Source of the DNA: Klebsormidium nitens
Taxonomy: Eukaryota; Plantae; Klebsormidiophyceae
Assembly (NCBI GenBank): GCA_000708835.1
Contig: DF237434.1
Location: 6,544 to 70,543, forward strand
Direction of reading: 5' to 3'
DNA length: 64,000 nucleotides
Shown here: one piece after another, positions 1-64,000 of the stretch
Layout: every line of letters starts with the position of its first letter
Position numbering within the stretch: position 1 is the stretch's first letter
Translations under genes and position numbers: made by a program
The notes under the pieces: model-generated
Seen by the model: only the letters and a program-made list of their open reading frames with translations
What the model was told of the DNA's origin: nothing
The model's database searches: none

Positions 1-326
1 GGGACAAGGAGAATCGGTACCGGACGGAAGCTAAGGCTAGGGGCTGTTGGAACCCTCAACGTGACGTCAGCCTTAGGTTGCTATGTCTTCTTGTCTGCTA
101 TCGGCCGTCCAAATCTCAGCTACACAGCATCCGACGGTCTGAGGTGCGTTCGCAACCCTAACTCAGGATACAGGCAATTTGCAGATCGCAGCCCGTCGGA
201 TAACCACTCATACAGGATCTAACGCTTCAGAATCGGAGAGGTCCAGCTTTGGGTTGTCATGAGGTCAACCGCAAATCCAACAGGCCCCAGCCTTAGCTTC
301 CGTCCGGTACCGATTCTCCTTGTCCC
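1..326. mobile_element. MITE-like non-autonomous element with ~51-bp terminal inverted repeats (left end may be clipped by the window start)
   Basis: 1-51 (gggacaaggagaatcggtaccggacggaagctaaggctaggggctgttgga) is the reverse complement of 276-326 with 2 mismatches. The ~225-bp interior has no convincing ORF. The TSD cannot be checked because the left flank is outside the window. Confidence 0.6.
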
Positions 327-3300
327 CGCTCAGTCAGCATCCTCGCGGCGTTGGGGCGGCATTCACCACTGGCTGCTTAAGCACAAGCAGAGCGAAAGTC
401 AGAAGGAGATCTGCAGGCCGCGCTTCGGGCCCCAGCTTCAAGAGCTGAAGGTGGGTCCGGGCCTGCCTAAAGTGTTCTCTCGCGTTTCCTGAATTATTCT
501 TGAATAGAACGGCGATCACGGGTTATGGCAAGTCGCCGAAGTTGGGCTGAAGCACCTGCCAGTGGTGGTTGCTTCCTGAGTTTAGGTCACTTCGTGGAGG
601 TTTGATGCATATGATGGGACCACCATCTGCATCATGAGACCAAGGATGTCTCTCCTAATTGAGCAGCCTGCAGTTGAACAAAAACAGGCTGCCAATTTTG
701 GTCAACTCATTCAGAAAGTTAGAAGCTGCGATTAGAAGCTGCGACTATCCCTAAGATCAATACTACCAAGGTGTTGTATCCAGGCAAAGGAGTGAGGACC
801 GAGTAGCAACGGATACACCGGGGATTTTTCTGCACAGCAACCTCGCTCATTTTGCTCTAGCTTCTTTTGAGAGATTATTCCCAGCCTCTCTCGAGATGTG
901 ACTTTCATCTCTGCCTGTTGTCTCGCTTTGTCAGCACCGCCATCTAAGCTGGCCAATGCTTAGGCCAAGTACTGCTTCCTGCTTAGGAGACAAGGTCTGG
1001 ACAGACATGAAGGCCATCTAATCAGGCCTTCTTCCTGATTGCAATACAGTCTGTCTTCAGCTTCTTTGTTCACATGACATCATCAGTGGTCGCCAGGTTA
1101 AGGTTCGTCGCTGTCAGCTTTGTGATTTCACTCTAAAAGTAGACGAGTATGGAATGGCCTCCTTCCTTTGCAAACCCAGAAACCGAATGATTAGCCGTAT
1201 CACCGCCTCTACTCACAGCACTTTTCCAAAACTTGAGGCGTTCTCCTTTCAGAGATGGCCACTTATACCGCCGAGATTGAGTACGTGGCAAGAGGCGAGG
1301 AGCCGATGGTGTTTACAGTGCAATGTGTGGCCGGACCAACACCGGAGGAGACGGTGGAGGAGTTCGCCAGTGAGCTCTGAAGATCCCCTTGCTGCAGTCT
1401 GGACGGGCACGACACTGTCTTTCTTGAAGAGGCTGTGCTTTCAGACTGAAACCGCTGAGCACCCTTGCCTTCCATGATGTGCCTCTTTCTTGCATCCAAG
1501 CAGTATGTATATAGACGCCTTCTTCCTGCCTCCAAGTGGAGACCTGAGCTGTAACGCCCGGGAAACCCCTTCGTTCCCACGACTTTCTCAGTTTTCACTT
1601 TTTTTTGCAGGTCGGTGCCTAGATAAGTGCAGGCAGTCTACCGATCTTCCGGAGGGTTTCTTGGCCAGAGTGATTCTGCCCCACCGCGGGGAGATGCTGC
1701 GGCTCGACCGGGGGTCCTGGTCTGCCCCCTGCTCCGGTAGACTCATATCTTGACTGGTGATCTTTGTTTGTTTTCATCTGACTTGCAAATTAGTGACTTG
1801 CAATCAAGCAGAAGATTCCCTCACCGTTGACAACGCATGTTGTTAGAGATACATTCTTGTCACTCTGCCGCTGCCTGCAACACTTCTGACAAGGATCATG
1901 AAGGTCAGGTTTCATTCTTCAAACTGACGACTGGCTTGATTGTTTGCAATCAAGAACTGACGGCTTTCAAATCTTTTTGAGCCTGACTAGCACTCTTTTC
2001 CAAGCGACTAGAAAACAAACAGCGAGAAGATTCCCTGAAACTTCCCGTGTTTTCGGGGAAGCATTCGTGTCATGCTGCCGCACTCTTCAAACCTTTCTGG
2101 CAAGTACGGAGATCGATCTGCTTTTTGATCAGAAAGTGACGCCTGACTTTCTTTGCGTGACAAGACAAGAAAGGTGCGGGTACTGCCGCTGGGTCTGTTG
2201 AAATCATTTCGCCGTTCAGTGCAATATATCTTGATCCTGTTGACACAGATACGATTCTGACCTTTCTAAGCAGAAATGCGAAGTTGCTTGATTAACTCTG
2301 AGTTTCTACCACGCGCCTTTTGCAAGTTCGTCGATTACGCTGAGGTCCTGACTGTTGCACACGGTGCTTTTCTCCAGTGGTGCTTGATGACAGCCTCTCG
2401 ACTGTGAAGGTCACCATCGTTGACCGGGAAATGAACCGGCACATGAAGAGTGTTCGTGAAACTTTTGCACGGAGACCATTGTAAGGTCACCGTCGAAGCA
2501 GACTGCAAAAGGGATAAGGCTGCCAGGTTCGGTGATAGACGATGTACAAAGAAGCACTGTAAAGCTGCCCCCCCAATAGAGGCAAGTGCTGTCCTCGAAA
2601 AGCCGCGCCACCCATTTTATAGAAGTACATGGTTTACGACATTAAACATCTCCCGCGTTGCACTTTCTTGTTGTATTGCACGCTGCCAAACGCATGCACG
2701 TATTTGTACAGGACTTGACGATCCGCGATCAGGCCAACGTCTGTGGATCCGATCAAATTTGCGCGTGAGCTTTGATGATGGGCAGGCTTCGAGATTGCGG
2801 ATACAATTGTTGTGACAGACATGAGTACACCTCGGCAGCGCCCCTAGCTAGACGCATAATCGTATGCTGCACACAGTTATAAGTAAAAACGATGTCAGCT
2901 ACTTATACGCATGCAGTTCAATTCAAATGACCAAAGTTCAAGGTTGCTCGCGTGCTCTAGTACGACTGAGCGGAATGATTCTAGCTAGACAAGAGGCCTC
3001 ACGAACCGTTCAGTGGGCACTCCGGTCATATCATGGCATCAATTATGGACATTCTTCGGGCCAATCTCCACGTTGAAAAGCTGCACTTAAAGTTAGAAAG
3101 ATCGCGACCGCTTATATAGGTGCATGCAATAAGTAGATCGAAATGCCTTTAGGCAACCTGCGTAGCAGCCCGCCACTTCACACAAGGCGCCCTCTCAGAA
3201 GTGTTGGCAAAGGCCGGTACGTGGGCATCTTATCAAAGAGTTATGGCCTTGAAATAGGGCCGCCGGCGGTCTTCACTTGATGGAGGACGAAAGGGCGATA

Positions 3301-3458
3301 GTAAAGTCTGATGCCTTGTGTTTCGAAATTCACTTAAGATGGATGTGCGCAAGATCACGTGCACTCACGCCAATAGAATCACGAAGTGAGACAAAGCCGC
3401 CCTTCTAATCTTGGGAGGCAACCGGTCTGGCTTCCGATACTAGTCCCTATACAAACCC

Positions 3459-6400
3459 TCAGCTTTGTTCCTTTTGTTTCTTCTCCTTCGCCAACTTCTT
3501 ATAATCAACGTTCGGGTCGAAATCGTCGTCGAAGTCCGCCTCCAAGTCCTCCGCCTCAAACTCCAAGAAGTCTTCCAACGTCTCGAACTCTTCCGCATCT
3601 TCTAAGTATGCATCCTCTTCGTCCCACACCCACTCCTCATCCCCCTCTTTCGCAGCCTCCTCTCCGCCCCCCCTTTCCGCGGGCTCGATCGCCCCCCCCA
3701 TTGCATCCTCGTCCTCCTCCGCCCAGCCCCGTACTAAAGCTTCCGCTTCCGCCAGTCTTCGACCGGACGCCCCTCCCGCATCTTTCCGTTCCGAGCTTTC
3801 TTCCGCGTCTCCCGAATCAATGCTCTCAACTCGCAACTCCCGCTCTTCGCCCCCAACTGCCGCTTCTTGCTTCATCGCCCTAGCAACTAGACCCGTCCAC
3901 TCACTTTCCAAGTCGCTTTCTTCGTCGTCCTCTTTTGACACGCTCGTACCCGCCGCAGCCCCCGTGCTGACGTCATCCTCCACAGCGCCGCCGACCTGTG
4001 CACTCGTACCGACACCCTCTGTGCCGACATCACCCACCTCCCCGCTGACGTCTTCCTCCTCGTCTCCCCACTCTACTTCGTCGTCCTCTTCGATTTCCTT
4101 CAACAATCCCCGCACCGCTTTCTCGTACTCCTCAATCGCCGCCAGCTTCTCCGGGCTCCACGCGCCCGGCCGTAGCCTGCTGACGTCACCCTCCCCGCCC
4201 GCTGACGTCACCCCCTCCTCGGCCCGCCTCAGCGCGCGGTGCGCCAGGCTCAGCTGCTTGCACAGCCGCTTGAACGTCGCACGGTCGGTGCGCAGCTCCG
4301 CCGCCTCCATGTCCCGGAACGCGCTGATGACGTCAGCATACTGCCCGCCCCCGAAGAGCGCGTCGAGGACCGCCGTGTAGGTCGCCTCGTTAGGCGGCAC
4401 ACCGGCATCGTTCATGTCCTGGAGCCCATCCATCATTGCCCCGTACTGACCCGCTTTTCCTAACCCGTACACGAACGTGGTCCACAACCGCAGGTCGGGC
4501 GCTAACCCGTCCTCCTTGACCCGCGCAAACCACTCCCGCAGTTTCGCCTCGTCCCCGGCCAAAGCATATGCCGTAACCATAGTGGTGTAGACCTTCAGGT
4601 TAGGCGCATAACCGCTCGCCCGCATAGCCCTAACCGCGTCTTCCATCTCCTCGAAGCGCTTGCAATGGCCGTAAGCGTCGACGATCACCGCGTGGGTTAC
4701 GGAAGTCAGCCCTAACCCAGCTTCCTGCATTTGGCCAACTAGCATGGCGATGTCGTCACCCTCGCCGGCCTTCCCGGCAGCCTGGATGAGGCTCGTGTAC
4801 GTGAACGCATTCGGAGCCACACCGCTGTTGACCATTACTTCAACGATGCTGCCGGCCTCTGCAACAGAAAATGAAACGAAATAAGCTCACCGTTATTTCA
4901 GGCTTTATTTTTTGCATCTTTCCAATTTAAGAACGCGTTTGGGGTTACGCCGCTGTTGACCATCACTTCAACGATGCTGCCGGCCTCTGCAAAAGAAGAC
5001 CAAATACTGTAAGATTCTTCAGGCTTGGTTTTTGCGTGTTTCCAATCGTACGAATGCGTTTGGGGCCACACCGCTGTTGACGATCACTTCGACGATGCTG
5101 CCGGCCTCTGCAAAAAGAGACCAAGCGAGTTAAGCTAACCGACATCTCAAGCTTAGACCTAGGTAATTTTCTACCAGAAGAATCTGAATCATATCCTGAA
5201 CGCCGCTGCCAGCGTCTAACGAGAGAGCAGAGAACTAATCAAAATGTTGGGAAAATCTCGGACGTGTGTCATTTTGAGGAGAGTCGCAAGGTGTCTTCCA
5301 TGGCAAGGGCAAATGCAACAACAGCCGCTGTTGACCAGACAAAAGATCGACGATGCTGCCAGTCTCTGAAAGAAACGTCGAAGTTGCCAGTCTCTACAAC
5401 GGAAGGCAGGAAGCTCAGCTTCTCGCAACCTTTGACCTTGATTACGCCTTTGACCTTGATCACGGGATTCCGCTCAGAAGCTGCTCGTGACCCGCGAAAC
5501 AAAGCGACTTAGCAAGGGAACGGTAAACGATGTAATCTATCACTGCCGCTATCTCTCAAGCTGTAGAAACGCTCCGTGCCGTTCAGCCAAGCTTGCTCGA
5601 ACCAACCCGGATGATCAGACACAACGCACTTCATTGGAGCGTACTGCTCAGCACAGTGCACGTCCTCACTCCAAAGCCCCTCAGTTTAGCAAAGGGTTAA
5701 TTCACTCAGTCCAGTAATGGTTCATATCGCGCATGGCGTTTCAAGCGAGTTCGACCGGTCTGAATCCACTCGCTGTGCCGAAAGTGCGGAACACGAAACC
5801 TCGAATTATCCAGCAGTATACCCCCGAGATCTATGAACGAGCCCACCTGTGTAGTCCCCGATCGCCGCGCACGCCGCCACGAGCGCCGAATACGTCACCA
5901 CGTCCGGTTCGTACCCCGCGGTACGCATGTCGTAAAACACGCTTAGCGCCTCGTCATATTGCCCGCACCGCCCGTACGCGTCAATCATTGCGGTGTATAG
6001 CGTATTGTCCATCTTCTGCTTCTTCCGCTTCATGTCGTAAAACATCGTCTCAGCCGACCGCCAGTTCCCGGCCCGCGCGTAGAGCTTGATCATCTCGGTG
6101 TAAATGTACAAGTTGGGGGAGTGCCCTGCTTTGCCCATTTCCTCCAACACGCGCTCTGCCTCGGCGACACGGTTGGCTGCGACGCACGCGTGGAGGAGCG
6201 AGCTGTAGACGACGAGATCGCCTTTCAGCCCCGAGCGCTCCATCCTGTGGCAAGTCGAGAAATTGACGTCAGCATAATCCTGGCAGGTAAGAGCATGAGC
6301 ATGCACGTCGTAAGGGCGTAGACCACAGACAAAGGTTATATTTATCCCGCAGAAAATAAGAAGATCAGGTCGCAGTGGAATCCGCAGCGCACGGGGAAGA

Positions 6401-9400
6401 ACGGGTTGTTGACGCTGCAAAGATGATCTTCTTTCCGGAAGCAAGGAAGCAAAGACAACAAGGACGACTCGTATATTTAAAAGGTACACTTCGTCCTTGA
6501 AAAGCAAGAAGACAAGAACGTAAATGAGGCCGAGAGCCAGAATGTTCGAGCAATCTAGGAGGCCCGTAGCACTGAAAAGCTGGGTGAAAAATAGACCAGC
6601 CCCTAGCATGAAATACACAGCTACACGGTTTCGACGTGAAGCTCCGTGTCTCCTGCATTTAACGTACAAACAAAAGACTGTTGTCTCGAGTAGACCAACG
6701 CAAAAAAATTCCATGTTTCCAAACTGAGTTCAGTAGCGGTTGGTGTGAAGAACCGGCACTAGGATCGATAGCGCACGGTCAGGATCAGGAGCAACTGCCC
6801 GAAGTTGAGAAGCTGAGACGAGCATCGACTCGCCAATCAACCACCTGCTTTTAAAGACCAAATCGAAAAGCACTCCCAGCTCGAAATGATGATAAAGAAA
6901 AGGCGTAGGGTTCAAGTGCGCACCTGTCAAAGAGCTGGAGGGCCCTGTCGAGGCCGAGGTTGCCCTTGACGCAGGCGTTGATCATGTTGCTGAACGTGTA
7001 GGCGTCCAGCGGCAGGGCCCGCTCCTCCATGTCCTGGAACAGTGAGAGCGCCTCGGGGACCAGCGAGTTGCGCGTGTAGCACGCCAGCATCTGGAGGGAG
7101 GGCAGGGATAAAAATGACGTCATGTGAATGGATTGGAGTGTGTGTGAGTGTCTTCTCGATCTATTGGAAACCGAGGACGAAGAGTCGGTGTAAGGTTCCA
7201 AGATTGAGGGACTACAGCGGAAGCTGTCCCTCGCATATGCACCAGCATTGTACAGGGGGAATGAAAAGAATGGAAGGAAAGTCGTTGCTTTTGAAAGTGA
7301 CATTGGGAGCTGTGAAATGCGTGTGATAGTAAGAGAGAGACTGCAACAAGAATTCTCTCTCAATGCGATTGTGTAATTGCTACGAAGTCCCCGGTAGTTT
7401 CGCAACAGCATGCAAAAGAATAAACGAGGACGGGAGAAGAACTGAAAACACGCCGCGTCGCATATGCATCTGTGGGCTGAGGATTAACCAAAGAGACACC
7501 ATTCTTCACTGATCCCCTTTTCAGTTGAATGGCACGTTTTCAAAGGCAATAAAGGCCCCAATCAATATACCCGTGTCCAACCAGAACTAAGCAGTTCAAA
7601 AGCAGAGCGCCCTTTTCCGACTCCGGACTCGAACCTGTTGTCTTTCACAAAGCATACCGCCCCCAAAGGAGATCACCGCTTCTGTCCCTCCTTTGATGTG
7701 CCAAACAAGAGGGGATCGTTGAAGCACAACCACGAATACCAGGTCCAATCTTCCTCTCCATGGGCCTCGCATGTCAGACTGGACAGATTGACACCCGGGC
7801 TTACCGCGTTGTAGTGGAAGATGTTGCGCTCGACCCCCTCCTCCTTCATTGTGTCAAAGATCTTTTTTGCGGCTGCCACCTGGTGGCTCCGGCCCAGTGT
7901 CGCAATGATGTTGGTGTACGTGTATGCGTTGGGCTTTTGGTAGCGAGATGCGTGCATCCAGTGGAAGACTGCCAGCGACCGGGGCCAGTCGTCCTGCAAA
8001 CATTGACGTGAAAATTAAGTATACTTTTCTTCTGGTTCTAAGAGTCACCCTGCCCCTTTGCTGGGCCACGGCCAAGTGGTGAGACACAGAAGATGCTTAT
8101 TGAAGGAATTTATCATAAGGCTAGTAATTCTTACGCAGCCTGGGTGAAAGGGGCGGTCACAATATATTAGACGGGTAGATGACTAGAGTGTAGCGGGAAG
8201 CTAAGGTGTCATCCTTGCTCAGAGCTAAAGGAGGCCAAAAAAAAAGCACAAAAGCAGCAAAGCATTCTGCGGGAGAGACATGTCTCTAGAAAGCGAAATC
8301 ATGCCAGGGGGTTTGAAGCGGTCAGGTGTTCAATGAGTACTCACTAAAGTTGGCTAGTAACAAGGGAGAGAGTAGTAAGTTGGTCAGACTATTTTTGGGC
8401 CCACTCGCCAAGCGTTGGAATAAGGAAGCAACCAAGAATCGCAATATCTTGGAAGAACAGGCATTTAACCACACCACCAGCCATATCGAAACATAAAGAG
8501 CACACTTCATACCACCAGCTATCGCAGAAGCAACTGAAGCTTTGCAAGTGAAGAATGCCGGCAGAGGGGGCAGAAAAAGAAGTGACACTGTGCGACCACC
8601 TTCATCATCAGAGGAGACACAAGATCTTCTATTTCGAAATTGCATGGCTGTGAAGTGTTGTAAAAGGGGGAGCAAACCCAGAGACACAGCATATTGAAGA
8701 GTTGCGCTAGGAAGCTGTACACTTGATTGTGATTCTTCACAAATGTGAGGAAACCTCACTCTACTTGTTCACATAATGCAGGAGGAAGCTTCAACAGAAG
8801 TGGTACAGTACTACAGAAAATCTGAGATTGATGGCTACCCACCAGTTTGCCGAGCCCCTTCACCACGTCATTCAGCGACTCCACACTGGCCCGCCCCGCA
8901 TACTCTGTCATGACATCGTCGATGCTGGCGCCAGCTGGCAGCCTGCCGAGCGCCCGCAGCAGTTCCTCTGCTCGGCCCCGCGTCCGCATCCCCGTCGCCT
9001 CCCACTCGATGCTCTCGCGCACCCATTTCCTCGCGCTCTTCTTGTCCACATTCCCGCGCCTCCACCTCTTCTCCAAGTCCACTTGTGCGAAGTCCTCAGA
9101 GTCGACATTGGACGACACCTGGCTCTGATGGCTGGGTGTCGGTTGCAGAGAAAGGGACTCGCTGGCTGGTGTAGCGAAAGGTAAGGGCAAGCGACCATTA
9201 TCAGGGGAGGGGCGAGGTTGCAAGTCTGCCACGGCCCGGCAGAGGAGAGGTCGAGACCGCAAGCTTAAACAACGCGTCAATGGCACCGTCGCTTTGAAGC
9301 CGGCATTGCGTAGCTGGCACTCGCTCCCAACGTCGTCACTCAACCTCGACACCCAATGTGAAGAGGCCCTGGTATGCAAGAGCAACGACTCTGCAGCGGC

Positions 9401-9406
9401 CGCCAT
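3459..9406 (-). CDS. P-class pentatricopeptide repeat protein, putatively plastid-targeted, PTAC2-like N-terminal repeats, long acidic C-terminal tail (~905 aa)
   Basis: Exons 9406-8843, 7993-7805, 7090-6924, 6244-5847, 4858-3459; all GT-AG and phase-consistent. Tandem 35-aa PPR motifs (e.g. YTNIIATLGRSHQVAAAKKIFDTMKEEGVERN, YTAMIDAYGRCGQYDEALSVFYDMRTAGYEPD). Ser/Arg/Ala-rich N-terminus resembles a transit peptide. Start ATG choice is inference. Confidence 0.9.
4803..5420 (-). repeat. Degenerate tandem array (~120-130 bp period, about 5 copies) of the PPR intron-4 acceptor plus start of exon 5
   Basis: Real junction TTGCAG|AGGCCGGCAGCATCGTTGAAGTAATGGTCAACAGCGG (exon starts 4858) recurs with pseudo-exon starts at 4986, 5107 and, more decayed, 5365; traces near 5201-5230 and 5386-5398. 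Confidence 0.9.
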
Positions 9407-9505
9407 GTTGTTGACGTCCCTGAGTCGCTTGCGAGTGAGCTGTAGCCTGTTCCTGCCCAGCACCCGAGTCTATATACTGGCACTGATTATACTGGTCATG
9501 AGATT

Positions 9506-9514
9506 TTAGGGTTT
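9506..9514 (-). promoter_or_regulatory. Telo-box (AAACCCTAA) ~100 bp upstream of the PPR start codon
   Basis: ttagggttt at 9506-9514 reads AAACCCTAA on the gene strand, a known plant promoter element. A single 9-mer could be chance. Confidence 0.3.
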
Positions 9515-10366
9515 GACTCCGAAGCTTTTACAGTTACCTGAGGTCCGTTACCTTTACCGGTCAGAGCGCCGCGACCAGCTAGCTTTCTTAGTCTAAAGTC
9601 GCGCGGGCCTAGTTGCCAGCGCGTTGGTAGGCCCGTCGAAGGACGTCCGCACTTGAGCACATGTGTTCAGGATCAGCATCGACCGGACTGAGCCGTCAGA
9701 GATCTAGGCTCTCTTAGAAGAATTACTTCATGCATATGCCAGCAATGAATTATTCATGTTGTCGATCATGGATTGGCTGGCCGCGCAGCCGTGGCACTGA
9801 TATTCCGATTGAATGAACACCCACTGAGGACGCTCACGCGCTAGAGTACGCGTCCCGTTCTCTTGTATAGGATGTATAGGGTCTCAATTCAACTGGTGCA
9901 AGCCTAGCTGTTAAAGCTGCAGGTCTCGGATCTGACTCAGTATATCCCAATTGCTAGGCAAAGTACGGTCGTGCACATAATGACAGGGGCGGCACGTGCA
10001 GCTAGATTCATTAGCAGCAGATATTGGAACCTGAGCTGCAAGGAACTCAACGTTTTATGCCTCATAGACAGCGTAGCTAGCACAAAGCTTCCAGCAGCAG
10101 TAAGAAAATCAAGCATCTGAGCATCGAACAACCTGACCGAATCGTAAAGCATATTGCACATAGTGCTTGGTGAGTAAATCGGTTGGTCGCCACTTCGCAG
10201 GACTCTGAGGCTTGTGCTAGCCACTTTATTGGTGCACGAAGCCCCTTAAACACATTGTAACTTAAACCTTCGCGACTTTCTACATGTAAACAGGATAAGC
10301 TGTACACTTGAATGCCGATATCGACGAAGCCCTCTGTTGAAAGTTCTGTAATTGTATCGCTCAATC

Positions 10367-13300
10367 TCATTCAATTGCGTTCTGGAGGATTCCAATTCCT
10401 TCCACCGATATCGTGACGGTATCACCAGGCACCAGCCACCGTGGCGGCTTGAAGCCCGCACCAACACCTGCAGCCCAATCGACGAAAACCAAAGAGCGTC
10501 AACTGGCAAGCTCCCTTAGTTCGTTACCTTTACACACCACGCAATATAGCGATGCTGGTGCTGTCACGTACATTTCACCTTCGACCACGTTTGAAAGTGA
10601 AGCATTGTTTCCGGCCTGAGGATCAATGATTAAGCCTCAGCATGTTCGCTTGGTGCAGATTACAAAGTCAACCGCGAACTCCAACTTTGGACAGATGAGC
10701 ATCGCAGCAGAGCACCAGGTTCAAAAAGGGCCTTCGATTGAAGCCGCAAAGGCTTCTACAGGGAAGCCAAAGGCAGCAGCGACTCTACAACGGACGGGTG
10801 CCGTACCTGCAGGGGTTCCCGTGGCGATGATGTCACCCGGCTGCAGCGTGACGGCCGCCGAGATGGTGTGAATGAGGTCCCGGATGTCGAAGATCATCTC
10901 CGATGTGCGGGACTCCTGCGACAGAAAGCTTGCGTGATCACATTTGAACGACTTTTGTTTAAAAGCCAAGTTGAATCTTGCTGATAGATAAGGTAACCTT
11001 TCGGTCGTGAGCTTAAATCTGTGCAAACATGCGAACGTTCTCGTTCACGTCAGCAGTTTCGGCGTGCTGAACAATAGGAGCTAGTCTTTAAGCAGAAGTT
11101 TTAAACTGCGATTGGCAAATTGACATTGTAGACTATCTTCCGGGACTAGATTTGGGCCCATTTCGGCTCTTCTTCTAGGGGCGATTCGGTTTGGGGTCCT
11201 TTTCACCTGCCGCAGCTCCTCGTTGACCCAACACTTGATCCCCAGGTTCTGACCGTCGATTTGGGAGGCGGGGACGATCCAAGGGCCGACAGGACAGAAC
11301 GTGTCGACGCTCTTGCCTAGGAACCACTGCAGGACGAAGCGGAGACGAAATCAGGGTCTCTCAGCGTTCACGCATCTTCGATAACCCAGGTCTACAAAAG
11401 CATTTGGCCCGGTCTATGGATGGGACCTAGACAACGTTTTGCAGTGGTTGACGTCTTCTTCCTGAACCGTATGGAATTGGCAGATGGTAGAAGGGGCCCC
11501 TGAGATGCATGCGTTGACATCACTCGTCGGAAAAGCCATCACTCGTCGGAAAGGCCCGAGAGGCTTTCAGATATCCAAGATCTTTGCGTCTCTACATTTA
11601 CCGCAAAAGAATACATGACGGACAGCAGTTGTTGTTCAGTCTCTGGCCGGAGCGACTCTGGAAAACAGAGGGGTTTTGCTTTCGACCTTGCCGTTCGAGG
11701 CGCGTTCTTGAAGCAACGACAATGTCTTCCTTCTCTGCGTCAATCGGTTGGCTTTCGAACGGTACATTCAAAATATAGCGCTGCCTACAGGACAACAAAA
11801 CTGCCCGCCTTCCGCTTACTTACCTATGAAACAATATGCTCCAAAGCCTCTTTCACAAAGGTCGTCTCGTGACTAAGGAGGCACACCGAAGAAAGTTCTA
11901 TGTGCCCTTTCTCACCTGCTGATGGTTTCTTTGCAGGTCTCGGGCGGTGATGTCATTGAGAATGGTGTATCCGAACACGTGGCCCAATGCGTCCTCTCTC
12001 GAGATGCCGCGCCCGCCGGTCCCGATGACGACAGCAAGCTCTGCATGACGTCAGCGGGATTACCTTGAGTCACACGATGAGATGCAGTGCACTTTGATTC
12101 TTCAAGCAGTGAGGTGACTGAGAGTCGTCTTCCTCCCCTAAGAATCCTCTTCCGGAGGCAGTCGAAGCTGTGGGCAGATGCTGCTGTACAAAGCCTCCTT
12201 TCTTGACACGTCTGCATCGAAATCCTTTTACACCGACCCATTCGAAGCAGTGAGCAAGGTGAACACACCCGATCTAGAAAAGTGAGTGCAACCCAAGAGA
12301 CTATCACACTGGGCTCATCGGGCGCTGCAGTCTGACTTCTGTCCATTTTCGACGGGCTGTGGTCACCACGTGCACTGTTGACATCGGAAAAGCCAACGCG
12401 ACTCGACCTCCTGTGGCCGAGAACTTAACGGCTGAGAGAGCACTTCGGGAAAAAGTCCATTCCCTATTGAGACCCGTCCGGACGATATTCTTGTTTGACT
12501 GAATGAAACAGAATGACCCTAAAGACACGAGTTTGAACGAACTACAGGTCCACCAAGGCGGGCGCAACTCGCTCCAGAAAATTGTTAGACTGTACGCGAG
12601 AAGACTCTGCTGAAACTGGACAAATCTTCATCTCATGATATATTTAAAAACGCACTAATCGTGTGTCCTTTCCCTGATGAAGAAAATTAGCATCCTTGCT
12701 TGTACCTGCCTCGTAGTCGACTTCGGATGAGACGCCGTGCGGATACTGTACGGCTTCCCCCGGACCGATCACCGACTCGGCGGCTTTCGTGAAGATGATA
12801 GGAGTCTGCACACGGAACAGCAATGATTCACGCAACTTCTCCTTCTAGAAGGTTGGGTTTTCATGCTTTTTTGTTTGTGGTATGAGAACGCCCGAGCTAT
12901 AGGGGCCGGATCTGCACGCAGAACAGCAATGGGGCGCTGCTATCGCTCGAGCTTATTTGTCGGTGTTGATTTTCAAATCGAAGCTTCATAGAACGTCAGC
13001 TCAATGAAATGACTGTCGAAAGGTCCGAGGTGAGGATTAAAGACCTGCTTCTTCGTCGGCCTTGTCCGACCGCAGAAAGCAAGCAAAGCGAAGTCGAATC
13101 TTGAGGGCCGTGTTGCTTTGGAGACACACTCGAGATAGTCTCTGATAGAAGACAGTTACAGCGTACTTTGGACGACGCGAGGAGCAACAGCGAGTTACTG
13201 TTGTACTCAAGAAAGCTGTCAGTGCCAGAAGGTACAGACCTCTACATGAAACACAGGACGTTGGAAACTTCCGGTGCACAACCCGACTCGGGACGAACCA

Positions 13301-15317
13301 AGAGGTTGATAGGAGTGCTTTTCGGAAAGACATGGAGACTGCCCAGAAGCTCGGCCCGGCCACGCTCGTGCACACCGTTCAACACATTTCATATGCTGCA
13401 GTGACTTTTCAACCTTCTGATCCAACCTTCTGATCGGGAATAGGTGACGAACACCAGTACTGACAGGCAAATCTTCGAGAGGAATTGCAGGCGGCCACCG
13501 AACCTCGAGCACGAAGCATGCCGCACGAAAAGCTGAAGAACCCTGTGACCGTGTGGCGAAGCTAATTTCGAGATTGTCAATAAGTAAGAACAATCTGGAA
13601 TGCGTCAAAGATAGCACTTCGGAGACATCACCGTTCTGGAAGAGTGTCAGCCTCCGACAACGGCACAGCTCCTTACACATGAAGCTTTAACAAACTCCGG
13701 CCTTCGAGAAAGACAAGATATCCGGAGATGGACTCCACAAATTGAAAAATCGACCCCTTGACAGTCGTACAAACCAGGATCAAGCAATCCTCTTACGAAC
13801 CTTGGACTTCCACATCACAAGCACACAAGAATCTTACAGTAGGCACACTAGGCTGCGTGATCCCGGGGCCCTTCCACGAGTCGACTTCCTTCACGTGCTC
13901 CTGGTAGTTCTTCCCAACGCACATGGGGGGCCGCACGACCCGGACTGGAGTCAGCAGCTTCACGTCCGCCAGGGAGGCGCCGGGGCTGTCTGGTTTACTG
14001 ATGCTGCAGAAAGTGGGGAAAATACGGAGTAGTGAGCATGGTTGTCAGAAGCTGGAAAAGTGGGAGTGTTGCAGTATGGTTGATGATTATCAGAGAAAAG
14101 GCCTGAAAGCATCTTATCTCGGTGGGCCGTAAAGCTAGCTTCTGAGAGACCTGTGCTTGCCAGGGATCAAAAAGAGCTTTGCAGGACATGAACTACAAAG
14201 TGTCAATGCTGATTCCCATGTTCAATGCGAATCGCCTTTGCTAATGCAAAGAAGCGGAGATGACAAATAAGATGAGCATAATTCGTTGTTCGATCATCCC
14301 AAGCGGTTAATGCAAGAGGACATGGGCTATCAAAAGCGGGCACACCTGCTCTGCAGAGTGCTCCAGTTCCGAATTACCTCCAGGACCTCCAGATTGCCAT
14401 GGCCAGGTAGCGCTTCCTCCAGAGGCCTGGTCAAGAGCGATCAAGTGATATAATTTAGCGCAACATCTGGACAAAGAGCTAATGCCAATGCCTAACAGTC
14501 TAGCGTGGCCATGGCAAAGAGAAGCAGGATGGACAGGTAACCAGGAGCCCCAGAACTCAACAGACTATCACAGGCAGATTGGGAAAAGCAATCTAGAGCC
14601 GATCTGAGGATTGTGCAGGACCAACCACATCAACTCTGCTCTACGCGATTTGGACTTCAGGTAACACAAGCACTCTGCTGACGGTTTAGTTCATACAAAT
14701 GCACTGTTATCCCTCACCCAACCTCTGTTTCGATCATACCAACAACAATGGAAGGAAGCAATCAGGTTTGAGTAAAGCAGGCATACTGCATTTTGCAAGA
14801 TTCCATCAACCAAAGCCCTCCATCAAAGTTGAAAAGTTGATTCCATGTTGGGCAATTCTCACCAGATCTGACCTCCCTGGATGTATCCAGCCGTTGCCTG
14901 ACCTTCAACCTCAAAAGTTCCAAGTGCAAAGGATTCTGCAACGCAGAGAGGTAGTCTGAGAGCGGCAATTCAAAGGAGTGAGACAGCCACAACTTAAACA
15001 GCCCGCAAACAAGTTGGGTGGCTATGACACGAAAGTCAGTACATAGCGGTACAAGAAGCGGAGCGCTATCGTGCAAGGTTCAGGAGCATGAGTGGCATTC
15101 CAGAATCTGCTGCTGGGCACAGGATTATCAAATGAAAGAGTGCTCAGTAAGAACTAGAGCAGGAGAGTGCTCACAAACCTTCTACATTTGCTTTGGCTAC
15201 CATGCCCCTTGGGCCACAGAATTAGAAGCGGATGTCATCACACAACATACCTGGCGCCAGGCCCCCTCTGACCAGCTCCCCTGCTGATCCTGTGACTGCA
15301 GAAGCTGGAGAAGCCAT
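10367..15317 (-). CDS. Fumarylacetoacetate hydrolase family protein (FAHD2/bacterial-type); 5' end uncertain
   Basis: Exons 15317-15251, 14935-14863, 14426-14346, 14003-13838, 12805-12706, 12040-11916, 11326-11207, 10915-10807, 10467-10367; phase-consistent. Motifs [71 protein letters not shown]. An upstream transit-peptide exon near 15750-15905 is possible but unresolved. Confidence 0.88.
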
Positions 15318-17487
15318 CAGAGTCCTGTGCCTGACCTCAGGGCACTTTTGCCAAACATACGAGCCCCTTTGCACTTGTCTAGCCGTCAAGTACTTGGATG
15401 TGTGAAAACCAAAGGGTACCGGCTGATTTGAATGCCGCTCCGCGCTGCAAATCTGTGACTGTGGTCTTGATTCCGCTATAAGAATGTCATACTTTGTGTG
15501 GAAGCGGCGATGAAGAGTTTGTGACGCTCTGAGAACAGGATTGCCTGCGTTGGGTGCAAGGTGGCTGCTGAAGAGGGCAGTGCCTAGCTTACAACAAATG
15601 CGATCGACGCTGAAGGCCTGCACCATCCTGGAAGAGCTGACGGATCATGGTAAGGCGACTTCGCCAGCAATGAACGTGTCTCAGTTCATCAGCACCTCAG
15701 AACCAGACCCGGTTGAAGTAATACCCAGATTAACACAGCGGCCCATGAGCTGTGCTTGCTCCTTGCTGCACTGGCAGCGCCACGGCCCAGCCGCCCTACT
15801 TTGAATGCAGCGCCGCCGGCTGAATTGAAAGCTCAAATTGCACGCCACACCAGGCCCGGCCTCAGGCCCTGGAGGGCCATGCCCATTGAAAACCTTTGCA
15901 TGGCGGCGTTACGGTTTGGCCCCTGGGCTCTGGCTGGCAGCCCCCCTGCCGCCTTCTCGGACGGTTCTGAAAGCGTCGGCTACGTTTCATAATTTTTGAG
16001 TCCGAGTCCAAACCCAGATGAATATGAACACAGACATTCTGATACATGCTCGACTTGTAACGCCAGGATGCCATTAGAGTTGAGCCGGCACCAGCCGGCA
16101 TGAAGGACTGGCACCCTGTCAAACTGAAATCCAGAGGCTGCAGCCATGCCATGTGTTCAGACTCCTGCGTACGAAACTTTGCTCATCATCTTCTTCCATG
16201 CATGTCTCTTGAGGGAGTGCTGGCGCTCCAGGTGCTTTGTGCTGGCTTTGTGTGGCACCTAGAAGTCGGTCAAAGTGCAAGTAGGAAGCCTTCGACGCCC
16301 CTTCGACTTGAGCGCTGAGCCTGGAGGGAAAGATGCCAGACGCGGTTTTGGCAAGGGAGCCTAATGTCATGACTGGCCACTTTGGAGGGTGTTCTTCTCA
16401 GCTCAAGTAGCAACTACCTTCAAGCGGAAAGGTAAGTTTGAAAGTACTGCATCGTCTCAGAATCAGTGTCTTTCCTCTTAACCACGTGTGACTGGCCCCC
16501 GAGCTAGCAACATCAGGGCTGCGAACCTCTCTCAGTGGCTGCTGCCTTGTCTGATACAAATGCAGGTCGTTCCTTCAGAGTAGGTGAGGAAAGCACGGCA
16601 GCATTGTGAGTCTCTCTGTCACTAAAAAATTGAGCAGTACGATTTTCCATTTTGGTTCTGCGGTATGGTGGGGCAAATTGTATCGTCTCATCCTCCTGAC
16701 TTTGTGAAGCAGGGTGAATTTTGAATCCGGTGGTTTCTGAGCTGCGCTTTTCAGTGTTAGTCTTATGTTGTGCAAGTTCAACGTAGACTCAGTCGTGAGC
16801 AGAACCAGGTTCAAGATCAGGATGTGGTATCACCTGCAGTGCATAAATCTGTCTTGTCTTGTCAAAACCTCACAGAACAAGCAGCAGGCTCCATCATCAT
16901 GCTGGGTGAAGACACCGAAGATATTAAAATGCAAAATCATTGCAGCGATGGAGTGGTCCAGAAGCAAGCAGCAATGCATCGTCTTTTGAGCCGATGGGCT
17001 GAATGGCTATCGTTGGAGTCAGTAGGAACTGCTATCCGGTCTGATTTCCCACCAGATGCCCTGAAGTCGTACTTCTGATCTGCCTAAGGCTTCTACCACT
17101 CCAATGCGAATCTTCTCAAGAACGAGGTGTTGGGGAGACTCGTTACAACACCTTGTTGTCAACTCAGAAGGACCTGTTACCTTGATAGAGAGACCATTCA
17201 GCAAGGTTGGCAAAGGCTTCATTGGAATAACTTGCTCCGAAGCAAGTTTAGAACAATAGCACCATTGTGCAAGCTGCCCGCTTGAGATACAGTAGCGCAG
17301 GCGAGTCGCTGTCTGAGAATTGCTGAGGGGAAAGACATTACAAGCATCACGCAGTTCTTTTCAAGGCATGCCAATAATGGCAACTCACCTTCCGTCGATC
17401 TCCTTGCAGGAAGTCAGCGTTGCGCGCTGTGCGCTGTCTCGCGCTCTGTCTCCACGTTCAAGCAAATGACAGGAACCTCTTAAGCGG

Positions 17488-20400
17488 ATGGCGCAGCAAA
17501 ACAAGTACCAGTGTTTTAGCCCGGGCAACAAGAGAAGGCTTGGAGTCATCCTGTTCTTGTGGATCATCGCGCTCTTGCCTCATGTTGTCCCGGTTGATGG
17601 TGAGTTCCTTCACAGACAGGTTAGCTTAGACAGCTTACCCATCTCTGCTACAGGAGTTACATGTCCGGGCAGCATACTGTGTAGAAACAGTAGTAGGAGG
17701 ACTTTGTGTGACCAGTAACCTGCTTGTGTCAAAGTATGCGCTACCAAGTTTGTTATGCGGCAAAACTGGTCAATTTGGTGCAGTAAATTTCAAATCCGAG
17801 TCTTCAGTATTGACAGACACCTTTTCCATCCACCCAGCACCTTGCACTTTCGTGGGCCACATGTACTGGGATTCTGGACAACTGCAAAGTCACTGAACAA
17901 GATTACACCCAGATTGAAGGGCGTCTCAGGATCAGTGCACCTTGACCTCAGTTGCTCAGTGACTGTTTGGTCGCGTCTCCTGGCAGCTTGCTTGACATTG
18001 AGTTTGATTGACCGTTCAAAGCTTCGTGAAAGTCACAAGGCGATCAATAATCACCGCTGATCCCAGCTAATCCACCTGAAGAGTGACCGCACATGTAAAG
18101 CGATGTGGACTGTTAGTCTGGTTGGCCGTCTGATTAGAAAGATTTGCAGAGTTTGTCGGCAGTCTGCCCCCCTCTTTGAAGTGCGCGTCCATTTATGAGT
18201 AATCCTTGTTTTGCAGGAAGTGCTAGAGTCCTCCAACAAGCTACCGTCACAACCTGCCCTCTCATCTTCACAACCGAAGATGTCCAAAGCACGGTAGATG
18301 TATGTGGAAATGGTAAGGACTGTCTCTCATCAGAATTCTGCGCGGTGATTTTCGCAGTTGACGCTCGGATCTAGGTGTTCTTCTCGAGAATCTGGTGTCC
18401 ACGATAAACGAACAGTCAACACTAAACGAACAGTCTCCACCAGAACAAGCTTTGCATTATCAAGTTGCCCTTCAAGCATCCCCAAAAAGGTTTTTCCCTC
18501 ACGAGATAACGTGTTGAGTGCCCTTTGTCCTGCTCGACTGGTCTCTTGCACATCTGAAGAAGAGTTTCTACATCGCCGGGGCGTCGTCGTGCGCAGCAAC
18601 TTCGAGACAAGTATTGATATAGAAGGCGTTTTGCAGGTACCACGAGTTCTGGAAGCCTCTCCTTTGGTCCCCAATGCTGCAGACGTGTTGATGGCTTACT
18701 GTACCAGTCGTGGGTTCGCCATGCAAACAAAACGGACCAACTTCTTATATCCAAGGATGCAGCTACGGAATGCTTTATGGTGAGCGAAGGATGGGGATAC
18801 TAGAAAAGCTATGCAGATCCATGCGCCAGGCTCGATTGTCCTTGGTGCTCCAGCTTTATCAACTTATCAAGACACTTTAGATTGACGAACTGTGAGTTAG
18901 AAGGATGATGTTCACAACGTCAATCTAACAGCAAGGTCTGTATGTTACCTTACAATCATCGGAAGGGCTCGAACCTTCAAAAAAGGCTCGTTATTTCTAG
19001 GCTTGTCTTTCACATCGCCTATCCGACTCAATTGATTGAGAACTACATCAAAGATATATCTAGGAGATTTCATAAAATGGTTCCTCATCAGATTCTCCTA
19101 ACCTATCTCAGGTTTTGGAGGCAGCCCTGGCGGCGGTCGGCTTTCCAAGAAACGGGTTAGCAACCTGCTTAGGGAATAGCACCAAGCTGTGGAGACCTGC
19201 TTGCGGAGATACTCTGACAACTGTAGCAGCTTTCGAGAAGTTGACGAACTATTCGTACCCTGGTAAGAATGATCACCGACCAAGTTCTAAGATGCTTGAG
19301 TTAGATCCGTTGCCCCGCAGATTGCAGTACTCCGTTCAAAATCCTTTTCGATTGGTAAAAGGATTTGGACTCTTTAACCTTTTTACTTTAAGCTTGCTTA
19401 TTGTCGAATTTTTCTGCATGCACAAGGAACGCCGTTTTGACACAGAGTGCTGGTGAATACTAAACATTTGGATTTCTAGCAGTCAAGTTAGCAAGGGGAT
19501 GTATCGACTACGTTGGCCCATCTTGGCACAGATCTGATTCTCAGAAGGTTGCGATAGGGCGTCTCAAACTGATGTTAAATATAGAAAGCCCCGATCTTGC
19601 TTGGTCGCACCTAGTGGACGTTGTGGCTTCCTACTTCTTTTTGGGCAGCAACTGCTTTTCTGTTTCACCTTGCTCGTTTTACCTTGCTACTCAGAGAGTT
19701 TCTCGTTTCGAGTTGAAAAGCTTTGCACGGTATGAGAGTTCGTGGTAAAACAGCTCGTAAAAGCAGAGCGACGCGCCATAAGAGAGGCTAAGGGACGCAA
19801 AGCTTGCTGCCAATGGTCTGTTTGCAAAGTGAACAAAGCGTTGTGCCACTCGCATGTGCAGGAGTAGCTTCCGCTACTTGTTGGGACCAACCATCATGTG
19901 GGGTGTGTATTGCAACTATGGACTACGTTGTTTCGTCTCTACAAAATATTGACCAGACTGATACATCGCTCATCAATACAGCCGAGTGCAAAGGTGAGTT
20001 GCATTTGTATTTGTAGCACCAGATCCCAACACCGAATTCGAGGCTGTTGAACATGTCTAGGCGCCTGGTCTCTCCTGATCAATCTCAAGTATCATAGATC
20101 TTTAATCAGCAAGCTCTTCTTAGACTAGTTGAGCCGTTTTGGAAACTAATCTGATTGCACTTCGACTTGCAGAGCTTGCACAAATTGCTCTTGTGACTGC
20201 TGCATATCCTCTCACGCTCGCCAATAGCATTGCCACATGTCTATGGGGTAATCCTGTGGACTATCTTCCACAATCACCGTCATGTACCGATTTGGACTTC
20301 AACGTTCTGGATTGGTCGGCAGCATACAAGTCATGCGGGCCCACTGCATATCGAAGCGATTTATGCTGCGATATTATCTTCACGATGACAAGCATGTTCT

Positions 20401-23400
20401 GGTACGAGTATGCCAACCGGACCGGTATGCTCAATTTTGAGGTAAGGTGCGTTTGCTCTGTGAGAACTTGTCAACGTCTTTGTTGAAAGGTCCATGAAAA
20501 GTTACGGGTCTGCAAGGATTTTGAGCATTGTAAGGGCAAGCAGAATGTTGTCTTCAGCTTCTTTGAGGCATTTTGGTTGTGATGTGGCACTTTTCATGCT
20601 GATTGAACGGAACATGGCTCCCAAAAAGAGGTTCATTTCGTTTGAATGACGCTCATTGCGTGTCAGGTTTTGCAAGTGTTCCTTTTTCCTAGCCAGATTG
20701 TAGTGAAGATTTTAGACAAGATCTAAAGCTGAAGACTTTTTCTATCTCTCTTTTGCAGGGACAGGTTTTGGCTTGCAGCGCCCAATTCAAGGCAGAACTT
20801 GTTGCACACGGGTTGTCTGCGACTCTTTACAACCAATGTCAACTGACCAGCTTTATCTTCCTTTTTGCTCAGAGGTGCAAAAACTTTACATCGACTCCCG
20901 TGGTCCTTCGAGAACAGTTGAATGCAGTGTGTGATTCCAATCGATGCAACAAAACGGGCAGTTGTCCTTTAGTTTTTCAACAAGTCTACACAAGCATGGC
21001 AGGGCCTGGAGCAGATATATACACGCAAGGCTTGTGTGGCATATTTTCTGCCGTTAGTTGGTATGGTTCGCTAGGTTTATCAGAGATTCAGGAACGTATT
21101 CAGTGCTACAATGGCTTTCCGGATGAGCTTCAAATCCGCTACAGCGCTGCAAAATCTGGCGGACAAAGGAAAGCTCACAGAAGTAGGAAAAAGGTACTTG
21201 TTTTAAGTCTAACCTCCATACTAGCGCTTGGCAGCGTCCTAGCATTGGCCGTCCTTGGGGTCGTCATGTGGAGACGAGTATGGCGGAGGGCAGAGCACTC
21301 CCAATCAATGCAGGACGAAAGCATTTTTAGGGCGAAATTGTTGGCAAAGTCCAAAAGCCTGGAACCCTTGCAATGGTTCTCTCTGGGGGAGCTTGAAGCT
21401 GCAACAAAGAGTTTTGCAACTGAGCGATTGATTGGCGAGGGAGGATCCGGAAAGGTCTATTTAGGAGAGTTGTTGGATGGGACACGGGTTGCAATCAAGG
21501 AGATTGCAAAGCCATCTTCGATGCGAGGTACTGAGGTACGTCTTGGCAACCATACCTTGAACCAATGTGCTGAATGCGTTGATGAGATGCTTGAATCTAT
21601 GTTTGGTTGTCAACTTGGATCATGGTTAAAAGATGGTTCAAGCCGGAACTTGTGCTTCTTAGTGACTTTATTCGTTTTCTGAGAAAGAGCATATTCGGGC
21701 AAGATATTGAAAACCAATGGCTCCACGGTCCACGGTATGAGGGCGACCTACGTGGTCCAAGTTTAATGTGAGTGATCTTCTGTTTGCGCAGGAGTTCATG
21801 ACGGAGGTGACTTCGATGGGGTCTTGTAGACATCGGCATATTCTTGGTATCAAGGGCGTACATGCTTCAAACGACCACGCCATGTTGATCTATGAGTATA
21901 TGCCTAACGGATCAATAGAAGACCATTTATTCGCTAGCGGGCCAATCTCCGCAAGGCCTGCGCGTTCTCTGGATTGGAAGCAGCGATTCCAGATCGCTTT
22001 GGGGACCGCTAAAGGGCTCATATATCTGCATGAGGTAGGTGGCAATTCCCTGTGTCCTCGACTTGGAGCGCCTTTATGGTCGCTGTGCTTAGCTTGTCTA
22101 GAAGTCTTGCTATTGTGTCGACCACTTGATGGGGCAATAGGTTGCATGTATTTCAGGTCAGCATCTTTTCGCTTGACTGTTTTATGTTGCTGGCGGAATT
22201 CAAGCGCTTATAGAAAACAGCTCGTGACACTTTTGGCAGGTCACGTCTAGTATATGCGAGGAGCAAGCCTGTGTGCCCTAATCGTACGTGGGCTGTGTTC
22301 AAGGTGCAAAACCAATGTTTCTTTTGCTGTACAGGATTGCAAGCCTCGCATCATCCACCGGTAAGGACTCCAGCAAGTTTAAGTTGAAGGTTCTCGGCTT
22401 GCTATTGCCCTCAATCCTGGTTTAATTGAAGGCAAAGTCTTTCTGAGGAAGATCTTTCAATTATTGATGTCCTCAACTAATCAAGCCTGGACAGGGTATC
22501 TCTAGTAATTGGAACCGAATCCCTTTGAGCTACCAGTAAAATACGAAGTTTTCCTTTGTTGTGGCGCACTGTTTGCCTCATGACTTTCTTATGCAACGTC
22601 CTTGCAGGGACGTAAAACCGTCCAATATTCTCCTTGATAAGGAGCTAGAGGCGAAAGTTGCTGACTTTGGGGTAGCGAAGTTTGCAAGGGATGAGGACAC
22701 GCATGTCTCTACCGGTGCGACCAACTATTCTTACTGTTTACTAATCGACATGCATTGCCAGCATTGTGATTTCGAAACAGTAGGTCAAGCTCGATGGAGA
22801 AAGGCTTCTAACGTTTGCAGTTTGTGTTTGGGCCTAGCTTAGGTAGATGGTTGCGTCATTTTTCCCTTGCTAGCACCTTGCCAGTAACTGGTTGGTCCAT
22901 TGTCAATGTAACTTGTGTAATGAGAAACGACTCGAGTGTGACCTGATTTTTCTCTTGATTTGGAGTAAATTGCAAGTCAAAAGCCAACAATTTTGAATAT
23001 CCATGTACCACTTTCTTTGACCTGACAGGGGTGAGAGGTACGTGGGGCTACTTGTCCCCTGAGGTAAGCGGGCCGGATGACATATCGTTTTGCGTTGTCT
23101 TCTGATACAAGTGCTCTGTGAGCCGTATGAATCTGCTCAATGTTGGATCCGGCTTGATGCTAGATTACCAATTCTTATACACAATACATGCCACGGCTGC
23201 TTGTTTACTTGATGAAGTCGTATCTCTCTATCTTACCACCTTCGACTCTAGCCTTCGATTCTTGCTTTCGAGAGCATGGGCATGGTTGCTTACGGTGCCC
23301 CACTTGCAACCTGAACAGTATGTTGCGACTGGGCAAGTCTCCGAGAAGTCCGACGTGTACGCCTTTGGGGTCGTCCTGTTGTGCTTGGTGACAGGCCGAC

Positions 23401-24306
23401 GACCAACCGACTCCTCTAGGAACGATGAAGAGGTAAGCAGTCAATCGTGTCACCCTTATTGTACCATCTCGACTTGCAAGCCTCACGACTTTGACCCATC
23501 CTCTCGAGCGTCATCATCATCCTAATTTAAACCCTCAATATTGAATTGAGGATCTTTGTACTTTCGGTTAATAGGGGTCTGTGCAAGCTAGGACTCAAGT
23601 CTTCATGTCTATCTACATATTGTCTTGTGCCCCTCATCCAGGTATTCTTGACGGAGTGGGCTTGGACCGTGGCTAGCGGGGGCGACCTTCTAAGCCTTGT
23701 TGATCCAGCCCTGAGGACATCTGTGGACGAGCACAAATCTAGCATGCTGGCTGCGCTGCAAGTAAGTTTAGAACGCGTGGGCAATGGAGGGTGTCAGGAC
23801 ACAGCACACAACTTGCAAAGGTAGCAACATGTCGAATGAAAGGCAATCGCTTAGGAGATCAGATTTTGATGTCGTGTGGAATCCATCGTTCCTAAGACTT
23901 TGTGATGGCTCTCTATTGCCAGTGATGCCTGGCAGCCTCGTTTGCATCTCCATTGCTCACTTTTCCCACCGCTTGCTTGGTCAGACTGATTTTTGGGACA
24001 GTCTGATTGCAAATGCTTCAAGGAATCCTTTGAATGTCAAAGTTGAAGATAAATTGAAAAGGCAAAACAGCACACGAGATTCTTCAACGATTGCAGGTGG
24101 CTCTCCGTTGTGTCCACACGGTAGTCACTCTGCGGCCAACCATGCGGGAGTGTCTCGCAATGCTCTCTGAGCAAATGGATCTACCACCGTTGCCGCCTCC
24201 GCCTGCAACTTTGTTCACCGTGTCGTCTGGTCGTACTGGTAACACGTCCTGGTCCGAAGTCACAAAGAGTTCGAGTGTCCTTAGCACTTTATTGGTTGAG
24301 AAGTAG
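17488..24306 (+). CDS. Receptor-like Ser/Thr kinase with signal peptide, two tandem Cys-rich SPARK-like ectodomains, one TM helix and an RD kinase domain (~844 aa)
   Basis: 14 phase-consistent exons: 17488-17599, 18217-18312, 18637-18779, 19112-19262, 19862-19993, 20173-20441, 20759-21535, 21792-22034, 22335-22360, 22608-22714, 23029-23063, 23319-23432, 23642-23761, 24097-24306. Kinase motifs [72 protein letters not shown] followed by RR. Confidence 0.9.
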
Positions 24307-24934
24307 GCCAGCACGTAGGAAAACCTCCGAATGTTTTGGCCATGCTCGAAGCTAGCAGTTAATTTATTGTGTCGACTATTCATACAAGCATGCTTTTGCT
24401 TATGTAAAGACAACAAAGTTCTAGATTTAGAGCGCGCTTCAAGTCAAAGAGAGAAAACCCTTCAGTTAGAAGAGCTCGCGAACATTTCAGCCTTGAATTA
24501 GGCGATAACGCAACTCCAGCTCAAGTTTATTTCGATCTTGCTTGTGGATATGGTGTCTGTCAAGATCGTCGTCTGCGATCTGAAAGCGTATGTCAGGGGT
24601 CCCATGTACTAACCATGTTACTGAGCTTCGTGCATAGATATGCAAGAAGCATGTAGATCAAATTATTGATAGAGTTTTGTTGTCACGCCTCATGCCGTGC
24701 GCGAGCTGTGTGTATAGAAGCAACACTGATCCGGCAATCAAGCCCCCATCATGTAAGACAATCTGATGGTCTTTCATGTGTGATTTCAATAACAGACGGT
24801 GCTGTTAGGGAACAGCGGAATGCCTGACACTACACTTTGTCACAGAATGTTGACGAGCAACTTGAGTCTCTTTCACGACACTGAGCCACCCATACTTTTA
24901 GTATTCCCTGAAGCACAAACACAGCTTAGAGGCT

Positions 24935-27900
24935 TCATTCGTCTTCAGAATCGGGTCCGACACCTTCAACGATCAATTGATGAAGGTCCTGGCATGCTTG
25001 CAAAGTACTAGCTACTGCATCTTCATAGCCCGCACTCGCGCCTCCTTCCACTGCTTCGTGTATGATGTCGTCAACGTTGTTCACTTTCTCCTCAATCACA
25101 GTTGTCCTCTTCCGTAGAGACGCAATCTCTTGGGGGGGATACAGGCACGCGCCGAGCTCCTCTACTTGCAAGCAGATTTCACTGCAGGAACACACAATCG
25201 AATGATCCTCGAATCAGACGCCAAAACAACAATCATTTGACCGCTCTTTGAAATGACGTCCTCATCAGGAGCATCACAAGAAGCCATGACCGATGGCCTT
25301 CCTTAAATTACTCTCTTGGATGCCGTTTCAACTTCTGTGGTAAGAACCCACGCCCAAAAGTATGCGAGTCTGGTCTGACCAGTCTATGCTGAGGGAGGAG
25401 GAGGCCTGGCAGAATCTATGATCAAATTGAAGCGCTGACTTCTCAGTTCAAGACGCTTTTCATAAACGAGGGCCCTCAGTAGGCTCGCACTTAGTCAAAG
25501 ACGTCCACAACAACAGTCGAGACCAGCAGGGAGGGGTCTTATGCCCCGTCGATGACTGAAACGTGGTCATCAGCGAATTCGGTTCCTCAAGACTCGTCTA
25601 CGCATTTGCGACATTGCACCGAGCCAGCATCGCTTGCAGCAGAACCCCCGAAACGCCAGAGTCAGCATGCCTCATCTCTTTGGCCTCAACTTATCAAAGT
25701 GCCACAGCTGCACGCCTATGCACCCTAAACTTCAGAATAAGTCCCCCATGAAGACTAGAATCGTTGCTGAAGGTCACCAAAACCAAAGCAAAAATTGCTC
25801 GGACGCTGAGATGACCCCCTCGATTGCAGTCTCCGTGACAGATTCTCCAAAATATTCACGCCGCGTCCGGCTCTCCACAAGCCATTCCGCTTGTCCCTGA
25901 CGCGAACGTTTCGACCAAATCAACGACCGTTCGGACAAAGCTGCGACCCCGCCCAGGAAAACCTCACCTGCAGTTCCCATGCAGCATCTCCAGCACAGTC
26001 AGCGCCGCATTCTTGGCACCCTTGACAACGAGACGCTGCACTCCACCTCCCCAGACAGGCATGGTTCCGCACGTTGCTGAAATTCAGCGCTTCCCCAACA
26101 AGAACAGTCCAAACAAGAAACGCAGTCGCCCCCACCTGCAGTCCCCGTGCACCATCTCCAAAACGTTCAGCGCCGCGTCCTATGCCCCCTTCCAGCTAGA
26201 AAAAGCACAATCGTTCAGACGCGAATGTATTACCTGTGAAATGACCCTCACCTGCAGTCGCCATGCAGCATTTCCAGCACATTCAGCGCCGCGTCCTTGC
26301 TCCAGTCCGGTGGGGGCGCCCACTTGGCCACGACGTACAGCAGCTGTTTCAGCAGCGCAAGCACGCCCTCCGCTACTAGCACCGCCGCACGCACCAGCTC
26401 CATATCTTCCGCGTCGAACTCGGGGTTGTAGTCCAGGATCTCGGCCATGTCCCCCAAATCGTCTGGCAGGCTCAATGCGCCCCTGTCGTTCGATTCCGTC
26501 TTTTGGTCCCCCCCCTGAGGTTCGGTCGTCTTTCCCCCCGTATGCGGGGCTTCGGCTATTCCCCCCGCTTGCGACTCTTCGCTTCTCGGTAACGTCTCAA
26601 ACGAGGCTGAGGCTTCGTTTTCTCGCGACGCCGTCGCTTCTGCCCCGTCTCGAGCCTTTCCGACTCTCAGCCCCTCCTGCGACGCTGTCGTTTCCCCCCG
26701 ACCTTGTGATACGTTCCTATCTTCTGATGACCCAGCTTTCGTCCCCCGGTCCGATGACATCCCCGCCTTCCCCTCTTCTACGTTAGGATCCCCGCTGCCA
26801 GCTCTGCTTGGTGTTTCCGAACCAGCCTTGCCATTCGTTTGACTGGAACTCGTCGAACTTCGGATGGCCGAGTCCCCCAAGTGCATCCGCTTCAAACCGT
26901 CCCCCAAAACGCTTGTTGCGTCGCGACTCTGCCCGTTCGATACCGCCGACTGGCCAGTGAGAGACGCCCCCGATGCGCCCCCCTTCGAAGCACTCGCCTC
27001 GCTGCTCGTGGTCGCCCTGCCCTCCAACGCCATACCCCCACCTAGACCTTCTCTCTCGCTCGCACTCTCACCCCCCTTATCGTGATAATCCGCCTGCCCC
27101 TGACTGCGCGTCGCACACTTTTCACCCTCCTCAAGCCGCGCCCCTTCCCTATCGCTCTGACCTTTTGTCTTTTCCTTCATTGCCCCCCCCTCCCCCCTCT
27201 CGGGCTGTGCCCCTTCCTTTCCGCTCTCCCCCCCATTTTGACCGCTGGTCGTTTCCTTCATTTCCCCCATCTCCCGCAGCGTGTCTTTGACAGTTGCCGC
27301 CAGCAGCGCAAGCCCCCTGCCCACCGCGACCTGGTTACTCGTCGGGGCCTTCTTAACCGCCTCGCAGGTTTCCCAAACCCGGCCCGCGAGCTTTGGCAGC
27401 GCAGAGGCCCTGTCTTCGGCGGTGGCGCCACGCTGGAAGAGGTCGATGCAGCCCTCCAGAAGCTGGGCTGAGGCCTGTCACAAAAACGCAGTCTGAGTAT
27501 TCTTCTGACCTAACCCGAAAACCGAGTATCTAGGCAGATAACTTAGAAGGGTCGATCAAAAGTTTTGTCTTCGGCGATGGCGCCTCGCTGGAAGAGGCAG
27601 ATGCAGCCCTCCAGGAGATGGCCGCAGCCTGGCAGGAAAGTGCAGAGTCTGAAGTATGAAATTTCAGCTAACAGAAAGGGCCTGATCGGAAGCTGCGCAA
27701 CTCTTGAGCCACTTCATTTGCTCCACATTGTGCAGCGGGGTTTTCCGGTCCTGGAGGGCGAAACAGAACCCCCCATGTTGGATGAATCATGGCTGTACGA
27801 CAGAGAGGCTGCGGGAAGCTTAGAAAAGGGGTGACGTCAGACAGGCTCGCCGTTTCATGGCAGCGTCAGATTGAGAACCACTACGGAAACAAACCGTTGA

Positions 27901-29570
27901 AAGTTGAAACAAACTATTGAAATTGGAGGTCAAATCAGTGGGCTTGCGGGATACAGTGGCAGACGACATTGACCGGTTGATTGGCGCACACGCTTTGCCT
28001 TCAGCCGGTGGCACGTTGCTCAGAGGTTGAACAGCTTCTAGGAAGCTGGACCGCAGCCCGGCACAAGACCGCAGTCTGAGTTTGATGCAGAAAGTGGTCA
28101 CATCTAGCTTGGAGAGAATCTGGAGTAGGCACACACAAAGCGACAGCTCCTGACATCTGTGACCAGGGTAACACAGCGAGTTTACCTAATCCCCCTCATC
28201 TCTCACCAATCAGTGCCAACTTGATCAACACCAATCAGCTGCGAAATGAAGACTGAGAGATTTCACAGAGACTGAGAAATGTTAACGGGCAACTGTAATC
28301 CTGAACGAGGAATACAGCCATTCTCGATAACAAAGCAGCAGTCTCAGATCTCAAACAGCTTCCTCACATCTGCAGTAGCGGTGGCCCTGATGCTGCAAGG
28401 AGAGTCGGCCCCGCCCCACAGACCAAGAACTGTTCAGAATACGCTCGGGGAAATAGGTATGGTCTGAGTCACCCGTCAAACATCTCTCCAGATATCGTTT
28501 GTCCGTAGGAACGCAGAAACGGTCTTTTGAACTTTTCAAACTCTCCAACACACCTCAACAACTGCGGTTGCGGTGGCCCTGATTGCAGCCAGGAGCGTCG
28601 GCCCCGCCCCCGCCGTGAAGCCGTGGCAAACAGTGACGAAGGCAGAGACGGCTTGCAGGAGGACGTTGAGTAGCAGGAGCCCGTCTTCTTTGTCGACTTC
28701 ACCCGACCATGCCATCGCGGCTGCAACAACGTTAGCAGTATATGCCCTGTCAGAACTCAAACAAGTCTGCAATTTCCCCGCTTCTTGACCACTGCTCAGG
28801 TCTACTTTTTCACCCCCAAAGTAGCACCTGCCACCCCAAAACCTTGTGACTAAGGCCCTCCCACTGCCAACTGTCATCAGAGAGAGGCTGTTGCGGGTAG
28901 CTTCCCTTTGTCCTCGCTCCGGTCTTGGGGGGCTTGTCATGGGCTCATCTGAATGTGAGGGCTCCGACGATCCTACAACAGCCATAGCCATGATGATAAA
29001 GGCAAGCTCTCTTGTGCTTGCGAGTCACACCACCCTTGATTTCACAGAGGAGACATGATCACAAGCTCTCTCGATGGCTTGTCAACGCACACCACCTTTG
29101 CTTTCGTTGAGTCGGCGGGAGACTGCAATGACTGGAGGTACTGGAAATGGTTGCTGCCAATACGCAGCAGTTTCTCATGTCATCAATCAAACAATCTTTC
29201 AGCAGGCTGATGCAGACCGGTCTCAAAGTCACATTGACCAGATTAGACTACGGACCTGACTACTTAACCGCTGGCCTTTCCCAACCTTGCGCCCTATCAG
29301 CATTGAGAAGCACCAGAACCCACACCCCAGAATTGGAAGACCCCAAGAATGCAGGAACCCGTGCACTAACCAACTTCAACGAAACCTACTTTTTGTGGCT
29401 TCTTTGGAAACCATGTGCGCTGCGGCCAACAGCTCGTTCCTGGTGACCTTCTCTCCGACCCCTTCCACAGCGGCAACTGTCAGCAGCTTCAATTGTTCCC
29501 GCATCATCAAAGGGCCTTTCACTTTCATCCGCGCGAGGACCGCCTCAAAAGTCTCCTCCTTCTTTCCCAT
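24935..29570 (-). CDS. CCNDBP1: Grap2 and cyclin-D-interacting (GCIP) family protein with a large low-complexity insertion
   Basis: Exons 29570-29390, 28720-28554, 27474-26252, 25181-24935; phase-consistent. Plant GCIP-type motifs SKEATKTAMAWSG, CHGFTAGAGPTL, LAGRVWETCEAVKKAPTSNQVAVGR, VKDTLREM, QVEELGACLYPPQE. Confidence 0.87.
25961..26305 (-). repeat. Three copies of the GCIP exon-3 3' end plus donor (real donor after 26252; echoes ending near 26136 and 25968)
   Basis: GACGCGGCGCTGAA..TGGAGATG.TGCA.GG..ACTGCAG|GTG is repeated; each copy keeps CTGCAG|GTG. Confidence 0.9.
27410..28081 (-). repeat. Echo copies of the GCIP intron-2 acceptor plus start of exon 3 (27565-27660 and 27997-28081)
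   Basis: Real CAG|GCCTCAGCCCAGCTTCTGGAGGGCTGCATCGACCTCTTCCAGCG vs copy CAG|GCTGCGGCCATCTCCTGGAGGGCTGCATCTGCCTCTTCCAGCG (offset 154). The more distant copy shares intronic cgcagtctgag and decayed exon sequence. Confidence 0.85.
28362..28622 (-). repeat. Echo copy (28362-28425) of the GCIP exon-2 3' end with a GTGAG donor-like site
   Basis: gcggtggccctgat...ggag.gtcggccccgcccc occurs at both 28378-28416 and 28570-28610. Confidence 0.8.
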
Positions 29571-30464
29571 ACTGGGCTGCCAAGAAGACCCGGCAAAAGC
29601 GGCTCTGAATGTTTCCTTCTCCGTTGTTCTTTCAGTTGTACTCCCGGATAAGCAAACTTCGAATCACCAAAATACTACCTTTCCGACCGAGCAATGCTCT
29701 GATGACAAGTGGTGCTCCTTGGGCGCGTCCAAGAGTGTACATCACCTGCGTTCACGAAACCTGGAAAAGCAGGACAATGAGCGCCCCAGTATCCTTAGGG
29801 CCCAAGACGTCTTGAAGGTGTTGAAAATTCAGCATGGGACAAAGTTGGGAGCAGTTGAAGGGGTGCTGACCGACTCGAAGTTCCAAATTCCGTTTCCAAA
29901 CTGTGCAGTGAACTTTCACCGTCACTGACATCAGCATTGAGCTGCAGACCAGCCGATGTTGCAAATTCCAGTGGCACAGAAGTCGCTCTGGGTCTGGGGG
30001 GGCCAGAAAGCTGCGACTTTTTGATGGCATTGAAAGACAGCTGTTGAAGGCTGGCATGCTGTCGCAGAACAGCATCAAAGTGAAAGCTCAACTTTTCTAA
30101 AGGTGGTGGTAGAAGCATTTTGATTCATCACAGCATTGCAATCAGCATTCATTCAGAAAGCGTACCCTGCCAAAACTGCGATTGTTTGTGAGGGCTTCTT
30201 GAGATCAGGCGGGGGTCAAAGGGCTCTCCAGAGTGGCATAACCAATTGCTACTTGCTCGTTTGAAGCATCATTCTGCGATGGCTCTTTTTAAAAGTTGGA
30301 GCCATGTGAATCAACAGTGGTGCATGACCTTGTAAAGTCGCATCCACTTTGTTCTTGCACCACCAAACTCACCATCATGCACCGCTAGTTATGCACCACA
30401 AAGTTCTTCCCTGAGAATCTGTCAGGATCCACAGCTATCAGATCACTTCACACCTTCGGAGAGG

Positions 30465-33400
30465 ATGGCAGCTAGAGGGATCCTGGGACCAGGAATTGTT
30501 CCGACAATAATGGGAGCGAAGGCCGGTCATGCAGAGCCTCGTGCTGCTGAGCAGCGGGGACCCATCTTGAAGATCATGAAAGATGAGAGTGCTCTGAAGA
30601 GCAAGGCTGGGCCGATCGGCAGCCTGAAGATCATTGATGACAAGTGGGAACACACTGGGGAGAAAGTCAACCAGGTGCGTCTGTGTTGGCGAATGCTTTT
30701 GGGGGGACTGGGATGATTGTCATTCATCGGAAAGGATACTCAGAAGCCACCTGAGAATTGCTTCTGGAGCTGTGGCAGATTCTGGAGGGAAGAACTTGGA
30801 CTGCCATAGCTGTACACTTGGTCCGCTCATCCTGCTTTTTCAGTGAAGGTCTTTGTGGCTAGATCAGGCCACGGGAAATGCACCACTCCACTCATCCAAT
30901 CAGAGAATTGCCAGTGATTATGCCACAGGTATGGAGTTCCTATGGCCTCTTTTTACGACACTTGCGCTTGCGCAGAGTTCTTTGAGGGGCTCCGTATCAC
31001 CTTAAACATACCCGTTCATCTGACCACCTATATTCGATTCTTCATTCCTTCCTTCCTTCCCCACTTTCTCTCCAAGGGCTCCTTCGCTTGTTCCCTGTCT
31101 GTCCAAATTCAAATGAACTCCCCGTTCCTTCGCTTCTTCAGTTCTTATCCGAAAGCAACGTTGACTACCAAGTCATTGGAGTCCTGGGAGCCCCAGGCGT
31201 TGGAAAGAGCACCATTCTGAACGCCCTATACGGTCTGGCTTCAGATCATCCAAGCATAGTGGCAGGCCGTACCCCGCCGCCCTTTGCGGTGCAGTCTGAG
31301 GAGGCGAGAATGTTGGCGAGGCATAGTTCTAGCGGGGTGGAAATGCGGGCAACTGCAGAGAGGCTCGTCCTGCTGGACTCACAGGTGAGGTTTGAATGGA
31401 AAATGAGTCGGTCTATCTAACGTTGCTCTCGTGTTCCTAGAGCCTTCGATGCCCGGGAAATTTGCCACGATGGTGCGTGCTGCAAAACTCGGAAGAAGGT
31501 GATGCGAGCGCTCTTGATTTGTACCTGACACTTTTAAATACCTGGTCTAAGTTACCATCTCTTCAAAATTGACCAGTCAGCCCATTTGGCTCGATGAACC
31601 TGTCAATTTCTCAGTGTCCAGAACCTCTCAAGTTTCATCTCACTCGCTTCCAACTCGATCAAGAGCCCACCTACGGTTCACTTTTTTCCTCGGCCTGTAC
31701 ATTGTAACCTGAGTCTCTTAATCCCTCCTCTTGAGGCACGTCTTGAGCCCCTTTTTTCACTGAAAGCCGGTTGTTGTCTGCGATCTCATTCCCCAGTAGT
31801 TGGTTACCCCTTCTCCGTCTTCCCCAAGACAAACACTCGCAGAGCATTTTTTGTGTTTAGTCCTTCCTCTTGCAGCCTCGTCAGCCTCTATGGCCATATA
31901 TCTCACCTTAAGAACCACCTGCCACTGAGGGGCGGCTGTCTTTCCGTCGTTTTTGCAAGAGCATATCCAAAGGGATCCACGAAGGACAAACCTCTAGATC
32001 GGTGCACTCTTTTCGTTTTCCGCAGCTCTTCTCCAGCCCCGCCGTTCTTACATATCACCCGCCTCTAGCGTCTACGAAGATTCATACATTTGAAGCACTC
32101 CACTTTACCTCTTTCATCCGGTCATTTGTCGAACGACGAAATTCTGCGTCAAAGTGCTCTCTTCTGCTATGCAGCCCGTCTTCAGCCCCTCCGTTCTCGT
32201 GCACATGACCGCCCCTATCTTCTCTTTCAAAGACACTTCAATCCCCAACCCACCTTTACGCACCTTAATTTGTCCAACTTTCTAAAATCGACAAACGGTG
32301 AGGTCGGCGCGTTTTTTTGGCTTTTGCAGCTTTTCTTCGGCCCCTCCGTTCACCCTCCTCTTGCGTCTTTTTCATTCTTAGTCAAACTCTTACATGCTAA
32401 TTGCTCCTCTTGATCCTTCTCATCCGGCTTCATACAAACGACAGATTGTCAGGTCAAAGGGCTCTTCACTTATTTCTTAGCCCGTTCTTTGCCCATACGC
32501 TCTCATAGATATCTTCCGCTCCAACCGTCTTTGAAGCCACCTTAATTTAGCTCCGGCTGTATCATATTCTCATCGGTCCACTTATCTATGAAGGACTAAT
32601 TTTTTGAAGAGCGCTCTCTCTATTTTAGCAGCCCGTTTTAGCCCCTCCATTCTGACAGACATTCTCGCCTCGACCGTCTCTTTCCAGCAATTGTTTGTCT
32701 CTCCTCCGGCTTTTCACGAACGACAATCCTCCGAAGCAGAGCGCTCTCTTCTGCTTTCGCAGCCTCTTAAGCCCCTCTGTTCTCACAAGTGTCCGCCTCT
32801 ACTGTATAATTTTGTATTGAGAGCGTCCGTAACATTACTCTCGTTCGTCCAGCTTGTTGGAGGAACAAATTTCTATGCCAAATTCCTCTCTTCTGCTTTC
32901 GCAGCCCGTCTTCAGCCCCTCCGTTCACAATGTTATCAACCCCGCCTCTAGTGTCTACTTCGGTGGCAATAACGTATCTTCGCGCCTCTTGATTCCAATC
33001 ATCCGGCCTTTTTTGAACAACAGTTTTCTTAATCAGACCGCCTATTGTGCTTTTGCAGCCCGTCTTCAGCCCCTCCGTTCTCACTGACATCACCCGCCCC
33101 GACGGCTCCTCATCTGTGACTCCATTTCCGGGGGATCCCCCCGCAGCGGAGCTTGCGCTTGAAGCCATGGCGCTGCAGCAGGCCGTCTTTCTCCTCTCGG
33201 TGTGCCACGTCATCATCGTCGTCAGCGAGGGACTAGAGGACCGCCGGCTGTGGGAGCTGCTGCATGCGGTGAGAAGCTGACACCTGTCTTAATGCCACGT
33301 GTCTTATTTCCTTTGTCCTCTCCCATGCCAGGGTTCAGAGTACAGCAGGCGATGAGAGCACCCGTCCCCGAACCGACGCTGACCCAAGCATGCTTCTGAC

Positions 33401-35128
33401 GGGGGCGTTTGCTGACGTCAAACTCAAGACACGTGTTTGAATTCCCATCGGCGTCGGAACCGGCAGCAGCTGCCATCAGCATTCATTCTTGCCACCCGCG
33501 GTGCCATCCGCATAGTTTACGTGGGGACGCGGGCGTCGGCTGACAGTAACAGGCAGGATTGTACTCTGCCCTCCTGTCCGAACTTCGGTACGAACCAGAG
33601 GTGGATGCTGCCATGAACCTGCGGTTCCGAAACCCCCGCGAAAAGGGTCTACTTTTATGTTTGGTCTCCTCGATGGACATGCGCTCTCATCCAGTTCTCT
33701 TCGACGTGCAATGCTCTTTCAATTTATTTTATCGCTATGCCTTCCCACCGAATTGCAGTTCTTGTAGGGGCGGTAGGCATTTCATGACCGTCATATGTCG
33801 TCGTCAACGGCAAGACTTGGACGGTTCACGTTCTAAACAGCACTTGCGATGAGACCCTCGGTTTCGCTAGATCCGACGAGGCGTGTACGTCCTTTGCCTA
33901 CTTCAAGCGTTCCTAAATCAGCGGTGTGATTCTTTTTCCTCCTTCGAAGTTCCGCTTCCTTTGCCACAGCTTGCGCTACCGCCCGCGCTCTCCGGCATTC
34001 CGTTATTCCGCTCTTCATTCCTTCAAAATTCCGGCGTCTGTGACTGCGCTTCACCAGTCCTTTACCCACCCGCTACTTCGGGCTCAAAAACAGGCCGATT
34101 ATAAGCAAGCGTTTTGCATAGCTTTACACCAGGTTACGAACCGCACGGGCTAACGATTGGCCGTTCCTCCAACCGTGTTTCTCTTTGACCAGGCGCAGCT
34201 CCTTCGCGACCGCATCTACCGGCCTCTCAGCATCCGTCCCCCGACTCCCCCCTCCCGCCAATCAGAACCCGTACCCAGCCAGTCCCCGCGGCCTCCAAAC
34301 GAAAGACCCGGTTCTAGTTCCAGCGGCGTGACCGCTTCTCAAGCGTCAGGACGGGGCCAACCGGGGGGACCCGTTTCTCAGACGGGGCCACCCATCCTTT
34401 CCCACCCTCACCTTAACCCTAACCCTAAACTTAACCAACCCGGGGTCCGGCCGTCGCAAGGGGACAGTCGACCAGGGTCTGCGGCCAGCTCGCGGGAGGA
34501 GCCGCAACGGCCCAGTTCGGCGTCCGCCGGGCGCCCATCGGAATTCCGCCCACCAGAAGCTCGGAGGAGCCCGGAAGAACGGCCGCAGCGAGCGGGGCAC
34601 TCCCCCGAGGTCGTCTTTGTGGCGACCAAGCTGAGGGGGAGCGAGCTGCTAGGTGGGCAACTGCGAGCGGCGCAGGAGGAGTTAACAGCGGCGTTCCCCG
34701 CTTTGGCTGCGCCGCGATCTGGACCGGGTTTGGACGTGGTACAGACCGTACGAAATCGGACGTACGGACCAGGGACAGATGGCGCTAATGGGAAGGCTCG
34801 ACGGAACTCAAGCGAGCGGAGCCGGAATGAACGGCTGCAGGCAAGCGGAGAGTCGAATGCAAAGGGGGAATTGAGAGACAGTCCTAGTGTCAGCTTCTAT
34901 GGTCTGCCGGCGAAGGGACCCAACAGTGCGGCGTTTGAGAGTTTTCATTTGTCTCTGAGGAGCTTGCGCGATCAGATTCTAGGCATCCCGAGAAGGCACC
35001 TTCTGGGGAAGCCGGTCACTGAGGCCAGCTGGCTGAGGTATACCAACAAGGTCTGGAGAGACGTACGAGAGTCGGACGCAGTCAAGGAATATTGCTCTTT
35101 ACTGCAGTCAGATGGCTTCTTCCGTTGA
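30465..35128 (+). CDS. SMG9: Nonsense-mediated decay factor SMG9 (P-loop NTPase fold); an extra 5' exon is possible
   Basis: Exons 30465-30674, 31142-31384, 33059-33268, 34193-35128; all phase 0. Motifs VIGVLGAPGVGKST, ERLVLLDSQPVFSPSVL..RPDGSS, FLLSVCHVIIVVSEG, PEVVFVATKL, SLRDQIL and the W..Y..KVW..V..S C-terminus match plant SMG9. Confidence 0.9.
31726..33110 (+). repeat. Tandem array (~130-155 bp period, ~9-10 units including the real one) of the SMG9 intron-2 acceptor plus start of exon 3
   Basis: gcag|cccgtcttcagcccctccgttc-like cores at about 31735, 31870, 32021, 32171, 32326, 32478, 32628, 32759, 32901 and the real one at 33055. Upstream aacga..a and ctctcttctgct tracts also recur. 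Confidence 0.93.
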
Positions 35129-36100
35129 TCTTATGACAGCTCTCCATGACTGTCGACGGCTCTCATCCGGCTGCGAGGCACATGGCCTCAAAATGGAGCA
35201 ACGTATACTAACGGCATGCCACAGTTGCATTTAGTCGCGGATACTTGAGTTGACATCGCCAGATCTTAATGCCCTCTAGCCTCTTGAGTAGATCATGTTC
35301 CAATTCGGGCATGGTGACGTGTAACATCGGGCATGCAATGTTCCTCGAATAATGATGCACCGGGCCCACGGCGTACACAGAAATAAGGTAATTATTATGA
35401 TAGGCGGGCGCGGCCCGGCCCAGGCTGGTCGGCCGGGGCGTAAGGCTGCCGCCGCTTGTTCTGATCGTTGTGGCATGATCGCTATATATACAGTTTGCGG
35501 ATACGGCATCCGGGTAGACATTTCGTTTGGCCACGTGCATATGTGAAAATTTCGCGCCGCCGGGGCGGTCGCGGTATTAATTGATCAATTTAAGTAGTTA
35601 CAGCTCTCCACTTCTGTGGTGACGTACATGTCTACTTAGACGCGCCTGCCGCAGTTCGACATCATTACAAACTTAGGTATTAACATTTGACAAGTTCCAT
35701 TTACACCATTTTACGAGGCCCGGTGCTATCATGGTACATGCTGCGCCCCGTGCAACTACTATACCAGCCGTCGGAAGAACAACGTACATTGACCGAACTC
35801 TATTCCCTTGCGGTCCATGGTCTGTAGCACGTATACTGCGAGGTCCAACAAGTCTCCTTTGCCATGCACTTTCAACGACTCGTCATGAAGAGTTTGCATT
35901 CCCAAACTCTGCAATGCCCTGGGTCTGTCCGCAGGGTTCGCAATGCCCAAACGGCAACGAAATAGAAACAAAGAAAACCTTTTTAGCTACGCGACATTTA
36001 TCAGCAAGAAAACCTGTACAACGGGGCAATAAGAACAGTCAAGTTTCTACCTACACCTAACAACAACACAGATTCCTGTTTCAGCTTACCCAATATGGTT

Positions 36101-37714
<1,614 letters not shown>

Positions 37715-38503
37715 CTTGCCTTTCTAGCTGCCCCCCTAATAAGAACACAGCGGCGAGGCAGCCGCCAAAAGCCCCTCCTCCTGAAGCTGTGCGGAGGGTT
37801 TTGAAAAGCTAGCCAGCTGAAGCTGGGCCAAGCACATCCACCAATTAACTAGCACTTGGAAAGAGCAGCCAAAGCTTTTGCTTGCCCGGCACGCAACCTG
37901 GCGCAACTTGCGCCTGTCACGTCGATCCCGGCCCGGGCTAGCAAAGAACGCGGAACTTTGTCTTTTCGTGCAACTTTACCTTTCTCCGATTCGTCGAAAG
38001 ACGTGCAAGTCAAAATCCTAGACTCTAATTGGCCAGGCGGCTTGCATTGCTCGCAGAGCGACACTTGGCGGTCAAGGAAGCGCCGTCAGTCGTCATCCTT
38101 CGTCGACGGTCTCCGTCTTGGAAAGTCCCCCGCCAATGATTGACGACGTCGATCTCGTCATTGGCGTCCTGCTAGCGGGAGCCGGCCCATGGGCGCCCGC
38201 GCCTCATAAGCTATATCTCAGGCTATATGCAGATCACGGAGTCAGACTGTTTCCACAATGATCAGCTAATGGCGAAGGCTGAGGGTTACACTGCGCCAGA
38301 AGTCAGGCATGCCAGTCGGTTTAAAGGTTCCGAATTAAACACTAGTAGTAGTTAAAGCGCACTTCACTTTCCCTTCGACCAGACCTTTGGTTTTGGCATT
38401 TTGTTCACCTTGATTGCAGCAACTCGCCAGAGCTACTGTACACGGTTCCTCACTTCCTGAAAGCAGTGAGCAACTTTCCTCTCAAGCCACTCAGCATCGA
38501 AGG

Positions 38504-40183
38504 ATGGCTAGTACTGACGTGGAGAAGCGCCCAAAGGCCTATCACACGGTGAGTCACCTAGCTGCCGCGTTGCGGATCCGGAATGTGGAGTATGTGCCAA
38601 TTGCATCAGGAACTTGTTCATTCTCGGTTCTATTTGAGTCCAACCTTAGGACAACGCGTGTCATTCTGAGTCGATGTTTACTGCCGCTCAGTTCTCTGAA
38701 GTTGTTCTAAGTCCAAGTTTTTTCACTTTCAGTGTACCCACAAGGTTGGCAAATGCTAAAATCAGTTGGGCATACTGCAAACTTGGCTGAGCGTATATAC
38801 TAGGAGCCTCTTTGACATCAGATTGTCTGTACCAATACTGCTGTTCGAATTTGCGGTTAGAAAGTGAATAGAAGTCAGTGTGGCAAGAGCACTGCGACAG
38901 CGCTTGACTCGCTAAAAGTATTACTGCCAGAATTAGAATCGAATGCATCACAGATTTCACCCTCTTGGACTTTCTTCTTTCTATTCTGCCTCTACCCTAC
39001 TACTCCAGGCCAGATTGCATCCCCTGCGCAGCATCTGATCCTTGTGCAAGGTTTCCTCGTATAGTGCCTGCTGTTTCAGCAGACTGCACGCACTCTTACA
39101 AACGAATTCTGGGCACCCATTGATGTTTTTTTTCAATTACATCCTGTCCAGACGAGAATACATCTACCACTGAGAAGCTCAATGATCGATCGACTCACCT
39201 GCTTTTCTCTGCAGCTGACCGGTCCTCCCTGAACAATTCCCTTTGAGCCCTTAAGTCTTTCAGTTCTTGGGCACGTTTCCTGTTTCCTCTCGCAGTTACA
39301 GTGTCACGGAGTCTAAATGCTCTCTTTTGAACTCTTGACTCTCTCTGAGTTCCATCTTACACCGAGAAGTGAATGTTAAAACTGCTTCCGCTTTTGCAGC
39401 TGACCCCCTACCTGACGTTCAAAGGCGCATCCCAGGCCATGGAGTTCTACAAAAGTGCCTTTGGCGCTACCGAAATCTACTCCCTCAAGGGGCCTGGGGG
39501 GATCATCGCTCACGCCGAGATGAGCATCGGCGATAGCCGTTTCATGCTGGCGGACGAGTCCCCGATGCGCGGGAACAAGGGCCCGACCAGTTTGGGGGGC
39601 ACCCCGGTTAGGTAAGAGCCTCGAACTAGAAATGCGGGAGGCCCGTTAAAAAAGAGCGACTTGAGCTTTCGAGGAGTCATTGCGGCTGTAAAATGCGGTG
39701 GAGTAACCTCAGTGTTGGCGTCATAAGCTATTGAGTCCTTTGTCTACGAGAAGCGAACTCGTTGGGCAGACTACCAACTCGCAGGAGCTCCACAAGAAAT
39801 CTCCCGCATGCTTTCACCCCCGTTGGGAGCGACGCCGATCGCGAGTGTGACAAAAATCCTACCCCAAATGTTCACGCACTCTGCACTTGTAAGTTGAATT
39901 TGACTAAACCCCACCCGTTCTCGACTTCCTATTCACAAACTCGTTTCCCTTTCCGTTCAGCCTCATGATGTACGTGGACGACTCCGACGCGGCGTTCGAG
40001 CGCGCGGTCAAGGCCGGGGCGACTGTTGCGATGCCGGTGCAGACACACTTTTACGGCGACCGTTCCGGTTCCGTCGTCGATCCGTTCGGGCACAAGTGGG
40101 ACATCGCAACCCACGTGGAGGACGTCAGCCCCGAGGAGATCCAGAAGCGCATGGCGGCGATGGGGCCCCCCGGCGAGAAGTAG
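38504..40183 (+). CDS. VOC / glyoxalase-bleomycin-resistance (PhnB-like) protein (159 aa)
   Basis: Exons 38504-38548, 39400-39611, 39961-40183. YHTLTPYL, AMEFYKSAFGATE, HAEMSIGDSRFMLADE, FYGDRSGSVVDPFGHKWDIATHVED are typical of the family. Confidence 0.9.
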
Positions 40184-43100
40184 GGGGGGTGCGCATGTTG
40201 GAAGGTGAGCTGATTGGGTTTCTTTGTAAATATTTAGGTGGGTTTCTGAAGGCTTGCGACCAGGCGTTTTGGACCCCCGAAAAACTTCCCTGAAATCGCG
40301 TCTTTTGAAGAGAGTTGAATGCGTTTCTGTGGGTCTGCGAAAAGCTTCGGGCCCCCGAGGGGAATAGGGGAGTCTGCCTCAGGGGAAAATGAAGTGACCG
40401 TGTCTTTCAAAGATATGAATGTGCGTTCTGTAAATTGCGGTCTGGCTTTCCGAGGAGAGTTGACGAGGTCGACTGCCGGATGGGAGGCGTCTTAAGAGGC
40501 GCTTGCTCAGAAAGTCACGCAGATGATTCGAGTCTGGCTTTATCAAGTTCTGAAAGTGAGTAAACTGATCTACTTGTGTTGGATGATAATTTAGCGCTTT
40601 CGGTGGCAGGCTGTTTTATCGTCTCTAAAAGCGTCTCGATGTTTTTGAGTGTGTGCCGGAGTCTCGCGAACGTTTGAACGGAGAGAACAAGGTCTTCTTT
40701 GCGAATCTGGGCAGTACTTTGTCTTTGACTTTGACGAATCCAAACCTGTCCTGCAAAATGTGTTGGGCAAACCAACACGTAAAGGTAACAAGTTTCACCC
40801 GTAGGACGCTGTTTCCACTTTCGTCCTCAAAGACGCCCAAGAAACTGAGCAAAAGAATCATCGTGTCTCGCGCGAAAGCAAATTGCTCTTTGCTTTGTTA
40901 TTCTGCATGATCCGACAATCCTCCGAAAACTTATGAGGCTCTGTTGTCCGTTTCGATATGAACGGCCAGGGCTGCCCTCCTCTTTCAAACTTATATCTGT
41001 CGACCTTTGGACCCAGATAGTCGAAGGGGAATTGGCGTTTGAGAAAGGATTTGAGAGGCCGCCTGGTATATCCCTGTAGGCCAATCCGGAGCATGTCCAT
41101 GTAAGTGCGGGGGTTCTGTAGGCACGGTCTCTGAATCTATCCTACCTTTTCCGACGCAGGCCGGCGCTTAATGACCACTGTGTCTGCAGTTCACAACAAG
41201 CAGCAACTTACCCGCACTTTGTGGTCTGGAGTAGGCCGTGAACTATGGAATAAAGTCGTCAGGGTTCGTTCTATGTGGTTTAGGCTTACGTACCATCTGG
41301 CAGCAGATTCTCTTACATACTCACAAGTAGAACTTCTGGTGTTGAGGATTCAGGGACCGCTGACTGCTGTGCTAGTCTTGAACAAAAACTTGGACAAACA
41401 TGTAAGCGCTTGAGTACGAAGTCGCTTGTAGATATAAAGGAATGCGGTTTGCAGTGTTGCCAGACCGTTCGATAGATGCGCTGTTGTATCGTCCCAAGCA
41501 CGACCGTGTTCTAAATCAATGTCTCGCTGACCCATTTAAATGTTTTCACATCTTTCTGTCGATTCATACCAAACAAGTGATCCTGACGGACAGGCCAAAA
41601 TTACATCGACCGGAAGTTCAACTGCGCTCAAGTGGGTCTGATCGACTTGTGCCGCATCTCTGACTTTCTACATGGGCTCCAAACGCATGGCCGGATGCAA
41701 TATCGATCAGGCCAGGATATGTCCATCTAGCTGGTTATGCGTCCGAATCCAGGCTCGTTCGATCGCATGTGTTTGCAAAACAAACGCTGTGTTGCTCACG
41801 AGTGCAACAGGCCGAAGCTCTTCCTATACTTCCAAAGGTGCCCATGTTCATTTGACCGTAGCTGGATATATATTGGCAGCGCCATGTTTACTAGCTAACC
41901 TTCCGACATTATCAGCACAGGTGAACAAATTATCGCGCGCGCGCGCGCGGACGTACATAAAGCCAATTGCGCTGATCGATATCCTCTACGTACTCTTCGT
42001 TCGTGCAAACGACTCCCGTCACGAATCACTCCAATGGCGTGGCACGGTCTCGTTAAGATAGGTTTCTTTGGGCTAAAGCAGACTGATGGGTAAACATCCA
42101 ACTACATTATTGCAGATTTCGAGGCATGCTCCGATATATGCCGGACCGGTAGATGGCATACCACATAATGATCGCAGAGTTACAAAGTCCAGGTACACAT
42201 GGCGCGGCCACGGCAGTTGTCACGGCTTTGCATTCAAGACATACGCTGCTGCCCACTTCATCGAGCACCGTCATGCTCGGTAATCTTGGTGACCGTGAAT
42301 CTCCATGCAGACCAGTGAGTTCACTTTGAAAGATCGGTCCGATGCAACAAGCATCGGATGGTCTGGTCGAGTATGCACGTTGCTTCTCCATACCAACTTA
42401 CACGTCTAAAATGCGTGATCAACATGCGACGGTGCCATTCTCGTGACTGCTCCTGGCCCCAAAGGACCGCCAATTTGCTTTCCCGTATTTCCAAGCAACG
42501 TGTACCATGCCCAGTGAATGTCACGAAGCAGCCGATAAGACTGGCATCAATGCTGACTGCACATGTCCGGATGCAACTCCCCTTGTAGCGGACAGTAGGA
42601 CAGCACTTTGCCTATATGCATCAGCGATGACCAAGGTCGTCTGACATATGGGCAAGCCCGTCGGCTCTTCCTGCTGCACGAAAAAGAAGCACAAGCACCT
42701 GTCATTGAAAAGTTGAGGCGGGTGCTCATTGTGGCCCTTGAAGATGTGGAGGGGTCATATAATCAGAATTTATCAGGTCATCCTTGCTCCCTGCATGCTC
42801 TATTTGCCTTACTACTTCGCGAGTATCCGAACCGCCACCCAAAGCGTGAATCCAGGCTGATGAGTCAGACTGCCTGCCCGTAACCCCAGGGAAGTCCCTT
42901 GAGAGACAATTCGAAAGAGCAGACAGGTGATCCGCGTAGACAAAGACAGGAAGCAAGTCTCAACCGGGAAGCGACAGAGGACTGGGAAGCACACAGTGGG
43001 GCAGTCTAGATTTGCTTACCGGCACGAAGCGTTCTCTCACTTGGGGAACAGTATCACGGAAGCGGCGAATCGCCCTTCCACCGGAAATGCATGCTAGCTG

Positions 43101-43718
43101 GCACGATTCTCGACAGGCTTACAGTCCCGCCCTCTGCAAAGAAACAAGTATGGGCCGCTGTTTAGAACCGATGCAGTCGTGAGTCGTCGGGCGCTGACAA
43201 AAGACGCCGCACATCAACGGAATGAGAATGAGAATGCTCGTGGGCACCGAGATGCGGAAATATCAAACGAACGGGATCGACGGCTTGCCGTCAGATGGCG
43301 CGCGTCTCGTTTCATGCCGCAGAACAGCCAGTTGTGCGTCAAAAGACAAGGCTCGAGAAGCGACAAGATGTTTCTGAATCGACAAGATGCAGCAAGAGTA
43401 GGGCCAAAGTAAAGAGCCTCCGAGAAGCGTTTGCCATCCTAAGCTGCAATTGAGCTGCCTTCTGTTTTGAGTTGATCGCTCACGCAATCTGTGACTCAAG
43501 TACCAGAACACGAAACGGGAAAGGTCCACTGGCTTGTTACGTTCACTTCGACTTCGTTTGCATGCTACACCGTCAGTGTGCAGATAAAATACTGAGGACC
43601 GCCAAGCAAGTCATCAGCGTGCCTGATACTGCGCGAGACTAGGTTCGACTCGATACTCGCCACCCTTCAATCAAGACACCGCGAAACTTTGTCCTGACCG
43701 TGACTCAACCTCCGCGGG

Positions 43719-46037
43719 TCACGACGACTTGCTTACCACGACTTTTCCGTACGTCCCAAACATGTAGCCGACAGCCGCAAACTGCAGCAGCAGCGTTGCA
43801 AGGCCGATGTTGTACCCGCTGGAGAGCCCGCCCCAGACGACGGTCCACACGCCCGCCACTGCCAAAGTGAGCAGCCCGCTGGTCGCCTGCTCCTCCCGCT
43901 GCCGAAATAACCTGGAAAAAACAGAGTTATCCCTACCGTTAATCAAGCTGAGCAAACAGTTAACCAAGCTGACTGCGAATTCAGGTACACTTAATTAAGT
44001 TTGATACCTTTTGGGAGCTAAGAGCAATAAAACGCTCCCGTGGGGCGGGTGAGTTTGGTATGATGGTTAGGATGGGTTTGGGCGCGGAGCGAGTCGTGTT
44101 TACAGGTTAGGTATTTTTGTTAAGCGACTTGACCGGGTACTTTCGTTTATGCATTGGATTTTGTCGGCATTAGCCATATCGGGTGACCGGGCAGTCTGGC
44201 TTTTGGCTAGTTATGTACACTCAAAAATGGTAGGAGGACGATTGAGATACCCAATCCACCGACTTTAACCCAAACTCGTGTAGAGCAGGGAAGGGAGACG
44301 GTGTATCGTGAGTGTCTTGGCCAGACTCTCTTCGCTCTTCAAGATGCTCCATAAGAATGAAGAGACGCGCTTCTTGAGGCGGACTGAGGCATTTGGGGAT
44401 CGAAGGGAGTCACATCAATAGGGGGACGAACCATGCGGGATCAGACAAAGGGAATCAGCAGAATCGACTGTAGTAGGCCCGTGGGAACCGAGACAGCGTA
44501 CACGTATCGTTTGACGACTCGGTTGAAGGCTCGCAGAAAGAAGGTTGGGGCGTACCTAGCTCCGGCTTCTTTGACGGAAGGGATCTGCGGAACGATACTA
44601 CACATGCTCAGTGTTTGAATCAGACATGCATGGGCAGCGAACAGAAGGAAAACTGAGACAATATCATCTCAACTCGTTGCTGGAGGGAAGCGTCCGAACA
44701 TTTTGCTTGTACATCCTGCGGCATCAGAGTCAGACGACTAAAAATTCTGCGGGAAGCGAAACTTTAGAAGGACCATTCAGATGGAGTCCCTGTAAGCGTC
44801 CAACAAGTCAAGGGCTCCAGATGGAGGATTTTGGGTTGGAATCGAGGCAAGAGCGATGAAGGATGCATCTGTCCAAAGAGCGGCTCACCTCTCTTGTGAA
44901 CTTCGTGATGAGGAAGACTGCCAGCATGATCACCAGCGACACTTCCCACGTGCTCTGCTCGTCAGCCAAATACCTGCACGAGATACAACGTGTTTGACTC
45001 ATTCTGGATTCTCATGGTAGGATCGGCGCCTGCTTGATGTACCAAGCTGTGAATGTCTGGCAGCCTGGGGTTCTTGGGAAAGTGTTCACTGGCTGCCTTT
45101 GTCTCAAGAACTACAACCAGCAATCATACCTGAATGCCAGCGTTCAAGTTCGGTGAAAAGAAACCGTCAGGAGGCGCTATCAGTACAGCCCCAACAAGTC
45201 AAGCATAGCGATGTAGTGCAATCTTTGAAAATCTCGACGAAGGGAAGGAATGAGGAGACGCACCCGCCTACTACAGCAACCTCCAGATCTGTGAAGAATA
45301 AAGTTTGAGAGTTTGCCACCAAAGAACTCACGCTGCGACCGTGTGCGCCAGGCTCGCAATGATGAATGCCTTCCACAGGAGGAAGAAGAGATTGAAGCCC
45401 CTGCCCGGTTGCTTCTGCTTCCGCCTGCGGCGGTTGAGCACACCGGTGGGGCTTCTCTCAAACTGCCCTCGCTCGTTCTTGAGAGAGTCTGCTGTGTCTA
45501 CGGAAGGGGAGGATTGTGGCTGTGGTCTTGGCGCGCCTTCGTAGATGTCTATCCTCTCACCTTTACCTGCTTTAATTGGCAATAGTCCCCGTTGAAGCTG
45601 CAGAACAATGGGAGATGCTGTGGTAAGCGTCCAAATCAAAGCATTCAAACTCTTCGAACTAAGGACAGAATACAGTAGGAATAAGTCTTCCAGCGCCAGA
45701 AACTTATCATTCTTGCAGGCTAGGAGCTCTATCCGTGAAGCTGATCGAGGCTCTCGGCCCGAACAACCTTTCTGGTTGAAAGCGAGGTTGCAAAGGGTTC
45801 TGCCAAGAGCAGAATCTGGGTGACAGCACTACGTCCGAATGCAGGAAGTTCGATGCTCACCTGTCGATTCCTCAAACCTCTCCTTCTTAGTGGCGGCGGC
45901 GGGGCATGCCGCCAGTTACAGTCTTTCAAGCTGTTAAAGGAGGGCCAACGCGATCGTGCAGCAGCGGGCGCATGGCGTTGTTGCTTGCGAATACAGACTG
46001 GTGGCGCCTTGAACAATCTAGACCGCGCTGCGCCCAT
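43719..46037 (-). CDS. Uncharacterised multi-pass membrane protein, possible plastid transit peptide (~249 aa)
   Basis: Exons 46037-45861, 45597-45332, 44973-44889, 44584-44556, 43911-43719; phase-consistent, including a 29-nt microexon. Four hydrophobic segments (FNLFFLLWKAFIIASLAHTVAA, WEVSLVIMLAVFLIT, GLLTLAVAGVWTVVWGGL, IGLATLLLQFAAVGYMF). No family recognised; first exon least certain. Confidence 0.65.
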
Positions 46038-47003
46038 GCTAAGATGCTGCAGAGTCAAACAGAGGGATCTTAGACCCGGTCGCCAGAACCTTTTGGTTTC
46101 AACTCAAATTTGCTCCAAAGCTTCACAGTGAGTAAACGAGCAGCCATTAAAAATTTTCTGAGGGTGGTGCAAAAGGACTCGTTCGGTATAGCACAGAACA
46201 CTTCTTAGGGTGGTGCAAAGGAATCACTTCAGTATAGTGGTTTAAAGCACCTTTGATGGCCCTGTAGAGCATTGTGTTCAATGACACGAGCGAAAAAGTT
46301 AAGCAAACAACCTTAGCAATCGCATGACATCAGTGGGTTGTGACGAGGCGATGGTAAGTTATATGTAACCCTCTCTTATGGTGACAGCATTGTTCGTCCA
46401 GACATGCCATGCTAAGCTGGCAGACCGCAGTGGCCCTGAACGCCGCACTCCCGACTCCATTAAGGGCTTCCTTCTGGATTTCATCAGCTGAAAGCGATGT
46501 GAAAGAGGCCGGCCATCTCACTTGTAAACAAGGACATGCTGCTTGGGCATCCACAAGCGCCCCTGCTGCACATGGCCTATCCATCGTCCCGGAGCCGCCC
46601 TGTGACGTCGCGCAGCTTGTAGGCTGGGGACTCTTGGTGCGAAGACGTCAGAGTAAAGTCAAGGAAAGCAAAGCCGCTGCAAGATTCAAAGAAAACGCAA
46701 TATGATAACAAAGCCACAGCCTCAGGCCCAAACTTAGAGCGTCTGCAGACTGCAGCCAATGATCATCAAACTCAGTTTCAAGCTCAAGTCAAAGTGGCGA
46801 AACAACATGTCAGCTCAGACTCAGACTGCACACTCTTGCTTCTGGTCCAGGAGACCTTTCGAAAGTCAGACTTGAGGACATGCCACCATGCATCAATGGC
46901 GCCTTCCAATGTGAAGGGTTCAGAGCTCATAAAGCCACATTCTTTGCACCAGCCTCGCAAAGGCAGTGTTCTGCATTGGAAGGTTTCAGCACATTTTTGG
47001 AGA

Positions 47004-50000
47004 ATGGCGGATAGTGATTCGGCGCAGCCAACGAGCAGCTCAGAGAACGACTCAGAGTTTGCAGCATTGCTTGAGGCGGAGCTTGACAAGGACGATTGGG
47101 GGTCAGAAGATCAAAATGCGGCTGGCGTGGACAGTCACAGCCATGAAAGAGTTGACATAGAGTAAGTGATCAGCCAATGTGAACAAACTGAGAGGCAGCA
47201 CCGAATGCCGTCTCAGAATGGTCCTGCTCAGCTGTCACTCCTTAGGGACCCGGATGAACAAGGACATAAGTTGCAATTGCGACAGCGTATCTTGTTGACA
47301 GGCGCTTCTTTTTGAGCAGATTGCATGATAGGTTGGTGGTGCATGATTGATCATCTGAAAGAAGAGTTGGACACTTCTTATGCCCTGACTTTCCTCGTTA
47401 CAGGGATGTTGACAACCAGATAGGGGCGCAAGTGGCGGAGGCACCGTTGATAGGACATGCTGCTAGCCAAGCCGTTGACGAACCAGGTGGGGCAGAAGGG
47501 AAGGGCAAGGAGGCCGGAATCTGTCCTCCCCACCCCGGATACATGTGGAACATCTGCATTCGCTGTGGGAAGGCAAAGGAGGAAGATGATGATGAGAAAG
47601 GAGTGGCCCTACGGTATCTTCATCAAGTGAGACCTTCTCACCAAAACTTTGTAAACATCCACATCTATGTGAAGATCGAAGAAAGGACGTTTGGTTAGCT
47701 AGTCCCCACAGGTTGCACTTTGGTTCTTAAGGCTGCAAATTTTGCTTCTGTATTTGATTTTGAGCTTCTATTTTTCCTTTTCACCCTCGTTGCTCTTGCC
47801 TTTCAAGTTAATCAGTTTGGCAAGCACAATAGAGCTTCACCAACACAACCACCCAGGTTAGGCTCTCAGTAAGCTCCGGATGCAGGGGTTGGAGGTGAGC
47901 GCGGTCGAAGCGGACCGTCTCCGAAAGGACGACCTCCAGAAGCTGCTGGCGCAGAAGAAGCTGTACCTGGTAGTGGACCTCGACCATACGTTGCTCAACT
48001 CAACAAGGATGGCCGAGGTGAGGCGTCTGCCCGCACAGACGGACTGCGTCATTGCCCCAGCTCTTTACACCACTGACGAGGCTTCTTTGAACCGCAGTAT
48101 GTTGTTGAGAAGGCTTGCCTGAACTTCAACTGGCGCATACAGCTTTACTGGGCCACAAAGGTACTTCTGACTGTGTACCGTGCCTGAGACTGGAATTTGG
48201 ATTCTGCCTGCTCTGCTCATGCCAGCAGTCGTCATAGTTGATGGGAAAGCAGATTTGCCAACCATGCCACTATGCCAGCCTCGTCTCCAAATGAACTTTC
48301 TAGTGCCACATGAACATGCCACCCAAGCTACCACGTTAGACACATCAGCCCTTTCACAATTTCCACTCCCGTCCTCATTCCTTCTTTCTAATCATAACCT
48401 TCCTCCAGGTCCCAGACAGCGACGCCGCCTACCTCCGCTCCGCCTACAGCCCCACCACAGTCTTCCCCCCCGCCGCCGCCCCCAGCGCCAATGAAGACGA
48501 CCTGCTGTATCAGCTGCCGCCTCTGTCGATGTGGACCAAGCTACGGCCGTTTGTGCGCGAGTTCCTGGAGGAAGCGGCGGGGCTGTTTGAAATGTACGTG
48601 TACACCATGGGGGAAAAGCTGTACGCGCAGGTGACCCAGGCCGCCTGCCTCTCACTGTCGCCTTTTTACGAAACGTGCTGAATTCTCACCTGATATCGTT
48701 AAGACATGCCGAAACTTATGAAGGAAAAGAACATTTGAGCACGGCGAAAGACTTGGATCGTGCGTTGTCAGAGAGTGCAGAGGAGTCGCGGAAGAGAGAG
48801 CACCGTTTGTCAAACGGCTCTGGAAGGTTTGTCCAAAACTCCAGATCTTGGCCAGTGGCTCTTTGGATACTCGACAGAAGAAGTAACTTTAAAGGCATAC
48901 CTCGCTCCTGTTCCCGTCTAGCTTTCCTAAGCGTTTGGCAGCGGCGTTGACAATCTCCTTTCCACCAGCTCAGCTGGGCTTAATGGCACAATTTAAGCTT
49001 GTGATTGTCGAGACGAAATCCCAGCGTTCACGGTCGAAGGTACACGGTCTGTTGAACGGTTGCTTCCAGGCGTTGATACCAGCCTCAGTGCAATTCACCC
49101 GCTGAAACCATTCTTTCGTCAGTCTACCAGCAGGCCCTTACAAGTCACTAATCTGGTTCTAATTCTCGCTTATGGCTGAACGAGAAACTCATTGCAATGT
49201 ATGTGCAGGCCATGTGAGGCCTTCGTATGTAAGGCAACAAGCGTGTCTCACTCACTGGTATACATCCCATCCATCACCTATTGCTGAACAAGCTTTACAT
49301 CGTCGTATGCGTAGGCGATGGCCCGGTTGCTGGACCCCTCTGGGCGGCTCTTTGGGGAGCGCGTGATCAGCCAGCAGGACAGCACCAGCCGCAAGACCAA
49401 GGACCTGGACGTCGTGCTCGGGGCGGACTCCGCCNNNNNNNNNNNNNNNNNNNNNNNNNNNNNNNNNNNNNNNNNNNNNNNNNNNNNNNNNNNNNNNNNN
49501 NNNNNNNNNNNNNNNNNNNNNNNNNNNNNNNNNNNNNNNNNNNNNNNNNNNNNNNNNNNNNNNNNNNNNNNNNNNNNNNNNNNNNNNNNNNNNNNNNNNN
49601 NNNNNNNNNNNNNNNNNNNNNNNNNNNNNNNNNNNNNNNNNNNNNNNNNNNNNNNNNNNNNNNNNNNNNNNNNNNNNNNNNNNNNNNNNNNNNNNNNNNN
49701 NNNNNNNNNNNNNNNNNNNNNNNNNNNNNNNNNNNNNNNNNNNNNNNNNNNNNNNNNNNNNNNNNNNNNNNNNNNNNNNNNNNNNNNNNNNNNNNNNNNN
49801 NNNNNNNNNNNNNNNNNNNNNNNNNNNNNNNNNNNNNNNNNNNNNNNNNNNNNNNNNNNNNNNNNNNNNNNNNNNNNNNNNNNNNNNNNNNNNNNNNNNN
49901 NNNNNNNNNNNNNNNNNNNNNNNNNNNNNNNNNNNNNNNNNNNNNNNNNNNNNNNNNNNNNNNNNNNNNNNNNNNNNNNNNNNNNNNNNNNNNNNNNNNN

Positions 50001-53000
50001 NNNNNNNNNNNNNNNNNNNNNNNNNNNNNNNNNNNNNNNNNNNNNNNNNNNNNNNNNNNNNNNNNNNNNNNNNNNNNNNNNNNNNNNNNNNNNNNNNNNN
50101 NNNNNNNNNNNNNNNNNNNNNNNNNNNNNNNNNNNNNNNNNNNNNNNNNNNNNNNNNNNNNNNNNNNNNNNNNNNNNNNNNNNNNNNNNNNNNNNNNNNN
50201 NNNNNNNNNNNNNNNNNNNNNNNNNNNNNNNNNNNNNNNNNNNNNNNNNNNNNNNNNNNNNNNNNNNNNNNNNNNNNNNNNNNNNNNNNNNCTTGGGTCG
50301 AACTTCGCCGTGCTCATCTTCGATGACACCGAGGCGGTGAGTTGGCTGACCCTTTGAGTTTGGCGTTCCGAAACGCTTCGAGCTGCCAACGGTCGTTTCA
50401 AGACAAGTGTCGTACTCTGGTCGTAAATAGCAATCTTTACCGTTCATCCTGATCGTCGTTCTCGGGGCCGATATTCCGCCGTACTCATCATCGATGCCAC
50501 AGAGGGGTGAGTTGGCTGACAGTCTGTTTTGATTGCAAGTCGTCTTGAGCTCTACTACCCGTCCTTTCATCTGTGACGAGGTTTCTCGTTTTAGTCGAGC
50601 GGGGGTGGACAATCGTCTCCCTTGATCCTGACGTCAACCCAGCGGACCTGGGCCGTGCCGGAAATCAAGCGTGTGTGTTTGCAGACGGCATCGCTTCTCT
50701 TCCGTCGCCTTCGCAACGTAGGTATTGCTTCTTGTGTTAGACAGCTTTCTTCTCGGATTAAGAATCTGCATCCGTCTGTCCGCGAGTTGATTGGGGCAGG
50801 TAGCTAGATCGAGCGATAGGAATGGAAAGCGCGTCCAATTGCAACCGAATGTGGGCTGCAACCCCTGAGAAGAAAACGATCTCGCCGTTCATGCTTTCTG
50901 TCTTTCACCGGGGATACCCCCTGGGCCACCTTTCAGAAACACGAGGCACGTCATATCGACGGTTCTAACTCTTTCGCTTCTGACGCTCCGAGCCCTCCAG
51001 AAGCCCCTGTAAACATCAGGGCTTTCGCTCTGTCCTGTAGTTTTGAAGAGAAGGAACGGGCCAACCAGGTAACGTCACGTGGCGGTGTAAAACCCGGAAG
51101 CTCCGTACCCGTCAGTCTGCTGTCGTCTAATAACAGATGGGAGATTCCCGTATTCTCCCCTCCACCAATGTGGTCCAGTGGCGTCCCATCTGCTAACGTC
51201 ACGTGGCAATCCGAAAGGCTCCGCATTTTACGCCCCCCAGGAGCCCCGCCGGTCTGCTGGTGTTTGAACTGTACTAGTTGTTTCGGTTGAGCTGAAAACC
51301 TCGTTTGCTGGTGCCACGTGGCAATCCAAACAGCTCCGCATTTCTGTGCTCCCAGGGATGGCCTAAGGACCGGGCGAAAGTGCTGGTTATCGAGCGGTAC
51401 TACTTCTTCCATCTCCCGAACAAGATGGAAGAAGTGGTGTGCTTCAAAAGCCGTTCGATTTGCTGGTGCCACGCGTGGCAACCCAAACAGCTCCGCGATT
51501 TGTGCTCCCAGGTGTGGCCAAAGAACCGGGCGAACCTGCTGGTCATCGAGCGGTACCACTTCTTCCGGTCGAGCCGGCGCCAGTTCGGCCTGCCCGGGGA
51601 GTCGCTCGTCGAGGCCAAGAAGGACGAGTGCAGCGAGGAGGGGGCGCTGCGGGGCATCCTGGACACCCTCAAAACGGTACACGCCGACTTCTTTGCGCCG
51701 CGAACGGCGCCGGCGGACGTCCGACAGGTGAGGTGCCGTTGGAATCTTGTGTTTAGCGGGAGCAATTACAGAATACTGATTCTGCTTCCTTGTCCGTTTT
51801 GCGGGATTGAGTGCGACACACAATGCTGTCCATTTTGGAGCCGCATCTCTTAGCGGTAAGAGAGCCGCTAAGAGCTGCGGCTCCAAATGCAACGAGGATT
51901 CTAGGCGCTTCGTGCTGGATCTATTTTGCTGGGCTGCGCATGTGGACATGAAAGAAGGTCAAGTTGTGGTCCGCCCAGCACTGTACTCGTGTGACTTGTC
52001 TGGTGCAAACATCAGGACTTTAAAGGTAACAATCGGACACAACTCTAGTAATGTAGACCTGTAGCACGTCGTTTCCGGATGCCTCGTTTCCTCCGACCAG
52101 CCCTCATCCGGGTGCTTTGTAAGCTGACCGTTGATCTGACCGTCGAAGTTTTGAGGAAACGCTGTCACCACACTCTAATAATGGGGTGAATTGTCTGATT
52201 TTTTCGGAAACAACTGGCGATGATGCAATCCAGGATATCAAGCGCATGTGCGAAGCTTCATTCTTGGTCAATGTACTCCAGATGCTGGAATTGCAATAAA
52301 GCCAAAACTCTATAACCTGTCTAGGCTGACCTCGATAAGGGCGTCATGTAACGCATGTTCCTTCTTCTTGTGTCCTTGAAAACTTGTTCCGACTGACTAT
52401 CGATGCTGTTGCATGCGTCACCGCGAAGAATGACATCGTTAGAAATGGCCAGCAGGCCTAGCCGTCGACGATTGATAGTGAAAGGCAGAAAGGCGTCTTG
52501 TTTTATCTGAGCTGAGCTTTTTGATCCTCCTGGTCGCAAGCTCGTGGTGGTTATAATGCCTGCAAAGCTTCGTGGCGCCAAAGCCTTTGGCAAACCTCGA
52601 TTCGCTTGGTTTTAGGCTGACACCGCCGTTTGTTTTAGAAGCTCTGGGACGTGCACGGCCCACTTAGCTTGATTGAGCCGCGTCCACAGATTATATCCTG
52701 ATACGTTGCATGTTGCTTGTTGCTCTCCCTCGACTCAGTATAAAACGGGGTCCTGAGGCACAGGCCTGAATCGGTGAAGTTGTTGCCGTGAAAGTCCTAT
52801 CTTGTGCTGGCAAGGATCGGTGGGCTGCAAGATGCTGCGAATGATTGAGAGGACCGTCACACTTGTCAAACCGACATGCCCAGTCAGGTGCCGATTTGAA
52901 GTTTCCCTATTTGAGCGTGTTCATTTGTGAGGTCAATTTGAGCGGGGATTGCTGTTGCTTACCTGTCATTTCTGGGTTTGAACTGGACATGGGCGAGACA

Positions 53001-56000
53001 AAGATAGAACGAATTTTTAACTAGTGGCTTTCTCTACACACGTCCCAAGGGCAACGATAGAAGTGCGCATGGACGTAGTCCAAGCGAGTGCACTATGTTC
53101 GCGCTGACGCCCTGTTTTGTTTTTCCATGGGTAAAGCCGCGTTTGATGACCTTCTCCCTGCCCGTCGCTGACCTCGCATCGCCGTTTGTACCAATTGCAG
53201 ACTGTCCGATTTGATTCCTGCTTTCTTTGCGTTATGTTGGTCAAGCTTTCCGACAAAAGGAGGGCCCCGCAACAGAGCTTCTCCTGTCCGAAAAAGATGG
53301 ACAGATTTTAAGGAGGCGCCTTTTGGTTGCGTTGCAGTCTGGTTGAATTGGTATTAAACCTGGTTCTTGATGTCTTCCGGTCAACCCAAGCGGTGCCCAC
53401 TTCACGAGCGACTCAGAAGCTACTTGTATGACGACACCGGCGCTTTTGTAAACAAGCGTCATTCGACGGCAGTGATGCCTATCCAATATTTTGGGCTTCA
53501 CATGGGCTCACAGCGTTTTTGATGAGCTGTTGACGCTTGTGAGAAGATTAGGAAGCTCTGGCTGACTGCGGTCGATTGCAATCCTCTAACCATAGCGGTC
53601 AGTTTCAATCCCGACCAAACTAGACAAACGCTCTTTCAAGGCTCGAGCAAAGTTTCCTTTCTTGCTTTTGCCGTGCTAAGATTGCCCACCCAATTGTGAG
53701 ACTGCTTCAGTATCTGGAATGTATTTCACAGAGCACTGACCTACACGGCTGCTCTTTCTCGAGCCGTACAATCAATCCAGCAAGCAAATAGAAAATCTCG
53801 ACCGGTGTTGAAGCAAACAGTCGCGGCTTCTATTCTTGTGCTATCGAAGGGGAGCCTTGTGTTTAATCACTCGTAGGAAGGTGCTGTAACAGTACACCGT
53901 TGATTCTACCGTTGGTTATTGTAATGGATTTTGAGGCTGAAGCTTGTTTCTTCAGGAGTTTGCAGCTTCTCGTGGGAGGTCATGATGCTCACAAAGCTTC
54001 GGTCGTCCGCACTTCGGTTGAACCTAGTCGATCGAGATTGGCTTGCAATATGGACCTGATCCTGCTGGCGCAAGTAGGCTCTTTCGAACCAGACTGGCCG
54101 TGCAAGAGAAACCCGGCACTTACGCTGGCTCGTTGATTGAACACGGCACGTTTCGAGATGCTCGGACAGTCGCGGGGTCTACAATTGCTGTCAAAAAGCT
54201 GCTACATCTATCCGCCTAGCCGGAAAGTATACATAGTACTACAATCATGGCCCGGATGCAGAGGAAAGGGCTGAGCCAATACCGGCTCACCGAAAATCGG
54301 TGGTGACTGATGCCACGCTTTTCGTGAGACTCATGGGGCACTCCGCCCACTCAGGGCCTCATTCCGCTCGTTTTTTCCCGAGCTCAGTCCAAGTTTGGCC
54401 GATCTCCACGCTATTCAGCCAGATCTTGCTCCAATGAACTGAGGCTGGCAAGCTGGGTGTCGGAATGGCTCTGCTAGATACTTTCCGCTTGCTCAGAAGA
54501 TTGCAGATCTCTATTCAATAATGCTACGTTTGCTCCTCACCCTGTCTTTGAAATCTGCTCCTTGATCAGATTGTTTCTGGTCGACCTCTATCGCTGGTAT
54601 TTCCCTTCTGGACACCGCAAGTGTTGGTTTCATGCTGGCCCCGTCGAGGGAAGGACTGTGAGTGCAATGGGTTTCCTCGCCTGTAAATATGTTTATACTA
54701 TTTGTTCGGGTCCGGATTTCCTAAATATCCTTATGGGGTCCCATGACGCCATTACCGGTGGGTATGCCTTTCTCTTAGCTCTCGGAGTTGAAGCCCTTTA
54801 GTGTTGCAACCAACAGCTGACCAATAAGTAACCATCATTCTTCTTTTGTGCCTCCCTAATCGAGCAGCGCCCTTCGGTCCTGGATCATCTTTCATAGCCC
54901 TCGAGTCGGAACTGACTTCAGATGCAAGCGAAAACTTAGGCAGATTGATCCGCATACTAAAACTGCCGGTCTTCTTGGTAGAGTTTGGCGCCGTTTTGCA
55001 AGGAGATCACGCGTACTCGTGAATGAGTTGCTGCTGTTTGAGATGGCCATGGGCTGACAAGAGGTGGATTTACACCCTGAGGAACACATGAACTGCCCCA
55101 CTATCCTTTTGTTTTTCCCAGTTGCTTTTTGCTCTGCTCTCTGAGAACCAAACAAGCTTCTTCCAAATAGCCGTGATGCTCGCAGACACGAGGACGCCCT
55201 CAGTCATTGTACGTTATGAAGAGCTGACGCTGTTGGTATTTGCACTTGCCAACTTCAAGAGTAGCCCATTGGCTAACTTGCGATCCGCTGCCAATCGCTC
55301 AATCGCTCGTCTTTGTTTCACTAAGTTTTGATCTAGCTTATCAGACCCTTCGTCGTCTGACTAGAGCGAAAGCTATGTGAAAGGCACAATCCTGCCGACC
55401 AACGCATACGTACGGAGATAGTTCCGGAGATACGAAGCCTTACAAGTTGTCATACTTGGAGGCAGTTTATTTATTTCCATCAAGTTGCGTATCCGAAGGG
55501 ACAAGGCACTGATGCTCAACAGCTGTGGGGCGACCCAAACCGGTTCTGAAGAAGGGGCTGACGCCACGGTTTCGCGTTGCTATGCGTTCAATTTGCCGCC
55601 AGTCAAACTTCTTTTTATCGGACTGTCCACAGTTGTGCTGCCTCACGTTGCTTTCTCATGTGCGTCCTCGTCTCCTCCGCCAATCCGTCGCCCCCGGTCT
55701 TGCGCCTATTAAGTTAACATTGCGTCCTCTACCGCTGTTTGATACCAAGGCAACGGGGCACCAAATGTAGGACAACCGTCCTACGGAACGCACTGTGTCG
55801 CCGCGAAGCGCCATTTGACCTGCTAAAGAAGCATACAATACGGAAGAAATGACCAGGAATTGTGCAAGCAAGCAAACTACGATGTTGGGGGACCAGGCAT
55901 GCTTTATCCGTCTTGAGAAGCGTCACGCAAATGCTTCGTCCGTTTCTGTTTCTTTGTTCAGCCTCCTTCACGACATCTTATGGTTTGAAAAGGCCATGAT

Positions 56001-58066
56001 GCACAGAAAGATGGGGATCCTTTCCCCATGTCTTCTTTGTTCTTTACTGATGCCCTTGACAGCAGATGTCACTCAGCGACTCAGCCGCTGGTTGAGCGTC
56101 GTTTCGTTTGTGGTCGCTCAGACGCAGCTTTGGTCCGTCTCGTTGACCCTGGTTTCAGAGGTCTCGTCGACGGACTTCTCTGGTTCATCACGAACTTGGA
56201 CGAGTTCCATCGAAGATATTAGGCACTGGAGGTGGTAATGATGATTATAGAGCCTGGGATTGCTCAATCGCAGCAGCTCACTCGTCTTGCTTTGGCTGAC
56301 ACCACGGATATCACCCGAACGCGTGAATCCGTGTGCGCACTCTTCGAAGCTTTCTAATCGAGACTCAGTATGTCGCTAGACGACGACTGACTGGTCAAGC
56401 TGCTAGAAGCTTCTTCCCAAACCCTGACCAGTCGATGTCGTCCAGATTGAGTACAAGTCTTGTGATGTGAGCAGCTGGGGAACAGATTTTGGAGACTTGA
56501 TACGGTCTCGCACTTGCTTAGGCGCTGCAAGACGGTGCTCGTCAGTTCCTTCCGTAAGGTTCGCCATCATACGGTTCCGGTTCCGCAGTACACAGACGTA
56601 TAAAGAACAAGTACCGACGATCTTCTAAGTAGTGCCCTTATCTCACCAGGTCTTGGCCTCCGTCCGACGTGGCATCCTCTCCGGCTGCCACGTGGTCTTC
56701 AGCCGCATCTTCCCCCAGGGCTTCCCGCACCACGAGTCCCACCCGCTCTGGATCCGCGCCACCGAATTGGGGGCGACCTGTTCCCTCAACGTTACACTTG
56801 AAACCACCCATGTGGTCGCCGTCGAACCCGGGACGGAGAAGGCGCGGTGGGCGCGCGCAGAGGGCAAGTTTGTCGTACGACCCGAGTGGCTGGACTGCTG
56901 CCAGGTGTGTTTTTGGAAACTTACGCGACTTCACATCTTTCTTACATATGCTTCCTCGTTTTCCTAAGCGCTACGTCGTATCTGAGATTGTCTGAACATC
57001 GCGTTTCAATAGGAATGCACGTACTTCTCCGATCGCCGGTGCTACTAGGGTCTTCGTGGTTCCAAATCTCCCTCCACCTCAGAAAAGGGCTCCTATGTCA
57101 TCTCTCGTTGTTGGTTCCGGACATTCATACCGGATCCGTCTCATGTGCACGTTCTTACGTGTCTGATGCTTTCGCAAACAACTTGCCTCACTTCGGCTTC
57201 TTTGAACAAGTTTACGATCGTTCATCCGTCGTTCTGCGCCTCACTTCGTTCACAAATTATGATTGGTCGTATGGGGAGCGTGATGTCCTTGTTCGCATAG
57301 GCTCGTCCTCTGAAGTGTGACGCTTCTCCAGAGCCTCTCAGGATTCCCAAAGTAATCAGAGCAGCCCACATCCCAGCGGAAGACTATAAATATGCAAATT
57401 TATCCAGAAAGGCTTCATAAACACGGGGCTCTCATAGTAGGCCCTCGCATTTAACACTGACAGCAAGCAGGTTCTTGAAACTTTGCAGAGGTATCTAGAT
57501 CTGCTCTGAATCCAGGAGACTTTCTAAAGGAAGGGCATTCCTTTTTACCACTGAGCGGTCCGCAAATTGAGGTTGAAATTTAAAACTGACCCATCCCCGA
57601 TGTCCGAAATTTTGTGCAGCTCACATGGTCGCATGCCCGGGAGGAAGACTTCCCGGTGCTTCCCGACTGGAGAACTCGGGGAGCTGCGCCCGAGTTCGCG
57701 CGCACCGTTGACCGGAAGGAACCGGAACCGGAGACCTCCTCGGCGGACGGAACCGACGAGTCCGACGAGGATGTCGAGGTGACGGACGGGGAGCGAGCCG
57801 GCCCATCGGAAGCTGCCACGTCAGGTGGAAGCGGCGATGAGAAGAGGGAACGGACCGATGACGAACGAGAGGAAGGCGATGCGAAGCAAAGCGGCGACGC
57901 ACGCGGTGAAGATCGGCAGCAAGCGGTAGAGAACGGTTTAGCAAGCGTAGCTAGGAGTGTTGGAAACGAAGAGAGTCGCGAAGGTGCGACAGAAAGCACG
58001 CAGCGGACCGAGCACGCTAGCAAACGCCAAAAACAGGAGCATGAGGTTGACGAAGGCACTCTTTGA
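47004..58066 (+). CDS. CPL4: RNA polymerase II CTD phosphatase-like (FCP1 family, CPL4-type) with FCPH and BRCT domains and a charged C-terminal tail
   Basis: Exons 47004-47161, 47404-47626, 47886-48017, 48409-48630, 49315-(gap), 51512-51727, 56650-56904, 57620-58066. DLDHT catalytic motif, [56 protein letters not shown], and the CPL4-like N-terminus [10 protein letters not shown] ... CPPHPG..ICIRCG. Confidence 0.92.
49435..50291. other. Assembly gap (857 N) hiding the true end of CPL4 exon 5
   Basis: Run of N. Coding sequence stops at ...DVVLGADSA before the gap. Confidence 0.99.
50292..50520 (+). repeat. Two echo copies of the CPL4 exon-5 3' end plus donor (GTGAGTTGGCTGAC at 50337 and 50507)
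   Basis: cttgggtcgaacttcgcc and ctcggggccgatattccgcc both mirror the pre-gap ctcggggcggactccgcc, so they are duplicates rather than its continuation. Confidence 0.85.
50945..51570 (+). repeat. Echo array of the CPL4 intron-5 acceptor plus start of exon 6
   Basis: cacgtggc...gctccg...ccag recurs near 51077, 51200 (AG at 51240), 51315 (AG at 51355) and at the real junction (AG at 51511), with a weak trace near 50948-51000. The nearest copy includes ~60 nt of exon-like sequence. Confidence 0.85.
51834..51887. repeat. Intronic inverted repeat: 23-bp arms, 1 mismatch, 8-nt loop
   Basis: tttggagccgcatctcttagcgg (51834-51856) pairs with ccgctaagagctgcggctccaaa (51865-51887). Confidence 0.9.
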
Positions 58067-59278
58067 GAATCGCCCCTCCAAATTGGATCCGACTTGATGG
58101 TTGCACGCTCTCCATTACACGCTCCAGGAGGATCTGCGCATTTTCTGCAGACACGCCTTTGCTCAGGGTATGCTGTATACAAACCCATAGTCAAAATTGG
58201 ACGTTCGTGTTCACACCATCATGCATGCACATTTGTCTGCACTTGAAGTACCCGTGCATCCAACCAATCATCACCGCAGCTTGGGAAGGTCGTAATCCTT
58301 GATGTAATTGCTTCCAAGCTATAGCTACCCGCACATGATCCCGGAGGATCCGGACTTTGCAGCCTGCTCAAAGGACAAACTGCAGCCCATATGGCCTTCG
58401 AGAGGGATCGCGACGAAGAGCGATCGAGGTGCTGCATGTAGGTGAAACATGCAGAGATAGCTAGATATATAAGTGCAGAATACTGGGTTGTATAATATAT
58501 TGCACTGCATCAATTACGCTGCGTCGCTGATGATTTTTGAAAATCATGTTTATGACTGATGCATGAGTTAAAGAGAAAGCAACGCGCAAGATCCTAGGTG
58601 AGAATCAGGCAAGGATCTAGCCGCCTCTGCTACAGGAGGGGTGCATGTGCACTGGCAACGGGCTCAATCGAGCCCCATCCGGCAGTTGACTCAAGCTCAT
58701 GGATTTTGTTCCCAACATTTTTCGCAAGTCAGATCATCTACGTTTGTCTGGCGCAACATTTGGTGAGACAAACCACAACGTAAACAGATCGTGGGGCGGC
58801 TTTGGGCGAGTGAAGCCGCGTCTCAGCATTCTTCGGATGCGCGCAGGCTGAGTTGAGGCGTAGCCTGCTAGTGTACAGATCCAAACGACTTGATAAAATC
58901 GATCGAGATGCAAGTCGGTCATTGCTAGCTGTCAAAATCTCTGAACGCGCCTTCTATGGAACACAAAGCTCGCTACAATAGTACAATACAGCAACATAGC
59001 TTCGCTGTGCCAGTCCGATGCAGCACTACGCTTTTTTCCCAAGCAACACACAACCCTCTCATCGCGGCTCAAACACTCAGGCAGGAGCCCCTCTTACTGT
59101 ACAACACAATTGCGACTACGTACGCATACGCGTGCCCCTACCTACAGACTAGTCGCATGAAGTAAGTAACAAAGCTCGACTACGGTCTAGCACACTTTCT
59201 TGTTTTATTGCCCTCTTTGCGACGTTCAAAGCGTGGCGCTACGAGACTGTGACCAACCCGGACCCGACACGTGGCAGC

Positions 59279-62200
59279 CTAGTGAGGCACGCTGGGAACC
59301 GCGGCGAAAAGGTCCTGCAGCTTTTTGGGCGGCGCGTCCTGCTTGGAAATGACTTCGACCACCTTGTACGAGGCCTCGGGCAACAGCAGGGCCTCCGCGG
59401 CAACCTCGGCGACCTGCGGTAATAGAGACAATGCTGTTGAAAACACGGCCTTCGACTAAAACTCGAAGCCGAGCACTCAAGTTCTACTTTGATTCTATGG
59501 AACGAAGTGCATAGTTCGAGGATTACAATCTATCGTTGCCTTGCAAAAGGTCGTGCGGGCCTGTAGAGCCACGCATTACGTGGCGGTGTTTGCGCCGGAA
59601 ACTGTCGGCAGAAGCTTGCCGATGCAGCATACGGGAGAGGCCCAGCACAGGCACACCACTCTCTGAGTGTTCGTCTCTGACGGAGGGGTGTGGTAGAAGC
59701 AAGCAAACGACAAGCATTCTCTGCGCGAAAAGGAGAGAACCAACGCTGAACGGACAAGCCGCAGTGCTCTCTTGATATGCGTCCTCAAAAAGGGCACCCT
59801 GAGCACTCAAACGGTCATATCTTCCTCAGTCCAAACAAAAATTCAAGCCCAAAGCAAACAGATGTAACTGAGTGAGACGGGCATTTCACGTCTTGCTTTT
59901 GAAAGAGAACCAAAATCGTGACGTCACGCTGACCTGTTCCCGCGGCACGGCCCCCCCGAAGATGGTGTCTTCTTTTCCCAGTACGATACTCCCAGGCTCC
60001 GCCCGGTCCAAACCCCCGGGCCGCACAATGGTGTAGTCCAGATCGGTGTTCCAGATGTGCTCCTCTGCCCGGTGCTTGGCAACCAGGGTCAAGCCTGCAT
60101 ATGTGCTCTTATTCTGAGTCTTACAGGTCATAAGAGCTGTGAGATACAAGTACGACTGAGTGAGAGGAGAGAAGTAGTGCTAGGAAGATCAGTCAATAGC
60201 ACGTAATGTAGACTTGACACCGAACCGTAGAATACAGAAGCAGCTCCTTGCTGCAGAAGTCATCGGAACTTTGAAGCAACAATCGAGAGAATAGGCGCCA
60301 GTAGCTCAGCAAAGGTTAACTCTGTGGTTTGCATGTTGGGCAAAGACTATTTTTGAAGATCAGAAAAGGAGGACTGAAACAAGGCGGGTTAGAAGTGGCT
60401 TTGACTCTTGGACTCTACACTCCGGTTATACGGAACCAAACAAGACTTTTCTCGTCTCTCTTTACTTGACTCAACCCAAATTCGTTCCTTGTTTTGAACC
60501 GCTTTCAATCCACCCTCTCTCCACTGCTCGAGTTCTACCCTCTTCCTTGCTTCCTCCATCTGCCTTGGGTCAAGATTCAAAACGTCTCTAGAAGGTACAA
60601 CCGAATGCAACGTCTGCCAAATCCCAGAATTTTACTGCCTAACAGAAGACGCTAACTCGGAGAGGACGCTTGATCTCCTTTACGAAACTCCGAAGACGAT
60701 TAACGCCGGGTTTGGACAGAGGTGGTTAGCCTCACCGAAGAGGTTAAGGAAGATAAACGCCGGATTAAGAAACTGCCCCAGCTTGGCCCCGTTGGTCAGC
60801 AGCGCTGACACTACCACGAGCTTCTTGACACCAACTTTCTTGCAGGCCTCCGCCAAATCGACGTTGGCTTGGTAGTCAATCTGGGCCAGAGGAAACGGTG
60901 TCAAGGACTAATCACGCATCAGCACTTGACGTTATTCTACAGTAGGGCGCATTGATCGCAATCGATGGCCGCTTTGGAAATATTTTGAAGTTGCTTTGAC
61001 AATAATCAACGGGGAATTTCACCAGAAAGTTTCTTGCGAGGCAAAGATGCACTGTCGTTCTTTCGTCAATGCTTCGCCAGCTCGTTGGGTGTCCGTTGGT
61101 AGGTTAACGGAGCTACTTCGCACGGAATGTATTTGCAAACCATTTCGAGCTGAGGCCTCGTTGACTGTGTCGCTTGATGTTGCAAAAGCCGGCGCCAAGA
61201 TAAGCCTCAAAAACATCGAAGACTTTCAAAACATATCTGGGCGTGTGTGTTCCTTTCAACCACCATAGATCGATTGGCACAAAAAGAGTGCTCGTTGAGC
61301 GCTGCAAGCATCGAATAACTTTCACCAAGAGAGAAGAAAATCCCTAACATCTCACAAAAGATGTACGCAAGAAGAGTACAAAGAAGAAGCCGAGTGCTCA
61401 CCACCCAGGGCTGTTTGAAGTTGAACGACGGGCGGGCGCCAAGCGCCGACACAACCGCATCGCACCCCTTGATAGCAGACGCAAGAGCATCTACTCCGTC
61501 AGTGATGTTGGCTTCCACCAGCTGTTACAACATAGAAATCATCTTCGATTAAACTACAGCAAAGATAGAATACAACTTGAAGACTTACAAGGATCAAATA
61601 GTAGTCACGAAGAGGATTCTTCTGATTAACCAAGACTAAAATACTACGCACTAGTTGACTCGCTCCGCACCCGAACCCACCCTAATCACGATATTAACCC
61701 CACCCGTCCTCATTGGTCAAGGGGCTGGAAGTTCTGGTGTTTGTGTTGGGTTAGGACACTGTTGCTTCCGCTTGACATCACTTGAAAAGAGTCATAAACA
61801 GACTAGTCGGGAAGAGCTCGTCAAGGAACCGTAATGCGTGACTTCGGAGGATCGACAGCAAAGTTTGCCCAAACGCTACTTGGTCGCAAAGATTGCCTCT
61901 ATTAGCTGCCACTCAAAGCAGAAAACACCTTGGGGTGCACTCGAACGGGCATTTTACTCGTATGCTTACCAGGCAGCTGACTTTACGAGTCACCCAAGAC
62001 TTTTGAGGTTTTCTTGGCGACCTAGCATATGTTTGTATGCAATCCTTACTGCATGTTGGATTCATCTGGGCGCATCTGTGCAAAATCTACCAGCTCAGGT
62101 ACGCAACCTGTCCACATTCACAAAGAAAACCTCTGACAATTCACAATTACGATAAACACGCCCCTACACAGAAGCTCCCTCAGCTTTTTGTGCCCAATGT

Positions 62201-63821
62201 GGGGATTCAAACGCACTGCCCTTTTTATCCCTTCTTTTTGTGCCACCTTTTCTCTTCCTTATCGACCCTTTGGATTGCCCCTTCCACTGCCCCTTTTCTT
62301 CGTCCGCTTACCTCCAAATGGTCACCTTTGTCCTTGGGGGGCCCGAGCTTCTCCCGAGCGCTGTTAACATTCCTCACCCCCGCCTTAACGCGGAGACCGC
62401 GGGCCAGAAGAGCCTTCACGACCTGCGGTGCAGAGGCACAGTTTCATACTAGCCGTCAACTTCAGCTTACAGGTTGATTGGGGTTACATGTTCCAAGTTT
62501 TTGGAACTGAATGTAAGTGCCACTCTGCTGAAGTGGTCGCCTTCGCAGCAACGTTGAGTGCTGCGGCGAGAATGGAAAAAGAGGTCTGACCATAACAATA
62601 TGCAATTAGCTGGAAAAGTCTCCCTTATCTAGGTGAAACCTCATACTCAGATCCATCTTTTGATCCTTAGACCACTCCTCTCACAAATCAATGAACTCTT
62701 GCGCAGTCTCAAAATCCTGACACAAGGAGAGGCTGGGTAGAAGGAAATTTCTCCTACTCGTCGTTTGACTTTAATATGGCTGGAATATAGCTGATTGCCC
62801 TACAAAAGAGAAGTTGCATTGAAGAAATCTGAGTGTTATTCAAGGTCCCCCCGTCCTTCATACTGCCACGAAAAAGTCAGCATTCCCAACAACTACAAGG
62901 ACAAACTTGAAACAAACTCAAGCTGTGCGTGTAAATTGAATTTCCCAGTGTCCAGCTCACTTTCTGTCCGGTAGCCCCTGTTGCCCCCGCCACAAACACC
63001 GTCGCAGGCGCTTTGATTGCGTGGCTCTGCTTCTGGCTAGAGGCCGCCACCGCCGACCCAGCCGCACTTGCCACCACTCTAGTTCTCCCCACCCCCTTTG
63101 ACAATGTGGTGCCCCTTTGGGAGCCAGTGCCTCCAAACCTGGACCCCGCGGGGCTGTTCACACCAGACACCCTCAAAAGGTCAGAAACTGTGCTCATATT
63201 CCCGCCCCCTGAGGCTTGATGTTTGCTGTGCCCCTGTTTTGAAGCGCCGCCAGCCTGTCTGGGGGGGTTCTCATACCCTGCATGCGACTGAGCCGCTTGC
63301 CCCCCCTGGGGATCCTTTGTTTCACCCTCCTTGTAGGCGGCATGTCCCTGTGCCCCCCCCTTTTCTGCATGAGCATCTTCCGCCTCGTTCTCATATCCTG
63401 CATGCTTCTGCTCAGAGTCTACGGGAACTTTCACCGCATCCCCCTCATTGTACTCACTGTGCTTCTGCTCGGAACTAGAGGTGGGGGTCTGCTTGGTGCT
63501 TGTGACCTCCTTCGGATTGTTCTGGTAGCCGCTGTGTGAAGCAGCGGAAACGTCCCCCTGTTGCTTTGGCGCGCTCTCGAATTCGCGCCCGCTGCCTCCG
63601 GCTGTTGCTGTGCTAGGGCCCTCAATTGCGCTGGCTGCAATCACAAAGCTTTTCCTGCATGCACGACCTTTTGGGAGAGCTTTTGAAGAAGCCTGCAATG
63701 AAGAACCTAGGAGTTGGCTGGGAAGGGCATGCTTAGCTGAGAAGTGCCTCTCTTGAATTGCCGTCGAGCTAGAGAAGCTGCTCAGAACAGACCCAATGGT
63801 CACTTGTGCTGCAGTGGCCAT
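59279..63821 (-). CDS. Plastid NAD(P)-binding Rossmann-fold protein (At2g34460-like, NAD_binding_10) with a long N-terminal repetitive insert
   Basis: Exons 63821-62961, 62422-62312, 61521-61402, 60880-60736, 60094-59934, 59413-59279; phase-consistent. VFVAGATGATG, KAGVR, LNPAFIFLNLFGLTLVAK, YTIVRPGGL, VAEVAAEALL..EASYKVVEV. Confidence 0.92.
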
Positions 63822-64000
63822 CGCTGCAGATCTTAAATTGAAGAGGAAAACGGACCAGCTGGACTGCGCGTTGGAATAATCTGCCTGTGAGGAGAGAATG
63901 TGCGCTCTTTCTACGTTTTTGCAGGGCTGGCTGTGCAATGCTGCGCTCGTTCTGTGGAACAGGCTTCACGGAACCTAGACTTGAGCTCACCGTCAGCTCA

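Follow-up and report, generated by a model that had tools for sequence, protein, structure and literature searches.

Tandem copies of splice junctions in four genes

Examination of a 64-kb stretch of the genome of the streptophyte green alga Klebsormidium nitens (64,000 nucleotides, hereafter the window) shows that seven true splice junctions each lie beside tandem copies of themselves. These junctions belong to five introns of four unrelated genes: a PPR gene (one array), GCIP (three), SMG9 (one) and CPL4 (two). The repeated unit is made up of the gene's own exon edge, its splice site and adjoining intron, and the units are arranged head to tail next to the real junction. Arrays contain between one and nine copies with a period of 115-193 nt, and the exon part of the unit measures 40-64 nt in all seven; beyond these 40-64 nt, the copies have no match to deeper exon sequence. 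Most copies are old and diverged, at ~75-90% identity, and ~50-80% of the host intron is taken up by arrays. A previous reading made without database searches (the sequence-only reading) had described seven arrays in these genes, with an exon part of ~40-65 nt and a spacing of ~105-190 bp, and self-BLAST together with a repeat search recovered all of them. The intron growth it proposed is also borne out, as array-bearing introns are ~1.0-1.7 kb long versus 390-690 nt for array-free neighboring introns. In contrast, the copies it listed in FAH and VOC did not hold up, the former being a 21-nt match that is not significant (E=3.5) and the latter giving no match.

Self-BLAST of the window returned 14 direct matches at E<1e-3, which make up the seven arrays. 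The two members of each match are separated by less than 900 bp, with no dispersed matches at that threshold, compared with only one match, also local, in the inverted-match control. TRF alone detects only the PPR array, and the remaining arrays come from the separate repeat search. Matches between arrays are only 9-27 nt long, indicating that the units are gene specific, and the arrays are confirmed as local tandem repeats of each gene's own junction. A transposon or introner family was rejected on the same grounds, in agreement with the sequence-only reading. No array lying wholly within an intron or in intergenic DNA was found in the 64 kb, where the intron sequence examined included at least 8 kb free of arrays. 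Junctions were placed using an annotated protein, continuity of a Pfam profile, cross-species exon conservation or RNA contigs, and for the PPR gene using open reading frames, GT..AG ends and repeat spacing.

The PPR acceptor array (4803..5383, minus strand) is found in a 988-nt intron (5846->4859). The real unit spans 4803-4930, with the exon part at 4803-4858 and the AG at 4860-4859, and three copies, all of which keep the AG, have pseudo-exon starts near 4986, 5107 and 5365. The junction at 5846->4859 is predicted from open reading frames, from the GT..AG ends and from PPR repeats (VVTY to AFTY) that keep their exact 35-residue spacing once the exons are joined; two orthologue searches gave distant PPR proteins only, or results swamped by such proteins.

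GCIP is also located on the minus strand. The intron 3 donor array (25809..26307; intron 26251->25187) includes the real end of exon 3 at 26252, a position set by the annotated protein KFL_004850070 (tblastn) and followed by GTGAGG. Donor copies occupy 26130-26191 and 25962-26023, and a weaker copy is located ~428 nt downstream. Intron 2 (28553->27475), across which positions 74 and 75 of the Pfam GCIP_N profile adjoin, is one of two introns with arrays at both ends, the other being CPL4 intron 5. At its acceptor end (27474..28081), the real exon 3 start at 27474 is accompanied by a copy at 27566-27657 that keeps the AG and another at ~27993-28081 that has lost it. At its donor end (28349..28610), the end of exon 2 at 28554 is accompanied by a single copy at ~28349-28417, situated 193 nt downstream of the real site, in which the GT is lost. 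This last copy is found in K. nitens only, the same junction being without a copy in the relatives L004 and L002. GCIP exon 3 itself contains an in-frame tandem repeat of 81 nt, or 27 residues (27158..27275, minus strand), and an 81-nt period is also present in L004 (13045-13290), indicating that local duplication strikes exons too and survives there in frame.

The largest of the seven arrays is located at the acceptor of SMG9 intron 2 (31728..33103, plus strand; intron 31385-33058), upstream of the real exon start at 33059, a junction fixed through exon conservation in L004, L002 and a third relative, L005. The array covers ~79% of the intron and consists of 8-9 copies rather than the approximately five counted previously, with pseudo-exon starts near 32905, 32762, 32632, 32481, 32331, 32174, 32024 and 31737. 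A 62-nt tandem repeat is located downstream of SMG9 in L005.

CPL4 intron 5 and its transcripts

Arrays are present at both ends of CPL4 intron 5, as the sequence-only reading had proposed, but its account of the donor array (49313..50520, plus strand) needs correction. The array is composed of the real site and three copies, with periods of 173, 173 and 170 nt, and two of these units, the real donor and copy A, are hidden by an assembly gap at 49435-50291. The exon before intron 5 covers 49313-49434 plus 26-27 nt inside the gap, whereas copies B (50292-50387, GT at 50337) and C (50463-50520, GT at 50507) lie beyond it. An independent DNA contig (X1 record 2, 49430->50292) shows that the true size of the gap is 332 nt and not 857 N, and that the sequence inside includes one further copy as well as the true end of the exon with its donor. 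The X1 contig, made by a different assembler, is identical to 50292-51842 and reproduces the CPL4 arrays without mismatch. A protein look-up of the antisense open reading frame for the gap-spanning contig gave no record. Such arrays break short-read assemblies, here through one mis-sized gap that concealed an exon end, and they can mislead gene prediction.

The acceptor array (51191..51566, plus strand) includes the real AG at 51510-51511, followed by the exon at 51512-51729, and copies with their AG at 51354-51355 and 51239-51240 (offsets of 156 and 115). CPL4 RNA contigs from three runs place the beginning of this exon at 51511-51513, and in X11 and X17 the 26 nt hidden by the gap are followed directly by 51511/51512. 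In the contigs of all three runs, splicing goes from the first GT to the last AG, and the copies are ignored by the major CPL4 transcripts, which bears out the earlier suggestion that intact-looking decoy sites are passed over. Donor copy B, although passed over, is identical to the real site at 43 of 45 nt, with both mismatches exonic and an identical donor motif. No decoy-spliced CPL4 contig was detected in the three runs, in which assembled contigs drop minor isoforms; rare use of decoys is therefore possible, and the RNA evidence covers CPL4 only. A protein search and two metagenome scans gave no match to CPL4 in relatives.

Persistence and decay of the copies

Related lineages had been suggested as a comparison by the sequence-only reading, and arrays are indeed found at the SMG9 intron 2 acceptor and at both GCIP exon 3 junctions in L004, L002 and L005. 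Counting K. nitens, these junctions are occupied in four lineages, in all of which the host introns are at conserved positions, and the units have turned over within lineages. The difference from K. nitens at four-fold sites is 0.28 for L004 and 0.52 for L002. Copy number and spacing vary freely among the lineages, and orthologous copies in L002 and L005 are ~82-84% identical, no better kept than the surrounding intron. In L004, the match of the first donor copy to the real junction extends across 97 nt of intron.

Neither purging nor conservation of the decoy splice sites was found. Of 26 copies, 20 retain the AG (17.7 expected), and 7 of 11 retain the GT (7.9 expected); the 5-nt donor motif decays as expected under neutrality, and identity shows no trend along the unit. 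Only the trinucleotide YAG shows a slight excess (19/25 versus 14.1 expected, P=0.03). Third codon positions show approximately double the frequency of mismatches between copies and the real exon (0.23 versus 0.10-0.11), as would be expected if the real exon drifted synonymously after duplication. Three SMG9 units (e154, e297 and e885) are 79-81% alike mutually, whereas their identity is 72-75% with the real junction and 67-75% with the collinear L004 units, a pattern that points to unit turnover, or concerted evolution, within the SMG9 cluster. Copies had been thought to decay with distance from the junction, but identity does not generally fall in this way and does so only in the SMG9 array of L004.

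Mirage-type minisatellites and alternative explanations

We consider it probable (roughly 0.72) that the arrays are neutral junction-spanning minisatellites of the "mirage" type that enlarge introns. Each would originate from a chance local tandem duplication of ~115-190 bp covering a splice junction. One junction copy, the last for acceptors and the first for donors, would stay joined to the rest of the exon, so that normal mRNA is still made and the duplication survives, whereas an equivalent duplication inside an exon would usually be lost. The general tendency to local duplication, seen in the 81-nt GCIP exon 3 repeat and the 62-nt L005 repeat, counts in favor of this explanation. Unequal exchange or replication slippage, for which the unit similarities provide part of the evidence, would then add, remove and re-seed units, and because adjacent similar units can exchange or slip, an array may persist and turn over at one junction for a very long time while its single units decay neutrally. 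The consequence would be introns two to four times longer that carry many silent look-alike splice sites, with choice of the real sites probably depending on selection of the first 5' site and on the acceptor being paired with the true exon downstream of it. The sequence-only reading had emphasized that the functional exon stays intact; the geometry is indeed seen, but it is a necessity of any tandem duplication that crosses a junction and not evidence of design.

Arrays of this kind had been thought undescribed, but the structure is already published in amphioxus and in the human F7 gene. The amphioxus mirages (Adh3, the globins BflGb6 and BflGb9, troponin C and PGBD5) consist of minisatellite-like units across an exon/intron boundary, located at the 5' or 3' end of the intron, with a unit length of 150-160 bp in the globins; the AG or GT is retained in many copies without disturbance of normal splicing, clusters undergo concerted evolution, and allelic or somatic length instability has been shown (PMC3087553, PMC3902484). 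The K. nitens arrays share the junction-spanning unit, the head-to-tail arrangement beside the real junction and the turnover within a cluster. They differ in their green algal host, in having old, diverged copies instead of near-identical ones, in their density and in the share of the intron filled (seven arrays in 64 kb, 50-80% of introns), and in being found at shared junctions across four lineages, up to a difference of 0.52 at four-fold sites. In intron 7 of human F7, the IVS7 VNTR is a 37-bp minisatellite whose first unit lies across the exon 7/intron 7 border, and pseudo-donors identical to the real donor stay silent as the most upstream 5' site is chosen, a mechanism shown by mutagenesis in mammalian cells (PMC1557585). 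CPL4 is similar in that the first of four donor copies is used, and a comparable selection mechanism may operate in K. nitens; however, the F7 case involves a 37-bp unit, a single locus and donors only, as opposed to units of 115-193 nt.

Local tandem duplication that adds splice sites, with splicing restoring the original frame, is also the basis of the Rogers model of intron gain by duplication of an AGGT-containing exon segment (PMC3265369, PMC4974935, PMC2891723) and of intron gain by repeat expansion in Cryptococcus (PMC2395259). Unlike in those cases, the K. nitens host introns are old, common to four lineages and merely lengthened, with no new intron formed. Introner elements and intron-borne transposons likewise fill much of an intron with repeats, but the K. 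nitens units copy the host gene's own junction, with nothing common between genes and no dispersed copies in the window. Duplication of a whole intron, comprising the exon 1 end, a short intron and the exon 2 start, would account for introns with arrays at both ends, but was rejected as donor and acceptor copies are neither interleaved nor similar.

A mutational process targeted to junctions, with survivorship a minor filter, is a less probable source of the units. Breaks or template switches positioned by an exon-edge nucleosome, Okazaki-fragment processing or co-transcriptional splicing would repeatedly duplicate a fixed window of ~50 nt of exon and ~100 nt of intron. Every one of the seven arrays lies at a junction, with no internal or intergenic example, which is more than survivorship would predict; taking a rough survivorship share of 0.37-0.47 per event, p is ~0.001-0.005 for seven of seven, a rough estimate that relies on annotated gene spans and assumed intron counts, ab initio exon calling by codon bias being too weak for short exons to provide a junction map of the whole window. 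With only ~15% of the annotated stretch intergenic and with introns that are short before expansion, geometry alone would place one-third to one-half of survivable 150-bp duplications across junctions. Similarly, the seven independent arrays have periods of 115-193 nt and an exon part that keeps to 40-64 nt, a range not obviously expected from random breakpoints, but one that may reflect detection bias, since units with less than ~25 nt of exon fade fast, and selection against long pseudo-exons. Four lineages have arrays at shared junctions, with one array born in the K. nitens lineage alone, two introns are arrayed at both ends, and amphioxus globin mirage units are also 150-160 bp (PMC3087553); persistence at a junction is, however, explicable by ordinary array turnover. 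By the estimate of p, a process aimed at junctions, as in the sequence-only reading, is only weakly favored over ordinary local duplication with loss of exon-disrupting events. Tentatively, a junction-linked mechanism with a fixed geometry of approximately one nucleosome or Okazaki fragment, returning time after time to certain exon borders, could be a main driver of intron growth in Klebsormidium-like algae and, in a separate instance, perhaps also in lancelets.

It is improbable that the copies are functional decoys, that is, extra U1/U2AF sites through which splicing efficiency, the retention of introns or feedback coupled to NMD would be adjusted, for instance in the NMD factor SMG9. Most decoy AGs are intact, with the slight YAG excess, the same junctions are arrayed in four lineages and SMG9 hosts the largest array. 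Nevertheless, the AG, GT and donor motif at neutral expectation, the flat identity, the unremarkable preservation of orthologous copies in L002 and L005, the free variation of copy number and spacing, the lack of decoy-spliced CPL4 contigs in the three RNA runs and the unrelated functions of the host genes all argue against this. Assembly artefacts and alternative or mutually exclusive exons are very improbable: one array does coincide with the wrongly sized gap and copies do hold exon sequence plus one splice site, but the independent contig is exact and bridges the gap, genomes of relatives assembled by others carry arrays at the same junctions, and the copies have a single splice site, are cut after 40-64 nt, frequently contain stops or frameshifts and are absent from the CPL4 RNA contigs.

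If mirage-type minisatellites are common throughout the genome, simple local duplication across junctions could explain much of the intron length in K. nitens. The narrow exon part, the ~150-nt period and the amphioxus parallel are leads towards the duplication mechanism. The same abundance would provide hundreds of natural competition experiments between identical or near-identical tandem splice sites of which the outermost alone is used, and these would bear on splice-site choice in the plant lineage.

Tandem copies of splice junctions in the window

Comparison of the window with itself returned 14 direct matches at E<1e-3, the members of each pair lying within 900 bp of each other; none of these significant direct matches was dispersed. 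The identical search against the opposite strand, run as a control, gave one local inverted match, and therefore local direct repetition is far above chance. The direct matches group into seven arrays, in which worn copies of an exon edge and its splice site are arranged head to tail inside the adjoining intron. TRF detects only the youngest array; the remaining arrays were recovered by a separate repeat search. The sequence-only reading held that the units have no sequence in common between genes, and indeed similarity between arrays is limited to chance-level matches of 9-27 nt. A single local inverted repeat in the window is significant; it lies at the very start (1-51 and 276-326; 51 nt, 96% identical, arms 225 nt apart), and its arms may delimit a small mobile element.

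Three of the arrays belong to GCIP (annotated protein KFL_004850070), for which tblastn places four coding exons on the minus strand at 29570-29388, 28718-28554, 27474-26252 and 25186-24938, with exon 2 ending at position 74 of the Pfam GCIP_N profile and exon 3 resuming at 75. On that strand, intron 2 carries a donor copy 193 nt into the intron and two acceptor copies that precede exon 3 by 157 and 583 nt, and donor copies are found 116, 284 and 428 nt into intron 3. Exon 3 also contains an in-frame 81-nt (27-residue) tandem repeat in its low-complexity part (27158-27275), which is present in a relative as well (contig L004, 13045-13290). Intron 2 of SMG9 (31385-33058), which joins ...LLDSQ to PVFSPSVL..., has 8-9 acceptor copies in steps of ~150 nt, the farthest 1322 nt upstream, and the array makes up 79% of the intron. 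Three acceptor copies lie in the PPR intron (5846->4859), next to a putative junction that rests on the open reading frames, GT..AG ends and exact 35-residue PPR spacing over the join. In all units the exon part spans 40-64 nt and, two alignment splits excepted, similarity to the exon does not continue beyond it. A weak copy had also been proposed in FAH, where a 21-nt polypyrimidine tract plus AG recurs 106 nt upstream of the real acceptor (12805-12825 and 12911-12931); at E=3.5 this match alone is not significant.

Splicing across the CPL4 arrays

DNA and RNA contigs were placed on window 47800-53799, which includes the donor and acceptor arrays of CPL4 intron 5. An independent assembler produced a 2778-nt DNA contig that agrees base for base with 48536-49430 and with 50292-51842, the latter stretch arguing against the arrays here being assembly artefacts. 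The flanks of the assembly gap (49435-50291) are not continuous: in the same contig 332 nt separate 49430 from 50292, which makes the 857 N of the gap ~525 nt too long. The hidden sequence comprises the final 26-27 nt of the exon with the donor (agreeing with 50306-50350 at 43 of 45 nt) followed by one more copy, and gene models derived from this assembly are therefore probably wrong there. The third donor unit directly follows the gap and the fourth lies at 50463-50520, giving periods of 173, 173 and 170.

RNA contigs from two runs join 49313-49434, through 26 nt missing from the assembly (coding VLIIDDTEA), to 51511/51512; in a third run the contig begins at 51513. Therefore, the transcript is spliced from the first GT to the last AG, as had been predicted from sequence; neither the copy after the gap (VLIFDDTEA) nor the decoy AG at 51354-51355 or at 51239-51240 is used. 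The true array-bearing intron is ~1521 nt, compared with 391 and 684 nt for its array-free neighbours. Additionally, one RNA run yielded a 189-nt contig (depth 3.8) between the two arrays at 50871-51059, which might derive from unspliced precursor, from a minor isoform or from a different transcript.

Renewal of the arrays in related lineages

Searching with GCIP identified three related exon ORFs, on contigs L004 (Logan run SRR23617307), L002 and L005 (both from JGI metagenomes). The divergent SMG9-GCIP pair, head to head across a ~0.9 kb spacer, is kept on all three; in K. nitens it occupies 24935-35128, with RPB10 downstream of SMG9. Differences at four-fold sites are 0.28 between K. nitens and L004, 0.52 between K. 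nitens and L002, and 0.10 between L002 and L005. In all four lineages the acceptor of SMG9 intron 2 and both GCIP exon 3 junctions have copies; the GCIP intron 2 donor copy occurs in K. nitens alone. L002 and L005 have an orthologous copy in common at -364/-362, within an intron that aligns throughout at ~82%.

The arrays of K. nitens and L004 are roughly collinear. The SMG9 units e154, e297 and e885 are 79-81% identical to one another, compared with 72-75% to the real junction and 67-75% to the collinear L004 units. At the first donor copy of L004, the match to the real junction extends through 97 nt of neutral intron. As copies match their own junction at 76-92% identity and the split is near-saturated at silent sites, they cannot predate it, and therefore the arrays have been renewed within each lineage, as is usual for a tandem array whose terminal unit is the real junction.

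L005 also provides an example of young local duplication away from a junction, a 62-nt tandem duplication (2342-2466, 97% identical) downstream of the SMG9 coding region. Between FAH and GCIP, K. nitens has an 8.7-kb protein-kinase gene (15647-24306; 865 residues) of lower G+C (0.46-0.49); in L004 no kinase gene separates the FAH-like sequence from GCIP, ~0.8 kb away, and the difference is either an insertion in K. nitens or a loss in L004. No junction arrays were found in the introns (~6 kb) of this gene.

Origin and significance of the arrays

The narrow exon part across arrays, the arrays at both ends of two introns and the clustering of three around GCIP exons 2-3 are suggestive of a duplication mechanism aimed at junctions but are not proof of it. 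The annotated stretch is ~15% intergenic, and its non-coding DNA is mostly intronic. Assuming 150-nt events with at least 20 nt on either side of the junction, and taking guesses at intron number based on CDS length, junction-spanning events would form roughly 0.37-0.47 of those that survive, against which seven arrays of seven at junctions gives p ~0.001-0.005. This estimate is our own and rough, and favours aimed duplication only weakly.

Decoy sites were compared with expectations derived from the mismatch load of each copy. Of 26 copies, 20 retain the AG (17.7 expected); of 11, 7 retain the GT (7.9) and 4 the 5-nt donor motif (4.7), and identity is flat along the unit; by these measures there is no sign of purging or preservation. 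YAG shows a marginal excess (19/25, 14.1 expected, P=0.03). Copies differ from the real exon twice as often at third codon positions, which fits synonymous drift of that exon after duplication and requires no constraint on the copies.

We found no published account of such arrays in Klebsormidium, other green algae or plants. The sequence-only reading named no precedent, yet the "mirages" of amphioxus are tandem repeats over exon/intron borders, some with units of 150-160 bp, that leave splicing undisturbed and evolve in concert (PMC3087553, PMC3902484). Similarly, among the identical donors of the human F7 intron 7 VNTR, splicing selects the one farthest upstream (PMC1557585). Intron gain by duplication makes a new intron (PMC3265369, PMC4974935, PMC2395259), whereas the K. 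nitens arrays do not. The arrays are real and well delimited; they extend a known type of repeat to a new lineage, in which it is unusually dense and long-lived, and most likely represent a neutral route to intron growth.
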